Shown here: positions 1 to 64,000 of the stretch, piece after piece
How positions within the stretch are numbered: position 1 is the stretch's first letter
How the letters are laid out: every line of letters starts with the position of its first letter
NCBI GenBank assembly: GCA_030867685.1
Contig: JAQOWU010000007.1
Span: 2,294,001-2,358,000 of the forward strand
Direction: 5' to 3'
Source: Wickerhamiella versatilis
Taxonomy: Eukaryota
Length of the DNA: 64,000 nucleotides
Notes under the pieces: generated by a model
The model's input: the letters and a program-made list of their open reading frames with translations, nothing else
What the model was told of the DNA's origin: nothing
Database searches by the model: none
Made by a program: the position numbers and the translations under genes

Positions 1-168
1 GCGCTTAATATTATCAAAACTCATGCTTGTACACCGTAACACCATTCCTTATTGAAAGAAGGATGGTAGTGCATTATTATAGTTTCAATTATAAGGAAGA
101 CCGAATAGATCTTAACTAATCCGACACGGATTATTTCGTAGCTTTGTAATTACTTCTCTTTTGATCTA

Positions 169-654
169 TTGTGCACCATTATATCGGCTGCGGAGCGTTT
201 AGAGCAGTTGCTCCATTCCGTGTCTCGAGTAGAGTTTTTCAGTACTAGTCAAGATGGGTCCAGGACGGGATGGGATGGTAAAGGGACTGGGCGAGTGGTT
301 ATAGAAGTGGACCCAATATCCTCGGTAAAGCAGGTCCGACTTTATGAAACGGGCGAATTCAAAGGCGACGCGTTCGGTGTGGTGACCTACCGCAATACGT
401 ATAGATTTGATTGGCTATCAGACCGAATTCGCTTGTACCATGAGAGACTGGGTGCCGACAACGCTGTTTGGCTGGTTGATCTTGTGTTATCAAAGTTGGA
501 TCCAAGGGTGCTGGTCAGTGAGTCTCCTCATTTGTGTGGAGAAGATACTTATGATGCCTCTTTGAAACTTCTAAATGGCAGGTTTGTTCTAATCTGGGAC
601 ATCAGAGGACCCCGTAAGAATGAGCATATAGAGTACTATTACGCATCTATTTAG
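169..654 (+). CDS. DUF6314-family protein, bacterial-like; start codon uncertain (TTG, no in-frame ATG; possible ATG micro-exon at 63-65)
   Basis: 161-aa ORF with TGWDGKGTG, RIRLYHERLG, PHLCGEDTY and WDIRGPRKNEHIEYYY motifs as I recall them for DUF6314. No Met in the frame; upstream in-frame stop at 139-141. Confidence 0.65.
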   Translation: MCTIISAAERLEQLLHSVSRVEFFSTSQDGSRTGWDGKGTGRVVIEVDPISSVKQVRLYETGEFKGDAFGVVTYRNTYRFDWLSDRIRLYHERLGADNAVWLVDLVLSKLDPRVLVSESPHLCGEDTYDASLKLLNGRFVLIWDIRGPRKNEHIEYYYASI

Positions 655-932
655 TATAACCGATAGAAAGATAAAATTCCAGAAACAATGCACAATATTA
701 ACCGAATTGGTGCCAATGGCTACAGAAAAATACTCATTAATTGTACCTTCCAGATGGTAAAGTATTTAAATACCACCATAACATTTTAAGCATCCTAACA
801 TAGGCTAAGGATGTCCATTAAGAATATTTGAGGGCTCAGAAAGCAGCCGCTAGTCCACTCGCCCCAATAATTTATTTCTGCCACTCGGCAACTATTCTCT
901 TCTGAGATTTAAATATCGGACGTGATCATCAT

Positions 933-1571
933 TCAACCACGGCGGCGTCTCCTTCTTCCCCTATTTGGGAAATTTGCCTTTCGTGACCGACGAGAGTGCA
1001 TCACAGGATCATCTGATGAATTCTTGTAGCAATCAGTTGCTCTCTGGATTATTCCCCGTCGGCCTCGTATGTCAGGATTGAGATAGGCAAGACACCACCC
1101 AATTTGATTACTGGTTTGTTCAAACTTTCGTCGTCTCCCTGTGTACTCAGATAGTGGAACCATTGCATTGGGATATATACAGTTCTCCTTACGAAAATCT
1201 TCGTCAAGACTATCCAGATCTACTGTCTCGATATCGCATCGAAGGACGTGGTTTCGTAGCGAACCATACTGCGAATAAGTGAAGGAAAGAGTGGGCTTGG
1301 TCTCGGTAGCTTCGTAGTCTGAAAAGCATGAGTAACTGTCAGACAAAGTACTGGAAACTGAGCCCCGACTAGAGCTAAATGATCCGGGTCTCGGACTAGT
1401 GACATCATGATCTCCAGCTTCTTCTTCTTCACGAAAGAGAGAGGGTAGTAATATATCAGGCTGCGCAGTTAATAAATATATTGGTGAATTCCAATTTAAT
1501 GGGGCAGCTTTCATACCCGCTCCTCGGAGAGTTTGGGGCCGATCCGTCATGTTAAACGGCTGCTCCACCAT
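933..1571 (-). CDS. Conserved fungal protein (DUF8032 / S. pombe Adn1-like C-terminal domain)
   Basis: RCDIETVDLDSL..FRKENCIYPNA..GWCLAYLNPDIRGRRGIIQRATDCYKN..SRR motif block; Ser-rich N-terminus; basic NLS-like tail. Confidence 0.7.
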   Translation of the reverse strand: MVEQPFNMTDRPQTLRGAGMKAAPLNWNSPIYLLTAQPDILLPSLFREEEEAGDHDVTSPRPGSFSSSRGSVSSTLSDSYSCFSDYEATETKPTLSFTYSQYGSLRNHVLRCDIETVDLDSLDEDFRKENCIYPNAMVPLSEYTGRRRKFEQTSNQIGWCLAYLNPDIRGRRGIIQRATDCYKNSSDDPVMHSRRSRKANFPNRGRRRRRRG

Positions 1572-3333
1572 TTATCCTGATGGTCCTTCTCGTCAACAAC
1601 TTGATCTTAGAACGCTAGTGGCACCTAGAAGTACCGATGTGAAGAGGCAAATCGTAACAATGCTATATAAGAGTTACGTATTCCTATGCGGAAAACCCGT
1701 GGGAGAGACCCAAACCCATCCCCGCAAGTCCTATAATTTTATGGGCGAATTTCGATGCCCAAAAGCTATGAAAACTTTCTTGAGCATCGTGTATATACTA
1801 CAAATCAACCTGAAAAGAGTAGCGGGATTGTGGATCGTATGTTGTTCCCAGTTGCATCGGTTAAATGCAAGGGGTCCGGCTTTCGTGGGCAAGTCGTTTT
1901 CGAACTAATTTCCACATTAGCTGGATTTTTAACGATATTTAAAAGTACATGGAGTGGTATAATTGCTCCGGTTCTCAATGGTAGAATTTTACAAGTGTGT
2001 CTAGCTCCGAAAAATACCATATCTAGCTCGTAAAAAAGATTATTCATAATTGCTGAGCCACCACTACCGCATTCATAACTTATACGAGGAGTGGGTGCTA
2101 TCTTGAAGAAGACTCCGAAGCGATTTGCGTTATCCGTTAACGGTGTACGGTGGGCAGGCCTGCATTGGAAATCCGCTAATGTAAGGAGCAACCCATGCCC
2201 AACTCGGGAAGTTACTGCTCCTTGCAGTACAAGAGATGATGAGATGAAACCTCATCGTTAGAGAGATTGCACCCGTAGTAAGTGCTAGGGAATAGGATAT
2301 CAACAAGCGTTTAAATATTAATTGAATTGTTAGGTAGGTAGATATGTTCGAAGAAGAAGCTACCTCCTCTACAAGGGCAAGAAATCGGTTTTAAAAATTT
2401 GGATTCCAGGTAGCTCAAAAGTCCTTAACTTGGATCGCAAATACTCCTATGACTCCAGGGAACAAATAAAAGATGTCAGTTTGCAACAATGAAATGATCA
2501 CCGAGCAGTTGCGGAACCACTGCTACTTGTATGATCTTAAGAAAATAGCTAATGCTCTTGTAATTCCTGATGTTTCAAACTCTATTTTCTGAGTTCTCAT
2601 AAAAGCGGTCAAAAAAATGATATCAAGCATATTGTGCCTGCATAGTTCGTTACGCGTTTTTCTAAATTTTCCGACTATCTGCAGTTCGTACATCGGCGAT
2701 AGGGTTTTTCGATATAGTCTACTAGGATTTATTCATGTAATTATCTTATAGAAAAAGGAGCATCAGAGACTCTAGCAGTCTGCAAGGTTAACTTCACCTC
2801 TAACCGAGGGTAGGGCCAGACCTAGATATTTTAATATCGCATCTGGGAACTAAATATAGTGCTTCACTAACTTATTGCAAACCAGATAAATGCAGTAGGA
2901 TTCCCTTTAAATCTAGATGAAGTTAATCTCATTTGCATTGAAGGATACAGGAAGATGCTGGGGAGCCTTACGGCTTGGACTACGGATTACGTACTCCCAG
3001 AATGATACCCAACTTTAATTTTTAATATCATGTCAAAGTACCATATAAAGCTGGCAGCCCAGGCGACGGTTTAATACCACGTGGCCTTAGTACCATGTGA
3101 TTAATAGGGCCTGAGGAGCACAGAAGTCTGAAATAGCGTTCTTAAAAATTTTAACCTACTTATATAAAGTTAAGATGCTTATCGTTATTGCTGAACCTTG
3201 GCGCCTGTGTGTTTTGTCTATGACAGAAGTAACATAATCTGCCAATGTGTAGTTAAGGTACACTAAGCAAGGTCTAAGACAATGCGAATCAGATATTATA
3301 AAAAAAAAGCAACCTCTGTGTAATACGCTTGAC

Positions 3334-4119
3334 ATGCTACTATTAGGTAGCACTACAAAGTCTATACTTCTTCTAGAGGAGTGTTGCGTGCTGTTTCATG
3401 GGTTTTTGACATTAACTTCATTCGATGCGGTAGACTCCCATGCTCTGTGGAAATTAGCATTCCTGCTTTGCTCGTTGTCCCCATGCATTTTCCAATACTG
3501 GTGGCAACCTAAAAACTATTATGGTGCTCGAAGAATGAGCACAGCACTGGTTTTTAACAGCTGTCTGATGGCGTATGGTATGTGTATCCGGTTGTGTAAT
3601 AGTAAAACAGTGGAGTGGGGAACAGGCCAAGAATACTCTAAGGGTATTCAAGTTTATTCTTGCATTCTCAGTAATTTTGGTCTTGCTTGCTTTACTGGTT
3701 TAATGTGGATCCTCGTATCGTCGTCGCTGAAGAGATCAAAATCCTTCCGTCGCCCTTTAATCTATATATCAAGTGCATTCGTGGCGGACTTAGCCGTTTA
3801 CTACTTATATTTGAAAAATAAGGATTTTCTTGTTTCGCTGTATCGATATCAAGTGATTTTCCCTTATTTATTGACAGTGTGCATGCATACCTTGCCGATA
3901 CCGAACCCACCTTGGGCTTTCTGGATTTTCTTCCTCGCTGAGCGGATAATGGTGCCACTATTTTGGTCCTATAGTGCAGACCTGTCGGGCCTATTTGATT
4001 TTGCCGGTATGGCTGATGCTTTAGCACTTAAAACTATGCTCGTTTGTGCTATATTAACAAACGAAAACTCTGATATCTTTGCATCCAAGGGTGTTGACAA
4101 CAATGTTTACTGCGCGTAA
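3334..4119 (+). CDS. Hypothetical multi-pass membrane protein
   Basis: 261-aa ATG-started ORF with about 6-7 hydrophobic segments; no family recognised. Confidence 0.5.
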   Translation: MLLLGSTTKSILLLEECCVLFHGFLTLTSFDAVDSHALWKLAFLLCSLSPCIFQYWWQPKNYYGARRMSTALVFNSCLMAYGMCIRLCNSKTVEWGTGQEYSKGIQVYSCILSNFGLACFTGLMWILVSSSLKRSKSFRRPLIYISSAFVADLAVYYLYLKNKDFLVSLYRYQVIFPYLLTVCMHTLPIPNPPWAFWIFFLAERIMVPLFWSYSADLSGLFDFAGMADALALKTMLVCAILTNENSDIFASKGVDNNVYCA

Positions 4120-4340
4120 GATTTTTTAACTGAGAATATAGACAATATAGACAAGGATACTGTGTAGTAACGCGAACACGCCCACCTGTAAATACAGAAT
4201 GTGACTGACAAGTTCGGTCTTTCATGCATATTAACAAGGAGCCCTGGTAAAAATAGTAACTCAAAAAAGATTACTTAACTAAGACTCTTCAGATTATGGC
4301 GCAAAAAAATATCGGTTTCGCTAGATCTTTAAATAAAGAT

Positions 4341-4375
4341 TCAACATGGGTCCACATGGGTCCACATGGTTCACA
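4341..4375. repeat. 10-bp tandem repeat, about 3.5 copies (TCMACATGGK)
   Basis: tcaacatggg tccacatggg tccacatggt tcaca read directly. Confidence 0.8.
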
Positions 4376-5513
4376 AGATCGCAAGATCTGCAGGACATGA
4401 ATAATAGGAATAAGCGAGATGCCGTAGGTGTTGCTTTTTAAGGTTTGGGGAGAGTGCTTATCTGCGTTATATTTTCTTCCCGCTCCGGGTCGGGTTCTTG
4501 GAGCCCGCGCGGAGTTTGTCAGCTGTGGAATAGGTCACCTGGAGGGAGGCGGCATTTCGATCTTAATTTTCAATCGTGGAATTCACGTACTATTTTACTA
4601 TTTTACGATTTGTAGGAGAATGTACATTTTTTTCGAACATTTTTTCATCTTGTGAAGTCACTCCGTGCATTAGTAGTCGTTGAAAGCTTGGTTGACGTGC
4701 TTGGGTTCTAGTTTGCCGTATAAAAACACTGTCAACTCGCTCACACCCAGGTGGCCACAAGTATGGCATTGTAATGCAGTCCAGAGATCTAGTCTTGTGG
4801 TTTGTGTACAGCCATAGGAAATGATGTAATATTACTACTGTCGGGCAGCACCAGCACCAAGTTCTACTCCTGAAAGATTTCACCAATTTCTCTAGCCTAA
4901 CAGGCCCCATTTTCTGTCTATGATGAATAGTGCTTAAGACGGGCTAGACCTATCGAAGACTGTGGTCATATACCCACTATTCTCCCAATTATAGGCCCAA
5001 GAAGGCGATAAATGTACGTACTGTCGCCTCAGCGACATCGAGACGACGCCAAGGATATTTTTAAGCACGCAGCATGGTGCTTTTATTTCAGCTTTTTCAT
5101 CCAGATCATCTCATCACCCCCGAAGCTCAACGGCAAGCCTAACGACCTAACATCATAATAGAAACAGATGAGCCTTAAGTTAAGGATAATTGGGCCCATA
5201 TGAAATTGGTGAACATGAATAGCTTGTGACTGCCCCTGCCAGCGCTGCTAGGTTCTATCAGTTTTACCTGACCTTGGCAGAAATCGACACACCAAAAAGA
5301 CCAGTGCGGTTGGCAAACAAAATTCTGTCAAATCTGATTTGGAATAGACTTGATTTTTGGTGAATACATCGCGCATACTGATGTAAACTTCAAATTGAGG
5401 GTGGGGGAATTCTGTCGAAGTTGTAAAATATGGGGTGCATGTAATATTGAAAAATTGAAATTTGGTGTTACCATATAAAGATATTATAAACAATGCATCA
5501 AGAATGTTACACA

Positions 5514-7160
5514 CTACTCAAATATAATTTTATCAATAGTCTTGGGAAGATTCCTGAACTTAAAAGCGTCCATCGTGATTTTCTTCTTTTCCATTTCTTC
5601 GTCTGTATACAGGCGTCTCATACTGTCATCCAATTTGACATCCTCGGCCTTTACATAGAAAGGGCCCCGAAACCATAATTTCAGGCATACATAGACTATG
5701 ACAATAAGAACCATCGAGAGAAAGTTCGCAAAAAAGGTCTTAGCACTGGACTTATCATGTAGAGGGAAAATTGCGAGATAAAATGCATCGATAATAATAA
5801 TAATCATCCAGATAAGTCCATAGTATGAGCCATAGGCTGCGATCCATGACTTCCATGGGAGATCATTGACATTGCGCCCCTGCTTTTTCCACGCATAGCG
5901 CATTCGAATACTGCAGATAAAAATTGTGGCCCATAAGAAGTTATATCCCAAAGTGCTGAGATCAATAAACCATGTAAAAACACTCGAGGCTTGATCTGAG
6001 ACGTTTAGATAGCTCAGGCCGCCACCAACTACTGCAGTCACAATTAAACCGCCCCACGGACGACCCCATCGATCTGTTTTAGCAAATATTTTAGGCATAT
6101 AGCCAAGGGTTGCAAGCCCGTGAAGCTGGCGAGAGCCTCCAAAAAGATAAGCGCATCCTGCAGAAATCACACTAACCAGAATAATTCCGTTCATGACATG
6201 AGCCAGCACCGGAAGATTGCCATTTCTAAATGCGATTGTGAATGGTGAGGCACCTGTTCCAGAGGCACTGAGGGTAGGATCCCTGGGATCATTGGTGATC
6301 GTAACCATCATTACCCCGATAACATAAAATAACGTCATACGGAGCCAGATTGAGTTTACAGCCTTTGGAACGCTTTTAAATGGGTTTTTAGCCTCTGGGG
6401 CAACAACAGCAGTGAACTCTATACCGCCAACAGACCATCCAGCAATAGCAAGCGCCTTGAGGAAACCCTTGAAACCCATTGTAAACGGCAGTGTTGTCCA
6501 GAAATGAAAACCTTCGTTTATGCGACAGGATACAATTATGCAGGCAATGATCACCACGAAAATCCAAATAAACTTCAACGTGGCCTCCCAAGTCTCGATT
6601 TCACCAAAAACTGTTACGCCAAAAAGGTTCGTAATTACCATGATAGCTAGGAAAATTGTTAGCCATCCAGCTACTGGAATAGCATCAGCATGGCCACCCC
6701 CCATGTGATCTTCACCTGTCCAGTAGTGGACTACTGTATTCGCGGCTGTGATTTCATTTGCGAAATTCAGAACAAAAACTAGCCAGTAATCGAATCCGAC
6801 GGTAATTGCCCATGATCTATCAATGAACTTGTGAGCCCATTGAGCGAAGGGAGCGGGGACTGGATAGAGCACTGAAAGTTCACCAACAGCGTTACTGACA
6901 CATATTGCAACGGTCACAAGCAGCACCCATGCCAGCCAACATCCGACCGGGCCACCGACTACAAGCTGCTGAGCTGTTCCCAACCATAAACTCATTCCAA
7001 TGCTGTTGCCCAATGTGATCATCACAATATGTCTCGTTGACAGCTTATGGGCCAAATGGTCCGTGCTAGCCTGGCTTTCAGTCTCACTAGAGGTCACCCT
7101 TTTCACCACAGTCCCAGTTTTGACACTGAGCTGGTCATCAGGGAAGTCTAATTTCGACAT
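5514..7160 (-). CDS. Amino acid permease (yeast amino acid transporter / APC superfamily), tandem copy 1
   Basis: LSTRHIVMITLGNSIGMSLWLG, FGEIE, GIEFTAV..EAKNPFKSVPKA, ASPF motifs; about 12 TM segments. Confidence 0.95.
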   Translation of the reverse strand: MSKLDFPDDQLSVKTGTVVKRVTSSETESQASTDHLAHKLSTRHIVMITLGNSIGMSLWLGTAQQLVVGGPVGCWLAWVLLVTVAICVSNAVGELSVLYPVPAPFAQWAHKFIDRSWAITVGFDYWLVFVLNFANEITAANTVVHYWTGEDHMGGGHADAIPVAGWLTIFLAIMVITNLFGVTVFGEIETWEATLKFIWIFVVIIACIIVSCRINEGFHFWTTLPFTMGFKGFLKALAIAGWSVGGIEFTAVVAPEAKNPFKSVPKAVNSIWLRMTLFYVIGVMMVTITNDPRDPTLSASGTGASPFTIAFRNGNLPVLAHVMNGIILVSVISAGCAYLFGGSRQLHGLATLGYMPKIFAKTDRWGRPWGGLIVTAVVGGGLSYLNVSDQASSVFTWFIDLSTLGYNFLWATIFICSIRMRYAWKKQGRNVNDLPWKSWIAAYGSYYGLIWMIIIIIDAFYLAIFPLHDKSSAKTFFANFLSMVLIVIVYVCLKLWFRGPFYVKAEDVKLDDSMRRLYTDEEMEKKKITMDAFKFRNLPKTIDKIIFE

Positions 7161-7759
7161 TGTAGGGGGTGTGTGGATGGCCGATTCGTTGCCGCATATA
7201 TATGCAGGATATATCGTGGGTTAGTAATCGTTTTTGATAAGATTAACTACCCCACGTTATATGTCGCCTACTTGACCAATTAAGAAGCCCTTCTCCCAAT
7301 ATAATAGATTGCGAACAATTTTGCCGGTTTAGAATAAGATCAATTCTGCTGGGAACCACAGCCGATTCTATCAGTATAACCCATTTCACATAGGTCTTAC
7401 TATTATGGAATATATTACACTACTTATTACACATAGGTGACATGATCTTCAGGGTAATGTAAGAAGCAGGCAACCAAAGCCAAAACCTTTTTACGTGGGC
7501 ACAGGGTCTAAGACCTCTGATATACATGTGCTATGTTGTTAATCAGCAAACTCGAATGGCCAGTGCCCATTCACGAAGTTTCATCCTTTATGCGCTATTT
7601 CATTCGAAGAAGTCACCAGGGTTAGTGGCTTGCGACTGCTCAGTGCTGAATGCTGGTATTCAAGCACTTTACCATTTAAAATGACATTTAGCATACCGCT
7701 TAAACCCTATGTTACAGCACAGGTCATTTGTAGATTTCGTGTTTCAGATGTAGGACTAG

Positions 7760-7784
7760 TGGGCTATCTTGCATTGTCCAACCA
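7760..7784 (+). repeat. Dispersed 25-bp element, copy 1
   Basis: TGGGCTATCTTGCATTGTCCAACCA; 7759-7787 is identical over 29 bp to 62993-63021. Confidence 0.9.
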
Positions 7785-7952
7785 GTCCCAGACCTGGCGT
7801 TGTCGAACCAGTCTTAGTTAGCCCAGGGAGCACCAGGATAGACTTTGCGCTGATGATGGCAATGTACAAATCGCTTTCGCCGCCAGACACAAATCAACTG
7901 AAAAGAATTTATACATTTATTAGATTATGCGCCCTAAGCATGCTAAAATACA

Positions 7953-9599
7953 TTATTCGAATATAAGCTTATCTACCGTTCTGGGAAGGTTCTTCAACTT
8001 CCACGAGTCCTTTGAAAGCTCCTCTTTTTCCATTTCATCTTCTGTATACAGGCGTCTCATACTGTCATCCAATTTGACATCCTCGGCTTTCACATAGAAT
8101 GGGCCGCGGTACCACAGTTTCAACCCTACATAGAGTACAACAATAAGAACCATCGACAGAAAATTCGCAAAAAAGTTTTTAGCACTGGACTTTTCATGTA
8201 GAGGGAAAATTGCAAGATAAAAGACATCAACGATAATTATAATCATCAGTAAAAGACCATAGTATGAGCCATAGGCTGCGATCCAAGACTTCCATGGGAG
8301 ATCATTGACATTGCGCCCCTGCTTTTTCCATGCATAGCGCATTCGGATGCTGCAGATAAAAATCGTTGCCCACAAAAAGTTATATCCCAGAGTCATTAAA
8401 TCAACAAACCAGCCAAAGACCTGTGAAGCCTGATCTGAAACGTTTAAATAGCTCAGGCCACCACCAACTACTGCAGTCACAATTAAACCGCCCCATGGTC
8501 TGCCCCATCGATCTGTCCTAGCGAAAATTTTAGGCATATAGCCAAGGGTTGCAAGCCCGTGGAGCTGGCGGGAGCCTCCAAAAAGATAAGCGCATCCTGC
8601 AGAAATCACACTAACCAGAATAATTCCGTTCATGACATGAGCCAGCCCCGGGAGCTCGCCCTTTTTAAATGCGATTGTGAATGGTGAGGCGCCTGTTCCA
8701 GAGGCATTGAGACGAGGATCTCCGGGATCATTCGTGATCGTAACCATCATGACACCGATAACGTAAAATAAAGTCATACGGAGCCAGATTGAATTTACAG
8801 CCTTTGGAACACTTTTAAATGGGTTTTTAGCCTCTGGGGCAATAACAGCAGTGAACTCTATACCTCCAACAGACCATCCAGCGATTGCAAATGACTTGAG
8901 GAAACCCTTGAAACCCATTGTAAACGGCTGTGTTCTCCAGAAATGGAAACCTTCATCAAGTCGACAGGACACAATTATGCAGGCAATGATCACCACAAAA
9001 ATCCAAATAAACTTCAACGTGGCCTCCCAAGTCTCGATTTCACCAAAGACTGTCACTCCAAAAAGGTTGGTAATTACCATGATAGCCAGGAAAATTGTTA
9101 GCCATCCAGCTACTGGAACAGCATCAGCATGTCCACCACCCATATTATCTGTATTAGTCCAATAATGGACCACCGTGTTTGCGGCAGTAATTTCATTTGC
9201 AAAATTCAGAACAAAAACTAACCAGTAATCGAATCCAACAGTAATTGCCCATGCTTTGTCAATGAACTTATGGGCCCATTGGACAAAGGGAGCAGGGACT
9301 GGATAGAGTACTGCAAGCTCGCCAACAGCATTACTGACACAGATCGCGCCCGTCACCAATATCACCCATGACAACCAGCATCCGACCGGGCCACCAACTT
9401 TGAGCTGCTGAGCTGTTCCCAACCACAAACTCATTCCAATACTATTGCCCAATGTGATCATCACAATGTGCCTTGTTGACAGCTTATGGGCTAGATGGTT
9501 CCTGCTAGCTTGGCTTTCTGTATCACTAGAGGCTATACTCTTCGTCACATGAAGGCTTTTTTCACTAGTTAGATCACCCGAGCCATAAGACGCCGACAT
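7953..9599 (-). CDS. Amino acid permease (YAT/APC), tandem copy 2
   Basis: 548 aa, same length as and highly similar to 5514-7160 (constant offset 2439 bp). Confidence 0.95.
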   Translation of the reverse strand: MSASYGSGDLTSEKSLHVTKSIASSDTESQASRNHLAHKLSTRHIVMITLGNSIGMSLWLGTAQQLKVGGPVGCWLSWVILVTGAICVSNAVGELAVLYPVPAPFVQWAHKFIDKAWAITVGFDYWLVFVLNFANEITAANTVVHYWTNTDNMGGGHADAVPVAGWLTIFLAIMVITNLFGVTVFGEIETWEATLKFIWIFVVIIACIIVSCRLDEGFHFWRTQPFTMGFKGFLKSFAIAGWSVGGIEFTAVIAPEAKNPFKSVPKAVNSIWLRMTLFYVIGVMMVTITNDPGDPRLNASGTGASPFTIAFKKGELPGLAHVMNGIILVSVISAGCAYLFGGSRQLHGLATLGYMPKIFARTDRWGRPWGGLIVTAVVGGGLSYLNVSDQASQVFGWFVDLMTLGYNFLWATIFICSIRMRYAWKKQGRNVNDLPWKSWIAAYGSYYGLLLMIIIIVDVFYLAIFPLHEKSSAKNFFANFLSMVLIVVLYVGLKLWYRGPFYVKAEDVKLDDSMRRLYTEDEMEKEELSKDSWKLKNLPRTVDKLIFE

Positions 9600-10101
9600 T
9601 CTGCAGGCGGATAAAAATCATATAGCTACATTAGCAGATATATATGCGGAGTATGATTCCTATTACTAACAAAAATTTCACCAGGTACTTCATCGTGTCA
9701 TTAACCCTGAAGCTTGTTACATTTCGGGGTCTATACCGAATAACAACATGAATAAAATTTTTAGCTGGGAGCTGAACCCTTTTAATTGAGACCTAGGCTC
9801 ATGTTGAATGTTTTACTATAGATTTTTTCCATCACATAAGACGTGACATTTGTTCTTATGAAATGCATGACATTATCGGTAAGGAACTAGCGCAGGGCGG
9901 GTGGGCCTCACTTAGTGACCTTTTTTTTAGTGGGCACGAGGGAAAATCCTGGAAAAATTCTTTAATTATGTATGAATAGTGTCAGGGAAGAGGCAGGAAA
10001 TTGAATGCCCGTTTTAAGCCGAACTGATTACATACCTGCTTGGAAAACTCCTCCTCTCCATTATACGACGTCTGAAAAGAAATAACTTAGTCATAAATTA
10101 G

Positions 10102-11721
10102 TTAACGTATTATGGAATGGCGGTCGGACCATGCACGCATTGCCGGCCCATACCGATATACCAGCATGGGATAGGGGACCCCTATTACAATCATAAGTAG
10201 GCCAATAACAGTATTTGCCCATCCATAGTCGAGCCTTGCGTACATTTGGCGACCAAATAGAGGACATCCAAACCCGACCATACCACGGAAGGAAAGCGCT
10301 GCTGCCATGATAGAACCGGAGAGCTGGGTATTTATCTGGACGCAATATGACTGGACAGCTTGGAAAACCACGAACATCCCGAAACCGAACAATCCGACTC
10401 CGATTTCGGGCATCATCCAGTGGACATGACCCTTGGCACTCCACCCGTACCAAAACATGCCAATCGACATAATGATAGCAGAGATAGGTAGGTAAAAAAG
10501 TTTGTCTTCCTGTTTACCTCTACCTTGCAATTGGCGTTGTTTCTGATGGTGGGACATAAGTGTGGTGAAAAAGATGGTACCTACAACCATACCTATTAAA
10601 AAAGCCACATACATTGTTCCAGCTATTCCACTCGAAAATCCGTATCTCTCCTCCCACAAATCAGTAAATGTGGTCAGCATTAAATACATCATACCGTATG
10701 AGAAGGCTAGGAAAAGACTTAACCCGAAAACGAGGGGATTGGTTGTCAGAAACAAGATAGGCCGCAGAAGGGCCAAGCCCAACTCTTTTATGAATGGGCG
10801 CTTGTTGATATCCCAGAGGGTATGTAGTTCCTTGTTTCCTGTGGTCTTTATTAATTTTCTGCACTTATTTTTCAGAATGAAGGGTGCATAGGTTTCTTCA
10901 TAGCCAAACAAACACAGAGCAATGAGTCCAAATTGCATACAGGTGGCAATCCAAAAAGTCCATCGCCAGTCTATAAATTCATTGACCCATCCACCAATGA
11001 TGGGACCGACGACTGGTCCTATCGATGGTGCAAGCGACCAAGATGCTAGTGGCCAGTTTCGCTCATCGTCATTAAAAAGATCCGTACAAGTCCCTCCACC
11101 AACGCACATTGGAGCAACAGAGAAGAGCCCGTTCAATGATCTGAATACAAGCATGGTGGCTGTTGTTGGGGCGAAACCGCTGGCGAGACACCAAATACCG
11201 CTCCAGGCCCCAGCACCCAGCATTGTTGCCCGGCGGCCCACAATCTCTGAAATTGGGCCGACCACAAGAGCCGATAGCGACCAGAACAGCAGCATTATGG
11301 AGACTATCAGCGCACCCACTTCGGTATTGGAATTGTTGTAAGTTTTCAAAATCCGTGCGGTGGCTGGCTCTGGCACAGTGGAGATGATGTTTGGCATCAC
11401 GCTTAGCATTGCGCAAAAGCCAACTGTCCTCCATTTCCGCGCCAACGACCAATTTCTGGGGTTCTTGGGATCGTCGTCAGAATCCCATGTGATCAGAGAT
11501 GGGTCCGTTTCAGAGAACCGACGCCCTGAATCGCTCGCTTCCGGGTGGTCATCAACAATACTCATTATATCTTCAGATATCTCGCGATGCACTGGTACGC
11601 CCGAATGCCGTGACTGGGTCAAGGCGACTGGTTCTGATTCCGTGGACTCGCTGTCCTTCTGTTCATTGACCACGCCCTTTTCATTGTACGAATCCTTCGT
11701 CTCATTCTCGGCCATATCCAT
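10102..11721 (-). CDS. MFS drug:H+ antiporter, DHA1 family
   Basis: WDSDDDPKNPRNWSLARKW, GPISEIVGRR, GPVVGPIIGGW, WRWTFW, EETYAP motifs. The track start at 11742 is GTG; first ATG is at 11721. Confidence 0.92.
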   Translation of the reverse strand: MDMAENETKDSYNEKGVVNEQKDSESTESEPVALTQSRHSGVPVHREISEDIMSIVDDHPEASDSGRRFSETDPSLITWDSDDDPKNPRNWSLARKWRTVGFCAMLSVMPNIISTVPEPATARILKTYNNSNTEVGALIVSIMLLFWSLSALVVGPISEIVGRRATMLGAGAWSGIWCLASGFAPTTATMLVFRSLNGLFSVAPMCVGGGTCTDLFNDDERNWPLASWSLAPSIGPVVGPIIGGWVNEFIDWRWTFWIATCMQFGLIALCLFGYEETYAPFILKNKCRKLIKTTGNKELHTLWDINKRPFIKELGLALLRPILFLTTNPLVFGLSLFLAFSYGMMYLMLTTFTDLWEERYGFSSGIAGTMYVAFLIGMVVGTIFFTTLMSHHQKQRQLQGRGKQEDKLFYLPISAIIMSIGMFWYGWSAKGHVHWMMPEIGVGLFGFGMFVVFQAVQSYCVQINTQLSGSIMAAALSFRGMVGFGCPLFGRQMYARLDYGWANTVIGLLMIVIGVPYPMLVYRYGPAMRAWSDRHSIIR

Positions 11722-11882
11722 ATGCTTCTGTGGACTCTGCACAGGTCGTGGTGGTCTGAATCGTCGATATTTAACGGTGATAAAATTTAGGATGCGGACG
11801 AGAAGATCCCAAAACCGTAAAACCGACCCTTACCCACATGTTCTAGGCGGAAGACATCTAGAAGATCAAAATTGCTATTTGT

Positions 11883-12968
11883 CTATGTAGGGGCCCACGC
11901 AGCAGATAGCATGGACTCAAGTAGTTGCAGGTAGTTCCATCCATCAGCCTTGGCGGCAATCAGACACAGTGAGTCTTGGTTCTCACGGCCAGGACGTCCA
12001 GCGCCTGTCATGTTGGGCTTCATGTTAAGATCAAAGAGAAAATATTGACCACTACTATCAGCACGGCAGTCGATTCTTATGGGTGCTCTCGCCTTAACAA
12101 TCTCAGCAGCCTTTTCGCAGCTCTCAATGACGTGCTGAAAGGCAGGCTGCGTAACCTCGTCGCTAGATACGGCGGTGCTGTTAAAAACAACTGGAACCGA
12201 GCCATTGTATGGTGCGATGCCATTTTCGTGATTTGTACGCCTAACGGGCCGCAATGCCCAGGGCTTAGCGCTCTTAGCACCAGAGAGATTGATACTTCCC
12301 GCGGGCATCACGGTAATTGTAATCTCATCACCATTGAGGCACTGCTCTATCATTAGCGATGCGCCAAATTCCTCATCGGAGAGTAGTTCATTTCCTGCAG
12401 CCACCAGTTCGTCAAATGTGCCGGTTAGAGTGACGCCCTGGCTTCCGCGGCCCCTGATAGGCTTTACGACGAGAGGAAAACTCAAACCATGATATGCAAG
12501 AGTATCCGGAGTCAACTGTTCAAACTGAGGCTTATCAACAATAATTGACTGGGCCACAGACAAACCTTCATCCCGAAGCAGCTGATTGGTAATGTATTTA
12601 TCATCCCTGTCTTGGACATTCGAGGGTTCTTGCCCCACAATATACGTGTTTCCCTGAATATTTTCCAGCGGGTGGCCTCTAAAAACTACGGTATTTGCCC
12701 AGAGCACACCTGCACCCTTGTAAATTGCAGATTCAATGCCCTCAGCTGTATCTGGAAATACCCAATTCAGGGGAACGTTTGCGTTGGGCTCAGGTAGCGG
12801 GGTGACGACTGTGTAGCCACCACGCTTTAGTGCGTAGCCAATATCAGCGCCACTATCCGAGTAGCCCCCAGGCTTTGGGCTCTTCCGCAACCCGCCAATT
12901 GTGGGTGGTGCTAGAGCCTGGTATAGAATAGCAACTTTGTGCCGCATCATGTTCGTCATGACTTTCAT
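11883..12968 (-). CDS. Stand-alone ATP-grasp carboxylate-amine ligase (D-Ala-D-Ala-ligase-like fold), substrate unknown
   Basis: DDKY, FPLVVKPIRGRGSQGV, MIEQCLNGDEITITV, IRIDCR..YFLFDLNMKPNMT ATP-grasp motifs. Confidence 0.85.
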   Translation of the reverse strand: MKVMTNMMRHKVAILYQALAPPTIGGLRKSPKPGGYSDSGADIGYALKRGGYTVVTPLPEPNANVPLNWVFPDTAEGIESAIYKGAGVLWANTVVFRGHPLENIQGNTYIVGQEPSNVQDRDDKYITNQLLRDEGLSVAQSIIVDKPQFEQLTPDTLAYHGLSFPLVVKPIRGRGSQGVTLTGTFDELVAAGNELLSDEEFGASLMIEQCLNGDEITITVMPAGSINLSGAKSAKPWALRPVRRTNHENGIAPYNGSVPVVFNSTAVSSDEVTQPAFQHVIESCEKAAEIVKARAPIRIDCRADSSGQYFLFDLNMKPNMTGAGRPGRENQDSLCLIAAKADGWNYLQLLESMLSAAWAPT

Positions 12969-13684
12969 ATTCTAGCGGAGACCAGAGTAGTCATATGTTA
13001 CTCGTAACCTGACCCTACATAGGTCAAAACAGAGTGTTTGCGACGTCGGCCGAGCTCACATTACTCTTATCTTCCCTGGAATAAAAATGCGATTGCTACA
13101 CAGCATTAGATCATTACACTACAAATGATTTATTCATGGTCATATGATTGGTGCTTACCAGATGGAGAGTGTTTGGCAGGCTACGTACATGATGTTAGGG
13201 TACATGATGTCTCAATCACAAAATTGAGAGACGCAGCACCAATGTAACCACATCAAGAAGCGATTCCCCCCATAAATAGTATCAAGGAAAATTGACACTC
13301 TGGAAAATTCTGCCGTGCAACTATTTTTGACCCTAACAACGCAGCGGATGGTGGCGTGGGCCAATGCACTATGAATAAGCAGTGTTTAGCGAGGTTAAAA
13401 TTTTTGTTCTAGTTTCCGAGTGACTCCGCTACTAATTTTTCAAATTATATCGACTAGTTGGTATATGAACTGAATTTTTGGTTTGAATATCAAATTATCA
13501 TTCCATAGGCGAGACATATCCTCAGACAAATTCCAATCCGGTTCGGAAAGCGAGATCATCCCGGTTCCGATTTGTAAGTATTGACTGCATGATGCTTACC
13601 TTTATAAGTAACACCCATAGGCACGTTGGCAGTACATCTCTTCGCCGCTTTTTTTCGATCATAGAAAGCGTAGGGTAATTTCGA

Positions 13685-16600
13685 ATGAGCGACGAAGAGA
13701 AGAAAATAGTGCATGATGCTGAAAGTAGCAAAAGCAGCGATTTCATGGCAGATGCTAGTGACACTCCAGTGCCATTCCAAGGTCCAGAGACGGACAGGAT
13801 GCGAGATCTCGCCAGGGTTGTAAGTCACTCTAGTACAGCGAACTCGTCGCGTACCTCTGTATTTGGGGATTTTGTGGACCCTTTTTCTTCAGATGACCCC
13901 CGTCTTGACCCGTCATCTCCGGAGTTCGAGGTAAAGTTTTTTGCCAAGAATATGATGCGGATGTTCCGCTCGGATCCTGAACGGTACCCCGAATCCAAGC
14001 TCGGTGTTGCTTTCCGAAATCTCTCCGCGTATGGGTATAGTCAGGATGTGAATTACCAGCTAACTACTGGTAATTTGCCTGTGTGGCTTGCTGAGCAACT
14101 TTTCGCAACGCTCGGAAAAGGCAGTTCTAATAGAGTGGATATCCTGAAACCAATGGATGGCTGCCTTCAACCTAAGGAGCTCTGTGTTGTGCTGGGTCGC
14201 CCCGGTGCTGGGTGTTCCACGTTCCTGCGAACAATTGCAGCACAAACATATGGCTTTAAGTTGGACCCGAACACAAAAATTAGCTACAGTGGCCTCAGTC
14301 AGCAGGAAATTGCCAAGACCTACCGCGGTGATGTTACTTATTGTGCCGAGTCTGAACTGCATTTTCCAACCCTTACTGTAGGCGACACCTTGGGGTTCGC
14401 TGCACGCCTTAAGACCCCTTCAAACAGGGCGCCAGGTATGTCCAGAGTTGAATTTTCTAATTATATGCGTGATGTCGTAATGGCAATGTATGGACTTTCA
14501 CATACCTTCAACACCAGGGTCGGAAACGATATGGTTCGTGGTGTGTCAGGTGGTGAGAGAAAGCGTGTATCAATCGCTGAGCTGGCCATAGCTGGATCTT
14601 GTCTTCAGTGCTGGGATAATTCGACCCGTGGTCTCGATGCTGCTACCGCATTGGAGTTCATTCGAACTTTGCGTTTACAGGCAGAGACAACGAGTAGTAA
14701 CGCTTTCGTCGCTGTCTACCAGGCATCTGAAGAAATGTTCGAGCTTTTCGACAAGGCTCTTGTTCTTTACGAGGGTTATCAAATCTACTTCGGCCCGATT
14801 TCTGAAGCGAGGCAGTTTTTCTACGATATGGGTTGGCAGCCAAAGCCGCGCCAGTCTACGCCAGATTTTCTCACTTCCTTATCTCAGCCCTCTGAGAGAT
14901 TGCCTAGGAAGGGATTCGAGGACAAGGTTCCCCACACTGGGGAACAGTTCTACGAGTTGTGGCGACAATCGAAGCTTTACCAGGAATGTGTAGCCGAAGC
15001 AGATGATTTCATTGAGAACAATAGTAGCTCTGATCCAGCGAGTGATTTTAAGGATGCTTTTCAGAAGCGTAAAGCGAAGAGCTTACCTCCTTCAGTCGCG
15101 TACACAGTATCGTGGACTGAACAAATCAAGATGTTGTGTTGGCGCGGCTTCAAACGCATGCGCGGCTCGCCAGAAATGACTGTTATCACGATATTTATGC
15201 AAGTGGTTATGGGGTTTGTTGTGGGATCGATGTTCTACAACTTGGACTATGATACAGCGAGTTTTTATAGCCGCACTGCAGTCGTATTCTTTGCGCTTTT
15301 ATTTAATGCGTTCTCTGTAATGCTTGAGATTTTTGCTGTTTTTGAGGCTCGTCCGATTGTTCAGAAGCATCATATGTATGCGTTTTATCATCCGGCTATC
15401 GATGCTATTGCCTCTATCTTTACCGAAATGCCGGTCAAGATTCTGACATGTCTGGCATTTAACCTCACCTTGTACTTCATTGTAAATCTCCGTCGTGAAG
15501 CAGGAAACTTCTTCTACTATCTCCTCATGATGTTTACTGCCACATTGTTCATGTCTCATCTATTCCGCACATTAGCTGGTTTTACTAACAGTGTGCCGGA
15601 GGCTATGGTACCTGCAAATGTGTGTCTTCTTGTACTTGTTATTTTCACCGGATTTGTGATACCCACTACACGAATGCACGGGTGGTGCCGTTGGTTGAAC
15701 TACTTGGATCCGTTGGCTTATGCCTACGAGGGGCTTATGACAAACGAGTTCCATAACAAAAACTATACATGCACCAATAATAACGTGACTTCGCAGTTTA
15801 TTCCCTATCCGCCTAATGTTGCGGCCCAAAAGGGATCAAATACCAGTTTTGTATGCCAACCTGTGGGCGCCAAGCCAGGCTTGACAACTGTTCTTGGTGA
15901 TGATTATCTAAATGAGCAATATTCTTACAGATTTTCTCACCAGTGGCGCAATTGGGGTATCATGATGGGTTTCACATTTTTCTCACTGTTCACGTATATG
16001 CTACTAGTCTACCTGAACCCAGGTGCACGAACCAAGGGCGAAGTACTGGTATATCCCCGAAATGTACTTCGTCGTATGTTGAAACAACGGAAACAACACC
16101 CAGAGGAGTTTGAACAGAAGGAGAAAGAAAATGTGATGCTTGATGCTAGTGAGATAGATCGAAAGCAGCAGGATATGGCTGCGAACCTCCTTGAGGCTTC
16201 TGATGAAGTATTCTACTGGAAAGATTTATGCTACGACATTAAAATCAAGGGTGAACCGAGGCGACTCCTCAACTATGTGGATGGTTGGGTGAAGCCGGGT
16301 ACAACAACTGCTCTGATGGGTGCTTCAGGTGCAGGTAAAACCACACTTCTTGATACTCTTGCGAATCGTGTTACAATGGGCGTCGTTCACGGGCAGCTTT
16401 TCGTAAATGGAATTCCCCGTGATGATGGCTTTCAGCGATCAACTGGCTATGCCATGCAGCAAGATCTTCATCTTGAAACTTCGACTGTCCGCGAAGCTCT
16501 TGTATTTTCGGCTGTCTTGCGTCAACCTCATTCAGTACCATACCAAGAAAAGGTTGACTACGTCGACAATGTTCTCAAGATTTTGGAAATGGAAGACTAC

Positions 16601-18262
16601 GCAGATGCGGTTGTGGGTGTTCCTGGTGCCGGTCTAAACGTAGAACAGCGTAAGCGCCTCACTATTGGCGTGGAGCTCGCCGCCAAGCCAAAGCTGCTGC
16701 TTTTCTTGGATGAACCAACATCGGGATTGGACTCTCAGACGGCCTGGTCGGTGTGCCAACTCATTAAGAAATTGTCCAGTGCCGGACAAGCTATCTTGTG
16801 TACAATTCATCAACCCTCAGCCTTGCTAATAGAGCAGTTTGATCGGTTGCTTTTCTTAGCTCGCGGTGGTAGAACAGTCTATTTTGGTGATATTGGTGCA
16901 GGATGCAAGACTTTGATCAACTATTTCGAATCTAAAGGCAGCCAGCCCTGCCCTGAGGATGCGAACCCAGCAGAGTGGATTCTTGATGTAGTGGGTGCGG
17001 CACCAGGTTCGAAGGCACTACAAGACTGGCCTAATGTTTGGTTACACAGTGAAGAGCGTAAAGCTGTTCGCGCTGAAATTTCTAGAATGATGACAGAGTT
17101 TGGTGCCGACATTCACAATGCCAACCCTGACAAGGAAAGTAAGAAAGAGTTCGCCGCGCCACTGTGGCAGCAGTACCTTGTAGTTTTGAAACGCATCTTG
17201 CAGCAGTATTGGCGAACTCCATCTTATATCTGGGCTAAAGTTGCACTTAATGTATTCAATGCTCTTTTCAATGGTTTCGTATTCTTTAAGGCTGATTTGT
17301 CGCTTCAAGGCATGCAAAATCTAATGTTCTCGGTTTTCATGTTTACGGTGTGTTTACCTACTATGATCCAGCAATATTTGCCAACATTTGTTGCCGCTCG
17401 TAACTTGTATGAAGCGCGGGAGCGTCCTTCGAAGATCTTTTCATGGAAGGCATTTATGCTGTCAATTCTCACTGCTGAAATGCCCTTCCAGATTGTAGTT
17501 GGTACTCTTGCGTTCTTGTGTTGGTATTATCCTGCCGGCTTTTATAGTATTGCTGACAATCCAGTTGTTGAAGGAAGCAATGGTAACATCACACAAATTG
17601 GAAGTCAGATGACTCAACGTGCCGGTCTTGTGTACTTCTACATTATTCTGTTCTATATCTTCGGCCCCACCCTTGGTCAGCTAGTCGTTGCTCCTATGGG
17701 CGATGCAGATGCTGCGAGTAACATTGGTATGATGTTCTTTTCTTTAAGTTTAATGTTCTGTGGTGTTTTGAGAACCAAAGATGAGATGCCAGGGTTCTGG
17801 AAATTCATGTATCGCGTCTCCCCCTTTACATATTGGATTGGCGGCGTTCTTGGTCTTGCCATTTCCAATAGCCATGTGACATGTGAGGATAACGAATTGA
17901 AGAAGATGATGCCGCCAAGTGGCATGAGCTGTGAGGAATATTTCAGTGATTATCTCAAAAAAGCTAACAGTCAGATGCCGGGAGCTGCTGGAGATCTTAG
18001 TACCGCATCTGATGGCTCATGTCAGTATTGCCCCACGGGATCTACTAATGCTTTCCTCGGAAGTGTTAACATTTTCTACCACGATAGATGGCGTAACTTC
18101 GGCATTTTCTGGGCATATATCGCCTTCAATATCTTCATGTGTACCCTCCTGTACTATCTTGCCCGTGTGCCTAAGAAATCCAGTCGAGTTGCTGAGCCGA
18201 CTGAAGCGGAGCTGAAAGCTGATGATCTGGCCTTAGAACAGGAAAATGCGGCGCAACACTAA
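13685..18262 (+). CDS. PDR-type (ABCG) full-size ABC transporter, tandem copy 1
   Basis: NBD1 GRPGAGCST, VSGGERKRVSIAE, CWDNSTRGLD; NBD2 GASGAGKTT, LNVEQRKRLTIGVEL, FLDEPTSGLDSQ. Confidence 0.97.
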   Translation: MSDEEKKIVHDAESSKSSDFMADASDTPVPFQGPETDRMRDLARVVSHSSTANSSRTSVFGDFVDPFSSDDPRLDPSSPEFEVKFFAKNMMRMFRSDPERYPESKLGVAFRNLSAYGYSQDVNYQLTTGNLPVWLAEQLFATLGKGSSNRVDILKPMDGCLQPKELCVVLGRPGAGCSTFLRTIAAQTYGFKLDPNTKISYSGLSQQEIAKTYRGDVTYCAESELHFPTLTVGDTLGFAARLKTPSNRAPGMSRVEFSNYMRDVVMAMYGLSHTFNTRVGNDMVRGVSGGERKRVSIAELAIAGSCLQCWDNSTRGLDAATALEFIRTLRLQAETTSSNAFVAVYQASEEMFELFDKALVLYEGYQIYFGPISEARQFFYDMGWQPKPRQSTPDFLTSLSQPSERLPRKGFEDKVPHTGEQFYELWRQSKLYQECVAEADDFIENNSSSDPASDFKDAFQKRKAKSLPPSVAYTVSWTEQIKMLCWRGFKRMRGSPEMTVITIFMQVVMGFVVGSMFYNLDYDTASFYSRTAVVFFALLFNAFSVMLEIFAVFEARPIVQKHHMYAFYHPAIDAIASIFTEMPVKILTCLAFNLTLYFIVNLRREAGNFFYYLLMMFTATLFMSHLFRTLAGFTNSVPEAMVPANVCLLVLVIFTGFVIPTTRMHGWCRWLNYLDPLAYAYEGLMTNEFHNKNYTCTNNNVTSQFIPYPPNVAAQKGSNTSFVCQPVGAKPGLTTVLGDDYLNEQYSYRFSHQWRNWGIMMGFTFFSLFTYMLLVYLNPGARTKGEVLVYPRNVLRRMLKQRKQHPEEFEQKEKENVMLDASEIDRKQQDMAANLLEASDEVFYWKDLCYDIKIKGEPRRLLNYVDGWVKPGTTTALMGASGAGKTTLLDTLANRVTMGVVHGQLFVNGIPRDDGFQRSTGYAMQQDLHLETSTVREALVFSAVLRQPHSVPYQEKVDYVDNVLKILEMEDYADAVVGVPGAGLNVEQRKRLTIGVELAAKPKLLLFLDEPTSGLDSQTAWSVCQLIKKLSSAGQAILCTIHQPSALLIEQFDRLLFLARGGRTVYFGDIGAGCKTLINYFESKGSQPCPEDANPAEWILDVVGAAPGSKALQDWPNVWLHSEERKAVRAEISRMMTEFGADIHNANPDKESKKEFAAPLWQQYLVVLKRILQQYWRTPSYIWAKVALNVFNALFNGFVFFKADLSLQGMQNLMFSVFMFTVCLPTMIQQYLPTFVAARNLYEARERPSKIFSWKAFMLSILTAEMPFQIVVGTLAFLCWYYPAGFYSIADNPVVEGSNGNITQIGSQMTQRAGLVYFYIILFYIFGPTLGQLVVAPMGDADAASNIGMMFFSLSLMFCGVLRTKDEMPGFWKFMYRVSPFTYWIGGVLGLAISNSHVTCEDNELKKMMPPSGMSCEEYFSDYLKKANSQMPGAAGDLSTASDGSCQYCPTGSTNAFLGSVNIFYHDRWRNFGIFWAYIAFNIFMCTLLYYLARVPKKSSRVAEPTEAELKADDLALEQENAAQH

Positions 18263-18520
18263 TCAGTAATATACCACTCTTTTGAAAGCTGGGCACTCCA
18301 TAATACCCGGATTTCATTCATATAATAATCAATATAGAACTAATTTTTTTCTGCCTGATCCCGCACTATTATGATCGTTTCCAAGTGAATAGCTTCTAGA
18401 CAGGTCTTTCATAAATACAGAAGATCCCTAAGAACGCGCTTGTCTAGGACATTGCAGTTTCTCTTGGTGTAATATCGTGAAGGTGAGTATTGTAACACCC
18501 ACACCCACGCCCACTTACAA

Positions 18521-18545
18521 TGGTTGGGCAATGCAAGATAGCCCA
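18521..18545 (-). repeat. Dispersed 25-bp element, copy 2
   Basis: Reverse complement reads TGGGCTATCTTGCATTGCCCAACCA (1 mismatch to copy 1). Confidence 0.88.
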
Positions 18546-18833
18546 TTTTATTGTACATAGGGAATAATATTCAAACCTGCCGACAAGTGAAAGGCAAGTA
18601 TATATTTATTTGTTTATAACCGAATATAATCTTATTATCAAGAAGATACAAATAGATTGCCATACTACAAATAAGCTGAAACTGCTGTAGTGCTAGTGGT
18701 AAGCAAAAACCTTGTAGGCCTTAAAGCTTTCGTGATAGTGGAAAACTATATTACATAATCTATTGTTTTATCGGCTTCATTGTTTTTGTCTTCAGGTTTT
18801 CGAAAGCCGTACAGCTATAGTTAAAGCGGAAAC

Positions 18834-21800
18834 ATGGCTGGGAGGGTAGAAGGTCTGGCCACTCCAAAAGATACAAATAGCACGGATTCTATCCCGGATT
18901 CAAATGCTGTGCGTAATGTTGCTCGTCAAAAGAGAGATCTTTACTATAGCGAAAAGTCCTCGAGAGATTTAAATATGGACTTCCTGGAAAATCCATTCGC
19001 GTCTTCAAATCCTCTCCTTGATCCGAGAAGCCCAGACTTTAGTGCTCAATATTATGCCCGCTGCCTGATGCAGCTTTACCGGGCCGATCCTGAGCGATAT
19101 CCTGAGTCAAAGCTCGGGGTAGCTTTCCAGAACCTTTCAGCTTATGGATATAACCAAGAAAACAACTACCAACTCACTGCTGGAAACCTCTTGCTTTGGC
19201 TCTCAGAGCGGGCTTACGGGGTTTTAAGTGGAAACAGAGGTACAGAGGTAGAGATTCTCAAACCCATGGATGGATGTATAAATCCCGGTGAAATGTGCGT
19301 AGTCCTAGGTCGTCCAGGTGCTGGATGCTCCACATTTTTGCGGACAATTGCATCACAAACACATGGGTTTAATATTGGCACTGAAAGCACCATAGACTAT
19401 GGAGGCTTGCGTGCAAAAGATATCCGTAGCAAGTACCGAGGTGAAGTTACTTACTGTGCCGAAAATGAGTTACATTTTCCCACTTTAACTGTTGGCGAGA
19501 CTTTGGAATTTGCGGCTCGAATGAGAACGCCGAGAAATAGTGTACCTGGATTAAGTCGCCATGAGTACGCAATTTTCATGCGAGATGTCATTATGGCCAT
19601 GTATGGTCTATCACATACTGTAAATACAAAGGTGGGTGATGATATTATTCACGGGGTATCTGGTGGTGAACGGAAGCGCGTTTCAATAGCTGAGCTTGCG
19701 CTTAGTGGCGCATCGCTCCAATGCTGGGATAATTCAACGCGTGGGCTGGACTCTGCCACTGCACTTGAGTTCATCCGAACATTGCGGTTGCAGGGAGAAA
19801 CCTTCAATACGACCTCTCTCGTGGCGGTATACCAGGCTTCAGAAGAAATGTTCTCACTTTTTGACAAAGTGATTGTACTCTATGATGGCTATCAAATCTA
19901 TTTTGGGCCGATATCGCACGCCCGTCAGTATTTTTTTGATATGGGATGGGAGCCTAAACCCAGGCAATCCACACCGGACTTTCTTACCTCGCTGTCCCAA
20001 CCAGCAGAACGACGAGCGAGAAAGGGGTGGGAAGACTTGGTACCCGTGACGGCAGCCCAGTTCAATGAAAAATGGCATCAGTCACAATTGCATAAATTAT
20101 CCCTAAGTGAAATCCATGATTTTAGCAAGAATTTTAATCGTGATTCACTGGCCTTGATGAAGTTTGAGGAAGCATATCAAAGTGCAAAATCTCGGTGGAT
20201 GCCTGATAAACTTCCTTACATGATATCTTTCCAGGAACAGATTGCTGCGCTTTGCCAACGTGGCTGGCGGCGTATACTGGGCGCACCTGAAAATGCGCTA
20301 ACCTATGTTATGGGCCAGGTGGTTATGTCCTTTGTGATAGCATCAATTTTCTATAACATGCCCGAGGCAACAAGTAGCTTCTACCACCGTACGTCAATTG
20401 TATTCTTTGCATTGCTTTTCAATGCTATGTTTGCTGAAGCTGAAATATTCACAGTTTTTGAAACTCGCAAAATAGTTGCAAAGCACTATTCCTATGCTTT
20501 TTACCATCCTACAGTCGATGCTATAGCATCTCTTATAATGGACATGCCTCAGAGGGTCGTGGCTTGCATTCTATCTAATACAGCCTTATATTTTCTCTCT
20601 AATTTACGGAGAGAGCCTGGGAACTACTTTTTTTTCCTGTTGATTATGTTTTGGAGTATACTTGTAATGTCACACCTCTTCAGGACGTTAGCCGCCTGCA
20701 CAAATACGATTCCTGAATCAATGGTACCGGCAAATATTGTAATATTATGCATGACCCTTTTCATTGGATTTGTGGTTCCGGTAACTCGAATGCACGGTTG
20801 GTGTCGCTGGATTAACTATTTGAATCCACTTGCGTACAGTTATGAGGCCCTAATGTCGAATGAATTCCATGACCGGGAATTCACGTGCTCGCAATTTTAT
20901 CCATATTCCCCCGATCAAGGTGCTACAGGGAAAGGTTACGTTTGCTCGGCAGCCGGCTCCATGCCTGGTGACACTACAGTATCTGGTGATCGATATCTTG
21001 CCACTCAGTATGAATACTATTTTGCTCATCAATGGCGAAATCTCGGTATCATTATAGGTTTTTCGTTTTTTTTTCTGGCTACCTACTTGCTCGCCATTTA
21101 TTTGAATCCAGGAGAACAAACCACTGGTGAGGTGCTTGTTTTCCCCCGTAAAATTCTTCGCCGAATCATTAAAAATCGGAGCAGTGTACTTGAGGATGTA
21201 AAAGAAAATGAAGGAGCCGTGGCCATGTCAGATTCAGATTATGAGATGCACCAGCAGGACATTGCCAGACGCTTGCTTGATGCGTCGAACGATGTTTTCT
21301 ATTGGAAGGATGTTTGTTACGATATCAAAATTAAAGGAAAACCTCGTAGGATCCTCAGTTATGTGGATGGATGGGTCAAACCGGGCACCACAACTGCGTT
21401 GATGGGAGCAACAGGCGCAGGTAAAACAACTTTACTCGACACCTTGGCTAGTCGTGTCACAATGGGTGTTGTACATGGCCAAATCCTTATAAACGGTTTG
21501 CCGCGAGGTGAAGGATTTCAGCGTACAACGGGTTATGCCATGCAACAAGACTTACATCTAGACACCTCCACGGTTCGCGAAGCTCTTGTATTTTCAGCTG
21601 TCCTTAGACAGCCTTATTCAACCCCTTATAAGGAAAAAATCAAATATGTGGACAATGTCCTTGAGGTACTAGAGATGAATGCCTATGCTGATGCGGTAAT
21701 CGGCACACCAGGTGCTGGTCTCAACGTGGAGCAACGTAAAAGATTAACAATTGGTGTTGAACTTGCAGCGAAGCCCAAGCTCTTGTTGTTTCTGGACGAA

Positions 21801-23300
21801 CCTACCTCTGGACTTGATTCACAAACTGCTTGGTCAGTCTGCCAGCTGATAAAGAAGCTATCCAACGCCGGGCAGGCGATTTTATGCACAATTCATCAGC
21901 CCTCTGCTCTGCTACTCGAGCAATTTGACCGCCTGTTATTTTTAGCTGCCGGGGGAAAAACAGTTTACTTTGGAAATATTGGAAGTAATTGCCATGATCT
22001 TATCACGTATTTTGAATCTAATGGTAGCCAGCCATGTCCTCCAGATGCGAATCCGGCAGAATGGATATTGGAGGTTGTTGGTGCAGCACCGGGATCGCAT
22101 GCATTACGAGACTGGCCAAATTTATGGCTACATAGCTCTGAAAGACAAGCTGTTCGTCAAGAGATCGATACCATGATGCAAAAGCATGCTGAAAATAGGC
22201 AGCTAACAGCAGATGGCGTGGATTATGATGCGAAGCAGCAGGAGTTTGCCGCTCCATTTTGGTTGCAGTTCGTGATGGTTTTGCAGCGTGTGTTGCAGCA
22301 ATACTGGCGCACGCCTAGTTATATTTGGGCAAAAGCATTTCTTAATATTTTTAGTGCTCTCTTTAATGGATTTGTATTTTTCAAGGCGGATACATCACTT
22401 CAAGGGCTGCAAAACCTTATGTTTTCCATATTCGTATTCACACTTGCTTTGACAGCGATAGTTCAGCAATACCTCCCCGTCTTCGAGGAAGCTCGTAATC
22501 TCTATGAAGCCCGCGAGCGACCGTCTAAAATATTGTCCTGGAAAGTTTTCCTGCTTGCAATGCTCTCTGCCGAATTACCCTGGCAGATTTTATTAGGAAC
22601 TCTGTCTTTCTTATGCTGGTATTATCCTGCCGGCTTGTACCAAGAAGCCCAGTATAATGGGCAGGTTTCTGAGCGCGGGGCTATCACGTTTCTTTATGTG
22701 GTGCTTTTTTTCATATTTTCCACATCCTTAGCCCAGATCTGCATAGCGCCTCTGCGGGATGCTCATACAGCCACAAGTATTTCTACTTTGTTGTTTACCT
22801 TTACACTTATATTTGCTGGTGTGCTTGCAACCCCTCAAGATTTCCCAGGATTTTGGATATTCATGTATAGAGTTTCACCAAATACCTATTGGATAGGTGG
22901 AATGATGAGTGCTGGTGTTGCAAATGCTCCAGTCCGATGTGAAGATCGCGAAATTGTCCTGGTATACCCTCCACAGCAACAAAGTTGCAATGATTATTTC
23001 AAAGAATTCTTCAATAATGGCGGTACTGGCTATATTCGAGAAGAGGCGGATGGAGCTTGTGGATACTGTGCTGCATCAGAAACTAATGTTTTCTTGGAGT
23101 CGTATAATATCAAATATAGCGACCGCTGGCGTAACTTTGGGATACTGTGGGCTTATGTCGGATTCAACATACTGGCTAGTCTAGTACTCTACTACTTAGC
23201 TCGTGTTCCAAAATCAAAAAGTCGCGTGGTTAAACCCACGGAAAAAGAATCAGCTGTCAAAGATGCTGCTTTGGAGGAATCAAATGCGGTGGAGCATTAG
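18834..23300 (+). CDS. PDR-type (ABCG) full-size ABC transporter, tandem copy 2
   Basis: Same PDR signature motifs; collinear paralog of 13685-18262. Confidence 0.97.
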   Translation: MAGRVEGLATPKDTNSTDSIPDSNAVRNVARQKRDLYYSEKSSRDLNMDFLENPFASSNPLLDPRSPDFSAQYYARCLMQLYRADPERYPESKLGVAFQNLSAYGYNQENNYQLTAGNLLLWLSERAYGVLSGNRGTEVEILKPMDGCINPGEMCVVLGRPGAGCSTFLRTIASQTHGFNIGTESTIDYGGLRAKDIRSKYRGEVTYCAENELHFPTLTVGETLEFAARMRTPRNSVPGLSRHEYAIFMRDVIMAMYGLSHTVNTKVGDDIIHGVSGGERKRVSIAELALSGASLQCWDNSTRGLDSATALEFIRTLRLQGETFNTTSLVAVYQASEEMFSLFDKVIVLYDGYQIYFGPISHARQYFFDMGWEPKPRQSTPDFLTSLSQPAERRARKGWEDLVPVTAAQFNEKWHQSQLHKLSLSEIHDFSKNFNRDSLALMKFEEAYQSAKSRWMPDKLPYMISFQEQIAALCQRGWRRILGAPENALTYVMGQVVMSFVIASIFYNMPEATSSFYHRTSIVFFALLFNAMFAEAEIFTVFETRKIVAKHYSYAFYHPTVDAIASLIMDMPQRVVACILSNTALYFLSNLRREPGNYFFFLLIMFWSILVMSHLFRTLAACTNTIPESMVPANIVILCMTLFIGFVVPVTRMHGWCRWINYLNPLAYSYEALMSNEFHDREFTCSQFYPYSPDQGATGKGYVCSAAGSMPGDTTVSGDRYLATQYEYYFAHQWRNLGIIIGFSFFFLATYLLAIYLNPGEQTTGEVLVFPRKILRRIIKNRSSVLEDVKENEGAVAMSDSDYEMHQQDIARRLLDASNDVFYWKDVCYDIKIKGKPRRILSYVDGWVKPGTTTALMGATGAGKTTLLDTLASRVTMGVVHGQILINGLPRGEGFQRTTGYAMQQDLHLDTSTVREALVFSAVLRQPYSTPYKEKIKYVDNVLEVLEMNAYADAVIGTPGAGLNVEQRKRLTIGVELAAKPKLLLFLDEPTSGLDSQTAWSVCQLIKKLSNAGQAILCTIHQPSALLLEQFDRLLFLAAGGKTVYFGNIGSNCHDLITYFESNGSQPCPPDANPAEWILEVVGAAPGSHALRDWPNLWLHSSERQAVRQEIDTMMQKHAENRQLTADGVDYDAKQQEFAAPFWLQFVMVLQRVLQQYWRTPSYIWAKAFLNIFSALFNGFVFFKADTSLQGLQNLMFSIFVFTLALTAIVQQYLPVFEEARNLYEARERPSKILSWKVFLLAMLSAELPWQILLGTLSFLCWYYPAGLYQEAQYNGQVSERGAITFLYVVLFFIFSTSLAQICIAPLRDAHTATSISTLLFTFTLIFAGVLATPQDFPGFWIFMYRVSPNTYWIGGMMSAGVANAPVRCEDREIVLVYPPQQQSCNDYFKEFFNNGGTGYIREEADGACGYCAASETNVFLESYNIKYSDRWRNFGILWAYVGFNILASLVLYYLARVPKSKSRVVKPTEKESAVKDAALEESNAVEH

Positions 23301-23358
23301 AGTTCGTATCTCTTGCAATGAAGGAAAACGATAGTTAATCTAATTTTGAAGCCTTAAT

Positions 23359-24036
23359 TTATTTATAATCTGCAATACAAGAATTATTCGATCTATGGCA
23401 CCCATTTGGGCACTGCACGTCTGAGTTTATCCAGCGGAAATATGGATTGGTTTTCTCGGTGAAAATTGGGCCCAGGATATAGGGATCGGGTCCACCCACC
23501 TTACGTGCTTGTTGCATGATGTAGCGACTTGACACATCAATTTGACCGATACCGTATTCTATTAGCTGATCTATTGATGTTCCATAAATGTACTCCTTGA
23601 AGCCTGCCCATCGAATGGCAGAGGCACACATAGGGCATGATTCAGCAGTTGTATACATGGAAAGTTGTTGAAAAGCTTCCAGTGCTGCGTCACTCGTTAT
23701 GTTGCTTCCAAGGAACTGTGATGCACATGTTTGGATAGCATTAATCTCTCCGTGTTGAGTTGGATCTCCCCGAGGGCCGACGGAGTTTGCGCCCACACAA
23801 ACCAAATCTCCATCAGGGTTAGTGGAGGTATGATTTACTATAACAGTACCATAGGCATTAATAGGACAGGGACCGCTAGTTTTTACCATTTCGTCAATTG
23901 CTCTTTGCATCCAGTATTCGCGAGCCTCGAACGATACCTCATTATGATAACCGGCATTTTCTTCAACTAGGAAATATGCCTCACCCCCTAATATGGTGAA
24001 AAAAAGACTTACAATTCCAGAGATGGACAAATACAT
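23359..24036 (-). CDS. Zn-dependent nucleoside/nucleobase deaminase (cytidine/guanine deaminase fold) with predicted signal peptide
   Basis: DPTQHGEINAI and YTTAESCPMCASAIRWAGF Zn motifs; hydrophobic N-terminus; Cys-rich C-terminus. Confidence 0.85.
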   Translation of the reverse strand: MYLSISGIVSLFFTILGGEAYFLVEENAGYHNEVSFEAREYWMQRAIDEMVKTSGPCPINAYGTVIVNHTSTNPDGDLVCVGANSVGPRGDPTQHGEINAIQTCASQFLGSNITSDAALEAFQQLSMYTTAESCPMCASAIRWAGFKEYIYGTSIDQLIEYGIGQIDVSSRYIMQQARKVGGPDPYILGPIFTEKTNPYFRWINSDVQCPNGCHRSNNSCIADYK

Positions 24037-24178
24037 CTCATATCAGTGACCTCTCTATAAGTCCTGAAAGAAGTATATATCTTTATTATATAATATTCAA
24101 TCGGTCTTCGACAGTATAGTAATCTTTGTAAATAGAAATAAATAAAAAATATAAGTTTCTCTAAATAGTGCCCAGAGC

Positions 24179-26011
24179 TCAAATGAAGCTGGGACTAAGT
24201 CCCTGCTTCTCGACCAGGGCATTCCAATCTATATATCTTTCACCCATCTGATCATTCTTCCAGATCTCTCTCACAAGCTCTTGTACTTCCTTCAAGTTGT
24301 GTTGATCAATTCTGGCTAAAAGACTGTCGAACATTTCCATAACTTTTAGCCTATTTCCAGCATCAGCACAGCAAATACCTGCAATAAATAAAGGAAAAGT
24401 AAGAATCCCTTCCACTCGAGTTTCGATGCTATGTAAAATTGCATCAATTAGCTGCATATCCATAATACTCATCTTGAGCGATGATGAGTTGATTTGCAGA
24501 ACCGCTTTCTGAATATGCAGGAGAACAACCAGCTTGAATAGCTCGAACAAATCTATTTGTACCTTTGATTCATGATCATCCAGCGCTTTAAGCAGCTCCT
24601 GATTTGGACGAGCAGCACGCGCGTGGTCCTCAAGTATCTGAGCACGTTGGAAAGTCGATTCGAATGAGGACCTATCAGTCCGAGGGATGCCTCTCACCTC
24701 AAGTGCTATAGCATTCACCTTAGACAAAATCACGAATAAGGGCTCACAGCATGCCAAAACAGAGTCTGGCATGTTAATAGACATTGGCAAAGAAAATATG
24801 AACTCAAATTCAAGTGGCGAGAATAAAGACGGTGTCTGTGTTGACGAAGCAGTGAGAATCTCCTTATATGCGAAGTTCTTGAGAAGCCACCGGATGCTAT
24901 CGCATTCAATAAAGCTCATGATGCCACCATTTATCTGAATAACTTGTGCCGCCCATAATTGATATTGGCGCCAATCGCCAATGATTCCCGAATGAATTCG
25001 AACGGTAGCCAGAATCAAAATCGTGGCTAGAACTTCCTCTTTGGCCATTGTATTGCGTTCTTCCTTCTTTATCAACTGTGCGGCCTCTTCCGAATACATT
25101 TTAAGGTTATCATTCAGCTTGAGGTGCCAACTTGCCCAAGCCAATATGGCGTAAAGTACGGCACGGCATTTCAAACTGAGCGCGAGATACACAGAGCGAA
25201 AATAATTCAGGGGAGACGTTGACAAAACTAAACTCTGCTTATCGCGGAAATATTCAAAAAGCGCGATTGCATCATCACTCAGGTCAGGATAGTTGGCTTT
25301 AAGCATGACAGTTGATGGCGCAGGAGTAACGGTTTTACCAACTTTTGCATCAAAAATAAGACTTGATTTAAACGCGCCACGCTGAGGAAGACGGACAAAC
25401 TGCTGCGAATCTTGATTTGCATCACTCTCTCCAGAAATTACCGGTGAATCCGCTGGCGCTGGCAGGAAGAGGTGCGAGTCCTCGACTTTTGGGGAATCAA
25501 AGCCTTCCGCAGACACAAAAGCCACATCAATCACAGGAGAGGAAGTACTATTTGATTCGCTAAGTTCAGTGCTTTGAGCCGTGAACTGACGGTCCAGGTC
25601 TAAGAGGTAAGGGGCTTCAAGATCCAAAGGCGGAGGGGGGAGAGACCAGAGTATCGAGCTATCACTTGACGAAGCATCAATGTTATTCCGTGTGAAATGA
25701 AGAGGGAACAACAGTTGCTCGCCAGACGGAATTGAACTGCTAGCAGTTGGAGTCGAGTGATTCTGGGGCTTGGAAAGGGCGGAAAACGTATCATCATCTA
25801 TTGTGTACTTACTCTTTCTTGTTCTTGGCCGATTGTGTTCAGGATTAGGATATTGACAGTCAAATTTTAGCTTCTTACATGCGACACAAATTGGACGGGC
25901 CTCATCACAGCGCTTTTTTCTTCGACGACAAGTGAGACAGCCAGTTCGCGATCTTGAATATTTATGTTGACCCTCAATATTGGGTACAACATCTTTTTTC
26001 TCAGCTGGCAT
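24179..26011 (-). CDS. Zn(II)2Cys6 transcription factor with fungal-specific C-terminal TF domain
   Basis: RSRTGCLTCRRRKKRCDEARPICVACKKLKFDCQYP; FPLFIAG near the C-terminus. Confidence 0.93.
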   Translation of the reverse strand: MPAEKKDVVPNIEGQHKYSRSRTGCLTCRRRKKRCDEARPICVACKKLKFDCQYPNPEHNRPRTRKSKYTIDDDTFSALSKPQNHSTPTASSSIPSGEQLLFPLHFTRNNIDASSSDSSILWSLPPPPLDLEAPYLLDLDRQFTAQSTELSESNSTSSPVIDVAFVSAEGFDSPKVEDSHLFLPAPADSPVISGESDANQDSQQFVRLPQRGAFKSSLIFDAKVGKTVTPAPSTVMLKANYPDLSDDAIALFEYFRDKQSLVLSTSPLNYFRSVYLALSLKCRAVLYAILAWASWHLKLNDNLKMYSEEAAQLIKKEERNTMAKEEVLATILILATVRIHSGIIGDWRQYQLWAAQVIQINGGIMSFIECDSIRWLLKNFAYKEILTASSTQTPSLFSPLEFEFIFSLPMSINMPDSVLACCEPLFVILSKVNAIALEVRGIPRTDRSSFESTFQRAQILEDHARAARPNQELLKALDDHESKVQIDLFELFKLVVLLHIQKAVLQINSSSLKMSIMDMQLIDAILHSIETRVEGILTFPLFIAGICCADAGNRLKVMEMFDSLLARIDQHNLKEVQELVREIWKNDQMGERYIDWNALVEKQGLSPSFI

Positions 26012-26278
26012 ACCTGCCTTCCACGTCCCACACGACGTTCACCTGCGATGCTTCTGTAGATTAGACAACCTGTTATTAATCGAACAAATGGGTACGATTG
26101 CAAAGGCTGTTGGCTTCGTCTCCTAAAAAATCTTCCAGGGGATTTTTACATTGATCTACAGTGCTATTTATTGTAAATCATTCTATCTTACAAAATAATG
26201 TTAGGCAACGGTTTGGCAGTGAGAAAAGTTTAAACCCACAAGTTCAGCTTATCCCCACAGCCTTATAACCTGTCATGC

Positions 26279-27784
26279 CTAGCATCTTTGCTGCGCTTCA
26301 AGAATATTAAGGTCCATATGATTTCTCATGTAGCGTTCACTGGCCGCAAAAAAGGGCTGGTGATCCCAGGGTGTATATCTGCCCTTACGAAGAGCTTCAT
26401 ATACAAAGATTCGACGAGCTTGACTCTCGCGAACCTCGGTGTCAAACTTTTTAAGATCCCAACGAGCCCGTACTCGTTCTATGAAGTCCTGTACAATATC
26501 CGCGTAATCAGAATCTTTCGCGAGATTCCGGAATTCATAAGGATCGGTCTCTATATTAAACAGCTGCGGAGGGTCATTGTCACACCAGTTGAATTTGTAT
26601 GGTCCATCGCAAATTGTCACCAGCGGAGCTACAGTTCCTTCTGCCGCATACTCCATATATACAGGTCCATGGTGACTTTCTTTTTTTATCAGCGGCAAAA
26701 GCGACACTCCATCACCAGATAGGAATTCATCGTCAATATTATCGATTCCCACTAGCTCAGAAAGAGTATTGGCAATGTCGACGGTGGACACTGCTTCGTT
26801 TATGGTTTCAGCCTTTTGTCCAGGGATTTGAATTGCGAGAGGCACCCGGGAGGAGCCTTCGCGAGGACTCATTTTGAACCAGAGGCCATGATCTCCGAGC
26901 ATGTCACCGTGGTCGGAAAGGAACAATATAATTGTGTTATCTCGCATTCCAGTGCGTTCAAGAATTTTAAGCAATCCACCAAACTTATCGTCAATGTAAG
27001 AGATATTGCCAAAATATGCGCGACGAGAACGTCGAATGTTCTCGTCGGAGATGTTGAAAGCCTTGTAGTCATTGGCGTCGAGCAGACGCTTAGAATGCGG
27101 GTCCTGCTGGTCATAGGGAACGGCTGGTGCATTAGGCATTAACGCAGGACAGTTTTCATATAGATCCCAGTATTCCTGTCGTGTGACGTAGGGATCGTGG
27201 GGGTGAGTGAAACTTACCGTCATACACCAAGGCCGCGGGTCCTTTCCACGGGCAAAGTCACGAAGTTTCTGTTCCGCGACGAAAGCAACTTCATCATCAT
27301 ATTCAAGCTGGTTACTGGTCTCTGCCACACCTGCTCCAGTGACCGATCCCATGTTGTGGTACCACCAGTCCACCCGCTCATTAGGTTTGCGATAGTCGGG
27401 TGTCCAGCCGAAATCAGAGGGATAAACATCAGTAGTCAGGCGCTCCTCGAATCCGTGAAGCTGATCTGGACCTACAAAATGCATTTTCCCTGAGAGAACG
27501 GTATTATATCCATTTCGACGCAGCTGATGAGCGAATGAAGGCATACTAGCCGCTAATTCCGCGGCATTGTCATAAACACCGCTACTTGACGGAAGCCTTC
27601 CTGTCATTAGGGACGCCCGTGCAGGACCGCAGAGTGGACTGCTAGTATAGCAATGCGAGAAGTTAACTGCGGAGTTATACCAGGACCGAAGGTGTGGCAC
27701 ATGAAGAAAGTCTGCGGGACCATTCTCAAACAGTGTGCCGTTCACCTGATCCGCCATGACAATCAATACATTGGGCCGTGACAT
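26279..27784 (-). CDS. betC: Choline sulfatase, proteobacterial type
   Basis: SSPLCGPARAS (CxPxR), GKMHFVGPDQLHGFEERLTTD, GWTPDYRKPNERVDWWYHNMGSVTGAGVAE, SFTHPHDPY, ERYMRNHMDL; collinear with rhizobial BetC as I recall it. Confidence 0.93.
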   Translation of the reverse strand: MSRPNVLIVMADQVNGTLFENGPADFLHVPHLRSWYNSAVNFSHCYTSSPLCGPARASLMTGRLPSSSGVYDNAAELAASMPSFAHQLRRNGYNTVLSGKMHFVGPDQLHGFEERLTTDVYPSDFGWTPDYRKPNERVDWWYHNMGSVTGAGVAETSNQLEYDDEVAFVAEQKLRDFARGKDPRPWCMTVSFTHPHDPYVTRQEYWDLYENCPALMPNAPAVPYDQQDPHSKRLLDANDYKAFNISDENIRRSRRAYFGNISYIDDKFGGLLKILERTGMRDNTIILFLSDHGDMLGDHGLWFKMSPREGSSRVPLAIQIPGQKAETINEAVSTVDIANTLSELVGIDNIDDEFLSGDGVSLLPLIKKESHHGPVYMEYAAEGTVAPLVTICDGPYKFNWCDNDPPQLFNIETDPYEFRNLAKDSDYADIVQDFIERVRARWDLKKFDTEVRESQARRIFVYEALRKGRYTPWDHQPFFAASERYMRNHMDLNILEAQQRC

Positions 27785-27794
27785 CGTGATTGAT

Positions 27795-27800
27795 CCTCCT
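27795..27800 (-). promoter_or_regulatory. Shine-Dalgarno-like AGGAGG 10 nt upstream of the betC ATG (probably vestigial)
   Basis: Minus strand reads ccAGGAGGatcaatcacgATG. Confidence 0.55.
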
Positions 27801-27877
27801 GGAGCAAGGTTATCTTTGGTAGAGTTTATATCAATACCTCGGCGAGACCGATCGGTATTGGGACCGAATTGCGTTGT

Positions 27878-27887
27878 CTCACGTGAG
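27878..27887. promoter_or_regulatory. Palindromic E-box CTCACGTGAG (Cbf1-type site) upstream of betC
   Basis: TCACGTGA core about 95 nt upstream of the ATG; minus-strand TATAAA at 27825-27830. Confidence 0.5.
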
Positions 27888-28629
27888 CAACCTTACGAGA
27901 TCTATATATTAGCGCAGAACTGTATATCACTTTACAGGACGAATCGGACCGTGAAATGTTGTTTCTCAGTTAGCTTCTAATCATTTTAACGTGCCATTCC
28001 AAAAAAAAATATTGCAACCTCAGTGCTACCGCGTAGGTTGTGTTAAACTAATTAGAGATTACTAATAGTGATTTGGCTGGTTCCTAAGATTCTTCCTATC
28101 TACTGGTTCGACTTCCGACAGCTTTTCCGAAGAAAAGTCTACGAGGTTGTGCTTGCCGGTTTGTATACCTGCTTTGCACAGGGTATGGCCTTTCAATCGT
28201 ATATACGGGTAATTTTTTTTTCCATACTGTTCGTAAGTGATAGGGATCTGGGCTACCATCATTTTAAGGTTACAAGATTATCTGTCAGGTGATTATCATC
28301 GGACTGCTTCAAATTGACGAGAACCACGTAACTCTTGCGATTATGAATTTGTCCACATGGCTTTGCCCCTCTGTCTCCCTCACGTCACCTATCTGACCGT
28401 TGGTGACCTTCTGCTTTATCACTTATCAATCATTATTATTCAGGTTTTTTTGTTAAGTAGTCTGAAGTGGCCAGAACTTTCATATGAATATAGAAGTCCC
28501 TAATTCAAGTGTATTTGGGTGAACTTCGCGATTCCAATCGGCAAGGCGACTAGAAGTTCGGCGCTTCAGCTGGCTTGTATAGCCACCTTCAAGTTGAACA
28601 CAGTAAAATATATAACTAGAATAAAAACA

Positions 28630-29127
28630 CTACTTGGCAATTACATCCACAGCCTTATCCACGTTGCCGCGAATTGCATTTGAGTAGGGGCATGTCTGGT
28701 CGGCCTCAGCCACTAGATCCTCGGCCTCCTTTTGGCCAAGACCCTCAATAGTAACCTTCATGTCAACGGCGATATTGAATTGACCAGGCTGTTTAGGTAC
28801 TAGGGATACAACGTTTGTGACTTCCACTGCCTTCTCAGGTAGTCGAAGCTTGCGTTTCTGATTAGCCGTAAACAAGATGGCGTTTTCGAAACAGGCAGCA
28901 TAACCACCTGCAAATAGCTGCTCTGGGTTGGTGGCACCACCCTTGCCGCCCATAGATTTGGGGATTGCGAGCTTGATATCTAGAAGACCATCGTCGCTCT
29001 TGATGGTACCATGACGTCCCCCAACTGCCGAAGCGCTTGTGGTAAACAAAGGCGAGGCTTTCGCTGCATAGCCTCTGAGTCCAATTCTACCGAAGTTCAA
29101 TGCTGGGGTAATAGCTTTGCGAAGCAT
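28630..29127 (-). CDS. ohr: Organic hydroperoxide resistance protein Ohr with N-terminal mitochondrial-type presequence
   Basis: GGRHG, ATNPEQLFAGGYAACF and CPYSNA motifs. The first ATG at 29127 gives the leader MLRKAITPALNFGRIGLRGYAAK; the track start at 29310 is TTG. Confidence 0.92.
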   Translation of the reverse strand: MLRKAITPALNFGRIGLRGYAAKASPLFTTSASAVGGRHGTIKSDDGLLDIKLAIPKSMGGKGGATNPEQLFAGGYAACFENAILFTANQKRKLRLPEKAVEVTNVVSLVPKQPGQFNIAVDMKVTIEGLGQKEAEDLVAEADQTCPYSNAIRGNVDKAVDVIAK

Positions 29128-29473
29128 TATGCTAAATATTGAAGCCGGGGAGCTCGCTATAAATCCTATACACCTAACCCTGATAGGGCCGTTCCAGCAC
29201 AGCAGCAAGTAAGCGATAGATTCTAGACTGCTGAGCAGTCTGTCAGCAGAAACTTGGGTCTGGGCTCGACGCTTTGAAATAAGCCTAATCTTAAATAATA
29301 TGACTTCCAAAAACGTTGCTACACAGAGAATTTAATTCTGAGGTCAATGTGTCCTCGGCACCCCTCGACTTATTTATCGTCGAAATCTGAAACTTAACGC
29401 GTTGTACGTCTCTTAGCTAATAGATCTATTCTGGTGAGTGGGATCTATAGATCTGTATTGAAAAAGCCTAAGC

Positions 29474-31000
29474 ATGCCTGCCTTTTCCCTTCGGCTTCGC
29501 AGGCTCATTCACCTCTTCATTCTTTTATGTTCGATATATATAGTTGCTCAGGCAGGGTTCAGCTGGACATTCAGTGCCAGTGGACAGAAAGGCTGGCTTC
29601 AGGAGCTCAAGAGTGGAGAGCCAAATAAAGGGTCATCTTACAATGCCGAAGGGATCAAAAATGGATATCGCCATCGACCGGGGCCAGAAAATGTCATGTA
29701 CGGTCTGAAGACCGGGGCCAATATACTTTGGAATGAAATTCCTCTTCATGCAGCTACCACGTTCAAGAAATGGCCTCAGCATAAGGCATACGCCGAAATT
29801 GGTGAATTATTTGGTGATGAACCCATTTTCGATCTTTTTGAACGTGTTCCCGAACATGTCATTAACGATGACGCGCTTGAAAAATATCGGACTCTGAAAG
29901 ATGAGATTGCGCGCCATGATGAATGGGAGTACAATATGGTCGCAGATTATGATGGGTGGTCAATTGACCGTTTCAAAAATGTGCCTATGGCAGCTCATAT
30001 GTGGGAGCATGCGACCCCAGAAACAGAATGGTTCATCATAGCTGACGGTGATTCGTATTTTCTTCAGGATAATACTTTGAACTTTCTCCAGAATTATGAT
30101 CCGAAGGAGCCTTGGCTTCTCGGCAGCCCTGCTTTTGCCGGTGGTGCATTTACCCCTGAGGGCGAGGAGACAGGAATCTGGTTTCCCCACGGTGGTAGTG
30201 GCGTTATCACGAGCCGGGAGGCTCTGAATAGATTATTCGCAGGAGGTGTTCAGCCCGTAATTGATACCTATACAGAACGTGCGATATATCACTGCTGTGG
30301 TGATGCTATTTATGCAATCGCTCTTTTCGAGATAGCCAATGTCTCACTGAGCACACCTGAAGAAACCCAATCCGATTATGCCGATTTTTTCCAGGGTCAC
30401 GGTTTTGCTGATTTTGGCATCGTTGATGGATCCTGGTGTTATCCCGTTCTTTCGTTTCACCATACTAGTCCACGGGAGTTAGAACGTCTATACGAATACG
30501 AAGCTCGCCGATCTGGAACTGTGACACAAAGTCAATTCTATGAGGAGTTCTGGCTTCCATATATGGTACCAGAGCGTCAGTGGTGGGACGCATTTGAAGC
30601 AGTGGTTAATGATCCGTGGCTTTACCAGTTCACGCCGGATTCCATTTTGGAGAGCGAGGAGCTAATGGATTTGATGGCTACAGGATCTGTGCCATTTGAA
30701 TCTAAATCTGCTTGCCGTAGTATGTGTGAGAATATAGAAGATTGTATGGTCTGGAGATGGAAAAAAGGACTGTGTACCGTCTCCCATAGCGGCCTCCTGG
30801 TGCGCGGCAGAGGAGTTAGGGAGGGTCGTAAGAACTGGAATGACGAGGAAATGTGGTCCGGGTGGATGGTGGAACGTATCCGGGAGCGAAGAACGAGAGC
30901 AAATTGTGATCCTAAGGCCGTCAACCAAAACCAGCTCGTCGAAGGTTGGGGATGGTCGAAACCTTCACATCCAGCTACCACCATAAAGCGAAGGCAATAA
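29474..31000 (+). CDS. Glycosyltransferase family 31-like type II membrane protein (fungal)
   Basis: N-terminal signal anchor; LKTGA, GWSIDRFKNVPM, WFIIADGDSY, FPHGGSG, CCGD, SFHH motifs. Confidence 0.8.
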   Translation: MPAFSLRLRRLIHLFILLCSIYIVAQAGFSWTFSASGQKGWLQELKSGEPNKGSSYNAEGIKNGYRHRPGPENVMYGLKTGANILWNEIPLHAATTFKKWPQHKAYAEIGELFGDEPIFDLFERVPEHVINDDALEKYRTLKDEIARHDEWEYNMVADYDGWSIDRFKNVPMAAHMWEHATPETEWFIIADGDSYFLQDNTLNFLQNYDPKEPWLLGSPAFAGGAFTPEGEETGIWFPHGGSGVITSREALNRLFAGGVQPVIDTYTERAIYHCCGDAIYAIALFEIANVSLSTPEETQSDYADFFQGHGFADFGIVDGSWCYPVLSFHHTSPRELERLYEYEARRSGTVTQSQFYEEFWLPYMVPERQWWDAFEAVVNDPWLYQFTPDSILESEELMDLMATGSVPFESKSACRSMCENIEDCMVWRWKKGLCTVSHSGLLVRGRGVREGRKNWNDEEMWSGWMVERIRERRTRANCDPKAVNQNQLVEGWGWSKPSHPATTIKRRQ

Positions 31001-31110
31001 AAAAAACTATATGTTAATTAGAGTATTTATATTCAAGTTGTATATTATTAAATCAGTCAAAAAGCATATCTATAAAACCAAGTCAGTATTGCGGTGGCCG
31101 CCGCCTTGAA

Positions 31111-31971
31111 TTATATGGCACGCTTCCTGCTTTCCTGGATGTACGCCTGTCTCAACCTTAGCGTTACAGGGCCCGGCTGGCCATTTGCGATTTCTACATC
31201 ATCGATTACAACGACTGGAGTCACGAATGTGGTTGCGGACGTTGCAAAGCACTCCAATGCATTCTGGGCCTCAGCAACCGTAAAGGATTTTTCTTGGACA
31301 TCCAGTGAAAGTTCCTCCGCGATCTTGTACACCACTGCACGTGTTACTCCTGGCAAGATTGAATGCGATAGTTCCCGTGTAATAAGTTTGTGATCACGGG
31401 TAAGGATCCAGACATTATTTGATGCACCTTCAGTCACTTTACCATCCTCAACCATCCATGCGTCAGCTGCCCCGGAGGCTTTAGCAGTCATTTTGGCCAT
31501 CACAGGATATAGCAATTGAACCGTTTTGATATCTCGCCGTGCCCATCGCAGGTCTGGGAGGGTCACTACACTAATTCCCTTGGAAGCTGATGGATTTTCA
31601 ACCAACAATTTCGCCTGAGTGAATACCACGAGAGTGGGGGGAGTGCCAGCTGAGTATTGAAAGTTCCTATCACCCTCATTCCCACGTGTGAGTTGAAGAT
31701 ATACTGCTCCCTCAGTTATTCCGTTTATATGGATAAGCTCGCGATATAGTTTCAGAAGTTCCTGCTCACTGAGCGGTAGCTTTATACCCACCTCGTTTGC
31801 TGATCTTCGCAAGCGCCTTGTGTGTCCTTCGAAGTCTACCAGCTTCGATTCAAGCACACAAGTCATTTCGTAAATTCCATCTGCAAAGAGGAATCCGCGA
31901 TCAAAAATAGATACTTTTGCATCTTCCTCCGCAACATAGATTCCATTCAGGTACACAGTGCGATGACTCAT
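31111..31971 (-). CDS. dat: D-amino-acid transaminase (PLP fold type IV), bacterial type
   Basis: VSIFDRGFLFADGIYE, DLRWARRDIKTVQLL (catalytic Lys), VTEGASNN, ILPGVTR. Confidence 0.88.
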   Translation of the reverse strand: MSHRTVYLNGIYVAEEDAKVSIFDRGFLFADGIYEMTCVLESKLVDFEGHTRRLRRSANEVGIKLPLSEQELLKLYRELIHINGITEGAVYLQLTRGNEGDRNFQYSAGTPPTLVVFTQAKLLVENPSASKGISVVTLPDLRWARRDIKTVQLLYPVMAKMTAKASGAADAWMVEDGKVTEGASNNVWILTRDHKLITRELSHSILPGVTRAVVYKIAEELSLDVQEKSFTVAEAQNALECFATSATTFVTPVVVIDDVEIANGQPGPVTLRLRQAYIQESRKRAI

Positions 31972-32057
31972 GTATTCTTCTCACGTGGAGATAGCGTTTA
32001 TTAGTCTACTGATTAGCAATTTAAGACAATCTACAACCTGCTGGAGCTTTGAGAAGA

Positions 32058-32858
32058 CTATTCATCCACACATAGGGCTAATGTTGCACTTAGTCCCATA
32101 AGTAAGGCGCCTGCTGAAGCCGCAACTCCAGAAAAAGAAAACATCAGCCCCATCTGAATGCCGGACCACATGCAAAGAGGAATTTCGATCGTGGCACCAA
32201 CAATAAACATATAAGAGGCCCATTTAGCAGTAGAAACAGGTAAGGTCAAGGATAATGCAATTAATGGCATGCATATGGCTACCTGGAATGGCCGTAGTGA
32301 CGAGAGAATAGAGACAGGAAGAACGGCAGTAGGAAGAACAAGAGGCAACAGAAACAAGGTACAAAAAAATGTTAATAGTGTAGATGCGAATACAGAATTG
32401 ACCTTCCTTGCGCTAGTGACTAACTGTATGATGGGAATGACGGTGCGCATGTTATCAAGCATTGCCAAAGAAAACGTTGAAAACGCAATAATTGCCACAG
32501 TGTAGCTTTGTATACCACTGTCGAGAATCTTATCGTAATCACCACTTTCCCTTAGTTCAAATCGTAGATTGAAAGATGTAAAGAGGACGGCCACTAAAAT
32601 CAATACGACGTTGACAAGGCACAATGACACAGCTCTTTTCAGCGAAAAATATCCAGAAGGGCGGATAAACCTTTGATAAATAAATGGTGCTATACAGGGA
32701 GCCAGCATGACGAGTTTATGTTCTGTGACAAAATTCGTTGCTTCCGGCACGACAGATGAAAAAACTGCGCAAGAGAGAGGACCAAAAAATTCATATGCAG
32801 TGAACTGAGATTTACTGATACTCACAGACTTCTGATTTCTTTTCGGATTCGACGCCAT
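32058..32858 (-). CDS. Hypothetical multi-pass membrane protein
   Basis: 266-aa ATG-started ORF with about 7-8 hydrophobic segments; no family recognised. Confidence 0.55.
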   Translation of the reverse strand: MASNPKRNQKSVSISKSQFTAYEFFGPLSCAVFSSVVPEATNFVTEHKLVMLAPCIAPFIYQRFIRPSGYFSLKRAVSLCLVNVVLILVAVLFTSFNLRFELRESGDYDKILDSGIQSYTVAIIAFSTFSLAMLDNMRTVIPIIQLVTSARKVNSVFASTLLTFFCTLFLLPLVLPTAVLPVSILSSLRPFQVAICMPLIALSLTLPVSTAKWASYMFIVGATIEIPLCMWSGIQMGLMFSFSGVAASAGALLMGLSATLALCVDE

Positions 32859-32967
32859 TCTGCCTCCTTCAATTCGACTTTGACGTTCGGGGGTTTAGTC
32901 ATACGCTGAAGTGGATCCTTAAGTGCCAACAACTCTCAGCTCTTCGCAATTTTATCCTTCTTATAGA

Positions 32968-33627
32968 ATGCCTTCATTGAGCAGAAATATTCCTGTTGAC
33001 AAGACATGTACCACTGTCTTGTATATTGACTGTCAAAACTTCAATTGTCACCGTAACGGTGGTGAGTATAAAAGTATGTCTTCAGAAGAGCAAGAGCGTA
33101 GATTCAAGTTCTTCTTTGACAAAATCGATTCCGAAACTATCCCGAACCTAGTAGATCTTCAAAATGCTTCTCGAAATAACGGTCTAGAGGTGATGTATAC
33201 TGTTATCGAAAGCCTCACAAAAGATGGTAGGGATAGGAGCTTAGATTATAAGATTACTGGATTTAATGTACCACGAGGATCTTGGGATGGCAAAGTAATC
33301 GATGCCCTTAAGCCACTTGATGATGAGATTGTTCTGCCAAAAACATCCTCCAGCGTTTTCATCTCCACACACATAGACTACGTTCTCCGTAATCTCGGCA
33401 CTCGATATCTAGTAATATGTGGATTCCTTACCGACCAGTGTGTGGAGAGTACAGTACGAGATGCATGCGACCTTGGATACTATGTTACGGTGATTACGGA
33501 TAGCTGTGCCACGCTCACTCAAGAACGTCATGAACGATCCCTCTCAGCTGTGAAGGGCTACTGCCGGCAAATTACCACACGTGAATTTATTAAGGAGCTT
33601 AGCGCCCAGAGTGACACCAATAAGTAG
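32968..33627 (+). CDS. Isochorismatase-family cysteine hydrolase, bacterial type
   Basis: IDCQN, ESLTKDGRDRSLDYKITG, LPKTSSSVF, TDQCVESTVRDACDLGY (Asp-Lys-Cys triad). First ATG at 32968; the track start at 32923 is GTG. Confidence 0.9.
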   Translation: MPSLSRNIPVDKTCTTVLYIDCQNFNCHRNGGEYKSMSSEEQERRFKFFFDKIDSETIPNLVDLQNASRNNGLEVMYTVIESLTKDGRDRSLDYKITGFNVPRGSWDGKVIDALKPLDDEIVLPKTSSSVFISTHIDYVLRNLGTRYLVICGFLTDQCVESTVRDACDLGYYVTVITDSCATLTQERHERSLSAVKGYCRQITTREFIKELSAQSDTNK

Positions 33628-33726
33628 AATTTAATTCAAATTTTCTCGCAATATCAGTAAATAAATGCCCAAAACCGTGTCTTATCTAAGCAAACAATAA
33701 GCTATCAGCATCGATTAGGATGCCAT

Positions 33727-35043
33727 ATGGGCCAAGAAACTAAATCAGGTGATTCACAACTACTAGTAGTCTCCGTGGTTGACTGTGCTGGTGTAACTAG
33801 GGGTAAGTGCGTCCCTAACTCGAGAATTCGATCCGCAGCTCAGTGTGGTTTAGGTGCCTCGACTTCGTGGGCCTTATTCACTGTTGTGAATGATCTGGCT
33901 TGGATTCCATCTGTGAATGTTGTTGGCGACGACAGGATTTTTCCGGATCTATCCAGTAGCGTTAAACTAGATCGCGGACTGGTCTGGGCACCAGCTGAGA
34001 TATGGCAGCAAAATGGCGAGCGAGCCTTCTGGTGTACGAGGACCTTTCTGAAACAGCAAGTGGAGACTTTGGCGGCAGCTGGAATAAGTGCTAAAGTAGG
34101 ATGTGAAATTGAGTTTACTCTGATACCAAATCAGAGTCCTCTTCCTCAAACAAGGTGGCATTCATATGGCATAAGCAGTCTACTAGACCAGGAAGATTTT
34201 GTACGCAATGTATGTGAGGAGTTCCATCGTATAAATTTAGGGCTTGAGCAATTTCATGCGGAGTTTGGCTACCTCCAGTACGAGATTTCCATGACAGCTT
34301 CAGATCCCATCAGTGCCATAGACAAGTTAACTCTGGCAAAATTCTTACTAGGCCGGATTGCGCGTCGCCACAACTGCGTTATATCTTTTTCACCACGACC
34401 ATTTGCCAATGATGCTAGTAATGGAGCTCATACTCATGTATCATTTTACCGAAATGGAACTCCTTTGCTCTCAGGCCACGAGGGCCAGTATGGAATAAGC
34501 AGGGAGGGTGCTGCCATTATAGGTGGCATAACTCACTTTCTTCCGGAACTAATAGGTCTTTTGACACCATCTATACTTTCTGTGGCGCGTCTTAATGGCA
34601 GTTGGTCTGGCTCGTATTCTTGCTGGGGCATTGAGAACCGAGAAGCGGCAGTGCGGTTCTGTCCGAACAGTGCTGAAGGAGGAGATAATGCTAATATTGA
34701 AGTTAAATGTATTGATGCCTCTGCAAACCCGTATGTCACCTGCGCAACAATCCTAATAATGGCCATTGAAGGTATTGAACGAATGCTTTCTTTGCCGAAA
34801 GAAATAAGTGTGCATCCCGATTCGTTATCTGAAAAAGACCGAAAAAAATGGGGAGTTGAGCGGCTTGCAACAGACCACATTGAAATGCTGGATAAGTTAG
34901 AGAACAGTGAACTAGCGCGCCGTACTATCCAACCACAGCTACTGGATTCTCTGATTGCCGTTAGAAGATATGAGAACAAGGTACTTAAAGAGCGCCCGCT
35001 AGAGGAAGTAGTGGAAACTCTGCGCTTCGCCTGGTCTACGTGA
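33727..35043 (+). CDS. Glutamine-synthetase-like gamma-glutamyl-amine/polyamine ligase, GlnA3 type
   Basis: GCEIEF, EQFHAEFGYLQYEIS, NGAHTHVS, CWGIENREAAVRF, NIEVKCIDASANPY. GLGAS..W, VVGD.R and the C-terminal RFAWST match actinobacterial GlnA3 as I recall it, not yeast GLN1 (GSII). Confidence 0.85.
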   Translation: MGQETKSGDSQLLVVSVVDCAGVTRGKCVPNSRIRSAAQCGLGASTSWALFTVVNDLAWIPSVNVVGDDRIFPDLSSSVKLDRGLVWAPAEIWQQNGERAFWCTRTFLKQQVETLAAAGISAKVGCEIEFTLIPNQSPLPQTRWHSYGISSLLDQEDFVRNVCEEFHRINLGLEQFHAEFGYLQYEISMTASDPISAIDKLTLAKFLLGRIARRHNCVISFSPRPFANDASNGAHTHVSFYRNGTPLLSGHEGQYGISREGAAIIGGITHFLPELIGLLTPSILSVARLNGSWSGSYSCWGIENREAAVRFCPNSAEGGDNANIEVKCIDASANPYVTCATILIMAIEGIERMLSLPKEISVHPDSLSEKDRKKWGVERLATDHIEMLDKLENSELARRTIQPQLLDSLIAVRRYENKVLKERPLEEVVETLRFAWST

Positions 35044-35210
35044 GTGAATACTGCTAAGTACTGCTGCATATATATATCACGGAGGGCTATTATATCATAA
35101 TTTTTGCAGTAAATAGAGATTGAATGTCTATTCATCTAAATTACGGTTGATAGCCTACCAAACTTAGAGCATTAATGTGCAATAACACTGTCAAAGATAC
35201 CTATAATCGA

Positions 35211-36065
35211 CTATCTATCTATCCACCGCTTGCGATGGTGAGATGATACAGACGATACGGATGCAAGTTGAGGCAGGACTTTACTTGGTCTATATCCAGA
35301 TGGTGTTGTTTCAAGTGTCGGCTGCCAGTTTATTGTTTGGAATTGTGTTGATACAGGGCTTGGTGTTACTGTTGTCACCGGCATGTATTTATACTGTATG
35401 TTAGATTTGAAGGGCGTCCATGAAGATGTCGGATATCTTCGTGTCGGTACACCCTTGGCGGTTACTTTTGTTCCTGGTGTTGATTGGAAAGGTGCTGTGC
35501 GAGTAGGTCCCTTCTGCCAAGTATAAGGCATCAGATACCCTGCTGTGGTATCCAGCCTCAAAGATGATAAAGACAATGGCAGACTATATGTTGACCAGCT
35601 AACCGTGGGCTGAACACCTTGAACAAAAGAATCTGGGATGCCACCCTCAATGGCAGCCCCTGTTCCTGTCATTCCTTTCACGCTGAAGAAGCCCATGTAA
35701 TAATCAACAACCTGCATTTCTGGCTGATACTCCTTATCTTTTCCTGTCAATTGCACTGTATATTTGCCATCGCCTGCCAAGGCCAATGCTTTCGTAAAAT
35801 TCATTGTGTGGCTCGCCTTCCCTCTAATATCAACTTGCTGCTCGAGGTAGTCACACTTAAACCCCACCCCATCTATGGTCGTACACAACAGGAAGTCACC
35901 CAGGATCAGCCTGTCTGGCTCTGGATCTCCTGCCTTCCAGACCCACTGGACTGTGATTTGGTCAGTGGCCGCATCAAATCCTTTGTTGGCATCCAGAACA
36001 CCAACACTATAATCCGCCAATGCTTGCCCAGCTAAGAGCAACCCCCCAAACAAGTCCCTGCGCAT
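35211..36065 (-). CDS. KRE9: Kre9/Knh1-family beta-1,6-glucan synthesis protein
   Basis: Signal peptide; PYTWQKGPTRTAPFQSTPGTKVTA..TRRYPTSS; basic C-terminal RKRW. Confidence 0.8.
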   Translation of the reverse strand: MRRDLFGGLLLAGQALADYSVGVLDANKGFDAATDQITVQWVWKAGDPEPDRLILGDFLLCTTIDGVGFKCDYLEQQVDIRGKASHTMNFTKALALAGDGKYTVQLTGKDKEYQPEMQVVDYYMGFFSVKGMTGTGAAIEGGIPDSFVQGVQPTVSWSTYSLPLSLSSLRLDTTAGYLMPYTWQKGPTRTAPFQSTPGTKVTAKGVPTRRYPTSSWTPFKSNIQYKYMPVTTVTPSPVSTQFQTINWQPTLETTPSGYRPSKVLPQLASVSSVSSHHRKRWIDR

Positions 36066-37634
36066 ACTCTGTTAAGGAAATTTGATGAGATAAAAAAAAC
36101 AAGGATCAAAGTAAAGGATGAGCAACACATATGCACAATGCATGACCTAGCGCATGTTTCATAACTCTAAAAAGTAAACACAACTGCTTTGATAGATCAG
36201 TTGCAGGAATATCAGGCCATCTTAATCAATAAAGATAAATTTAACGGTTTTAGAAATGTACAATATCTTGGTGGGCTTCTATGTAGTGTATACAAACAAA
36301 GGGATGGCAGCGATAGCGTGATGATTCGTTACCTAGATTGTCATCGGTGCCTGTTTTACACAAATGAAAGGATTTTTCATCTGAATTTTGACCCCTGATG
36401 TTGAAACTACGCAGTATGAGTAAGTTAAATTCTGTCTTTAGCAGATGGATTCTACCCCACTGTCAGCATTGGGATATCTTGTAAAAGGCACATAATAAGC
36501 AAGCCAAGCACGTTCTCTGAGCTATTTTACTGATTACTTTGATGAAAAGCCTAACGGGTTTATAGCAATAAAAGCCCCATGCTAAATATAGTAGGACACC
36601 CCTGACGACTTTTAGACATACGCTCTCCTTCAGTCTCCTTGAACTTATGTCTAAAATCGGTTCCCAAGCCAATTAGTTGCTATTTGTTATCCATGCCGGA
36701 TCCCCTATGACTTACCTGGTCCTGGTAGATGTAATCATTGACAGGGGTAAACGCATAATTGTTTTAAACATGAGTAATGAGCAGGCCTCCCCTGTATGCA
36801 ATCTCTGATTGCAGAAATAAACGGCTTGTTGACATCTTGGCTACGACTCCAATCATTTACCTCCATATCTTGTAAAAGAGTATTGATATTCTCGTTGATT
36901 TTAGCATGATATTCAAGGGCTTCATTGGACTTAAGACTTAAAGACAGTTTCACTTATCCAGCAAGTAATTATCCTATAATTAACACTAAAGTCTTCAATT
37001 CTCCAGTAGAAACCTACATGTATGAGTCAAGTTAAAAACCATGAAAACAGGAACCTATCCCAATTACGTAAAAGTGCAATTGATATTATTAATGAGCCAT
37101 TTTATGAACGGGCGATAGTCCGTGGTTTCCAGGGTATTTTCTTTTTTTTTGTATTTAACGAGAACTAAAACTCAACTGGCTATCTACGAGCCTTACACTG
37201 TACCGAAGAAAGATACCCGCCAGTAGAAAATATTCTCTCAGCAACATACGCTCTCTGATTGCATGTCACATAATTCCCGATGTGGAAAACCGATTTTACT
37301 TACTCTTCAGTTCGGTTGCTCGTTTGAATGCTGGTGATTTGGGTGAAATAGTAGTTCCATTCCCTCAAATTGGTATTATAGATTCACACACTGATCGAGT
37401 TTGTTATGTTATATTATGTTATGTTGTGAATATGGTCAGTTTAGGGATATTGCAATATAGATCCAGGCTTTCTTGGCCATTTGATATTGGTCCGCATAGC
37501 TCACAGATGGCATCACGCCCGACGGGTTTAAATGCACTGAACTTGCTGATGCTTATAAATTGTGTTTGTTCGCCGCGGGAGGTGGGAAGTGGGAGGTTTA
37601 TCTGTAGATAATTTTTAATCGTAATCCTAAAGAA

Positions 37635-38807
37635 ATGACTTCATTGGATATCGTGATTGCTGGTGCAGGAATTGGAGGGCTCGCTACGGCTATTGCACTC
37701 CAACAGAAGGGTCATAAGGTTCGCCTTTTTGACCGAGTTCAGGAGCTTAGACCTGCAGGATCTGCGATCAGTGTGTGGAGCAATGGTGTGATTGTCCTGG
37801 ATGCGTTGGGACTGGGAAAGGCTATGGATGAAGCCAGTGGTAATATGGAGGCCATGAGTTACCATGATAAAGATGGTAAACTGCTGACCAGATTCAGCCT
37901 TAAACCGCTATATGAATCTGTGGGTAGGGCAGCGAAACCCATAGCTCGCACTGAACTTCAACGCGTGCTTCTTGAAGGTGTGGGCGGCAAAGTTCAACTA
38001 GGCAAGCGTTGTGTGGGCTACAACAAAAAAAAGGAAGGGGGCGTTGAAGTCCTTTTTGATGATGGAGACAAGGTTGAGGCGGACTTGCTGGTGGGCGCTG
38101 ATGGGACGCACTCCGTCCTGCGAAGTCAGGTAGCTGGGCGTAAGGTCGATCGCCGGTATAGTGGATATGTAAACTGGAATGGTCGTGTGAAAGCCACCGA
38201 GAAACTGGCCCCCTCTGCCGACTGGACTCAATTTGTAGGCGACGCGAAACGAGTATCTATGATGCCCATGGGCAATGGGCTTTTCTACTTTTTCTTCGAC
38301 GTTCCTCTTCCAGCAGGTACGGAAAGCGATCCTGCGAAATACAAAGAGGAGCTCTCTGGCTATTTCAAGGGCTGGGCAGAACCTGTACAAGAGCTGCTTC
38401 GCGAAATGGACCCCTCTACGATAGCACGCGTCGAAATCCATGATATCGATCCTCTGGACAACTTGGTTGATACGGGTGTCGCACTAATTGGCGATGCTGC
38501 TCATGCCATGTCCCCAGATCTGGGACAGGGAGGTGTACAAGCTATTGAGGATGGTTGGGTCTTGGCAAAGTGCATAGAAGCTCATCCAGGAGACCTTAAT
38601 GCTGCCCTTAAAGCCTACAATGATTCTCGTGTTGAGCGTGTAGCATCAATAATTACGCGTGCCCGCAAGCGCAGCGAGACTACACACGGTAAGGACATGA
38701 AGGAAACTGAAGAGTGGTATGAGGAGCTTTCTCATGAGAATGGTGACAATATAATGGGTGGCATGCGTAAGACGATACTTGGTGGTCCTATCAAGGCAAA
38801 TCCTTAG
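37635..38807 (+). CDS. hpxO: FAD-dependent urate hydroxylase, bacterial type
   Basis: GAGIGGL, AISVWSNG, RRYSGYVNWNG, FYFFFDVPLPAG, VEIHDIDP, GDAAHAMSPDLGQGG, THGKDMKETEEWYEEL; collinear with Klebsiella HpxO as I recall it. Confidence 0.9.
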   Translation: MTSLDIVIAGAGIGGLATAIALQQKGHKVRLFDRVQELRPAGSAISVWSNGVIVLDALGLGKAMDEASGNMEAMSYHDKDGKLLTRFSLKPLYESVGRAAKPIARTELQRVLLEGVGGKVQLGKRCVGYNKKKEGGVEVLFDDGDKVEADLLVGADGTHSVLRSQVAGRKVDRRYSGYVNWNGRVKATEKLAPSADWTQFVGDAKRVSMMPMGNGLFYFFFDVPLPAGTESDPAKYKEELSGYFKGWAEPVQELLREMDPSTIARVEIHDIDPLDNLVDTGVALIGDAAHAMSPDLGQGGVQAIEDGWVLAKCIEAHPGDLNAALKAYNDSRVERVASIITRARKRSETTHGKDMKETEEWYEELSHENGDNIMGGMRKTILGGPIKANP

Positions 38808-39663
38808 AAGTCGTTTTGTATGGCCATATCAGACAAGCACTAAGTATCGATGACTGCGTTTGCGCAATAGGTTCGTTCAGTAAACCAATACATCCATATT
38901 CTAAACTTGGGACGATAGTAATAATGTGCTTTAGAAATCATAAATGTTTGTCTGAAAACTTATGCCACAAAGTACACTACACAATAGAGCCTTAAGCTAT
39001 CTCGAAGTAACTGGAAAAACGTTTTCACCTATATACACCTTTGCTTTTTTGAAGTCGCGATATCGAATTAGGCTAACTAGGTAGTGCCCATGCACAAAGT
39101 GCTTTTAGCCAACATGCTATTACTATTCTTGATTTTCTTTGGCTAGTCGTGTTAAAAAGGGTCTTGGCTCAGGTACAAGAGGCGCAGCTCCCTTTTCAGT
39201 GAGATATCTCTACTCGTTCTTACTGTTCAAGGTTTAAACAACAGTATGGGTGTTTTAATTGCGTAGTACTGTTAGTAGTAAGAGGACCAGGAGGGTTGAT
39301 ATGAGATGGATCCATTCTTTGTTCTTGTGTTTAAAAAACAGTGTCAAACGTTTTGTCAATTTTTTTACTTACTCGCAAATCTTTGGTATGCGATTTACGA
39401 AAGCACGTTAGAGAGGCAGATGTTATACTTAAGTGCGACTTTTTGAAACAGCAATAACCCCCGGAATAGCATACTTCTAATACGCCCGATCCTTTATTTT
39501 ACTCCTTAATTAAGGTGCAGCCTGAATATATCTTCTACTAAATTTTTTTTGCCGCGCATCCGCGCTTATTTCTACCCGATATAAGGGTTTGGGTTAATGT
39601 GCGCTTTACGAGTAATCTCCGGATTTTATACATAATCATCAAAAATTCACACTTCAGTTGATA

Positions 39664-41064
39664 ATGCATTTATGGGATCAAAAACGAGAAACCAAAATTT
39701 TCGAGCATTTTAAAGGATCTTTCCCTTTTGTAAAGGAATGGGGGAATCATACGGATATTGATGGTGCCAACATCACGATAACTCCCAGTCGACCTGTCGA
39801 GCATGATAGTGATAGCGATAAGGAGTCCCAGTACGAAGACATTCCTGAGAAAAACTTCGAGGAAAGTCCACCGCCTGATGGAGGACTAGTAGCGTGGCTT
39901 CAAGTAGCTGCTTGTTGGATTCTTAATACGAATAGCTGGGGTATTTTGAATATGTTCGGTGTATACCAAGAATATTACCAGACTTCCTTCTTGTCTCATA
40001 AGTCACCAGGAGATATATCTTGGATAGGTGCTCTTTCTCAATGCTGTTGTTTATTCGGAACTGTGATATTTGCATTTCCAATGGACGCAGGATATATGAA
40101 GTCTCTGGCAATTGCTGGAACTTTATTACAGTTTTTAGCATTGATGCTTCTAGGAAGTCTCTGTAGAAGCTACTGGTCTATTATGCTTGTACAAGGCGCA
40201 TTCATTGGGCTGAACTGCAGCATATTTTACATTGTTAGTCTTGGGTGCGTGGCTCCATACTTCTCCAAGAAACGTCCTTTAGCAATGAGTCTGGGTACAT
40301 GCGGTGCTGCTTTAGGCGCTGTTATATACTCGTGCATGGCTCGCAGACTAATAAATTCAGTTGGGTTTACTTGGGCTACTCGAGCCACCGCCTTTGTGCA
40401 ACTTGGATCGTGCTTATTTATGTGTGCAGTTATAAGGCAGCGGCTTAGTCCTCGACGAAGAACGGGAATTATAGCTTTTGAATGTTTCACGGAGCCTAAA
40501 TTCATGTTATTTTCATGTGCGAATTTTTTTGCTTTCTCTGGGCTTTTTACCTTTTATTTCCATTTCGAATCTTTTGCCCTTTTCGAGCATCCACAAGAGA
40601 AATATCTAGAGTACACCACAGCGATAGTCAATTCAGGATCGGTTGTGGGGCGTGTTGTTTTTGGCATAATTGCCAGCTACTACGGTAATGCTAACGTACT
40701 TGCCATCACATTAATCTGTTCGGCTATCATTGGATGGTGCTGGATACCAGTCAAATCAGAAGGGTCTATTATTGCTGTAGGATTGTTATTTGGATGTGCC
40801 ACAGGTGCTACATGCAGTCTGCCAGGACCGATGGTTGCTTACCTGACAAGTGATTTCAGCCGCTTGGGTATTCGCATGGCTGTTTTGTTTATATTTGAAG
40901 GAACTGGAATATTATTAGGACCACCATTTGCAGGTATAATGGAAAGAAACCATGGCTGGTTCTGGCCGGAGCTTTATTGTGGCATGCTGATGACTGCTGG
41001 TGCTGTGTTATTTTTCTGTTGTCGACAATTTATAACTCACAATAAATTGCGAGTTATAATATAA
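39664..41064 (+). CDS. MFS monocarboxylate-porter family transporter (Mch-like)
   Basis: PPDGGLVAWLQV, FGVYQEYY, ISWIG, YFSKKRPLAMS; about 12 TM segments. First ATG at 39664. Confidence 0.9.
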   Translation: MHLWDQKRETKIFEHFKGSFPFVKEWGNHTDIDGANITITPSRPVEHDSDSDKESQYEDIPEKNFEESPPPDGGLVAWLQVAACWILNTNSWGILNMFGVYQEYYQTSFLSHKSPGDISWIGALSQCCCLFGTVIFAFPMDAGYMKSLAIAGTLLQFLALMLLGSLCRSYWSIMLVQGAFIGLNCSIFYIVSLGCVAPYFSKKRPLAMSLGTCGAALGAVIYSCMARRLINSVGFTWATRATAFVQLGSCLFMCAVIRQRLSPRRRTGIIAFECFTEPKFMLFSCANFFAFSGLFTFYFHFESFALFEHPQEKYLEYTTAIVNSGSVVGRVVFGIIASYYGNANVLAITLICSAIIGWCWIPVKSEGSIIAVGLLFGCATGATCSLPGPMVAYLTSDFSRLGIRMAVLFIFEGTGILLGPPFAGIMERNHGWFWPELYCGMLMTAGAVLFFCCRQFITHNKLRVII

Positions 41065-41575
41065 ATTATAGCCTGATGTGTTGAAGACATTTTTGCTATC
41101 GATGATCGAGTAAAAATCGAGTAAAAAGCAGACAGTGGCACACAGAGTTCGCGTTACTGCAATAATCTAAGTCAACAACCTGGCAACGAATAAAATTTAG
41201 CATCAGTGCGATATCTTCCTATAGATTGCACAATAATTGTACGTATTAAGCCTTCATGGCAGCATTAATACTATGCCAACATAACTATTTATTCGAACAC
41301 TGGGACTGAAGATGCGAGTGGCGTTTAAAGGTAACATCGCAATATAGCGTAATTCAGGAAAACAAGCCTCTATTTTTCACATACCTTAAAGTAAATACAT
41401 ATTTGACCACTTGGAAATTCTACTGTAGCCTTTTGCTTAGCTTTCGGTGTTGAGCGCGGTATATTTTGACAGTGAATTAATACTGAGCTTTTTGCCAACA
41501 TTTTCCCTTTTTCAAAGAATAGACACTCAGTGGAAGTTACTGCGTGAGTATAAACAAATAATTATGGTATAAAAG

Positions 41576-44371
41576 CTATAATAAATAACGAAGGAGTATT
41601 TCTTTCAATCTCCCTTTCTCAATAGGTTTTACAATGATCTCGTTAAAATTGATTTTGCATTTTTCGATAGTCTCAGCATCAGAATAGCCAGTAACAGCAA
41701 TAATCGGGCCTCTGTAGCAAAATGTCTCGCGTAACGAACTCGCAGCATCTAAACCATTCATTCCGACCATTTGGACGTCTAAAAATATCATATCGTAACA
41801 ACTCTTGGAGTCTAATGATTCCTCAACAAGTCCAATGACCTCTTCGCCAGAAGCTGCTGAATCGATCTCTTTAATCCCGAGTTGTAACAGCATGGTGGTT
41901 AAGACATGAAGATTAAGAGCATTGTCATCGGCAACCAGAATCCGTGAGCAGGAAGGTTTGATAGTTGGCTGTGCCTTATTGTTTGGCAATTTATCATCAA
42001 TAATTGAAATAACACCCTCCAAAGCATGTGCACTGGGCTTATCAGGGTCTGATAATGAAGTAGAGCTGGTTGACAAGTGTGGGGATATATTTAGACCCTG
42101 CGCGCGAAAAACTTGACCAGGCTGGGTGCTTATAACGTACCACATTTCTTCTGAAGGGAATGAAAAAGGTAAGTTTTCGAAAAAGCATTTCTCAGATAAG
42201 AGAGTTTTGGAGCAAAACACGGGGAACCTAAGTATGGCGGTCGTTCCTATGCTTTCCTCAGAATACACAATAATGTAGGCACCAATTGCTTGAGCTATTT
42301 TTTTGGCCATGGACATTCCAAGACCAGCTCCTCTATGACTCTTTGATAGGGACTCATCACCTTGGAACAACGGATCGAATATCTGACACAGCTGCCCACG
42401 GGTGATACCCGCGCCTGTATCTGTAATTATGACTTCACCTATGGCACGAACCACATGATCTGCATCTATAGCATGCTCATAAAGATCAAAACATATATAG
42501 GGGTCGTCTAAAGAAGCCTTCAGGCGAAACTCAACAGATATTCGGCCACTGTCACAAAACTTCACTGCGTTGGACATAAGTCGGTTGCATATATCTACTG
42601 CCCTGTCCAGGTCCCCTCGAATATTTTGATCCGATATCGTGTCTGGTGTACATGCTTCCACTATTCGTAAGTTTTTCGATCTAATATCAGCAGTAACAAT
42701 TGTGTTCAAAAAGTGCCTCGGTGTGAATTCATTCAGAGTCGCTTTAACCTCTATATGTCCCTTTGTATACCCCAACAAATCATCTAGAAGCACCATTAAA
42801 TTCCTACCTGACTCAATGATAACATAGAGGGATGCGCGTATACGATTTAAATCTTTCTCATCCATGCTTATTGACGTCATACCCATGATACCATTGAGAG
42901 GGGACCGCAGTTCATGGCTAATATTGGCAATAAATGAAGCCTTTGCTCTGTTGGCCACCTCAGCTGAGATCCGTGCCTCCTGAGCGACTTCTGTGTGTTT
43001 TCTAACTTCATCATCGAGAGAGAAGTAGTACTTATTGAGTTTGTCGACCATTGTATTGTACGCATCAATCAGCTCATCTAGCTCGTCCCTCCAGGGACGA
43101 GAAAGACTAGAAATATGCAATGGTATAGATACCGGTGTCTCCTCACCGTCATTAAAAGAATTTTTGGGATCTTTCGGGCTCATGGTGAACTTCATACCAT
43201 CACGGATATGGTGAAAAGGGCGCGTTACAAGCCAAGAGGTAGGAAGAATAAGTAGTAAAAGGCAGCCAAATATGCCTGCGGCTACCCCGATCAATATATC
43301 TTGTAGATGAATTTCCAAGTAGTGATCATTATGAATTTTAACCACCAGAAAAACATATACTGGATTTCCCAGGATGTTGGCAAACGAATATCCCAAATTA
43401 ACTTTACCCATTCCTGGAACAAGAGTATTCGTTTTGGATTCACTAGCCTTGTATGCTAGCGCGGATCGACTCTCTAGATTTGTAGATGTTGTGGAAGAAT
43501 TGGGATGCAAAGAGTGTGAATATAGCTTTCGCGCACTCTTTAAAGCCGGAAACGCGCTTTCAGAAAGACTTTCGTTAAGACTGGTTACATTATTAGGGTT
43601 CAGCCAAAATCGAAAATTAGATTTCACATCGTCACGCACCAAATACACAGCAGAGATATTATCCTCCTTAAATACAGTACCTGCTGCAGGATAAGCGTCG
43701 GCTGCTCGAAGAATTACAGTTAAATACCCGATATTAACACGGTTTTTGATCTGTGAGCCCACTACCTGGTGCGCCTTTATAGGTACAGTGACTGAAAATA
43801 TAGCAGGCGAATTTAAATCATTCTCATCGTACTGAATGGGCCACGATACACTAGTACCATATGAATGTATGCTGCTCACTGTTTCGTTAAATTTGCTGGT
43901 TAGCGGGAGGTTGGGCCATAGGGTACTCATTGTCATATTAGAATCCGGCTGGGTATAGTTTAATAAAGCAATAGGATTATGATTATCGTCCATTCCATAA
44001 ATAATAATTGCTTGCGGATAAGTTGAATCCAGCCACCCCTCAACATCGGACATCATCTGTCTTTTGTACTGATCCATACTTCCACCGTCGTTGAAGGACC
44101 ACACAGCACTCACAATCTGGTGAGAATATGCAAGAGCAATCAATTCATTAGCAATATTTATCGTTACTCGTTCCATCTCTGTTGCTGCAAGAGCGGCATA
44201 CTCTGCGTGCCGGGTGTTCAAAATCCCCCTCAAATGGTGACGTGAATACACCACAGTTACTAAAACCAAGACCAGCAAAAATATGAAAGTGCTGAAAGCG
44301 AGAAAGAATGAGAGCTGCAAAGGAATTAGCATTCTGGCTGCCGAAATACGGCGCCAGATCCTATGAAGCAT
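41576..44371 (-). CDS. Transmembrane hybrid sensor histidine kinase (Sln1-like), tandem copy A
   Basis: Two TM segments flank an N-glycosylated loop; H-box ANISHELRSPLNGI; SNAVKF, DTGAGI, GAGLGM; receiver ADDN..FLDVQM..KP. Confidence 0.9.
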   Translation of the reverse strand: MLHRIWRRISAARMLIPLQLSFFLAFSTFIFLLVLVLVTVVYSRHHLRGILNTRHAEYAALAATEMERVTINIANELIALAYSHQIVSAVWSFNDGGSMDQYKRQMMSDVEGWLDSTYPQAIIIYGMDDNHNPIALLNYTQPDSNMTMSTLWPNLPLTSKFNETVSSIHSYGTSVSWPIQYDENDLNSPAIFSVTVPIKAHQVVGSQIKNRVNIGYLTVILRAADAYPAAGTVFKEDNISAVYLVRDDVKSNFRFWLNPNNVTSLNESLSESAFPALKSARKLYSHSLHPNSSTTSTNLESRSALAYKASESKTNTLVPGMGKVNLGYSFANILGNPVYVFLVVKIHNDHYLEIHLQDILIGVAAGIFGCLLLLILPTSWLVTRPFHHIRDGMKFTMSPKDPKNSFNDGEETPVSIPLHISSLSRPWRDELDELIDAYNTMVDKLNKYYFSLDDEVRKHTEVAQEARISAEVANRAKASFIANISHELRSPLNGIMGMTSISMDEKDLNRIRASLYVIIESGRNLMVLLDDLLGYTKGHIEVKATLNEFTPRHFLNTIVTADIRSKNLRIVEACTPDTISDQNIRGDLDRAVDICNRLMSNAVKFCDSGRISVEFRLKASLDDPYICFDLYEHAIDADHVVRAIGEVIITDTGAGITRGQLCQIFDPLFQGDESLSKSHRGAGLGMSMAKKIAQAIGAYIIVYSEESIGTTAILRFPVFCSKTLLSEKCFFENLPFSFPSEEMWYVISTQPGQVFRAQGLNISPHLSTSSTSLSDPDKPSAHALEGVISIIDDKLPNNKAQPTIKPSCSRILVADDNALNLHVLTTMLLQLGIKEIDSAASGEEVIGLVEESLDSKSCYDMIFLDVQMVGMNGLDAASSLRETFCYRGPIIAVTGYSDAETIEKCKINFNEIIVKPIEKGRLKEILLRYLL

Positions 44372-44658
44372 CAGTACAAGATGCTTATGTCAGAGCGTAC
44401 TGTTTCTAATGCACTCTCCATTAGGATATGATAGTTATAGCGAAAGAGAAAAAAATGGCTCTCATAGATGTGAGATATTGGGCCAGGATAAATAATAGTA
44501 AATAGCCTACTGTGTGAAAGATGCTTGTTCCAAGGTATAATATAACTGAGGTATTTGCACGGTGAAGAGAAAAGAATACTTTTGATTCATCAGCACAGCG
44601 CGTATACCATGATTTAATATATAATAAAGAATTAGATAGCATGACAATATATAAATAA

Positions 44659-47265
44659 TTATTCACTTTTCATTAATCGAAGGTCTGTGAGTATCTTGTG
44701 GATTCCAGGTCTTCGTACGGGTTTAGAAAGAAACATGTTCATTCCCATAGATATACATCTCTCAGCATTTTCCTCGCTTGCATATGCAGATACAGCTATG
44801 ATAGGGACAGTGACATTTTCTTCATTACGAAGGTGCAGAGTAGTCTGCCTACCATCCATCTTAGGCATCTGGATATCCATAAATATTATATCGAACGATT
44901 TTCCTTCATTAAATGCATTTTGGACCTTCTTTATCGCTTCATATCCATCATAAGCCAGAACAACATCGGTGATCCCTTCTAGCTTTAGCATTCGCTGCAA
45001 AACCATGAGGTTAACCTTGTTGTCATCAACAAGAAGTGCTCTTAATGATGATAAACGCTTTTCGCTTCTCTGTGGGTAGGTCTCTGGGCAGGTTCCTGCT
45101 TCATTGGTTTCCCGAGGTCTTTCTGCAGACTTAACAGATGACTCTGAAGTATGATTTGAATCTTTACTGGCACCATCCATCGTCAGAGTGGTTGACACTT
45201 GCAGAGGTATTACAAGACTAAACTTAGAGCCTTTTCCAACTTCTGACTCTAATTCAATTGAGCCACCCATGGACTCAGCAAGTTGACGCGATATATACAG
45301 CCCGAGGCCCATTCCTTGTCTTTCATCCTGTATAAAGTTTCCGCCCCGAACAAACTCCTCAAATATTTTACTCCTAAGGTCATGAGGAATTCCAGGTCCT
45401 TCGTCCTCAACTTCAAGTCTGAAGAGGCCACTTCTGTTATCTTTGCTCATCAGAGACATGTGACAAATAAGCGTCCCTTCTTGAGGGGTGTACTTTAGTC
45501 CATTCGACACAATATTGAAGATTATTTGTAAAATGCGGTTAGCATCACCATGAAGTATATAAGACTTCGTTGATGGCTCAATCTCGACCAAAAGCTTTGC
45601 ATTTTTAGCAAGGCTCTGCTCGCTAAAAATAGCACTGAGCTGACTAGAAATTTCAGAGACAGTAAAGTCATGTTTGTCAAAGGTATTTTCATTTCGTTCC
45701 TCTGTGAAATATAACAAATCCATAAGTAAACGCAGTAATAGCTCACCACACCTCGTGATCGTCCTGAGGTTTTGGTGGATCAACGTAAAATTCTTTTCTT
45801 CTAGAGTAATGGATGCAGTTGCCATAATTCCATTGAGAGGCGTACGCAGTTCGTGCGTTATCCGAGCCAAAAACTGGGTTTTCGCATTGCTAGCTTTATT
45901 GGCTGCCTCATGGGCAGCCTCTATCTCGGACCGGCGCGCCATTACTCGCGAGTTTAGTATAGCGTATTCTTTGGAAAGATTTTCGCTCAACTGATTGAAG
46001 CGTCCGGTTATATCATCAATCTCATCGGGCCAGTGGTCTCTTAGTGGCACTTTGCTTGGCGCGAAAAAATCGGACTTGCGAGAAGTGATCGAGACGACAT
46101 TATCATGTGATGGTGAGAACAAGGAATAGCACCAATTTCTTGAAGGCTTGTGCTCATCGTTATTAGTGGCCCTATTCAGACGTACTATACGATGCACGAT
46201 GAAATTCGACAGAATTTGGGTAAGAACTATAAGCCCTCCTTCTACAGAAAAGCAGGCAATCAGAATCATATTTCGTACAGTTGAGGGCGACGCATAAGCA
46301 TATTGATGCTGTTGACGGACAACAATATACAACGCCAAGTTGGTGGAAAATGGTATTTTTCTACTACTCACGAGAACTTTTCCATCATCTGGATCATTTA
46401 CAATACTTGCATGCGGGGGGTTTTGTGAGTGCTCCATGGAATTTTTCTGAGAGTCGCTGACAGAAAAAGTCAAGCCTTTCGGAACAAGTGCTTCAACTCT
46501 GGGAGAATGCGGGTCCATGCTATGTCCAGGACAAAGAAGCCCTTGACCAACGTGGTACTGAGAGGACTGAAAGCGGCTACTATCTCTCGCCGAGAGAGCT
46601 TGTAGGAGATTATCCCCTAAAAAAATGCAGGTGATAATTCCAGTATTCCCTTTAGCATTGCTCAACGTGCTATTATGGGGTTGGATGCGGTCTGACGCAT
46701 GCATAGTTAGACTGAAGGCATAGAAAGTATGGTCCGTCGAGTTCTTGAATTGATATGGGCCACTGGTCCATGGCTCACTATTCTCTCTGAGAAAGCTGAG
46801 CACCAATTCAACACCGTTCTCACTTTGATCCAAAGGGAATAAATTATCATAATTTACCGAAGTGTCAAATCTATGGGATTTCACTTCAGCAGTTCGTGTA
46901 CCATTGGCCATATAAGTCCTAACACCCAGTGTACTATGAGTGGAAGACATGGTATCTAGCAGACCAGCAAGTTGATCATATGTTCTGTTACTAGGTTGCG
47001 AGACAAAAGCTCTGGTGAGATTATGTCTTAGTGACAATTGTTTTAAAGTTGTCTCCGCGTTCCCCAGAAACTCATTCGCTAGCTCAGCTCGAATGCGGCA
47101 TACAACATCGACGTAACCAGCTTGACTACTCAGGAAAATAGGCTTACTCAAAAAATATACTGCCACACTGAATGTCGCCATACCTATAGCTGTGATGAGC
47201 AGGACTAACTGCGTGAGCCCAATATCCATCCGGATATATGGCTTCCGCGTCCATAATCGACGCAT
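44659..47265 (-). CDS. Transmembrane hybrid sensor histidine kinase (Sln1-like), tandem copy B
   Basis: H-box ARITHELRTPLNGI; GDANRILQIIFNIVSNGLKYT, DEGPGI, GMGLGL; receiver VDDN..FMDIQMPKMDG..KP. First ATG at 47265; the track start is GTG. Confidence 0.92.
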   Translation of the reverse strand: MRRLWTRKPYIRMDIGLTQLVLLITAIGMATFSVAVYFLSKPIFLSSQAGYVDVVCRIRAELANEFLGNAETTLKQLSLRHNLTRAFVSQPSNRTYDQLAGLLDTMSSTHSTLGVRTYMANGTRTAEVKSHRFDTSVNYDNLFPLDQSENGVELVLSFLRENSEPWTSGPYQFKNSTDHTFYAFSLTMHASDRIQPHNSTLSNAKGNTGIITCIFLGDNLLQALSARDSSRFQSSQYHVGQGLLCPGHSMDPHSPRVEALVPKGLTFSVSDSQKNSMEHSQNPPHASIVNDPDDGKVLVSSRKIPFSTNLALYIVVRQQHQYAYASPSTVRNMILIACFSVEGGLIVLTQILSNFIVHRIVRLNRATNNDEHKPSRNWCYSLFSPSHDNVVSITSRKSDFFAPSKVPLRDHWPDEIDDITGRFNQLSENLSKEYAILNSRVMARRSEIEAAHEAANKASNAKTQFLARITHELRTPLNGIMATASITLEEKNFTLIHQNLRTITRCGELLLRLLMDLLYFTEERNENTFDKHDFTVSEISSQLSAIFSEQSLAKNAKLLVEIEPSTKSYILHGDANRILQIIFNIVSNGLKYTPQEGTLICHMSLMSKDNRSGLFRLEVEDEGPGIPHDLRSKIFEEFVRGGNFIQDERQGMGLGLYISRQLAESMGGSIELESEVGKGSKFSLVIPLQVSTTLTMDGASKDSNHTSESSVKSAERPRETNEAGTCPETYPQRSEKRLSSLRALLVDDNKVNLMVLQRMLKLEGITDVVLAYDGYEAIKKVQNAFNEGKSFDIIFMDIQMPKMDGRQTTLHLRNEENVTVPIIAVSAYASEENAERCISMGMNMFLSKPVRRPGIHKILTDLRLMKSE

Positions 47266-47563
47266 GCCCGGTTGATTACTCACCGGTTGTCTTGACGTCT
47301 TCGATTAGTACAAATTCGTTAAATGCAGATGGAATGATCATCGTGCATTAACTAATGAATCGAAATAATATATATGGTAGCTAAAAGAATTTTTTTGTAA
47401 TATGCTAAATTGCACCAAGGGAGAGGCGATGGCTTATTATGACTCGTGAATTATTGAGCAACCCAAAGCCTACCCTGGCAAAACAGTCTTATGAGCACTA
47501 AACTGGAGGAATGGGATCAGTATAATCTGCTTAAATAAAAAAAATATTGCTTGCCCCTTCTAA

Positions 47564-49555
47564 TCAGAACAGGGACAGTTTGATATTCATTTCATTAGCC
47601 AAGATCCACCAATCACTACCAGGCTTTTTCAAACGCCTATATTTTCTTACAACAGCCACAACTTCTGATAAGGCATCCTGGCAGTTGCAGGGTCCACAAA
47701 ATTCTATATAGCGCTGCCACTTGTCAAATCTACAGCAAAGCGATAGATTTTTTTCTGATGCCTCGCACGCGCCAATGAACCCAGGAAAAAAGAAAGGAAA
47801 TACCTTTAAGTCAGAAACAGGGTTAAGATGCATTATTGCCTCCAAGTTAACTACTAGTCTCTCAACGGTAGGCTGGAGCAAATAATGGCTTACACCCTTA
47901 ACTACTCGATAATAGTATAGAAAAAGCGCTTGATAAAACGCCTCAATATGATGGCTAATAATTGCCAAATGTCTCGACTGTTCTCCTTGGTCAGAAAGCT
48001 CGTTGAGTGGAGCAGGAATTCGAGGAGGCTCATACGACTTCTGCCAATTTGCAAGAGCGATTTCAATTGCAGTGGCACGATCAGAAATATGTTGAGGCAA
48101 TACGTGAGCACTTCCAGGCCTAAGATTTCGACTTGTAGCCAATTTCGAGGAGAGTAGTACTACCTCTTTAAATAAGTATGCCAGCGTACCAGGAAGGCCA
48201 AATGTATCCTCCCATGACTGAGCTTCATAGTTCTCTTTAATAAGAGATTCATCGCCTAACGTCTCCTCAAAGTATCTGTCAAACTCTGATTGGGTTTCCA
48301 TGTAGTTTAATGATATATGACGAGAGTTCAATTTTTGCAAGTAATCGACTCGTTTCCGTAATATATCGTTCTGTGGTTTGAGAACGTCCTCAAAAACCTT
48401 GTCTATCCAATCATCGTTATCAAGCGAGCGTTCATTCGCAAAGCAGGAGGAATCACTCAGGCTAGCCTTTTGAGATAGGACCAACATTGCACAGTATCTA
48501 TGAAGTAAGAGTGCCTTGGAACTTTGTTTAGGACGGCTTCTGAGACGTAAATTTACAATCCGCCGGATCGTCCCAAGAAGTTGATTTCGCTCAGATGGAG
48601 AGTCTGTTTGGCATTCGGCAATTACCATGGATAACAGTGCGGCTAAGAAATCCTTATACTTACCAAATCGAGTTCCCGTGACACAGTTGACAACACACCT
48701 CGTGCTATATTCTTCGAGTTGTTCACCCAAGTTTTGGTAATAGCGGAAGCTTGGGCTCGCAGTGGGAAACTTATTTCTTAAACAATATGCGCTTGTTGCA
48801 AATACTGAATATAAGAGCAATAACCTCGCAGAACTAGTGCTGCCCGTCATATCAATGTCACTAAGTGCCGCGAATACTCGGGGCAGACACTGTGAGCACC
48901 ATACATTTCTGGAGTTCAATACGACTGACATGTATGGTGCAAAGTTGTGCTGGTAGTTCACGAGCAAGTAACGACCTAATATATTAAGCCTCTTGCCACA
49001 TTTGATCCTTTCAATCAGGCTACTATCGAGAATTGGCACACCGATTGAATTTTCTATGTAAATAGATTCGAAAAGAAGGGATTCAACATCTTGGCTTTCG
49101 GAGGAGCCTTCGGCTAGCTGAGGTAGTATAATGACTTCTCGGAAGAGGGAATCGAGATTCTGATCGGTATTCGCAACAAGACTAGCGCTGGCTGTCTGAT
49201 CACTACTCAGTGAGTGGACATGTGAGTCACCTAAACACTCGCGTTGTAGAATTTTAAAAGCACCAAATGGTCCATTGGTGGTAGTACCCCCTTGACAAAT
49301 GGAATCATCCAGACAATCAATAGCACGGTCAAGTTCGTTATAAGTATGATACATCATCATCCTCGGTAACTTCTCAGATATTATGCCGCGTCGTATTCCA
49401 CTTCGCTTCTTGGAATCCCAGCTGAGCTTTGCTCCGTAGCCGTCACACTGAATGCCCAGTCTCCTGCAGGCCGAGCATTCAGGAAGGTGTCGGTCACATT
49501 TTACTTTCCGGCGCCGACATGCGGAACAGCCACTAAACTCACGAGTACCCACCAA
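47564..49555 (-). CDS. Zn(II)2Cys6 transcription factor (Arg81/Thi2-like); no in-frame ATG before the zinc cluster
   Basis: FSGCSACRRRKVKCDRHLPECSACRRLGIQCDGY; FPGFIGACEA. The ORF opens with TTG; in-frame stop at 49592-49594. Confidence 0.8.
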   Translation of the reverse strand: MVGTREFSGCSACRRRKVKCDRHLPECSACRRLGIQCDGYGAKLSWDSKKRSGIRRGIISEKLPRMMMYHTYNELDRAIDCLDDSICQGGTTTNGPFGAFKILQRECLGDSHVHSLSSDQTASASLVANTDQNLDSLFREVIILPQLAEGSSESQDVESLLFESIYIENSIGVPILDSSLIERIKCGKRLNILGRYLLVNYQHNFAPYMSVVLNSRNVWCSQCLPRVFAALSDIDMTGSTSSARLLLLYSVFATSAYCLRNKFPTASPSFRYYQNLGEQLEEYSTRCVVNCVTGTRFGKYKDFLAALLSMVIAECQTDSPSERNQLLGTIRRIVNLRLRSRPKQSSKALLLHRYCAMLVLSQKASLSDSSCFANERSLDNDDWIDKVFEDVLKPQNDILRKRVDYLQKLNSRHISLNYMETQSEFDRYFEETLGDESLIKENYEAQSWEDTFGLPGTLAYLFKEVVLLSSKLATSRNLRPGSAHVLPQHISDRATAIEIALANWQKSYEPPRIPAPLNELSDQGEQSRHLAIISHHIEAFYQALFLYYYRVVKGVSHYLLQPTVERLVVNLEAIMHLNPVSDLKVFPFFFPGFIGACEASEKNLSLCCRFDKWQRYIEFCGPCNCQDALSEVVAVVRKYRRLKKPGSDWWILANEMNIKLSLF

Positions 49556-49639
49556 TTGCGTAGAAAATGGATGGTAATGTAAAATGCGTGGTTATGAAAC
49601 ATAGGGTCTATCTAGGTGAAGGGTTTCATACCTAAGCAC

Positions 49640-50727
49640 TTATGGTATCATTATCAAGTGTCTTGAAGTTACCAAAGATTGATTAAAGTTTCACATTGAA
49701 TTTCATAGTATCATCCCCTTTTTTTAGCCTTCTGCATAAGATACTTATAGGTTTGAAGTGTTTGGTTTCAAGCATGGTCACCAGAAACGAAGGGTCTATA
49801 TTTCTCGTCTGCTGCTGCCTTTTTGTTAGCGAATTGTGGTAAAGGCTGCACTATTTTATCATTATCCAAAACATAGAAAACGGGAATGGAAGGCGCTCCT
49901 CTTTCACTTTTCGGACACTGTGTGTGGTTGCCATATACTGGCCAGCCGTCATTACTACAAGCATGTCGCCTATGTTAACAATGAGTGCGTTTTCTATTGG
50001 CATTGTATCGATCTACTGGCTACTATCATTTAGCACTTCTAGTCCAGAGTCCTCCGCCAGTAGCATGGTAAAGAGGTCGAAATCCGTATGTGCACCAATT
50101 CCCTGCATGTCCTCTCTGTTCGTACCAGCAGGATAATGAATCATGCGCATATTGGACGTTGCGTTGTGATCATACACTCATAGATGTATTCATCAAGTCC
50201 AAGGCCTAAGGTAAAGCCACGAGAGAGGTAAGAGCCCGATTTGAGGGTTTCGTAATAAAAGTTTCAACCCGTTCACTGAAGTTTTTTCTATTTCTGTTGG
50301 CCACTTATTAGGTCCAAGGAGAGATACACCTACTAGTACAAGAAGATGATTGGCAGTTATCTCTATCCCAATATCGAAAGACTCTTTGTGATCCTGCATT
50401 GTACTGGCTTGAAACACCACCTCCCCTTCAGACACATATCTCTTATGATTGAGAGAGTTTCCAATATAGTAGCGCATCGTATCCTACATATCCAACTTCA
50501 CGAAGCCTTCTGCTGCACTTTTAGCACCATCAAATACATCCGGGTTGATATGATTTTCTGCTATGTAGACAAATCCAACGAACGTGTCTTGCAGCATCTT
50601 CGAGTTCTTTTGCGAAGGCGAGCCTATCTTTAAGATTATTCGAATAGAGCCCGCTTACGCTGACAATTGGAATGGAAGTGATATTCTTATTTGATATAGA
50701 CAAGGCTCCATGTGTCAGTTGATCCAT
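49640..50727 (-). pseudogene. 2-oxoglutarate/Fe(II) oxygenase (isopenicillin N synthase family) pseudogene
   Basis: Fragments IPIVSVSGLYS / VGFVYIAENHI / DHKESFDIG..LLGPNKWP / MRMIHYP..GIGAHTDFDLFTML..GLEV..*..VNIGDML..ATTHSVRKV..ER. A 4-bp duplication frameshift at 50577-50584, an in-frame TAG at 50013-50015 and further lesions. The 3' end is approximate. Confidence 0.88.
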
Positions 50728-50878
50728 TCATCTGAGGGACGAAGCGATACCCGGTGAGATATGGGTTTGGTTTACACCAAATGGGAATGCGGGGCCGACG
50801 AGCTTATTTGTCAACCTGGATCAAAAGTTACTTACCATCAAGTCTTATTTCGTCTCTCCGGTAGTTTTACAAAGTAGC

Positions 50879-51670
50879 ATGAAACTTCGAAGTATCGCAA
50901 AAGCTTTGGAGGTGAAGCATGAGGGCGAAACAGACCAGACCACATACTTGCAGAACAAGGATATCATTCCTATGGACCGCAGAGACGAAATTGGGGAGCA
51001 TTGACTTATGGATTTTATTGGTCACTTTTGAATGTCAGCTTAGCTACTTGGTCTGGCGCTTCGTCTATTTTATCATTGGGTCTTTCTGTTTGAGAGACAA
51101 TGGGTGCGATCGTGATCGGTAATCTATTGATTGCATCCTGGAGTCTTCTCAACTCAGCACCGGGTGGAAAATACCATATAGGGTATACAATCAACCAGCA
51201 TGTTGCTTTTGGCATCCGTGGTTCTCTTTTGCCTATTATCATGAGAATTATCTTGTCAGTAGTATGGTATGCATCTGAGTCTTATCTTGGATCACTATGT
51301 CTAAATTGTGTTTTCGCATCTTGGAGCAAAAACTATTTATATCTGAAGAACACCATTCCTCAATCCGTGCAAATGTCAACCCGGCAACTTATTGGGTTGG
51401 TATGTTACCATATAATTGGTTACCCATTGTTGCTTATTCGTCCTGAGCGCTTGAAAAAAGGTATGACAATATGTGTTTTTTTGAATTTTTTTGTATTTCT
51501 GGGGATTAAAATCTGGGCCGTTCACATGAATGGTGGAAATGGTCCGCTTATGAGCTCATCAGGCAAGACATTGTCTGGCTCAGCTAGAGGTTGGGCCTGG
51601 GTCAAAGGTATCTGTACATGGTACGGTAACCTCTGCACTGGAGTGACCAACCAGGCTAATTACACGCGAG
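50879..51670 (+). pseudogene. NCS1 nucleobase/allantoin/thiamine permease (Fur4/Dal4/Thi7-like), 5' half only
   Basis: ATG at 50879 gives MKLRSIAKALEV..NKDIIPM; frameshift near 50980 into RRNWGALTYGFYW; in-frame TGA at 51091-51093; PGGKYHIGY..FGIRGS. Similarity stops at NQANYTR. Confidence 0.88.
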
Positions 51671-52592
51671 CCTGGCCATGTTCAAATACATAGAGTGCGA
51701 AAAGGCAGATGGCGTGCTGGCCTTCGAGATCGGTGGGGGAAACGGATTTACCGCGATGAAATGCGGATCTTCAGCAAAGCTGGATTTGCCAGTTGTCGAT
51801 TATGATTTAATGGGACGGGCATATCCCACGCACAACCAGACTACTGTATGTGCTCTCACTGGAGGACACTTTTGGGATGTGGTGTCTATTTCTGATTGTA
51901 ATAGAAATAATATTTTGATAACGGGTGCTCAAATCGATGAGCTTGTGGAGAGAATGGCGCGAGCAGCACTTGCACAAATTGGATGTTACGTGGAGGCAGC
52001 TAATACACCAATGTCTTCTAAACAGTTGGACCAAATGACGATTCATAATTCGCTCTCCCAAGCTTGGAGTATAGGAAGAGCTGTCTTTATTGGTCGACAG
52101 AAAATGGAGATAGATAGGCTACCCAAGTACAGTTTGGATAGCCTTGGTGGTGATGGCAAGATTGGACGTCAAATTTTCCAAGGGAAAATAGTACGCGTTG
52201 AAAAAAAGCTTCATATTGGCCAGGTTTACGGGGAGGTGCAGATTGAAGATGAAAACCAGAACTGTTTGAAAATTCCTTTCAAAAATGAGAACATCGTTGC
52301 TGAACTACAATCAAATGGTTCCAATCACTGGGATGTACTCACTTCAGTCCCCGACTTGATCTCTGTTTGTTATAGCGACAGTGGTGAGGCATGTGGTACG
52401 CCGGACTACCGCTATGGCATTATGGTATTTGTTATTGCCATTGCACCCAGCAATTTATGGACAAGTTCTGATAGAGCTCTTGCTGTTGGTGGACAAGAAG
52501 GATTTGGTCCAATATTTGAAGGTATAAGGTATACTCCAGTTGGCATTTATTCCGAGCCACTATCAGTGATAGATGAGTATTTCATGGCCTAG
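51671..52592 (+). pseudogene. 3' fragment of a DUF917-domain gene (C-terminal part of a fungal hydantoinase/oxoprolinase-DUF917 protein)
   Basis: EIGGGNG, VVDYDLMGRAYP, FQGKIVRVE, IPFKNENI, SVPDLISV, GEACGTPDYRYG. It begins mid-domain directly after the truncated NCS1 gene, with no promoter space. Confidence 0.78.
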
Positions 52593-53272
52593 GTTTACGC
52601 AGACCGCAATCAACCCAAAACTAAGTCAGTTTTCACCTTGATATCTATTACTTAGCATATACGATTTTTTGAAGTCTAACTTCTCTAGTTACAAGAGTTC
52701 ATGATGTATATAGACATACATCTCTAGTTGAGATTTTAGAGCAGATCAAGCAGTTGAGCTATGTAGGATAAACACATATTTCTTCTGCCTTGGATTTGAT
52801 TGAAGCATCTCGCAGTTGGCTGTCATCAAATCTCTGGTTGCAGTCTACATGTAATAATGATTAGAGTGATTGATATGCCATCTATATGCTAGCACTTACG
52901 TTAAAGGCTTTACAAGCTATTTCCAGCCCCATCCAAAAAAAAACCACTGGAAAGTGTTTCAGCTAGTGCTTATTAATTTTGGTAAAGCCATACCGGGGTT
53001 TCACAAATTATATTTTTCAGTCCTTATATTAGAGTTGATAGTGAGTTTTTATTCGACCTCCCTTCCAAGCGAGGGTCGCTAGCTACCATATACGCTACAT
53101 GAAGTCCCCTGTTCGCCTTATAGCTCATATCATCCTTAGTACGAACAAAATTAGATTGTCGCTATTGCCTTCAGTAAAATACGCAACACTGGCGAGAACC
53201 TACTTCATTGCCTGTCTTCCTACATTAAGGAGATGGCTACATATAGCAGCAGGTGTGATTTCTTGTAATTCA

Positions 53273-53297
53273 TGGGCTATCTTGCGTTGTCCGACCA
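53273..53297 (+). repeat. Dispersed 25-bp element, copy 3
   Basis: TGGGCTATCTTGCGTTGTCCGACCA (2 transitions relative to copy 1). Confidence 0.85.
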
Positions 53298-53542
53298 GGG
53301 TCAGTAACAGCGTATCATGTGACTATTTGACAATTCACTACATGGTGGTGGAATCCAAGTTGACCAATTCAGAATACTGCAACATCTGGTAAGACGAACC
53401 AAGTAACAAGAAACAGAGAACATATTTCTAACAGGACCTTAGTATTTGCGGTTAAGCTACGCGCTAAAAGCTGAACGATATGATGCGAGTAAACATCAGG
53501 AGAGACAGGCATTACATAGATGCAATAATACCGTCATTGAAT

Positions 53543-53545
<3 letters not shown>

Positions 53546-53577
<32 letters not shown>
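53546..53577. repeat. (AT)16 microsatellite
   Basis: Perfect dinucleotide run read directly. Confidence 0.95.
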
Positions 53578-53579
<2 letters not shown>

Positions 53580-54423
53580 CAAAAGTAGATAGTAGACAAA
53601 TAAACTGGAAGGCGAATTCCCTACCAAGAGCGACCAATCACCAGCAAAGAAATTTTGTCATACCCTAAGCCTAAAGATAAGACTCGAATAAACGAGCTGC
53701 AAAGTAACTCTAGAGTAGCCAAACTAGATGCATGTGGAATAAACATGACAAAAAAATTACATTTTTATCAGAATCTTATTTTTTTTTCATGTCAAAACAT
53801 CTTTAAACCACTTGAAACACCATGCGACAGCACTTACAACGTCCGATCTTTCTTTGCGTAATCAAATATTTTTAAAGGAAAATAATAGAGCAACCCTTCA
53901 GATACTGAGGTTTATAAGTTTTTCCAGAATAGATGGACTATACGACGACTGCTGAGATCCCTTTACTGCACTTCTACTCTACCATTATACGAAATTAGCT
54001 TGAGATTAGTGAGATACCCTAGCCCTATTGATAAGGTTCCATCCATGTTTTGCACGCGACATCACTGCTTGTAGAGAGACCACTGGGAGCCTAAACCTAA
54101 ATTTATCGGTATTTTAGGAATGATTATTATTCAAGGAGTAAAATAAAATGTCTTTCGCGCCTGTGTCGTGATATTAGCAAGAAAAGTACCTAGAGGTAGG
54201 CCCGTCTAAGTCAGGAACATAGAGCCCTATTGTAGCCTAGGCTATACATAGGGTTCCATTTTCCATCTTTCGCATTATCGGAAATATTTTTTTCCGCTTT
54301 CTCCCTTCATAACTCTTGGACCAAATCACGTCAAATCTCAACCCTTCGTAGAAACCCTCACCCCGAATTTTCAGATATATCACGTCACAGTGTCCCAATC
54401 TAATTTACTTCTGTGAGTTGAAT

Positions 54424-57198
54424 ATGGGTATCAAACCCGTGCAGTCCGGCACATCTGTTGCCTCCGGGTCGCTTGATCCCAATAGGATTGTGCCCAATAT
54501 TAGTGCTAGGGATGTTGAGAAAACTCCTAAGAATGAAACTAATGAGAAGCTCAACCATATTGCTGGTGAAGTAATCACTTCCGAGGAATTTAGTATCCGC
54601 GAGGCAGCTTGCAGGAGATACGCCTTCTGGACGGCCCAGACAATACCTCCAGATCTGTGGGAGTATATTCTCACCCACATGGAGGATCGAACCTTTGACG
54701 AGTGGCTAGAGATTCTACGTGAACGTACTGAACGGTTCAGTGAAGATGAAAATGTGCCAAAGAGCTTCAAAGACTATCTCAGAAGTCTCTGCGATGGTCA
54801 ACCTCTTGACGGAATGTCGATAGAAGACTATGAAACTGTCGTTGAGTTCGAGGCATATATCATATATGACTGGAGTATATATCCACAGGTTCGATCATGT
54901 ACTAAGCCTTATGGATGGGAAGAAAGCGAAGATTATGAGAATTTCCGTACATACGTCATTAGTCTCTTCTTTGCCTTGGCGGCTTGCGCTTTGGATACCT
55001 TCTTCTATGAACGTAAACCACCTGTTTCTCTTCAAGGTGGTGCTATTCAGATTCTTATGGCAGGTGTGGGCAAACTCTGGGCGTTAATGCCGCGTATAGC
55101 CATTCCTATGGGCCGTGGCCGTGAATTCATAATAAACTCAGGAAAGCCGTGGAACTACAGAGAGCAAATGTTTGGAACTGTAGTGTTTGCGGTAAGCATA
55201 GGCTGTAATTGGGCAGAGGATGTCGCGATCGTCCTATCCAACCCGCACTTTTTTAATTTGGGTTTTCTAGAAGATGGCATCACTCCAGATCCCCAGGGAC
55301 CTGCGTCATTTGGCTTTGTTATTTTGACACAGTTGTCATTTGCCTTAACTGGTTTTGGCCTTGCAGGTATTATGAGAACATTCTTTGTGTATCCTGAAGA
55401 ATGTGTGTATTACGATACTCTTTACTTTAACTCTTTGGGGCGTTCAATGACAGAAAATGAGCCACGGGAAAAACCAGTTTCCCTAAAACTCAAAACTTAT
55501 GAAATGTTCTGGATCTTTGGCTGGTGCAACTTCGCATGGTATTGGATCACAAACCTTGGTTTCGAGGCATTGTCCCAATTCGGTTGGATGACTTGGATAT
55601 CTCCGGATAACATTGACCTGAATGCTATAACTGGTATTTCTACAGGATTAGCAATTAATCCCATTGCTACCTTTGATACGAATGTTATAGGGACAGGAAG
55701 CCAGTCATGTACATTCTTCTACACGCCATGGACTTGGCTATGGCAATGGCATTTTGGTGCTCTAATTGCTACAATTGGCATCATCGTTATGTGGTACACC
55801 AATGTAAGGTACACGAAGTATCTTCCCATTAATGCTCCTGATATTTTCGACAACACAGGTAATGGAACTACTTTTGATGTGACTAAGGTTTTGGACGAGA
55901 ACAATGCTTTCGACGATTCGAGCTATCAGCAGTATAGTCAACCATACTTTTCTGCTGGGTACCTTCTTACTTATGGCGTTTCTTTCATGTATATGCCCGC
56001 TGTAGTTGTATGGATGATACTTTATAAGTGGAAACTTATGGTCAAGAACGTTGGCTCTTTTGCTAAAGGCATATTCTCTACCACGAAGATTCTTGAGAAC
56101 TACGATGATCGATTCAGTCGTGAGATGAAGAAACACAAGGAAGCCCCCGAGTACTGGTATTTTGCCATGCTTTGTGTTGGATTTGGGTTTTCTATTGCTA
56201 CTGTGGAGCACTACGGTTTCGTTCAATGTCCTGTTTGGACACTTTTTGTTGGGGCTGCAATCGCTTGGGTGCTTCTATTACCAGCAAACACTCTTCGTGC
56301 GACCACAACCTACTTCTTTAACCCTTCAAAGTTTTTATCGATTATCTTCGGCCTGGCGCTACCACATAATGGCACAGGTAATTTGTTTGCCATGTACTAC
56401 GCGTACTGTTTTACTGAACAGACTGATAATTGGGTCGACAATCAAAAGATTGCACACTATTCTGGTATAAAACCGCGATCTATGTTCCGCGGCCAACTTA
56501 TTTCTACTCTGTTGAGCGCATTTGTTATGTCCGGCATCGTGACATGGCAGGCCCAAACTGGTATGGGAGATTTCCAACATTTCTGCACTACAGAAAGCCA
56601 CTCGAAGTTTGTTTGCATCAACGCAAAGACGTATTTCAATGATGCAGTAGCTTTCGGCACAATTGGACCACGCATCACATTCAACCAGATCTATCCGACT
56701 TTGAAGTGGACGTTTTTGATTGGTGCGCTTTTCCCTATTCCCTTCTGGGTATGCAAGGTGGTTCTTCCGATTCTTAGCAAACGTTTCCCTGAAAATTCGC
56801 GAAGTCGCAACATTTTGAGCTGTAGCTGGTTGCAATACATCAATGAGATTGTAATTTTGAATGCCGGTATGTACTGGGGTACATATAATTGGATGTACTA
56901 TTTCCCGAATTTTTATCTTGGCGCCCTGTGGCATTTCGTTGCCGAGAAAAAGTATCCTCGCTTCTGGAGCAAGTATTCATACATCCTATACAATGCTGTT
57001 TCTGTTGGTGTCTCGTTCGCAGCTCTATTCTGCTTTTTTGCCGCTCAATACAATCACAAGGTTAGTAAAGGAACTCGAACTTGGTGGGGAAATACTGTAT
57101 TTGGTACTACGCTAGATGCTAATGAACAGGCAGTTTACCCACTTGATGACCCCAGAGGCTACTTTGGGCCTGACAAAGGATCATTCCGAACCGACTAA
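54424..57198 (+). CDS. OPT-family oligopeptide transporter
   Basis: WSIYPQVRS (variant of SPYxEVR), KPWNYREQM, GFGLAGIMR, KIAHYSGIKPRSMFRGQ, GYFGP. First ATG at 54424. Confidence 0.92.
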   Translation: MGIKPVQSGTSVASGSLDPNRIVPNISARDVEKTPKNETNEKLNHIAGEVITSEEFSIREAACRRYAFWTAQTIPPDLWEYILTHMEDRTFDEWLEILRERTERFSEDENVPKSFKDYLRSLCDGQPLDGMSIEDYETVVEFEAYIIYDWSIYPQVRSCTKPYGWEESEDYENFRTYVISLFFALAACALDTFFYERKPPVSLQGGAIQILMAGVGKLWALMPRIAIPMGRGREFIINSGKPWNYREQMFGTVVFAVSIGCNWAEDVAIVLSNPHFFNLGFLEDGITPDPQGPASFGFVILTQLSFALTGFGLAGIMRTFFVYPEECVYYDTLYFNSLGRSMTENEPREKPVSLKLKTYEMFWIFGWCNFAWYWITNLGFEALSQFGWMTWISPDNIDLNAITGISTGLAINPIATFDTNVIGTGSQSCTFFYTPWTWLWQWHFGALIATIGIIVMWYTNVRYTKYLPINAPDIFDNTGNGTTFDVTKVLDENNAFDDSSYQQYSQPYFSAGYLLTYGVSFMYMPAVVVWMILYKWKLMVKNVGSFAKGIFSTTKILENYDDRFSREMKKHKEAPEYWYFAMLCVGFGFSIATVEHYGFVQCPVWTLFVGAAIAWVLLLPANTLRATTTYFFNPSKFLSIIFGLALPHNGTGNLFAMYYAYCFTEQTDNWVDNQKIAHYSGIKPRSMFRGQLISTLLSAFVMSGIVTWQAQTGMGDFQHFCTTESHSKFVCINAKTYFNDAVAFGTIGPRITFNQIYPTLKWTFLIGALFPIPFWVCKVVLPILSKRFPENSRSRNILSCSWLQYINEIVILNAGMYWGTYNWMYYFPNFYLGALWHFVAEKKYPRFWSKYSYILYNAVSVGVSFAALFCFFAAQYNHKVSKGTRTWWGNTVFGTTLDANEQAVYPLDDPRGYFGPDKGSFRTD

Positions 57199-57306
57199 TA
57201 ACTGATTCAATTAAATTTTTAATGCGGCGACAATCTTTTCACTTCTGACTTCACATTCATAATTAATAAAATATAGTTATCTTAAGAATGTTTATTGGCA
57301 CTTTTC

Positions 57307-59193
57307 CTAAGATATATCAATATCCGGATTCATATTTGTTACCGGCGACATTCCTAATGGAGTTGTCATGGAAGGTAGGGATTCACCAAAGCCAACAAGG
57401 GCTTGAGCATCGTTCAGAAGCTCAAATATGGCATCTTCTGACAACTCATCGGGCGCCACCGCCAGTTCATCATGGGCAACACCATCATACTCTGCGAATT
57501 GAGGCAGCTGTGATGCAAATTGGGTGGTATTGTTGTGGGAGTCTTTTTGAGGATTGCGGTCCGGATTTTCACTATATGAATTCTCGGAAAAATGCGACGT
57601 TATCGCCTGTAGAACGTTAAAGTAATTTTCGTGGCCCTGAGGCAGCAGCTTTTTCATGGTGCTTCCGGCCACTCCTATAAGTCTTACGACGCTCCTTTGT
57701 TCACTCAACTTGCAATGCACTGTACGAACCAGAAGTGATTTTGCCAGAAATAGAGATGCATGCAAAAGTCTAAGGATCCAAGTGATAGGCGCAAATCGTA
57801 GATTCAAAGGTATGTCAGATGCCTCGAACTCTATTATATTTTTTGCTGCGTCTAACGCGATATCCAGATATTTTCTCAAATCGTCAAATGCAATGAGCTT
57901 ATCCTCACTATCGTCAGCCTGCCAGGGGACTAAGGCAATCGAGAAAATGTAGAGCTGACAGTAATAGAACTCAAACATAATAGTACGATCGCGCCATGTG
58001 TTGCTCTTCACTATCTCAACGTAGTCTCGTTTCCACTTTTCCGTCAACGGAGAGAGGAAGCGCAGAGCGGCCAAATACCTACCACTAGAAATCAGCAGAC
58101 GTGTGGATTCTCTTGAAGGGTATAGGCTGGAATTCGTCATCTGGAGCAATTTTGCGCAGTCGAGTCTCGCTTTTTGGCCAATTGTGCACCTTGTCTGCAT
58201 CATGTTTTCAATGTACCCATTCTTATCTGAGTTGGCCTCGAATTTCATTGGCTGAAGTCCCATACGTGCTGCATTGAGGTGGTCGGCGAAATGCAGGGCT
58301 ATGAACGTCTCTACATCGTACTCTAGAATCCCCGTGAACTGCGCAAGACGCAGAGCTTGTCCCATAAGCGGCCAACAGATGCGAAAATGTTTCTCAATCG
58401 CCTCTTGCCTCGACTGCGACTCTTCAGGTAGAAACAAGGCGTTCGGAATCCAATCTGCTAAAATGATGATAGAAAATATAATGGGCTTAGCCTCATCATT
58501 TCTCCAATTCCACAGTTTATGATTTATAGTTTGTTGTAAGTAGAGCCAAAGCTTTCTGTGCGTCACGTCATAGCTTGTATCACCCTTAAGCTTGGCACCA
58601 ATTGTACAAATGACCGCAAGCACAGTTGGACATGTAGCCAAGATCCCTAGGTCATTGTACTCTTCTGGGATAAACGGCGCATAGAAGCTTGCGAGTTCGG
58701 TAAAAAAAAGCTCAACAAATACTGTAGCCTCAGCTGCGGAGATAATACCGTCGGTAACGATTGGGGATTGGTCAATTGAGATTCTGCCGTACGTATGTTC
58801 ATGAACTTCATCACATGGGTGCCCGGAGGCTACATCACCCCCTAATGAGTGTGTCCCGACTGCCTCATTCTCGTGATTTTCACTTCCTTGTGAGGCTTGA
58901 TTCATGATGGCAAGGGCATCATTAGCCGTGTACAGGTCCTGCCTTAAAGCCCCTACTGCCCTCGAAGGAGTCGTTTGAGAATCCCTTCGCTGCTTCTTTT
59001 TGATCTTTCCCTTAAGTACATTGTGGAATCCTCCCCTATTCTCTGTTGATGATATCTCGCATGATAGACCCGCTTTCTTACATCTACCACAAGGTGGCGA
59101 TGGATAAGCGACATCGTCGAAATCACATTTGACCTTTCGCTTGCGACAATTAAAGCACGCTTTACGAGCCCTTTGGCGAGCTGTCGGTGTCAT
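57307..59193 (-). CDS. Zn(II)2Cys6 transcription factor (Aro80-like spacing)
   Basis: RARKACFNCRKRKVKCDFDDVAYPSPPCGRCKKAGLSC; EFYYCQLYIFSIAL; LRFAP. Confidence 0.9.
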   Translation of the reverse strand: MTPTARQRARKACFNCRKRKVKCDFDDVAYPSPPCGRCKKAGLSCEISSTENRGGFHNVLKGKIKKKQRRDSQTTPSRAVGALRQDLYTANDALAIMNQASQGSENHENEAVGTHSLGGDVASGHPCDEVHEHTYGRISIDQSPIVTDGIISAAEATVFVELFFTELASFYAPFIPEEYNDLGILATCPTVLAVICTIGAKLKGDTSYDVTHRKLWLYLQQTINHKLWNWRNDEAKPIIFSIIILADWIPNALFLPEESQSRQEAIEKHFRICWPLMGQALRLAQFTGILEYDVETFIALHFADHLNAARMGLQPMKFEANSDKNGYIENMMQTRCTIGQKARLDCAKLLQMTNSSLYPSRESTRLLISSGRYLAALRFLSPLTEKWKRDYVEIVKSNTWRDRTIMFEFYYCQLYIFSIALVPWQADDSEDKLIAFDDLRKYLDIALDAAKNIIEFEASDIPLNLRFAPITWILRLLHASLFLAKSLLVRTVHCKLSEQRSVVRLIGVAGSTMKKLLPQGHENYFNVLQAITSHFSENSYSENPDRNPQKDSHNNTTQFASQLPQFAEYDGVAHDELAVAPDELSEDAIFELLNDAQALVGFGESLPSMTTPLGMSPVTNMNPDIDIS

Positions 59194-59566
59194 TTTAGCG
59201 CCACCTATCCATCAAAAAATAGCAGAATGTCTATCGCTATTCGGGTATGATTACACAGTTATCACAATCGAATGCCGGCTTAGATATGTCATCATGTAGA
59301 TCAGCTTGCACAGCATATTCGTGCATGTTCGTCAGATATATCTCGTGCCATAATATGCTTAGCCCTGTTCCATCCGAGATTATTAGTGCGTCCAATTTGT
59401 GGTCGTGTTATGCTTCCAACGATACATTCACACTATACTTAGCTAGTTTTACTAACCAATTTGCCTTCAGCCACAACGCAACGAAACAAACGAGTTTTGA
59501 GTTTAAATCCAGAGAAAAGTTATAGCGTGGATCAGATTGCCATAGGCTCCAAACAAGGGTGTTGTG

Positions 59567-60141
59567 ATGACTTATTTAGACAGTGGATGTTTTTATTCAA
59601 AAAATATCTATCAGTCAATTCAGCTTGGAAGGAGTTATCGGTTGGGAATCAGCTCAAGATTTTCTAATAAGGCTCATATAAACACGTATAAAAGCCGTAT
59701 TGTTTGGACTGGTAATTTGGGGAAAGCACGGCAGACTATTTATCATATCATAGAACCTGGGAGATCGATATGCCTGGAAAGTCAAAAGTTCATTGTTCAA
59801 ATGATCCGTTAATTGGTGGAGATCCTCATAAATTGAACCCCGAGGAACTATTAATTTCGGCCTTAGCTGGTTGCCATATGCTGTGGTATTTGCATTATGC
59901 ATCGGACGCGGGCATTGTGGTGGTTAAATACGAAGATACTCCGGCTGCTAAAGGAGAGGTTCCTGCTAGTGGCAAAGGGAATTTCATACAAGCGTTTTTA
60001 CGGCCACAAGTTACGGTTAAACGGGGAGCAAATCTGATGCAGGCAGAGAGGATCCATCAGAAGATACACAAGGTATGCTTCATTGCTAGATCCATTAACT
60101 TTCCCATAAAAGTCGAGCCTAGATTTTCAATATCAGATTAA
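59567..60141 (+). pseudogene. OsmC-family peroxiredoxin, bacterial type, split by a 1-nt frameshift (pseudogene or assembly error)
   Basis: Frame 1 reads TYKSRIVWTGNLG; the -1 frame continues ESTADYLSYHRTWEIDMPGK..NPEELLISALAGCHMLWYL..CFIARSINFP. The shift falls in the GGGG run at 59719-59722. Confidence 0.8.
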
Positions 60142-60160
60142 GTATGTCCAAAATATTTTG

Positions 60161-61906
60161 TTATTGCTGTAGCCAGGGTGGAAGCTCTCTCTCAACTGTT
60201 CCACGTACACCTGCATCTATACAGTCCTGCAAACTTCTAAAGTAGACTCCACGGCTAACCAAGCCCGGTGCATAGTGTGCATACTTTGCGGAATTTGTCA
60301 AAATATTCCTAGCCGAAGGAGGGATGATAGGCTCCTCAATCATACACCAGCAGGTGTCAGTGATTATTTTTGCCCCAAACCCCAATAAAATGTCTATGTA
60401 TCCCTCCTGTTTCGCACTTTCCACAATTTCGCGGTTCGATGTTATAACAAAGTCAGTCATTGGGTGCCTTGACCGTCCTCGGCAAAGATTTACGGTCTTG
60501 CGGAACTCAGAAAAGGAAAAGTGGGGATTTCCAAGGCAGACACAATCCACACTGTGACCCACTGCGCTGTTCAGCTCATTCCAACTGGATTTCAGGTCGG
60601 TTGGAGTGACATTGACCAGGGGTATTCCTTTACACAACCTATCTACTTGCTCAGAGGTTTTTGCCTCTGGAGTCACATAGGCTATATGATATACTGGAGA
60701 GCCTGAGGTGGTACCAAATGCTGCGGAAAACGCTTTCAGATCATCCCAGCTAGGTTTTGATTCCCTAACTCCCTGAATAATGGGAATTCTTCTACCAGAT
60801 ATTATGCCCACATGGTAACCAAGCAATGGGAAAAATGCATCATCAATATCTTTGGGTACATTGATGTTTATGCATAACTGAGGCCTTCTATTTTCCTCAA
60901 TGTGGGGTCCGGCATCCGGTGCTCGTCCCAGAATGGCAATGCATACATCCAAAAAGTCGGGGTACCTCGCCGTCTTTGCGCCAATAACGCTATTCGCAAA
61001 CACCACGGCATTGGATTCCGCCCACCCTATATTCTGTCCAGCATGTGGAGCAGACTGAAGCAAATACGGTGCACAGGAAAAGGTAGGCTCAGCACCCATT
61101 GCAACATACATATCAGCCAACTCGCTTGCCGGCACACCGAATGCGGGCTGGATGCCTAGGGATCGCCAATTCCGCCGATCTACCGATATTGAATTGAGAG
61201 TTGTTGGCACTGATACCTTTGCTCCCCATTCCAGCAGCTTTTTGGGGAACAGAAGACTGGCTTCGCCAGTATAAATGCAGCAGTCGATATGCGACTGGTC
61301 AATGTCAATAAGTTTTGATGCACCTTGGATCTCGGCCATGCGCAGGACTATTTCCATGGCAACTTGAGCTGCTTTTCCCTTGCCGCCATTCAATACCTCA
61401 ATGTCCTTATCAGCTAAAGAAACAGTAGGCTTTTTGTCGCTGAGCAGTGCCGGCACTGCATCATCGTCACTAGAAAACCTGTGCTTGGACAGTATCAATC
61501 TGTTCCCACAAACTCTAGCGGCTTTATACGCTTTCAGTTTAAGGAACTGGTCCATCGAGATACAGATAAGTGGAATTGACTTCCCACAAAGAACGGTGGC
61601 CAGTAAGCTACCAAGCGTTAATATTTCGTCCGCCTCGGCCAGAATTATGGCAGATGGAGCCTTATCGTGAAGAATAAGCTCGGTTAAAATGCTGCTCCCT
61701 GTACATGAGCCTCGTGAAATGGGTATTGCCAGTACCCGCCCCGTCACGAGCTTATCATGGAGGGCATGATGCTTGTCAACAATCTTCCCCGTTTTAGGAT
61801 CCACACCACCCCAGAAGCTTATACCCACCTCAGCATATAGTAGCTCACCCTCTGCTTTACCGGGGATCAGAGTGTGCCCGTCCACCACCAGCCTCTCCTT
61901 CTCCAT
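60161..61906 (-). CDS. Aconitase X, fused DUF126+DUF521 type (cis-3-hydroxy-L-proline dehydratase-like)
   Basis: SFWGGVDP, RGSCTGS, HIDCCIY, FSCAPY, WAESNAVVFANSVIGAKT, LGNPHFS, TDTCWCM, TNSAKYAHYAPG. Confidence 0.9.
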   Translation of the reverse strand: MEKERLVVDGHTLIPGKAEGELLYAEVGISFWGGVDPKTGKIVDKHHALHDKLVTGRVLAIPISRGSCTGSSILTELILHDKAPSAIILAEADEILTLGSLLATVLCGKSIPLICISMDQFLKLKAYKAARVCGNRLILSKHRFSSDDDAVPALLSDKKPTVSLADKDIEVLNGGKGKAAQVAMEIVLRMAEIQGASKLIDIDQSHIDCCIYTGEASLLFPKKLLEWGAKVSVPTTLNSISVDRRNWRSLGIQPAFGVPASELADMYVAMGAEPTFSCAPYLLQSAPHAGQNIGWAESNAVVFANSVIGAKTARYPDFLDVCIAILGRAPDAGPHIEENRRPQLCININVPKDIDDAFFPLLGYHVGIISGRRIPIIQGVRESKPSWDDLKAFSAAFGTTSGSPVYHIAYVTPEAKTSEQVDRLCKGIPLVNVTPTDLKSSWNELNSAVGHSVDCVCLGNPHFSFSEFRKTVNLCRGRSRHPMTDFVITSNREIVESAKQEGYIDILLGFGAKIITDTCWCMIEEPIIPPSARNILTNSAKYAHYAPGLVSRGVYFRSLQDCIDAGVRGTVERELPPWLQQ

Positions 61907-62087
61907 ATAAAATGGAGTATATCTTACTAATGAAATAACCAGCTCCTGATATACGGATTGTAGCGTAGGCTATGAAATCAGGATATCCACTAGCAACTAA
62001 ATAATATGCACGGAACCTTCGTTCTGTGCACCTTCTGAGCCATAGTTTATATCGTGTATAAGTATTATTACATAAGGGCGGGTGGTG

Positions 62088-62759
62088 ATGTGTGACCGAA
62101 GGTCAAATCAGAAGGATAGTGTGGACCAGGAGCTGGTTGAGTGGGCCAGAAATAATCTGGAAGGTATAATTGACGATGAGAACTACGCCAAGATGATTAG
62201 TGGTGTGGGATATGAACCATTCCTTGAGCATTACGAATTGGCCCGCCTCGAGTCCAATGAGGCCACATATGAATACCAGAATATCCGACTGAAAGATTTC
62301 AGTAATCAAAAAGAGTTCTTGGAGTACAGACGCCAGTGTATTGGAAATTTGTTTGGTAAGTGCGGCAAAAACACGTATGTGGAGCCCCCAATTTTCGTGG
62401 ACTTTGGATTCAACGTATGTGTCGGTGATAACTTCTACTGCAACTTTAACACGACCTTCTTGGACAGTTCGCTCATCATCATAGGTAATAATGTCTGGCT
62501 GGGGCCTAATGTCACCATTTCCTCAGTTAGCCATCCGCTCGAAGCCAAGGCCCGTCTGACGGCCATAGAGCATGCTCTTCCGGTACGAATTGGCAATAAT
62601 GTTTGGATAGGGGCGAACGTGGTGATTTTGGGGGGTGTGACAGTAGGGGATAATGCCGTATTAGCCGCTGGGGCAGTTATATCAAAAGACGTTCCCGCCA
62701 ATGTCGTTGCTGGCGGGGTTCCTGCGAAAGTTATTCGAGAAATAGATAATTCTGAATAG
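62088..62759 (+). CDS. Maltose/galactoside O-acetyltransferase (hexapeptide left-handed beta-helix family)
   Basis: VEPPIFVDFGFNVCVGDNFYCNFN, IGNNVWIGANVVILGGVTVGDNAVLAAGAVISKDVP, GVPAKVIR. First ATG at 62088. Confidence 0.92.
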   Translation: MCDRRSNQKDSVDQELVEWARNNLEGIIDDENYAKMISGVGYEPFLEHYELARLESNEATYEYQNIRLKDFSNQKEFLEYRRQCIGNLFGKCGKNTYVEPPIFVDFGFNVCVGDNFYCNFNTTFLDSSLIIIGNNVWLGPNVTISSVSHPLEAKARLTAIEHALPVRIGNNVWIGANVVILGGVTVGDNAVLAAGAVISKDVPANVVAGGVPAKVIREIDNSE

Positions 62760-62993
62760 ATAGAGGTGGTATTAATTAGCATATGTGATATTTCTTGATA
62801 CAAGATTAGGATGCCAAATTGGGATTCGTATGTTTAATTATATGACATTAGAAAACAACCAAAGGGCAAAACACCACCAATGTTAATTGTGTTAAATTCA
62901 CAGGATCTATCTATTAATTGACTATACCTCTCACTATATCTTAATTGGACTGCAATAGCAGCACCTTGCCTCTAAGTTTTACTGGGCGGCTGG

Positions 62994-63018
62994 TGGGCTA
63001 TCTTGCATTGTCCAACCA
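62994..63018 (+). repeat. Dispersed 25-bp element, copy 4
   Basis: TGGGCTATCTTGCATTGTCCAACCA, identical to copy 1. Confidence 0.9.
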
Positions 63019-63055
63019 GTCTCAGGTAGCAAGCTAAGCTAGGGGTTAGAACACA

Positions 63056-64000
63056 TTAAAATTTCGCCAGACCTAGTTCAATGAGATAGGCCAGGGCCAG
63101 CTTCACATGTTGAACCACGTGGTTAAAGTCAATACGGTCGATGGTGTCCAGCTCGTTGTGCCCCACTCTTGGGAATCCTGGATAATTCACAATCTCATTC
63201 GCGCGCTCCATGGCAAACGCGGCTGGATAGCCATGGATGTACGCCGAGTAGAAGTCCGAACAGGCATACCCACACGAAAAGAGGGTGTATGGCACATCGG
63301 TGTAATCAGTAACCAGCAGCTTTAGGTAGTTAGTGAGCTCAGGACTGACGTTGTCAGTAACTAGGCGGATTTCATCGCCCACTTCACCCCGGTACCGATT
63401 GGAGGCACCCGTCATGTCTTGTTCAAGCATCGCCTTCACACTCACGTTGCGCTCAGCATATTCTGCAAACACATCGAGCGATCCCAGCAACCCAATCTCC
63501 TCTGCACTGTACCAGTGGAGCTCTAGTGAGTTATTGGGCTTAAACCCAGACTTCGAAATGATCCTAAGCGCTTCCACAAGTGTGACGGAACCACTGCCAT
63601 TATCGTCGGCACCAGGAGCTCTTCCATTGTAGAAGTCGCCCAAATTAATTGAATCAAGGTGCGCACCAATAACTACCACATCATCGGGATTCTCGGTGCC
63701 GTCGATATGGACAATCAGGCTCTTCTGCTTCCAGTCGGCATGGTCCACTATTCGCACATCGATGTCAGGCCTTCCGGCAGTGACTTTCAGAATCAAGTTG
63801 TAGAGCCACAATGAGCTTTGAAGACCGAGCTCAGACTTGCAAAACCTTGTATAGAAGGATGAGAACTCAAAGAGGTTGTCAAATAGGTTTTGCCGCCTGA
63901 TATCGGCCTGCAACGCATGAACAAGGTCATGGTATACCGTTTTCTTGGGAAAGGAGCTGACAGTAGCAACGCGGCTTGATGCTAGCCCATCTGATGGCAA
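63056..64000 (-). CDS. M28-family leucine aminopeptidase (LAP1-like); 5' end lies outside the window
   Basis: GAHLDSIN, APGADDNGSG, WYSAEEIGLLGS, EQDMTG, CGYACSD. Confidence 0.93.
   Translation of the reverse strand: MPSDGLASSRVATVSSFPKKTVYHDLVHALQADIRRQNLFDNLFEFSSFYTRFCKSELGLQSSLWLYNLILKVTAGRPDIDVRIVDHADWKQKSLIVHIDGTENPDDVVVIGAHLDSINLGDFYNGRAPGADDNGSGSVTLVEALRIISKSGFKPNNSLELHWYSAEEIGLLGSLDVFAEYAERNVSVKAMLEQDMTGASNRYRGEVGDEIRLVTDNVSPELTNYLKLLVTDYTDVPYTLFSCGYACSDFYSAYIHGYPAAFAMERANEIVNYPGFPRVGHNELDTIDRIDFNHVVQHVKLALAYLIELGLAKF

Follow-up and report, generated by a model that had tools for sequence, protein, structure and literature searches.

A nearly invariant 25-bp box in intergenic DNA of the yeast Wickerhamiella versatilis, tentatively read as a copied protein docking site

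Background

What kind of element would place almost the same 25 base pairs in four separate intergenic spacers of a yeast chromosome, and does it act as DNA, as RNA or merely as a relic of its own spread? The locus that raises this question is a stretch of 64,000 nucleotides of Wickerhamiella versatilis (contig JAQOWU010000007.1, positions 2,294,001 to 2,358,000; hereafter the window, meaning the whole stretch analysed). Transposable elements are reported to be very scarce in yeasts of the Wickerhamiella/Starmerella clade, and none of those present has been classified (available part of the survey PMC13376923). If the box were abundant genome-wide, a compact eukaryotic genome would turn out to contain short dispersed elements of a new class, which would offer a handle on the organisation of spacers between densely packed, partly foreign genes; if it were confined to this region, it would be a local curiosity. 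A repeat-finding pipeline like that of the clade survey may miss a family of 25 bp.

Identification of the element

Searching the window with the consensus TGGGCTATCTTGCRTTGYCCRACCA and allowing up to three mismatches recovered exactly four matches, every one of them with 0 mismatches, at the same positions and on the same strands as in the initial annotation of this DNA (Table 1). The same search of 100 dinucleotide-preserving shuffles of the window recovered none. At up to eight mismatches the window yields seven matches, four with 0 and three with exactly 8, as compared with a mean of 2.65 in 20 shuffles; no match in the window has 1-7 mismatches, and the distribution is sharply bimodal. 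The shuffles and this bimodality rule out a chance origin of the four copies. The element is also the only 11-mer family that occurs at least three times in the intergenic DNA of the window (16,736 bp in 30 intervals), where we found no second conserved terminus family of at least 11 bp. Gene models built from open reading frames and Pfam matches place all four copies in intergenic DNA, as had been proposed, and no reading frame common to the copies runs across them, which rejects a protein-coding micro-exon. These observations confirm the four copies as a real, non-chance, intergenic multi-copy element in this yeast.

Copies 1 and 4, for which a 29-bp match had been noted, indeed show 100% identity across 29 bp in a blastn-short comparison, and 34 of 36 positions agree in register. 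The partial echo of copy 1 that had been reported at 7797-7811 is likewise real and extends to 7817: it begins 5 bp beyond the tail of copy 1, agrees with that copy at 17 of 21 positions (per-site chance 1e-7) and is among the three matches with 8 mismatches. Four loci could not have come by the same 25 bases independently; the copies must descend from one another, and on these statistics some copy-and-paste origin is required of any account of them. Such descent would have proceeded via transposition, retroposition or templated repair.

Table 1. Positions of the element copies and of the adjoining repeat run in the window, with their genic surroundings
Feature	Position	Strand	Unit, core changes and tail	Gene past whose end it lies	Gene facing it on the other side
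Copy 1, 25-bp core	7760-7784	+	core plus tail 7760..7791; tail GTCCCAG	~170 bp past stop of permease gene 7953-9599(-)	600 bp upstream of permease gene 5514-7160(-)
Copy 1b, second, 5'-truncated copy (echo)	7797..7817	+	3' half of core plus tail		
(ACACCC)3.3 run	18495-18514				
Copy 2, core	18521-18545	-	18514..18545; T18->C; tail TTGTAAG	259 bp past stop of ABC transporter 13685-18262(+)	289 bp upstream of ABC transporter 18834-23300(+)
Copy 3, core	53273-53297	+	53273..53304; A14->G and A21->G; tail GGGTCAG	681 bp past end of ORF 51678-52592(+)	~1.1 kb upstream of OPT transporter ORF 54418-57198(+)
Copy 4, core	62994-63018	+	62994..63025; core identical to copy 1; tail GTCTCAG	235 bp past stop of 62082-62759(+)	38 bp past stop of M28 peptidase ORF 63056-64000(-)

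Unit architecture and gene context

Examination of the aligned copies revealed a unit of 32 bp in total, made up of the nearly invariant 25-bp core, which starts with TG and ends with CA, and a 7-bp 3' tail. Beyond the unit 13-17 of 20 flank positions differ in every pair of copies, giving sharp boundaries, and in blastn-short on the surrounding ±1 kb no other match exceeded 15 bp; a larger repeat enclosing the copies is thereby rejected, and the flanks are as unrelated as first described. The tail is homologous across the copies, with 9 of the 14 tail positions compared in copies 2 and 3 being the same as in copy 4 (p=0.002). In these two copies the tail has diverged more than the core (5/14 versus 3/50; Fisher p=0.0097). 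Decay in the more diverged copies has reached tail and flanks but spared the core, which suggests, if weakly, that selection keeps the core; the signal consists of 8 substitutions in two copies, and copies 1 and 4 may simply be younger. The empty range of 1-7 mismatches is as much in keeping with young selfish copies as with selection.

The spacers themselves are of more than one kind. The spacer of copy 1 separates two tandem amino-acid permease paralogues and that of copy 2 two tandem PDR-type ABC transporter paralogues, the neighbors of copy 3 are on the same strand, and copy 4 sits in a 3'-3' spacer between convergent genes, in agreement with the earlier description of one convergent spacer and two tandem gene pairs. 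With the nearest upstream gene as reference, copies 3 and 4 are in sense and copies 1 and 2 in antisense orientation. The mutual similarity of the permease paralogues ends 3 nt past the stop codon, leaving a comparison of their spacers as occupied and empty sites uninformative. A scan for bacterial-type promoters and terminators near copy 1, of a type not suited to yeast, gave nothing of note.

Hairpin and RNA readings

The initial annotation had drawn the element as a hairpin with pairing-preserving variation and had counted a structured RNA motif among its candidates. Each of the three variable positions does swap a Watson-Crick pair for G:U or the reverse, but a random transition keeps pairing with probability 19/25 and three in succession do so with p=0.44, so the pattern carries no weight, and the accompanying caveat that such covariation is weak evidence was right. 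Among the 7 proposed pairs 4 are invariant, 3 vary on one side and 0 on both, with just three distinct sequences to compare; there is hence no compensatory change, and the shuffle control on pairing was uninformative (500/500). The predicted folds of the four copies are no better than those of shuffles, whether as RNA (z-scores on the element strand of +0.35, -1.13, +0.63 and -2.19) or as DNA (+0.50, -1.24, +1.32 and -1.23), and the minimum-free-energy folds retain only the outer 4-5 pairs. ARAGORN detected 0 tRNA genes in the 64 kb, and Rfam gave 0 matches in the window at the gathering score; at E up to 10 it gave no tRNA match, either in the whole window or in the stretches around copies 1 and 2, with chance matches only at copy 1 (mir-217, E=0.42; a Tetrahymena snoRNA, E=1.2) and none at copy 2. 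With nothing from ARAGORN and nothing from Rfam at three sensitivities, a fragment of a tRNA, rRNA or snRNA is rejected. The B-box consensus GGTTCGANNCC has 0 matches in the window, and its shorter core GTTCGANNC has 5, none within 200 bp of any copy.

An element acting at the RNA level, namely a tRNA-acceptor-like microhelix that either functions as a transcript or was retro-copied from a CCA-tailed small RNA, accordingly has a low probability. It would account for the fact that all 21 cells of the 7 proposed pairs are standard pairs, that the three swaps hold on the element's own strand only, and that the copy adjoining copy 1 is truncated at its 5' end, a pattern typical for reverse-transcribed copies. 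The 7 pairs, 7-nt loop, unpaired A and CCA would further correspond to acceptor stem, discriminator and CCA, a comparison that we take to be one of geometry only; if the first T pairs with A21, this geometry is in register with a tRNA acceptor rather than one nucleotide out of it, as had been stated. Set against these points are the shuffle-like folds, the lack of compensatory change and of tRNA, above-chance Rfam and B-box matches in the searches above, and the mixed orientation relative to genes, which implies that the copies share no common transcript context.

A putative protein docking site and competing explanations

Given that the element has no fixed orientation, lies in spacers, folds no better than shuffles and belongs to no RNA family, it most likely functions as double-stranded DNA. 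It would then be a high-affinity docking site for a sequence-specific protein, the candidate binder being either transposase-derived or a general-regulatory, insulator or roadblock-terminator factor that parts neighboring transcription units. A copy-pasted DNA box acting as a protein docking site is, on the sequence evidence, our best reading, and we put it forward tentatively. Among the ideas first offered, a putative chromosomal element (origin, insulator or regulatory-factor site) is the one that would agree best with the observations. The element is, as claimed, longer than an ordinary transcription-factor site. Sites of that ordinary sort form a continuum of degenerate matches, and its absence from the window counts against the docking reading. 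None of the Reb1, Abf1, Rap1, Cbf1 and Tbf1 consensus sites occurs inside the core; only WGATAR, a GATA-type hexamer with 183 matches in the window, falls inside the element.

A selfish or passive micro-repeat without host function, be it an ultra-short non-autonomous mobile element or a repeated templated-repair insert, with copies that would look conserved solely on account of their youth, is possible if rather doubtful. It draws on the copy-and-paste origin that the 25-bp identity demands, on the absence of decayed intermediates in the mismatch distribution, on the near identity of copies 1 and 4 together with the truncated copy beside copy 1, and on the TG and CA ends. However, none of the four copies is flanked by a direct repeat at either the 25-bp or the 32-bp boundary that could be a target-site duplication, 10,736 bp separate the nearest opposite-strand pair that could serve as inverted partners (copies 1 and 2), the intergenic DNA holds no second terminus, and 57 Pfam queries on the ORFs of the window found no transposase, integrase, reverse-transcriptase or recombinase domain. 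The lower divergence of core than of tail would be unexpected under uniform neutral decay, and 25-32 bp is far below the size of the published miniature yeast elements, given as under 500-600 bp in the accessible portion of PMC4316626. For an LTR or solo LTR, which would have TG...CA ends, roughly 80 bp or more in length and a target-site duplication of 4-6 bp, the ends are present, but the length, the lack of a duplication and the lack of similarity in the ±1 kb around the copies speak against it. Of the mobile-element footprint suggested at the outset the copy-and-paste origin stands, while target-site duplication, nearby inverted partner and transposase are missing from the window; no LTR, TIR or annotated motif explains the element. 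Exact matches to the element number 0 in 185,579 bacterial and archaeal genomes, plasmids give chance-level matches only (E=4) and E. coli genomes none, negatives on which we reject a bacterial origin as a REP or IS terminus carried with transferred genes. A literature search with the sequence strings returned one irrelevant plant primer paper, and the strings are absent from Supplementary file 8 of PMC13376923, its repeat annotation. Overall, the element shows the hallmarks of none of the known classes tested, which are MITE/TIR, LTR, Helitron, B-box, the S. cerevisiae ACS and common regulatory-factor sites. A composite account, in which a nuclear ultra-short (25-32 bp) copy-and-paste element, the counterpart of REP elements and mitochondrial GC clusters, spread through the spacers of a region rich in transferred genes and had its core co-opted as a putative insulating docking site for a host protein, appears unlikely.

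The spacing of the copies brings up explanations of another sort. The inverted pair formed by copies 1 and 2 delimits 10,786 bp, and the direct pair formed by copies 3 and 4 delimits 9,746 bp; the copies could thus be recombination sites bounding cargo blocks, with a site-specific recombinase binding the imperfect dyad and integrating, excising or inverting the blocks. We consider this improbable: the two blocks are similar in size and carry genes with foreign proteins as nearest named relatives (~56% identity to Pseudomonas proteins for AcnX and ~46% to Aspergillus proteins for a permease), the core is an imperfect dyad, and insertion by recombination leaves no target-site duplication, but no recombinase domain was found in the window, just 4-7 of 8 positions of the dyad arms agree in the individual copies, the two pairs differ in orientation (inverted versus direct), ordinary fungal genes (ABC, OPT, Zn2Cys6) also lie in the blocks, and GC content is unchanged at the copies, with no compositional island seen between them. 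Spacings of 10.7, 34.7 and 9.7 kb also resemble those of yeast origins, and if this yeast lineage had a replication-origin or ORC recognition element of its own, the length would suit it by accommodating a multi-subunit footprint, as would the restriction of the copies to intergenic spacers of tandem (3) or convergent (1) and never divergent genes. The prospects of this explanation are slim, since the element is not AT-rich and its flanks not markedly so (AT 0.42-0.80, mostly 0.5-0.65), the S. cerevisiae ACS consensus WTTTAYRTTTW has 0 matches in the window, though the lineage's own motif may differ, and with 7 of 28 spacers divergent four copies would avoid them all with p ~0.32. Least credible of all is the idea that the chromosome has retained, internally, one unit of a long telomere repeat or a telomere-associated sequence. 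A length of 25-26 bp is within the range of long yeast telomere units, the second unit at copy 1 is offset by 26 bp and looks tandem, and the run that adjoins copy 2 is of the (GGGTGT) type; yet the unit forms no tandem array anywhere in the window, the 5' half of the second unit is degenerate, the tail differs from the start of a new unit, and the element has no TTAGGG-like motif. Such a motif is said to be retained in the telomere repeats of related deep-branching yeast families (available part of PMC12449055) and need not be this clade's own.

Comparison with known systems

The tentatively favored docking site and its rivals can be placed against several known systems. With the acceptor microhelix of tRNAs the element shares 7 pairs including a G:U, an unpaired A and CCA, and it differs from tRNA-like 3' ends in having no tRNA gene, T-loop, B-box or stable fold; eukaryotic tRNA genes do not as a rule encode CCA. 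The 3' end of a Helitron has a hairpin 10-12 nt before a CTRR terminus, and the element resembles it in having a dyad followed by 11 nt to a fixed end, no target-site duplication and unrelated upstream sequence. However, its termini (CCAG, TTAG, TAAG, TCAG and TCAG) fit CTRR in 0 of 5 cases, its copies share their 5' boundary, and the intergenic DNA holds no 5' terminus family. Possible resemblances to mariner-type inverted repeats, the mammalian rDNA terminator box, the histone 3' stem-loop and RFX X-boxes would be leads only.

In length the element equals one TIR, as in a MITE or solo TIR, and a transposase would read ~25 bp precisely. The TIRs of the yeast hAT elements Rover and Roamer reach 28 bp, and relic copies with a single TIR have been described in yeasts (both from the accessible portion of PMC4316626). 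In contrast to these, the element is accompanied by no nearby partner TIR, target-site duplication, conserved subterminal sequence or transposase in the window. Bacterial REP elements and yeast mitochondrial GC clusters, like the element, are 20-40 bp long, contain an imperfect dyad, occur as dispersed intergenic copies, lack a target-site duplication and show occasional tandem or partial copies. The element departs from both in being nuclear and eukaryotic and in having a hairpin that is not thermodynamically distinct from shuffles, and from REP elements also in its lack of exact matches in the prokaryotic genomes searched and of an associated transposase in the window. As for protein-binding sites, those of the yeast Reb1/Abf1/Rap1 class are 7-13 bp long and degenerate, whereas the element is 25 bp long, nearly invariant and without intermediates, and both their consensus sequences and the B-box of the TFIIIC-only 'ETC' sites are absent from it. 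It nevertheless shares with the Reb1/Abf1/Rap1-class and ETC sites a dispersed, intergenic and orientation-independent distribution over tandem and convergent spacers, and these sites act as double-stranded DNA, as we propose that the element does.

Occurrence and anatomy of a dispersed intergenic box

The degenerate 25-mer describing the core of the element matches the window exactly four times, with 0 mismatches in each case and at the places reported in the initial annotation, while 100 dinucleotide-preserving shuffles yielded 0 matches. Loosening the threshold to 8 mismatches added just three matches, all at exactly 8 and one of them the partial second copy (the echo) adjoining copy 1; 20 block shuffles searched at up to 8 mismatches gave a mean of 2.65 matches. 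Since only perfect copies or nothing are recovered, the mismatch distribution is sharply bimodal. Across the intergenic DNA (everything outside the ORF models; 16,736 bp in 30 intervals), the 11-mers seen at least three times, low-complexity ones excluded, are solely the element's own. This short dispersed element is real and statistically solid.

In-register comparison of the four copies showed that 22 of the 25 core positions are invariant, the variable ones being 14 (A/G), 18 (T/C) and 21 (A/G). The core is followed by a 7-bp 3' tail, in which 9 of the 14 positions of copies 2 and 3 agree with copy 4 (p=0.002), indicating that the tail is part of the unit; divergence is higher in the tail (5/14) than in the core (3/50; Fisher p=0.0097). 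Copies 1 and 4 are indeed identical over 29 bp, with 34 of 36 positions agreeing in register, and the 4 bases 5' of the core are common to these two only. Past the limits of the unit 13-17 of 20 positions differ in each pair, bearing out the earlier description of unrelated flanks, and blastn-short on ±1 kb around the copies found no further similarity. The echo also held up, agreeing at 17 of 21 positions (per-site chance 1e-7) and extending to 7817. There is no tandem array of the unit within the window.

Gene setting of the copies

The window (43.8% GC) has a dense, fungal and apparently intron-less gene content; the nearest named relatives of a PDR-type ABC transporter are from Wickerhamiella sorbophila (60% identity) and Starmerella bombicola (58%), which places the source among the yeasts of that clade. 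With respect to the gene that lies nearest upstream, two copies run in the sense and two in the antisense direction. The C/D-box-like layout downstream of copy 1 has no Rfam support, and nothing similar lies near copies 2-4.

Several genes of the window look foreign from their sequence affinities. The tandem amino-acid permeases have their nearest named relatives in Aspergillus and other filamentous fungi (~46% identity), not in yeasts. The best named relatives of the AcnX-type cis-3-hydroxy-L-proline dehydratase are from Pseudomonas (54-56% identity), and another relative reaches 94%, so that this gene is likely a bacterial transfer into yeast. Such genes agree with those passages of PMC13376923 in which the chromosome 'end' domains of the clade are described as transfer-rich and unclassified transposable elements as very scarce.

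Copies of the element and neighboring features of the window
Feature	Position (strand)	3' tail	Setting or content
Copy 1	7760-7784(+)	GTCCCAG	Between permease paralogues, ~170 bp past the stop of one and 600 bp upstream of the other
Copy 2	18521-18545(-)	TTGTAAG	Between ABC paralogues, 259 bp past the first and 289 bp upstream of the second
Copy 3	53273-53297(+)	GGGTCAG	681 bp past gene end; ~1.1 kb upstream of OPT transporter ORF
Copy 4	62994-63018(+)	GTCTCAG	Convergent-gene spacer of 296 bp; nearer stop codon 38 bp away
Echo (5'-truncated second copy)	7797-7817		5 bases past copy 1 tail
C/D-box-like layout	about 7852-7901(+)		TGATGA and CTGA boxes ~45 nt apart
(ACACCC)3.3 run	18495-18514		Abuts copy 2 tail; ~320 bp upstream of second ABC transporter gene; (GGGTGT)-type run on opposite strand
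Perfect (AT)16 microsatellite	53546-53577		Inside 46-bp palindromic stretch; ~250 bp downstream of copy 3 within 1.8-kb spacer
Tandem amino-acid permeases	5514-7160(-), 7953-9599(-)
Bacterial-type Pfam gene run	11883-12968, 26279-27784, 31111-31971, 32923-33627, 33727-35043		D-Ala-D-Ala ligase C-terminus, choline sulfatase, class IV aminotransferase, isochorismatase, glutamine synthetase catalytic domain
OsmC-like genes	28630-29310(-), 59716-60138(+)
Tandem hybrid histidine kinases	41576-44371(-), 44659-47283(-)		HisKA, HATPase_c and receiver domains
Overlapping ORFs	51100-51693(+), 51678-52592(+)		Each spans part of a family only; look like rearranged or decayed genes from domain coverage: one purine/cytosine permease (profile positions 47-226 of 440), other S-Me-THD-like (N-domain match from position 86)
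AcnX-type dehydratase	60161-61906(-)
Hexapeptide-repeat transferase	62082-62759(+)		Adjoins AcnX-type gene

Folding and coding potential

The initial annotation had described a hairpin with pairing-preserving variation. All 21 cells of that structure do pair; nevertheless, of its seven stem pairs four never vary, three vary on one side and none on both, and the shuffle control was uninformative (500/500). As a random transition spares pairing with probability 19/25, three harmless changes are expected with p=0.44. RNA folds of the 36-mers retain no more than the outer 4-5 pairs, which close an 11-nt loop, and the z-scores for the four copies are weak both as RNA (+0.35, -1.13, +0.63, -2.19) and as DNA (+0.50, -1.24, +1.32, -1.23). 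ARAGORN found no tRNA in the window; Rfam gave 0 matches at the gathering score, nothing overlapping any copy in the whole window at E up to 10, and chance-level matches or none when only the stretches around copies 1 and 2 were searched, ruling out a tRNA or catalogued RNA. Thus, with no covariation among the three distinct sequences either, interpretation as a structured RNA hairpin is not supported. A protein-coding reading is rejected, as no reading frame is common to all copies and crosses them.

Origin and possible role of the element

Identity over 25 bp at four unrelated loci is beyond convergent point mutation; hence, the first step of the history proposed here, relation of the four sites by copying, follows from the statistics. 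Over the 300 nt compared, the coding sequences of the permease paralogues share 81% identity, with flank similarity gone 3 nt past the stop codon, whereas the cores of the element copies, which sit in comparable spacers, show just 0-3 differences across their 25 positions. The copies are therefore either much younger than the permease duplication or constrained. Copies 2 and 3, which have diverged more, keep the core while their tails have drifted; uniform neutral decay would not predict this contrast, which weakly points to constraint on the core. The mixed orientation, the copy in a convergent spacer and the lack of any sign of a stable or catalogued RNA favor action as duplex DNA. The reading we prefer, though with less than even confidence, is that the core of this copy-pasted box would act in the spacers between genes as a docking site to which a sequence-specific protein binds.

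A neutral or selfish micro-repeat would account for the bimodal mismatches and the truncated neighbor of copy 1, but leaves the contrast between core and tail unexplained, and we consider it somewhat less likely than the docking site. Replication origins are very unlikely: the spacing of the copies and their intergenic class fit, but the base composition does not. Equally improbable is a tRNA-microhelix RNA or retro-copy, which the geometry of seven pairs, an unpaired A and then CCA would suggest. Slightly more doubtful still are recombination sites, for which one might cite the inverted copies 1 and 2, enclosing 10,786 bp, and the direct copies 3 and 4, enclosing 9,746 bp, with foreign-looking genes in both blocks; however, the window yielded no recombinase, the copies mark no change in base composition, and the dyad of the core is poor. 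A telomere unit, which draws support solely from the (ACACCC)3.3 run next to copy 2 and from the second unit at copy 1 being offset by 26 bp, is highly improbable, given that the element is without the TTAGGG-like motif said to persist in related families in passages of PMC12449055.

Comparison with known systems

With respect to mobile elements, neither boundary of the unit carries a target-site duplication, no opposite-strand partner copy occurs within 10.7 kb and no second terminus family is present in intergenic DNA; 57 Pfam queries, which took in 23 of the 49 stop-to-stop frames of at least 60 aa in intergenic DNA, returned 0 transposase, integrase, recombinase or reverse-transcriptase domains. 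Bacterial baggage is ruled out, since no exact match occurs among 185,579 genomes of bacteria and archaea, plasmids gave chance matches only and E. coli gave none. Judged by consensus sequences, the B-box and the S. cerevisiae ACS have 0 matches in the window, and no Reb1, Abf1, Rap1, Cbf1 or Tbf1 site lies inside the element; the only tested motif inside it is a GATA-type hexamer, with 183 matches across the window. The element resembles a Helitron 3' end in its layout of a dyad plus 11 nt, but differs in that 0 of 5 termini fit the CTRR consensus, by which this candidate is ruled out. Every known family tested fails in at least one defining feature and, judging from passages of the literature and part of the PMC13376923 supplements, the element is undescribed; pending a genome-wide census, we classify it as a short dispersed intergenic box.

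Follow-up and report, generated by a model that had tools for sequence, protein, structure and literature searches.

Gene content of the block

How did genes of bacterial families come to stand among fungal genes on a chromosome of the yeast Wickerhamiella versatilis, and is the place where they stand special? In the window, the 64,000-nucleotide stretch of DNA analyzed here, positions 26279 to 38807 hold six ORFs of bacterial families (betC, ohr, dat, an isochorismatase-like gene, a glutamine synthetase-like [GS-like] ligase gene, and hpxO), all of them intact, transcribed, and free of introns, which alternate with a fungal GT31 gene, a KRE9/KNH1 gene, and an unannotated membrane ORF. Bacterial-type genes are thus six of the nine ORFs of the block. 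The reading that we favor, with a probability of about 85%, is that the block is a stretch of chromosome arm of the W. versatilis type in which several old, domesticated bacterial genes lie among native ones, the clustering being a property of the whole domain. The ORFs of a preliminary description of this DNA were confirmed at their positions; with one further ORF, ORF266, the block has nine:

26279..27784, minus strand: betC, choline sulfatase, 501 amino acids, intact (TIGR03417, 778.6 bits; cutoff, 433)
28630..29127, minus strand: ohr, Ohr-family peroxiredoxin (TIGR03561, 158.7 bits; cutoff, 88.9)
29474..31000, plus strand: GT31/Fringe-like glycosyltransferase, native fungal (PF02434, E 5.7e-9)
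31111..31971, minus strand: dat, D-amino-acid transaminase, class IV (NF005209, 364.6 bits; cutoff, 320)
32058..32858, minus strand: ORF266, hydrophobic multi-TM protein of 266 amino acids without a family
32968..33627, plus strand: isochorismatase-family hydrolase (PF00857, E 1e-31)
33727..35043, plus strand: GS-like ligase, glutamine synthetase family (PF00120, E 5.9e-63)
35211..36065, minus strand: KRE9/KNH1-like cell wall gene, native (PF05390, E 1.9e-9)
37635..38807, plus strand: hpxO, FAD-dependent urate hydroxylase (NF033623, 557 bits; cutoff, 500)

The family scores of betC, ohr, dat, and hpxO exceed the curated NCBIfam cutoffs. The GS-like protein is below every NCBIfam equivalog cutoff, and its former label, “GlnA3-type” ligase, was given up: the cutoff of the gamma-glutamylputrescine synthetase equivalog is 650 bits, and the protein reaches 216. 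ORF266, absent from the preliminary description, matched nothing in Pfam and NCBIfam profile searches or in plasmid tblastn. All five candidates proposed outside the block are present in the window:

142..654, plus strand: DUF6314 ORF (PF19834, E 1.5e-9)
11883..12968, minus strand: ATP-grasp gene, D-Ala-D-Ala-ligase-like (PF07478, E 6.1e-13; score far under the ddl cutoffs)
49854..50177, minus strand: 2OG-Fe(II) oxygenase pseudogene, broken, in two frames (PF03171 profile positions 3-47 at 50016-50177 and 52-93 at 49854-50012)
59770..60141, plus strand: OsmC-like gene (PF02566)
60161..61906, minus strand: AcnX, cis-3-hydroxy-L-proline dehydratase (NF051439, 776.7 bits; cutoff, 700)

Correspondence with the published gene table

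A W. versatilis gene table with origin labels accompanies the study of Brito et al. (2026, Commun Biol, PMC13376923), and the gene order of the window follows its rows 05306 to 05332, which fits the earlier attribution to the Wickerhamiella/Starmerella clade. In the rows for this locus, betC (Supplementary Data 6) and hpxO are labeled “HGT Bacteria / New function,” dat is labeled “HGT Bacteria / Replacement,” and the GS-like gene is labeled “HGT Bacteria / Reinforcement,” being treated as a single reinforcement of glutamine synthetase. The ATP-grasp gene (row 05308, “HGT Bacteria / New function”) and the 2OG gene (row 05324, “HGT Bacteria,” about 0.36 TPM) are labeled bacterial as well. The GT31 gene, the KRE9/KNH1 gene (about 3.6 TPM), the OsmC-like gene, and AcnX are all “Native” there.

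Exact GC agreement with the table is found for one gene only, ORF266, whose GC content of 0.4232 is that of row 05316, a “Native,” unannotated gene at about 90 TPM. The GC values of the remaining published genes are off in the third decimal and are reproduced by no ORF of the window, midpoint spacings differ by up to about 1 kb, and the span from 05306 to 05329 is 61.3 kb in the table versus 53.6 kb in the window. Five window ORFs are without a published row (an MFS gene at 10102-11721, a deaminase gene, ohr, the isochorismatase gene, and a TF gene at 47564-49360), and rows 05313, 05325, and 05326 have no clear counterpart ORF in the window.

Continuity and expression

One isolate contig of 44,489 bases, which may derive from the source strain, covers positions 23000-41500. 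Metagenome contigs from other studies cover the segments from GT31 to the GS-like gene, from ohr to GT31, from KRE9 to hpxO, and from hpxO to an MFS gene, so that each class of bacterial/fungal junction is bridged independently; a 4,371-base contig (run X10) runs from GT31 through dat, ORF266, and the isochorismatase gene into the beginning of the GS-like gene, and a 2,858-base contig (run X11) links KRE9 to hpxO. The stretch is present in 20 of the 24 runs listed, from 13 studies, and a second strain with fixed differences has the identical layout in DNA and RNA. No support for contamination or a chimera was found, and, together with the native-like synonymous-site GC described below, these observations leave that explanation with virtually no probability. 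The preliminary description had taken the interleaving with fungal genes as an argument against contamination, and contigs from separate runs that cross the junctions bear this out.

In the RNA reads of run X24, depth is 8 to 96 across all six bacterial-type genes (betC, 27-52; ohr, about 26; dat, 8-22; isochorismatase-like gene, about 28-30; GS-like gene, 21-25; hpxO, 54-96) versus about 1 in intergenic DNA. ORF266 is the top-transcribed ORF of the block (about 78), and KRE9/KNH1 is nearly silent (about 0.5). The same reads contain no spliced joint across 23000-41500, in agreement with the claim that the genes are intronless. GC3 is 0.45 in seven foreign genes versus 0.428 in 16 native genes (P = 0.22). 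The foreign genes are now ordinary yeast genes: intronless, transcribed, and with a synonymous-site GC like that of their neighbors. Strain differences were taken from 40 of 111 rows, 38 of which set the other strain apart; among these 38, 10 are synonymous and none nonsynonymous in betC, and 4 are synonymous and none nonsynonymous in hpxO; both genes are under purifying selection.

Origins of the bacterial-type genes

Trees were built with FastTree from the best 120 matches only, many of them without an organism name and some of these perhaps fungal, and were midpoint rooted. Within these matches, hpxO, dat, and the GS-like protein fall inside bacterial clades (support, 0.94 to 1.0), and for these three the claim of bacterial origin is supported.

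HpxO is 59 to 65% identical to the HpxO proteins of Halotalea, Pseudomonas, and Halomonadaceae, and the organism-named sequences among its matches are all bacterial except two chytrids; a log E-value ratio of about 63 separates the best named bacterium from the best named fungus. Four yeast sequences form a clade (support, 1.0) inside a clade of seven (0.94) that also contains Halotalea and Halomonadaceae bacterium LMG 33818, and the chytrid copies are placed away from the yeast clade. Dat is 62 to 67% identical to Salinicola and Vreelandella proteins and nests in a clade of 24 sequences (support, 1.0), those with a name all coming from these two genera. The GS-like protein is 48 to 53% identical to proteins of Celerinatantimonas, Parvibaculaceae, Hyphomicrobiales, Acidocella, and Pantoea and nests in a clade of these proteobacteria (0.99 and 1.0). 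Neither dat nor the GS-like protein has a fungal name among its best 120 matches, and the latter has no Halomonadaceae name among them either.

For betC, the case for bacterial origin is weaker and draws on identity and cluster rank. The protein carries a Choline_sulf_C domain and keeps the Cys-x-Pro-x-Arg formylglycine motif at C52; it aligns to the solved choline sulfatase 6fny at 679.5 bits over residues 3-500, and its closest plasmid relative is a Rhizobium betC (63% identity, full length). An Ascomycota choline sulfatase cluster appears at rank 24 in the Atlas search. According to the published table, a gene for a bacterium-derived formylglycine-generating enzyme lies about 36 kb from betC.

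The origin claim is least secure for ohr, given that a large group of mitochondrial Ohr proteins belongs to the fungi themselves (Meireles et al. 2017, Redox Biol, PMC5384416). Like that group as described there, the Ohr of the window bears an N-terminal extension of a kind predicted for mitochondria (24 residues, basic, resembling a presequence), and fungal Ohr clusters ranked first in the Atlas feature search. Unlike it, the protein scores best against bacterial forms of 141 to 143 amino acids (49 to 54% identity; those named are Neorhizobium/Phyllobacterium and Acinetobacter) and groups with them in a 14-member clade (support, 0.92). The top named bacterial match reaches 142 bits versus 114 bits for the top named fungus, a chytrid; further matches of 160 to 182 amino acids, without an organism name, lie at 123 to 126 bits.

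These fungal Ohr proteins, the Ascomycota choline sulfatase cluster, the chytrid hpxO copies, and the “Native” labels of AcnX and the OsmC-like gene in the published table could be taken to mean that the block retains ancient fungal families lost in most yeasts. For ohr, AcnX, and the OsmC-like gene this may hold; for the block as a whole we consider it highly improbable in view of the bacterial clades of hpxO, dat, and the GS-like protein, the separate position of chytrid hpxO, the lack of fungal names for dat and the GS-like protein, the 63 to 69% identity to bacteria, and the conserved bacterial gene pair described below.

Judging by family membership, betC would free sulfate and choline from choline-O-sulfate, dat would transfer amino groups between D-amino acids and 2-oxoacids, hpxO would oxidize urate in an FAD-dependent reaction, and ohr would reduce organic peroxides in a lipoyl-dependent manner. 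The isochorismatase-like and GS-like proteins would run a gamma-glutamyl-ligase and an amidohydrolase step on some amine or amide. A theme of nitrogen and sulfur scavenging, as the family names suggest, is plausible.

Number of transfers

Among 160 bacterial and metagenomic loci examined around GS-like genes, a homolog of the isochorismatase-like protein (67 to 70% identity) adjoins the GS-like gene in all six in which the latter is at least 48% identical to that of the yeast, and in none of the remaining 154. On the strength of this linkage, the two genes probably arrived together, in one joint transfer. The orientation is divergent in all six bacterial loci versus head to tail in the yeast.

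Could dat, the pair, and hpxO, perhaps betC and ohr as well, have come on a single fragment from one gammaproteobacterial donor, with the native genes entering afterward? Dat and hpxO both group with Halomonadaceae in the trees, Pantoea plasmid pAPP145_4 carries a dat homolog (52% identity) at a distance of about 11.5 kb from the isochorismatase/GS-like pair, and neighboring ORFs from dat through the GS-like gene are only 87 to 110 bp apart. However, the best relatives of the pair are the five proteobacterial groups named above, with no Halomonadaceae name in the best 120 matches of the GS-like protein; dat is 62 to 67% identical to Halomonadaceae proteins versus 52 to 54% to those of pair-carrying genomes; and betC is nearest to Rhizobium among plasmids. 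Native GT31, ORF266, and KRE9 are interspersed, and the published W. domercqiae sheet is without K00824 (dat), its K01915 marking the native glutamine synthetase only. One large transfer is thus distinctly improbable.

Under the favored reading of several old bacterial genes among native ones, at least four acquisitions would be counted: betC, dat, the isochorismatase-like/GS-like pair as one event, and hpxO. A bacterial acquisition of ohr is a possible fifth. Of the proposed repeated transfers from several donors, the trees sustain more than one acquisition and at least two donor lineages. Six genes do not equal six transfers: two of them, the isochorismatase-like and GS-like genes, form a pair conserved in bacteria, and dat and hpxO both point to Halomonadaceae.

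Local density and the surrounding domain

The density of the block is far above the genome-wide bacterial rate of about 5%, a figure that we estimated by putting the bacterial genes at about 266, double the 133 of Pezizomycotina type, among about 5,500 gene rows. It had been proposed that these 12.5 kb are a landing zone that captured bacterial DNA repeatedly, beyond the surrounding region. The published rows of the locus, however, lie inside the scaffold02 “End” domain (2,192,399-2,781,304; 589 kb), and Brito et al. propose that “End” domains accumulate and retain foreign genes. Of the 80 neighboring rows, 17 are labeled bacterial. When these local rows were shuffled, some eight-row stretch reached at least four published bacterial labels in 86% of cases, or in 35% when the pair was counted as one event. 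With ohr and the isochorismatase gene added to the labels, at least six in a nine-row stretch were reached in only 14% of shuffles, and this figure, like the six bacterial-type ORFs out of nine, speaks for a landing zone. Against it, rows 4000-4006, about 35 to 50 kb further on, are equally dense (four bacterial and one Pezizomycotina in seven); no tRNA gene was found in the window, no repeat of at least 25 bases in 23000-41500, and no gene relic in the gaps of the block; and in W. domercqiae, according to the published sheet, betC and hpxO carry the widely separated gene numbers 00020 and 04891. Because the block is not unusually dense against the background of its domain, a local hot spot of the form proposed is unlikely. 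The neighborhood would instead reflect the accumulation of foreign genes described by Brito et al. across long chromosome “End” domains as a whole, and not a special insertion site.

Comparison with known systems

The observation is real and largely known: most of the genes and the regional build-up are already published for W. versatilis, a soy sauce yeast. The table of Brito et al. (PMC13376923) has the same gene order as the window and already gives the label “HGT Bacteria” to four of the six genes of the block and, outside it, to the ATP-grasp and 2OG genes. It differs from the window in having, among its rows for the locus, no Ohr/OsmC-annotated row at the position of ohr and no isochorismatase (PTHR43540) row at the block. 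In the portions of that paper available to us, neither a two-gene module nor Halomonadaceae came up, and the joint arrival of the isochorismatase-like/GS-like pair is possibly a new point.

Goncalves et al. (2018, eLife, PMC5897096) reported 211 bacterium-derived genes in C. versatilis, the maximum among the species examined, and their alien-index survey found many bacterial genes common to several species, which indicates old transfers. That study centers on fermentation genes, unlike the block described here, and the names of the six block genes were not found in eight of its supplement files.

A close parallel to the pair is the enterobactin operon, a bacterial transfer into Wickerhamiella/Starmerella-clade yeasts (Kominek et al., bioRxiv 10.1101/399394; follow-up, PMC11043216). 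As in that case, neighboring bacterial genes would have been taken up together by the same clade and are expressed as eukaryotic genes. Whereas the enterobactin operon comprises several genes of one pathway, the pair consists of two genes only, to which no pathway is assigned; its genes are divergent in the bacteria and head to tail in the yeast, and their cotransfer is suggested by the linkage in the six bacterial loci.

Gene content and family assignment

Read in the standard code, the window has the content of a yeast chromosome, including Zn2Cys6 transcription factors, tandem PDR ABC transporters, amino-acid permeases, hybrid histidine kinases, and an OPT transporter. The preliminary description had reported a block of bacterial-type genes within it, at positions 26279-38807. 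This block is confirmed: nine ORFs are present, and four of the nine (betC, ohr, dat, and hpxO) score above curated NCBIfam cutoffs. Five candidates proposed outside the block are also all present.

Features of the block (26279-38807) and outlying candidates
Block, minus strand: betC, choline sulfatase
Block, minus strand: ohr, Ohr peroxiredoxin
Block, plus strand: Fringe/GT31 glycosyltransferase
Block, minus strand: dat, D-amino-acid transaminase
32058-32858, minus strand: ORF266, unannotated multi-TM ORF of 266 aa
32968-33627, plus strand: isochorismatase-family hydrolase
33727-35043, plus strand: glutamine-synthetase-family ligase (GS-like)
35211-36065, minus strand: KRE9/KNH1 gene
Block, plus strand: hpxO, FAD-dependent urate hydroxylase
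142-654: DUF6314 (outlying)
11883-12968: ATP-grasp gene (outlying)
49854-50177: 2OG oxygenase, broken over two frames (outlying)
OsmC (outlying)
AcnX (outlying)

BetC exceeds the TIGR03417 choline sulfatase equivalog (778.6 bits versus a cutoff of 433.45), carries the C-terminal choline-sulfatase domain PF12411 (E 4.6e-20), and retains at C52 an intact Cys-x-Pro-x-Arg motif, the hallmark of Cys-type sulfatases. HpxO matches the NF033623 equivalog over its full length (557 bits versus 500; residues 5-385 on profile positions 1-381). Dat exceeds the subfamily model NF005209 (364.6 bits versus 320) and falls below the equivalog TIGR01121 (233.2 bits versus 277.45), and Ohr exceeds the subfamily model TIGR03561 (158.7 bits versus 88.85). 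The GS-like protein reaches 216.1 bits against the gamma-glutamylputrescine synthetase equivalog NF045547 (cutoff 650), to which its closest bacterial homologue is also below cutoff (226.6 bits), and it lies below the cutoffs of all other NCBIfam GS equivalogs; the name "GlnA3-type" ligase, under which it was first described, is therefore not earned. ORF266, separated from its neighbours dat and isochorismatase by 87 and 110 bp, gave no match in Pfam, NCBIfam, and plasmid searches.

Beyond the block, amino-acid permeases of 548 aa (5514-9599), PDR ABC transporters (13685-23300), and hybrid histidine kinases (41576-47265) each occur as a tandem pair, a pattern typical of chromosome arms prone to duplication. 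At 51094-52592 on the plus strand, 199 aa of a truncated NCS1 cytosine/purine permease (positions 45-226 of the 440-position profile) continue directly into an S-Me-THD/DUF917-like frame of 310 aa, whose N-terminal domain is missing its first half; the arrangement resembles the outcome of a deletion that joined two incomplete genes from a cluster for hydantoin-type utilization.

Assembly continuity and transcription

The 10-kb core of the block was found in 20 of 24 runs among those listed, from 13 studies; its carriers are isolates of one organism and metagenomes from food fermentation, sediment, surfaces, and food. Four runs were aligned to positions 23000-41500. This whole interval lies on one 44,489-base isolate contig, possibly from the source strain, that differs from it at two bases and by two indels. 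Contigs of a 2018 fermentation metagenome link GT31 to the GS-like gene across dat, ORF266, and the isochorismatase gene (29862-34232), join ohr to GT31 (27878-29820), and join hpxO to the MFS gene (38129-40481), while a surface metagenome containing a diverged strain has a contig that joins KRE9 to hpxO (35278-38129). Bacterial-type genes are physically joined to native genes in three runs (X2, X10, and X11), and a chimeric assembly and contamination are excluded.

Transcription was assessed with RNA reads of another strain (run X24), with depth given per mate class. All six bacterial-type genes of the block are covered (betC, 27-52; ohr, about 26; dat, 8-22; the isochorismatase gene, about 28-30; the GS-like gene, 21-25; hpxO, 54-96), and the highest depth in the block is that of ORF266 (about 78); intergenic depth is about 0-3. 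No spliced joints occur in these reads over 23000-41500, in agreement with the initial reading of the genes as intronless. The KRE9/KNH1-like gene (35211-36065, minus strand) is nearly silent (depth about 0.5), with both of its bacterial-type neighbours well expressed. For hpxO, ohr, and ORF266, read starts pile up close to the start codon in this library, which looks unstranded and comes from the other strain.

The published W. versatilis locus

Brito et al. reported that foreign genes of W. versatilis accumulate in very long, AT-enriched, weakly expressed "End" domains, and they proposed that these domains favour the retention of such genes (PMC13376923). Rows 05306-05332 of their Supplementary Data 6 follow the same gene order as the window.

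Published genes at this locus and their labels (Supplementary Data 6, PMC13376923)
05306, 05307: two amino-acid permeases, Native
05308: ddl-like, HGT Bacteria
05309, 05310: two PDR transporters, Native
05311: UGA3-like factor, Native
05312: betC, HGT Bacteria, New function
05313: silent, unannotated, Native
05314: GT31, Native
05315: dat, HGT Bacteria, Replacement
05316: unannotated, about 90 TPM, Native
05317: GS-like, HGT Bacteria, Reinforcement
05318: KNH1, Native
05319: hpxO, HGT Bacteria, New function
05320: MFS, Native
05321, 05322: two histidine kinases, Native
05323: NCS1, Native
05324: 2OG, HGT Bacteria
05325, 05326: hydantoinases, Native
05327: OPT, Native
05328: ARO80-like, Native
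05329: OsmC, Native
05330: AcnX (lhpI), Native
05331: acetyltransferase, Native
05332: M28 peptidase, Native

Rows 05312-05319 occupy scaffold02 2,256,357-2,266,886, within the End domain 2,192,399-2,781,304 (Supplementary Data 13, PMC13376923). Row 05316 has the GC content of ORF266 (0.4232), the sole exact GC match between the table and the window ORFs; the other published gene GC contents and the midpoint spacings differ from those of the window, and the published locus is about 7.7 kb longer (PMC13376923). Judged by gene order and this one match, the window probably represents W. versatilis or a very near relative, though not necessarily the published assembly, and its placement in the End domain depends on that assignment. 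Five window ORFs have no row in that table, and none of its rows at this locus carries an isochorismatase (PTHR43540) or Ohr/OsmC annotation (PMC13376923). The ohr and isochorismatase ORFs were either uncalled or merged into neighbouring gene models, and since both are transcribed, foreign-gene counts from that annotation may be slightly low. The other three of the five rowless ORFs, all with solid Pfam matches, are a cytidine/dCMP-deaminase-like ORF (23359-24036, minus strand), an MFS transporter (10102-11721, minus strand), and a fungal transcription factor (47564-49360, minus strand).

About 36 kb from betC, the published table places a bacterial-derived formylglycine-generating enzyme (row 03986; PMC13376923), which fits the intact sulfatase motif of betC. 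For W. domercqiae, betC and hpxO are labelled HGT and have far-apart gene numbers, and the published data list no row under the dat KO number (PMC13376923). The six gene names were not found in the 8 eLife 2018 supplement files that were searched.

Local density of foreign genes

The block had been read as a landing zone for repeated transfers. Among 80 End-domain rows around it, 17 carry bacterial and 10 carry Pezizomycotina labels (PMC13376923). When the 17 labels were randomized over the 80 rows, some 8-row stretch with at least 4 labels appeared in 86% of shuffles; with ohr and the isochorismatase gene added, at least 6 in 9 rows appeared in 14%, and with the isochorismatase-like and GS-like pair counted as one event the figure was 35%. 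Rows 4000-4006, slightly further along, are equally dense (PMC13376923). As for marks of integration, there are no tRNA genes in the 64-kb window, no repeats of at least 25 bases in 23000-41500 (the block with its flanks), and no gene relics detectable with Pfam in the gaps of the block. Because density does not rise above the surroundings and such marks are absent, the clustering is explained by the published domain-level enrichment and not by a special site, and the landing-zone idea does not go beyond that enrichment. Striking local runs of foreign genes are to be expected in End domains and alone are no proof of an insertion hot spot.

Origin of the individual genes

Trees were inferred with FastTree on the best 120 matches of HpxO, Dat, and the GS-like protein, and within this set they bear out the proposed bacterial origin, with all three falling within bacterial clades. 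The three closest relatives of HpxO (75-81% identity) are followed by HpxO of Halotalea, Pseudomonas, and Halomonadaceae (59-65%), and the sole fungal names among the best 120 matches are two chytrids at 55%. In the tree, the four sequences of yeast type group together (support 1.0) within a seven-member clade (0.94) that includes Halomonadaceae bacterium LMG 33818 and Halotalea; the chytrids are placed elsewhere. Dat has one relative at 71%, followed by Salinicola and Vreelandella (62-67%), with no fungal name among its best 120 matches, and lies within a clade of 24 (1.0) in which the named sequences are those of Salinicola and Vreelandella. Dat of this Halomonadaceae type (62-67%) was absent from a sample of 400 Gammaproteobacteria, 11 genomes of which carried dat at E <=1e-60 (best identity, 54%).

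For the GS-like protein, one relative at 60% is followed by Acidocella (52%), Pantoea (48%), and actinomycetes (40-46%), again with no fungal name among the best 120 matches; it groups with Acidocella (0.99) and then Pantoea (1.0). The isochorismatase-like protein has 67-70% identity to bacterial genes. These comparisons support a putative transfer from bacteria of hpxO, dat, the GS-like gene, and the isochorismatase-like gene. A putative transfer of betC is supported by identity and by its published label (PMC13376923): BetC scores 679.5 bits against a solved choline sulfatase, has 63% full-length identity to a Rhizobium plasmid BetC, and in the Atlas cluster ranking has bacterial clusters at ranks 1-23, the first Ascomycota cluster standing at rank 24. 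That several donors contributed, as originally suggested, is upheld: two genes point to Halomonadaceae, the pair points to a different lineage of proteobacteria, and betC has Rhizobium-like best matches among plasmids. The Halomonadaceae affinity of dat and hpxO would suggest that part of the foreign gene load of this salt-tolerant fermentation yeast came from halophilic bacteria of a shared niche.

The closest relatives of HpxO (81%), the GS-like protein (60%), and Dat (71%) probably lie on one contig of a sister organism; the very unequal identities suggest that these neighbouring genes changed at unequal rates. The published W. versatilis table has a second hpxO copy at another place in the genome (row 02842, labelled HGT Bacteria in Supplementary Data 6; PMC13376923), possibly identical with one of the relatives at 75-76%.

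The case of ohr is different in strength. Its best match in an exhaustive search has 53% identity (142 bits) and belongs to proteins of 141-143 aa; the best named relatives are Neorhizobium/Phyllobacterium and Acinetobacter, with which it forms a clade (0.92), longer forms score 123-126 bits, and the best named fungi are a chytrid (114 bits) and Coemansia (104 bits). The protein has a 24-residue N-terminal extension with five basic and zero acidic residues, an Atlas feature search ranks fungal Ohr clusters first, and fungi possess an Ohr group of their own with mitochondrial extensions (PMC5384416). We regard ohr as a weak candidate for bacterial transfer. BetC and ohr were also considered as a second co-transferred pair, which was rejected: there is no ohr within 8 kb of betC on the one Rhizobium plasmid inspected.

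Age and constraint

Synonymous-site GC is 0.45 in seven bacterial-type genes versus 0.428 in sixteen native genes (p = 0.22), and it ranges from 0.36 to 0.78 in the bacterial homologues. The bacterial-type genes resemble native genes in this respect and are therefore old residents. Strain differences were taken from 40 listed of 111, of which 38 differ in the other strain; among those listed, synonymous and nonsynonymous differences number 10/0 in betC, 4/0 in hpxO, 7/0 in GT31, 3/3 in the GS-like gene, 1/1 in ohr, and 0/1 in the isochorismatase gene.

A two-gene bacterial module

With a GS-like alignment as query, 80 genome and 80 metagenome loci were collected. An isochorismatase-like match occurs in exactly 6 of the 160.

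Bacterial loci with both genes
L001: Celerinatantimonas
L002: Parvibaculaceae
L003: Hyphomicrobiales
L004: Pantoea plasmid
L101: metagenome locus
L102: metagenome locus

These six are exactly the loci with GS-like identity of at least 48%, and in each the isochorismatase match lies within about 2 kb of the GS-like gene; the other 154 loci have no such partner. The conserved core of the bacterial loci is the pair. In two of the four genome loci (L001 and L004), the pair encloses an FGase-family amidohydrolase and an RpiR regulator, and next comes an amino-acid permease. None of the bacterial cluster members reaches an NCBIfam equivalog, so the pathway is uncharacterized. The possibility that ORF266 is a diverged FGase was ruled out, as the protein is multi-TM and BLASTP against the gene between the pair in two bacterial loci gave only E 0.13.

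The yeast and bacterial proteins share 69% (isochorismatase-like) and 53% (GS-like) identity, versus 70-74% and 54-57% among the bacteria themselves. In 6 of 6 bacterial loci the pair is divided between opposite strands, whereas in the yeast both genes share one strand, head to tail with a 100-bp spacer; the bacterial orientation is not retained relative to the six loci compared, and the yeast-type orientation is absent from the metagenome loci. In the search for closer donors, the metagenomes yielded two more Pantoea-type loci, none above 49% GS identity and none with dat. On plasmid pAPP145_4 of a Pantoea sp. (L089/L090, about 93.7-110 kb), an isochorismatase/FGase/RpiR/GS-like/permease cluster is present, and a dat homologue with 52% identity to the yeast Dat lies about 11.5 kb from it.

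Co-transfer of the isochorismatase-like and GS-like genes is the simplest reading of these loci, although the difference in orientation speaks against a simple history. A fuller account is tentative, with a probability of about 40%: the pair would be a bacterial catabolic module that entered as one piece, was re-oriented from divergent to head to tail, and is expressed across the 100-bp spacer, with dat and hpxO both derived from Halomonadaceae. The published "Reinforcement" label of the GS-like gene probably hides a different, two-enzyme function. As the paired bacterial module has no characterized member, the yeast copy could serve to find its substrate.

Relation to known transfers in this clade

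The block is a clean, well-supported case of bacterial genes domesticated in a eukaryote and adds little to the published work on the W/S clade; the additions are modest, namely, the two-gene module and two ORFs without matching annotated rows. The enterobactin operon is the earlier multi-gene bacterial cluster in this yeast clade, and the isochorismatase-like and GS-like pair, if it did enter as one piece, would be the second.

What the first reader, a model, noticed from the sequence alone, without database searches (positions are those of the whole stretch)
32968..35043. Operon-like isochorismatase + GlnA3-type ligase pair: candidate gamma-glutamylation pathway for amines in a yeast
Seen: two co-oriented bacterial-type genes only 99 bp apart. 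Established: GS-like enzymes (PuuA/PauA, Streptomyces and mycobacterial GlnA3) gamma-glutamylate polyamines and other amines. In Pseudomonas aeruginosa an isochorismatase-family gene (PA5507) directly precedes a GS-like gene (PA5508/pauA7). Yeasts normally have only GSII (GLN1). Inference: this is either a transferred operon fragment or a re-assembled pair, since the ligase looks actinobacterial GlnA3-like and the hydrolase proteobacterial-like. It could give the yeast an amine activation plus amide hydrolysis route not described in budding yeasts to my knowledge.
Basis: partly seen in the sequence, partly recalled or inferred. Interest (0 to 1): 0.72.

Follow-up and report, generated by a model that had tools for sequence, protein, structure and literature searches.

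The report
Co-transferred bacterial amine-tagging gene pair
A yeast carries two neighbouring genes taken together from one bacterial gene cluster, an enzyme that probably tags amines with glutamate and an amide-cutting enzyme, which would give it a bacterial-style way to handle amines such as polyamines.

Summary
Observation confirmed: intact isochorismatase-family cysteine hydrolase (32968-33627) and GS-like ligase (33727-35043), tandem, 99 bp apart, both transcribed. The 're-assembled from two donors' idea fails. Both genes nest in one proteobacterial clade, 13 paired trees agree, and a ligase placement outside that clade is rejected (AU p=0.004). The layout is not the donor's, though. In 14 of 14 loci holding a close ligase and the hydrolase, the two are divergent, often with FGase, RpiR, permease and aminotransferase genes; no FGase or permease match was found in the yeast. 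A 99-bp gap is ordinary here, and the ligase shows its own mRNA 5' end. The ligase is GlnA3-type: metal, ATP and glutamate ligands kept, ammonium-site residues replaced. It is probably an amine (polyamine) gamma-glutamylase, not a spare glutamine synthetase. The hydrolase keeps its Asp-Lys-Cys triad; its substrate is inferred only. A 2026 Wickerhamiella versatilis table already lists the ligase as a bacterial gene 'reinforcing' GS, but has no separate hydrolase entry. A second organism keeps the block. An earlier scan note covers this same window; I found none on other DNA.

The parts
32968..33627 (+). Isochorismatase-family cysteine amidohydrolase, 219 aa; triad D21, K125, C158; subfamily motif DGRDRSLDYK
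   Evidence: Pfam; triad invariant in 14 of 14 aligned sequences and in register with RutB D24/K133/C166 read off the alignment; fold nearest 3KL2, RutB, BiuH; expressed
33727..35043 (+). GlnA3-type gamma-glutamyl-amine ligase (GS-like), 438 aa
   Evidence: Pfam/NCBIfam; best PDB sequence hit 4HPP; key residues; tree; expressed
33628..33726 (+). 99-bp AT-rich spacer (GC 0.32). Holds a pile of fragment 5' ends at 33713, an AGGA (33717-33720) 6 nt before the ligase ATG and a short out-of-frame ATG at 33720
   Evidence: an AGGA in that position arises by chance about 3.5% of the time, so it is only a weak hint of a ribosome-binding relic
32859..32967 (.). 109-bp divergent promoter region shared by the hydrolase and an orphan membrane gene; inferred 5' ends at 32901-32918 (+) and 32864-32888 (-)
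   Evidence: Read-start piles and adaptor-bearing loose ends (the adaptor is recognised as a template-switch oligo from recall)
32058..32858 (-). Orphan membrane protein, 266 aa; neighbour, not part of the bacterial cluster
   Evidence: No Pfam match; one strong homolog, P0392 (50%), on a 30,948-bp contig; no match in the bacterial loci tested
31111..31971 (-). D-amino-acid transaminase; bacterial but a separate transfer (best named hits Salinicola/Vreelandella, 62-67%)
   Evidence: NCBIfam PRK06680 over cut-off; present in only 1 of 80 hydrolase loci

Best explanation
One horizontal transfer brought the two-gene core of a proteobacterial amine-catabolism cluster into an ancestor of this Wickerhamiella-type yeast (well supported, about 0.9). 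The source cluster reads hydrolase <- (FGase <- RpiR) | ligase -> (permease -> aminotransferase). The accessory genes were lost or never came. One gene is flipped relative to every sampled close relative, and each gene is now transcribed from its own 5' end (inferred). Step 1 (about 0.85; inferred from residues and family): the ligase uses ATP and two metals to make gamma-glutamyl phosphate and transfers it to an organic amine, most likely a di- or polyamine, not ammonium. This neutralises and protects one amino group. Step 2 (inferred): the free end is oxidised or transaminated by enzymes elsewhere in the genome, or the conjugate is simply a detoxified or stored form. Step 3 (about 0.6 that it acts in this route; about 0.35 for this exact role): the cysteine hydrolase cleaves an amide via a Cys158 thioester, most simply releasing glutamate from the processed conjugate, the job given to PuuD or predicted for SCO6961.
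For: Shown: both genes cluster with the same partners. The 7 splits with at least 80% support in the 13-pair ligase tree are all present in the hydrolase tree (one at 56%); Mantel r=0.82. Yeast ligase plus Celerinatantimonas, Acidocella and two unnamed proteins form a 96% clade inside a 100% clade with the enteric copies; AU p=0.0036 against placing it outside. All 6 named proteobacterial loci with the close ligase carry the hydrolase within about 2 kb; 0 of 76 actinobacterial loci do. Ligase keeps E127, E129, E179, E186, H235, E325, N232, G233, H237, R288 and R310, and has G43, S146 and W293 where GS has D50, Y179 and E327. Residue spacing matches GlnA3Mt at a steady offset of 10-12, including S188 = the Ser199 needed for polyamine activity (PMC11841054). 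Cluster neighbours are amine-type: amino-acid permease, class III aminotransferase, DAO-family oxidase. Actinobacterial ligases instead have an Amidohydro_2 gene (58 of 76 loci), absent from the 14 close proteobacterial loci, so the hydrolase slot looks swapped. The hydrolase is the only hydrolase of the cluster beside the ligase in L004, L005, L173 and the yeast, and no FGase was found in the yeast genome. Both genes are intact and expressed in 4 of 4 runs. A second organism holds the hydrolase, ligase, transaminase and orphan gene on contigs of the same length, at 78/60/71/50% identity.
Against: No activity was measured. No characterised member of this hydrolase subfamily was found; its nearest solved relatives (RutB, biuret and triuret hydrolases) cut small ureido or carbamoyl amides, not gamma-glutamyl amides. 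Its tightest bacterial partner is FGase (72 of 80 loci), ahead of a GS-like gene (57 of 80), and FGase is the family proposed in print for deglutamylation (PMC6529630). L132 and L162 carry Amidohydro_2, FGase and this hydrolase together, so these are not simple substitutes. The yeast has no close match to the cluster's aminotransferase (best 32%), and its oxidase and permease were not found with single queries. Ligase plus deglutamylase alone could be a futile cycle. The ligase has K327 where PauA7/GSI have Arg; this is invariant across the clade. The donor genus is unresolved (47-53% support). Six of the 13 pairs rest on matching contig lengths, not on DNA that I saw. The constrained tree of the AU test came from a fast search.
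Confidence: 0.6

Rival explanations
1. Same co-transfer, reverse order of steps: the hydrolase acts first, cutting an N-carbamoyl or N-acyl amine (RutB/BiuH/N-carbamoylsarcosine-like chemistry), and the ligase captures the freed amine as its gamma-glutamyl amide. A model of this kind was proposed for FluG.
For: Nearest characterised relatives cut ureido or carbamoyl amides. FGase co-occurs in 72 of 80 loci and could do the deglutamylation in bacteria. The amidohydrolase-feeds-ligase model is in PMC6478659.
Against: The yeast genome gave no FGase match, so the conjugate would need a native hydrolase or be an end product. No substrate is known.
Confidence: 0.3
2. A true tandem operon fragment: an unsampled donor already had hydrolase -> ligase in one transcript, and the yeast kept the order, perhaps with some bicistronic RNA.
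For: Direct hydrolase->GS tandems exist in 2 of 54 loci with distant GS genes (L137, L152). An AGGA sits 6 nt before the ligase ATG. Coverage continues across the spacer at 450-bp resolution, and the two genes have similar depth. The loci of three close pairs (P0004/P0124, P0005/P0167, P0007/P0123) were not seen.
Against: 14 of 14 close loci are divergent (6 named, 8 near-redundant enteric-type metagenome loci). Fragment ends pile at 33713 in two runs of one sample: 8 at depth 16 and 5 at depth 15.
Confidence: 0.2
3. The ligase is a second, ammonium-using glutamine synthetase (the published 'reinforcement' class), and the hydrolase is an unrelated passenger.
For: KEGG K01915 assignment and 'Reinforcement' label in PMC13376923 Supplementary Data 6. 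Foldseek ranks true GS structures first. The ligase was not differentially expressed between the two media tested there.
Against: The ammonium-site residues D50, Y179 and E327 are replaced (G43, S146, W293). GlnA3 enzymes lack GS function in the papers read. The same table's PANTHER call is gamma-glutamylputrescine synthetase. A native GSII is present, at 244-599 TPM against 34-67.
Confidence: 0.08
4. Two separate transfers (actinobacterial ligase, proteobacterial hydrolase) met in a xenolog-rich chromosome region, as the neighbouring transaminase did.
For: The wider ligase family is mostly actinobacterial (76 of 80 loci). Independent xenologs do cluster here.
Against: Congruent trees, AU rejection and physical linkage in all 6 named close loci.
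Confidence: 0.04

Closest known systems
GlnA3 gamma-glutamylpolyamine synthetase with its amidohydrolase neighbour (S. coelicolor SCO6962/SCO6961; mycobacterial GlnA3)
   Same: Same ligase family: residue set and spacing match, Ser199 equivalent kept; actinobacterial relatives at 38-47% mostly carry a downstream Amidohydro_2 gene (58 of 76).
   Different: The partner is an isochorismatase-fold cysteine hydrolase lying upstream; the proximate source is proteobacterial; the host is a yeast; substrate untested. I had no GlnA3 sequence for direct alignment.
PauA7/PA5508 of Pseudomonas aeruginosa (PDB 4HPP)
   Same: Best PDB sequence hit (E 1e-40); same G40/A147/W296-type replacements; an amino-acid permease (PA5510) is nearby (PMC9397018). 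The RpiR, isochorismatase and FGase neighbours of PA5508 are recalled, not checked.
   Different: Only 24% identical; Thr for S188 and Arg for K327 in the alignment; PauA7 prefers aromatic amines (as cited in PMC6478659).
FluG of filamentous fungi
   Same: A fungal GS-like gamma-glutamyl ligase tied to an amidohydrolase.
   Different: FluG is a fusion with a TIM-barrel amidohydrolase and acts in development. Here there are two genes from a separate transfer; an Amidohydro_2 query found nothing in this genome.
Horizontal operon transfers in Wickerhamiella/Starmerella yeasts (enterobactin ent genes; thiamine salvage)
   Same: Linked bacterial genes moved together into the same yeast lineage, with short gaps and mostly monocistronic transcripts.
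   Different: Only two genes; sampled donors hold them in a divergon, not an operon; the pathway is uncharacterised; seen only in this species and one relative.
GlnA4 / Chromohalobacter ethanolamine glutamylation route
   Same: Ligate, process, then hydrolyse logic; FGase in the bacterial cluster.
   Different: The ligase here matches GlnA3 spacing; no dehydrogenase pair lies next to it in the yeast; no FGase found in the yeast.

Membership tests
GlnA3-type gamma-glutamylpolyamine synthetase | GS fold with metal, glutamate and ATP ligands conserved | tested here: met
   All 11 positions invariant in 20 of 20 aligned sequences; model pTM 0.88 with GS fold
GlnA3-type gamma-glutamylpolyamine synthetase | Ammonium-site D50, Y179 and E327 replaced by Gly, small residue and Trp | tested here: met
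   G43, S146, W293, mapped through the 4HPP alignment and the residue lists
GlnA3-type gamma-glutamylpolyamine synthetase | Ser199 (GlnA3Mt numbering) required for polyamine activity | tested here: met
   S188 by numbering offset; invariant in 20 of 20; mapped by offset, not by direct alignment
GlnA3-type gamma-glutamylpolyamine synthetase | Adjacent Amidohydro_2 gene (SCO6961-like) | tested here: not met
   No match in the yeast genome with one query; absent from the 14 close proteobacterial loci
GlnA3-type gamma-glutamylpolyamine synthetase | ATP-dependent glutamylation of polyamines | not testable with these tools
   Needs an enzyme assay
True glutamine synthetase (GSI/GSII) | D50/Y179/E327 ammonium site and equivalog score | tested here: not met
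   Residues replaced; TIGR00653 152.8 against cut-off 429; GlnII 33.7 against 500
PuuA (NCBIfam GGputSyn) | Score above the curated cut-off | tested here: not met
   216 against 650 bits
Isochorismatase-superfamily cysteine amidohydrolase | Asp-Lys-Cys triad on the isochorismatase fold | tested here: met
   D21/K125/C158; fold match
RutB / BiuH / nicotinamidase equivalogs | Score above the curated cut-off | tested here: not met
   74.5/378, 59.9/370 and 37.6/174 bits
Horizontal operon transfer | Genes share one donor lineage | tested here: met
Horizontal operon transfer | Genes co-oriented in one donor transcription unit, order kept in the host | tested here: not met
   Divergent in 14 of 14 close loci; the actual donor is unsampled
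Horizontal operon transfer | Bicistronic or overlapping transcripts in the host | tested here: inconclusive
   A separate 5' end pile at 33713, but coverage continues at 450-bp resolution; short reads only

The most novel reading that the evidence does not exclude
A budding yeast runs a bacterial protect-and-release gamma-glutamylation route for polyamines on just two imported enzymes. The uncharacterised, widespread isochorismatase-fold hydrolase is the gamma-glutamyl amide hydrolase, a further fold doing PuuD's job. The pair was flipped from a divergon into a tandem after transfer, with the hydrolase borrowing a compact two-way promoter from a native gene.
Probability: 0.25. Interest if true: 0.7.

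Novelty: new variant of a known kind. Interest (0 to 1): 0.45.

Why it matters
If true, it adds another co-transferred bacterial module to the yeast lineage known for operon capture, and shows capture from a divergon followed by rewiring. It would move a catalogued xenolog from 'extra glutamine synthetase' to a new function, amine gamma-glutamylation. It also gives a two-gene eukaryotic test system for a hydrolase subfamily found in at least 587 genome stretches for which my searches found no characterised member. The lineage is already known to be rich in bacterial genes, so the transfer itself is not surprising.

Tried and rejected
Single-protein locus scan for the ligase found nothing; alignments worked. 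De novo clustering of neighbouring ORFs was swamped by shadow frames and was replaced by targeted tblastn. Foldseek on the ligase ranked true GS structures first and 4HPP 37th, so the fold does not tell function. FGase copies elsewhere in the Acidocella and Parvibaculaceae genomes stand apart from the cluster. The D-amino-acid transaminase was rejected as part of the transfer: different donor group, in 1 of 80 loci. The orphan membrane gene got no family. No stand-alone PuuD-like gene is evident: the 4 Peptidase_C26 matches are partial, inside ORFs of 479-659 aa. The 99-bp gap and the AGGA were weighed as operon evidence and found weak. The run search listed no indexed holder on record as RNA; the raw-read runs were laid instead. 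No complex prediction was run, since no binding is claimed. Paper searches that found no account of the pair or of the hydrolase's function. Scan-note look-ups by sequence and by words were empty. Rows dropped: L084, L085 and L088 as duplicates of L003-L005 in the orientation count; trees used 49, 25, 55 and 13 sequences chosen from larger hit lists.

Full report
OBSERVATION. They sit among fungal genes, about 310 kb from the end of a 2.64-Mb contig. The genome has one other GS-family match, a GSII only 25% identical over 269 aa. GC3 is 0.41 and 0.39, within the range of the neighbours (0.38-0.49) and below three of four bacterial homologs (0.58-0.78; Celerinatantimonas 0.41). The 99-bp gap is short but not special: second shortest of 12 tandem gaps, behind an 86-bp gap between unrelated genes.

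HOST AND PRIOR RECORD. Gene order around the pair matches a run of genes in the Wickerhamiella versatilis table of PMC13376923, Supplementary Data 6: ddl, two PDR, UGA3, betC, GT31, dat, an unannotated native gene, gamma-glutamylputrescine synthetase, KNH1, hpxO. I therefore treat the host as that species or a close relative. The ligase (05317) is listed as 'HGT Bacteria', KEGG glutamine synthetase, role 'Reinforcement', 34-67 TPM, in an 'End' domain. Only one gene is listed between dat and the ligase; its GC (0.4232) equals that of the orphan membrane gene (0.423). The hydrolase thus has no entry of its own, though a merged gene model cannot be excluded. The main text has no occurrence of glutamine, glutamyl or isochorismatase. 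In the W. domercqiae sheet only a native GS carries K01915; the file is cut in the third species.

ONE DONOR. The best ligase hits and best hydrolase hits share contig lengths seven times. Loci show the link directly. All six named proteobacterial loci with the close ligase (48-53%) carry the hydrolase (67-70%) within about 2 kb: Celerinatantimonas, Parvibaculaceae, Hyphomicrobiales, Pantoea, a Pluralibacter plasmid and Acidocella. None of 76 actinobacterial loci does; 58 of those 76 have an Amidohydro_2 gene instead. In a 25-sequence ML tree the yeast ligase and P0002 (100%) lie in a 96% clade with Celerinatantimonas, Acidocella and two unnamed proteins, within a 100% clade that adds the enteric group. 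Forcing the yeast out of that group is rejected (AU p=0.0036; constrained tree from a fast search; four of the nine group members are unnamed). The hydrolase tree of 55 sequences recovers the same group, less the Parvibaculaceae and Hyphomicrobiales copies and plus a few unpaired sequences, at 0.987. This shows joint inheritance; it does not name the donor genus.

NOT THE DONOR'S LAYOUT. The ligase and hydrolase are divergent in 14 of 14 loci with the close ligase, 8 of them near-redundant enteric-type metagenome loci. They are directly head to head, about 205-212 bp between matches, in L004, L005 and L173, or separated by RpiR and FGase. Among 54 loci with a distant GS-like gene, 48 are divergent, 4 are GS->hydrolase and 2 are hydrolase->GS. 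The yeast's tandem order is therefore either an inversion after transfer (preferred) or an unsampled donor's order. Across 80 hydrolase loci, FGase is present in 72, a GS-like gene in 57 and RpiR in 42. In the yeast genome no FGase was found, the cluster permease and oxidase were not found with single queries, and the best aminotransferase match is 32%.

KEPT AND EXPRESSED. Proteins P0122, P0002, P0273 and P0392 (78, 60, 71 and 50% to the hydrolase, ligase, transaminase and orphan gene) all come from 30,948-bp contigs. The transaminase has a different donor group and the orphan has no bacterial match, so this is most likely a sister yeast with the same block (inference; DNA not seen). Four RNA runs from at most 3 samples and 2 studies cover both genes, at roughly 25-55-fold summed depth. 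Fragment ends pile at 33713, 14 nt before the ligase ATG, in two runs of one sample. Hydrolase 5' ends map at 32901-32918, back to back with the orphan gene's at 32864-32888. This fits separate eukaryotic-style transcripts, as reported for the ent genes (bioRxiv 10.1101/399394), but short reads in 450-bp bins cannot exclude read-through, and 84 rows of that table were not shown.

ENZYME ANATOMY. Read against 4HPP and the residue lists of PMC6529630 and PMC5403932, the ligase keeps all metal, glutamate and nucleotide ligands except R359 (K327, invariant in the clade). It replaces the ammonium-site D50, Y179 and E327 with G43, S146 and W293. Numbering runs at a steady offset of 10-12 from GlnA3Mt, which puts S188 on the Ser199 needed for polyamine activity (PMC11841054). 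It fails the cut-offs for GSI, GSII and PuuA. The hydrolase has the Asp-Lys-Cys triad in register with RutB and is nearest to 3KL2, RutB and biuret/triuret hydrolases, but passes no equivalog cut-off. It is an amidohydrolase, not an isochorismate lyase (established family knowledge: the lyases lack the Cys; recalled).

MECHANISM. Best reading: the ligase glutamylates a di- or polyamine; other enzymes process the free end; the hydrolase cuts an amide in the same route, most simply releasing glutamate. The genome has 11 class III aminotransferase matches as candidates for the middle step, two of the six scanned passing omega-aminotransferase-type subfamily cut-offs. For the release role: the hydrolase occupies the slot of the actinobacterial amidohydrolase and is the only cluster hydrolase beside the ligase in three bacterial loci and the yeast. 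Against it: relatives cut ureido amides, FGase is the usual partner, and two loci hold all three hydrolases. The reverse order (hydrolase frees the amine) is nearly as likely. Shown: anatomy, joint origin, expression. Inferred: every catalytic step.

COMPARISON AND VERDICT. It works like the GlnA3-amidohydrolase module and FluG. It meets the residue tests for GlnA3 but not the neighbour test. It is a co-transfer like the W/S operon captures but fails the 'donor operon order' test. Ten paper searches found no account of the pair; the library lacks most subscription papers. Papers seen: PMC13376923 (abstract, passages, sections 7 and 17; supplements 1, 7 and 13 by search, one part of 13 read, files 1-9, 11 and 12 searched once without hits; files 10, 14-16 and three large files not seen, and they may bear on whether the hydrolase is listed); passages of PMC6529630, PMC5403932, PMC6478659, PMC9397018, PMC11841054, PMC4409342 and bioRxiv 10.1101/399394; one reference entry in PMC9650388. 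Ladner 2012 and Tipton 2015 were not seen. Verdict: real, a new variant of a known kind, interest 0.45.

Noticed in passing
window 32859-32967: Divergent transcript 5' ends of the orphan membrane gene and the hydrolase lie only about 13-50 nt apart, a very compact two-way promoter.
   Followed up: partly
window 27785-27804 and 32859-32878 (- strand): A full AGGAGG lies 9 nt before the ATG of the bacterial choline sulfatase and 4 nt before that of the orphan membrane gene; chance is about 0.1% per site. Possible ribosome-binding relics; the second is unexplained, since that gene is listed as native.
   Followed up: partly
window 32058-32858 (-): Expressed orphan membrane protein with one strong homolog (50%) and five weak ones (24-29%), none with a Pfam family.
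   Followed up: partly
window 31111-31971 (-) and 11883-12968 (-): A Halomonadaceae-like D-amino-acid transaminase and a D-Ala-D-Ala-ligase-like ATP-grasp gene lie 19 kb apart; both are listed as bacterial transfers in PMC13376923. This hints at D-amino-acid metabolism in a yeast.
   Followed up: partly
window 26279-27784, 37635-38807, 28630-29310: Choline sulfatase, HpxO urate hydroxylase and an Ohr peroxiredoxin all pass bacterial family cut-offs. Reads show loose ends at 29107 in two runs, consistent with an intron or a strain difference in the Ohr gene.
   Followed up: no
G000:C1 about 748-1017 kb (L186, L188-L191) and L182:1432-3036: Five class III aminotransferase genes on one contig arm, two of them about 800-aa fusions, plus a 534-aa protein with a biuret-hydrolase-like N-terminal domain.
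   Followed up: partly
L083 and plasmid hits: The full bacterial cluster (hydrolase, FGase, RpiR, ligase, permease, aminotransferase) lies among IS elements on a Pluralibacter plasmid; ligase matches occur on 45 Klebsiella plasmids among 53 records, so it is mobile today.
   Followed up: partly
window 51100-52592: An NCS1 permease fragment and a DUF917-like ORF overlap in different frames; possibly intron-split or broken genes.
   Followed up: no
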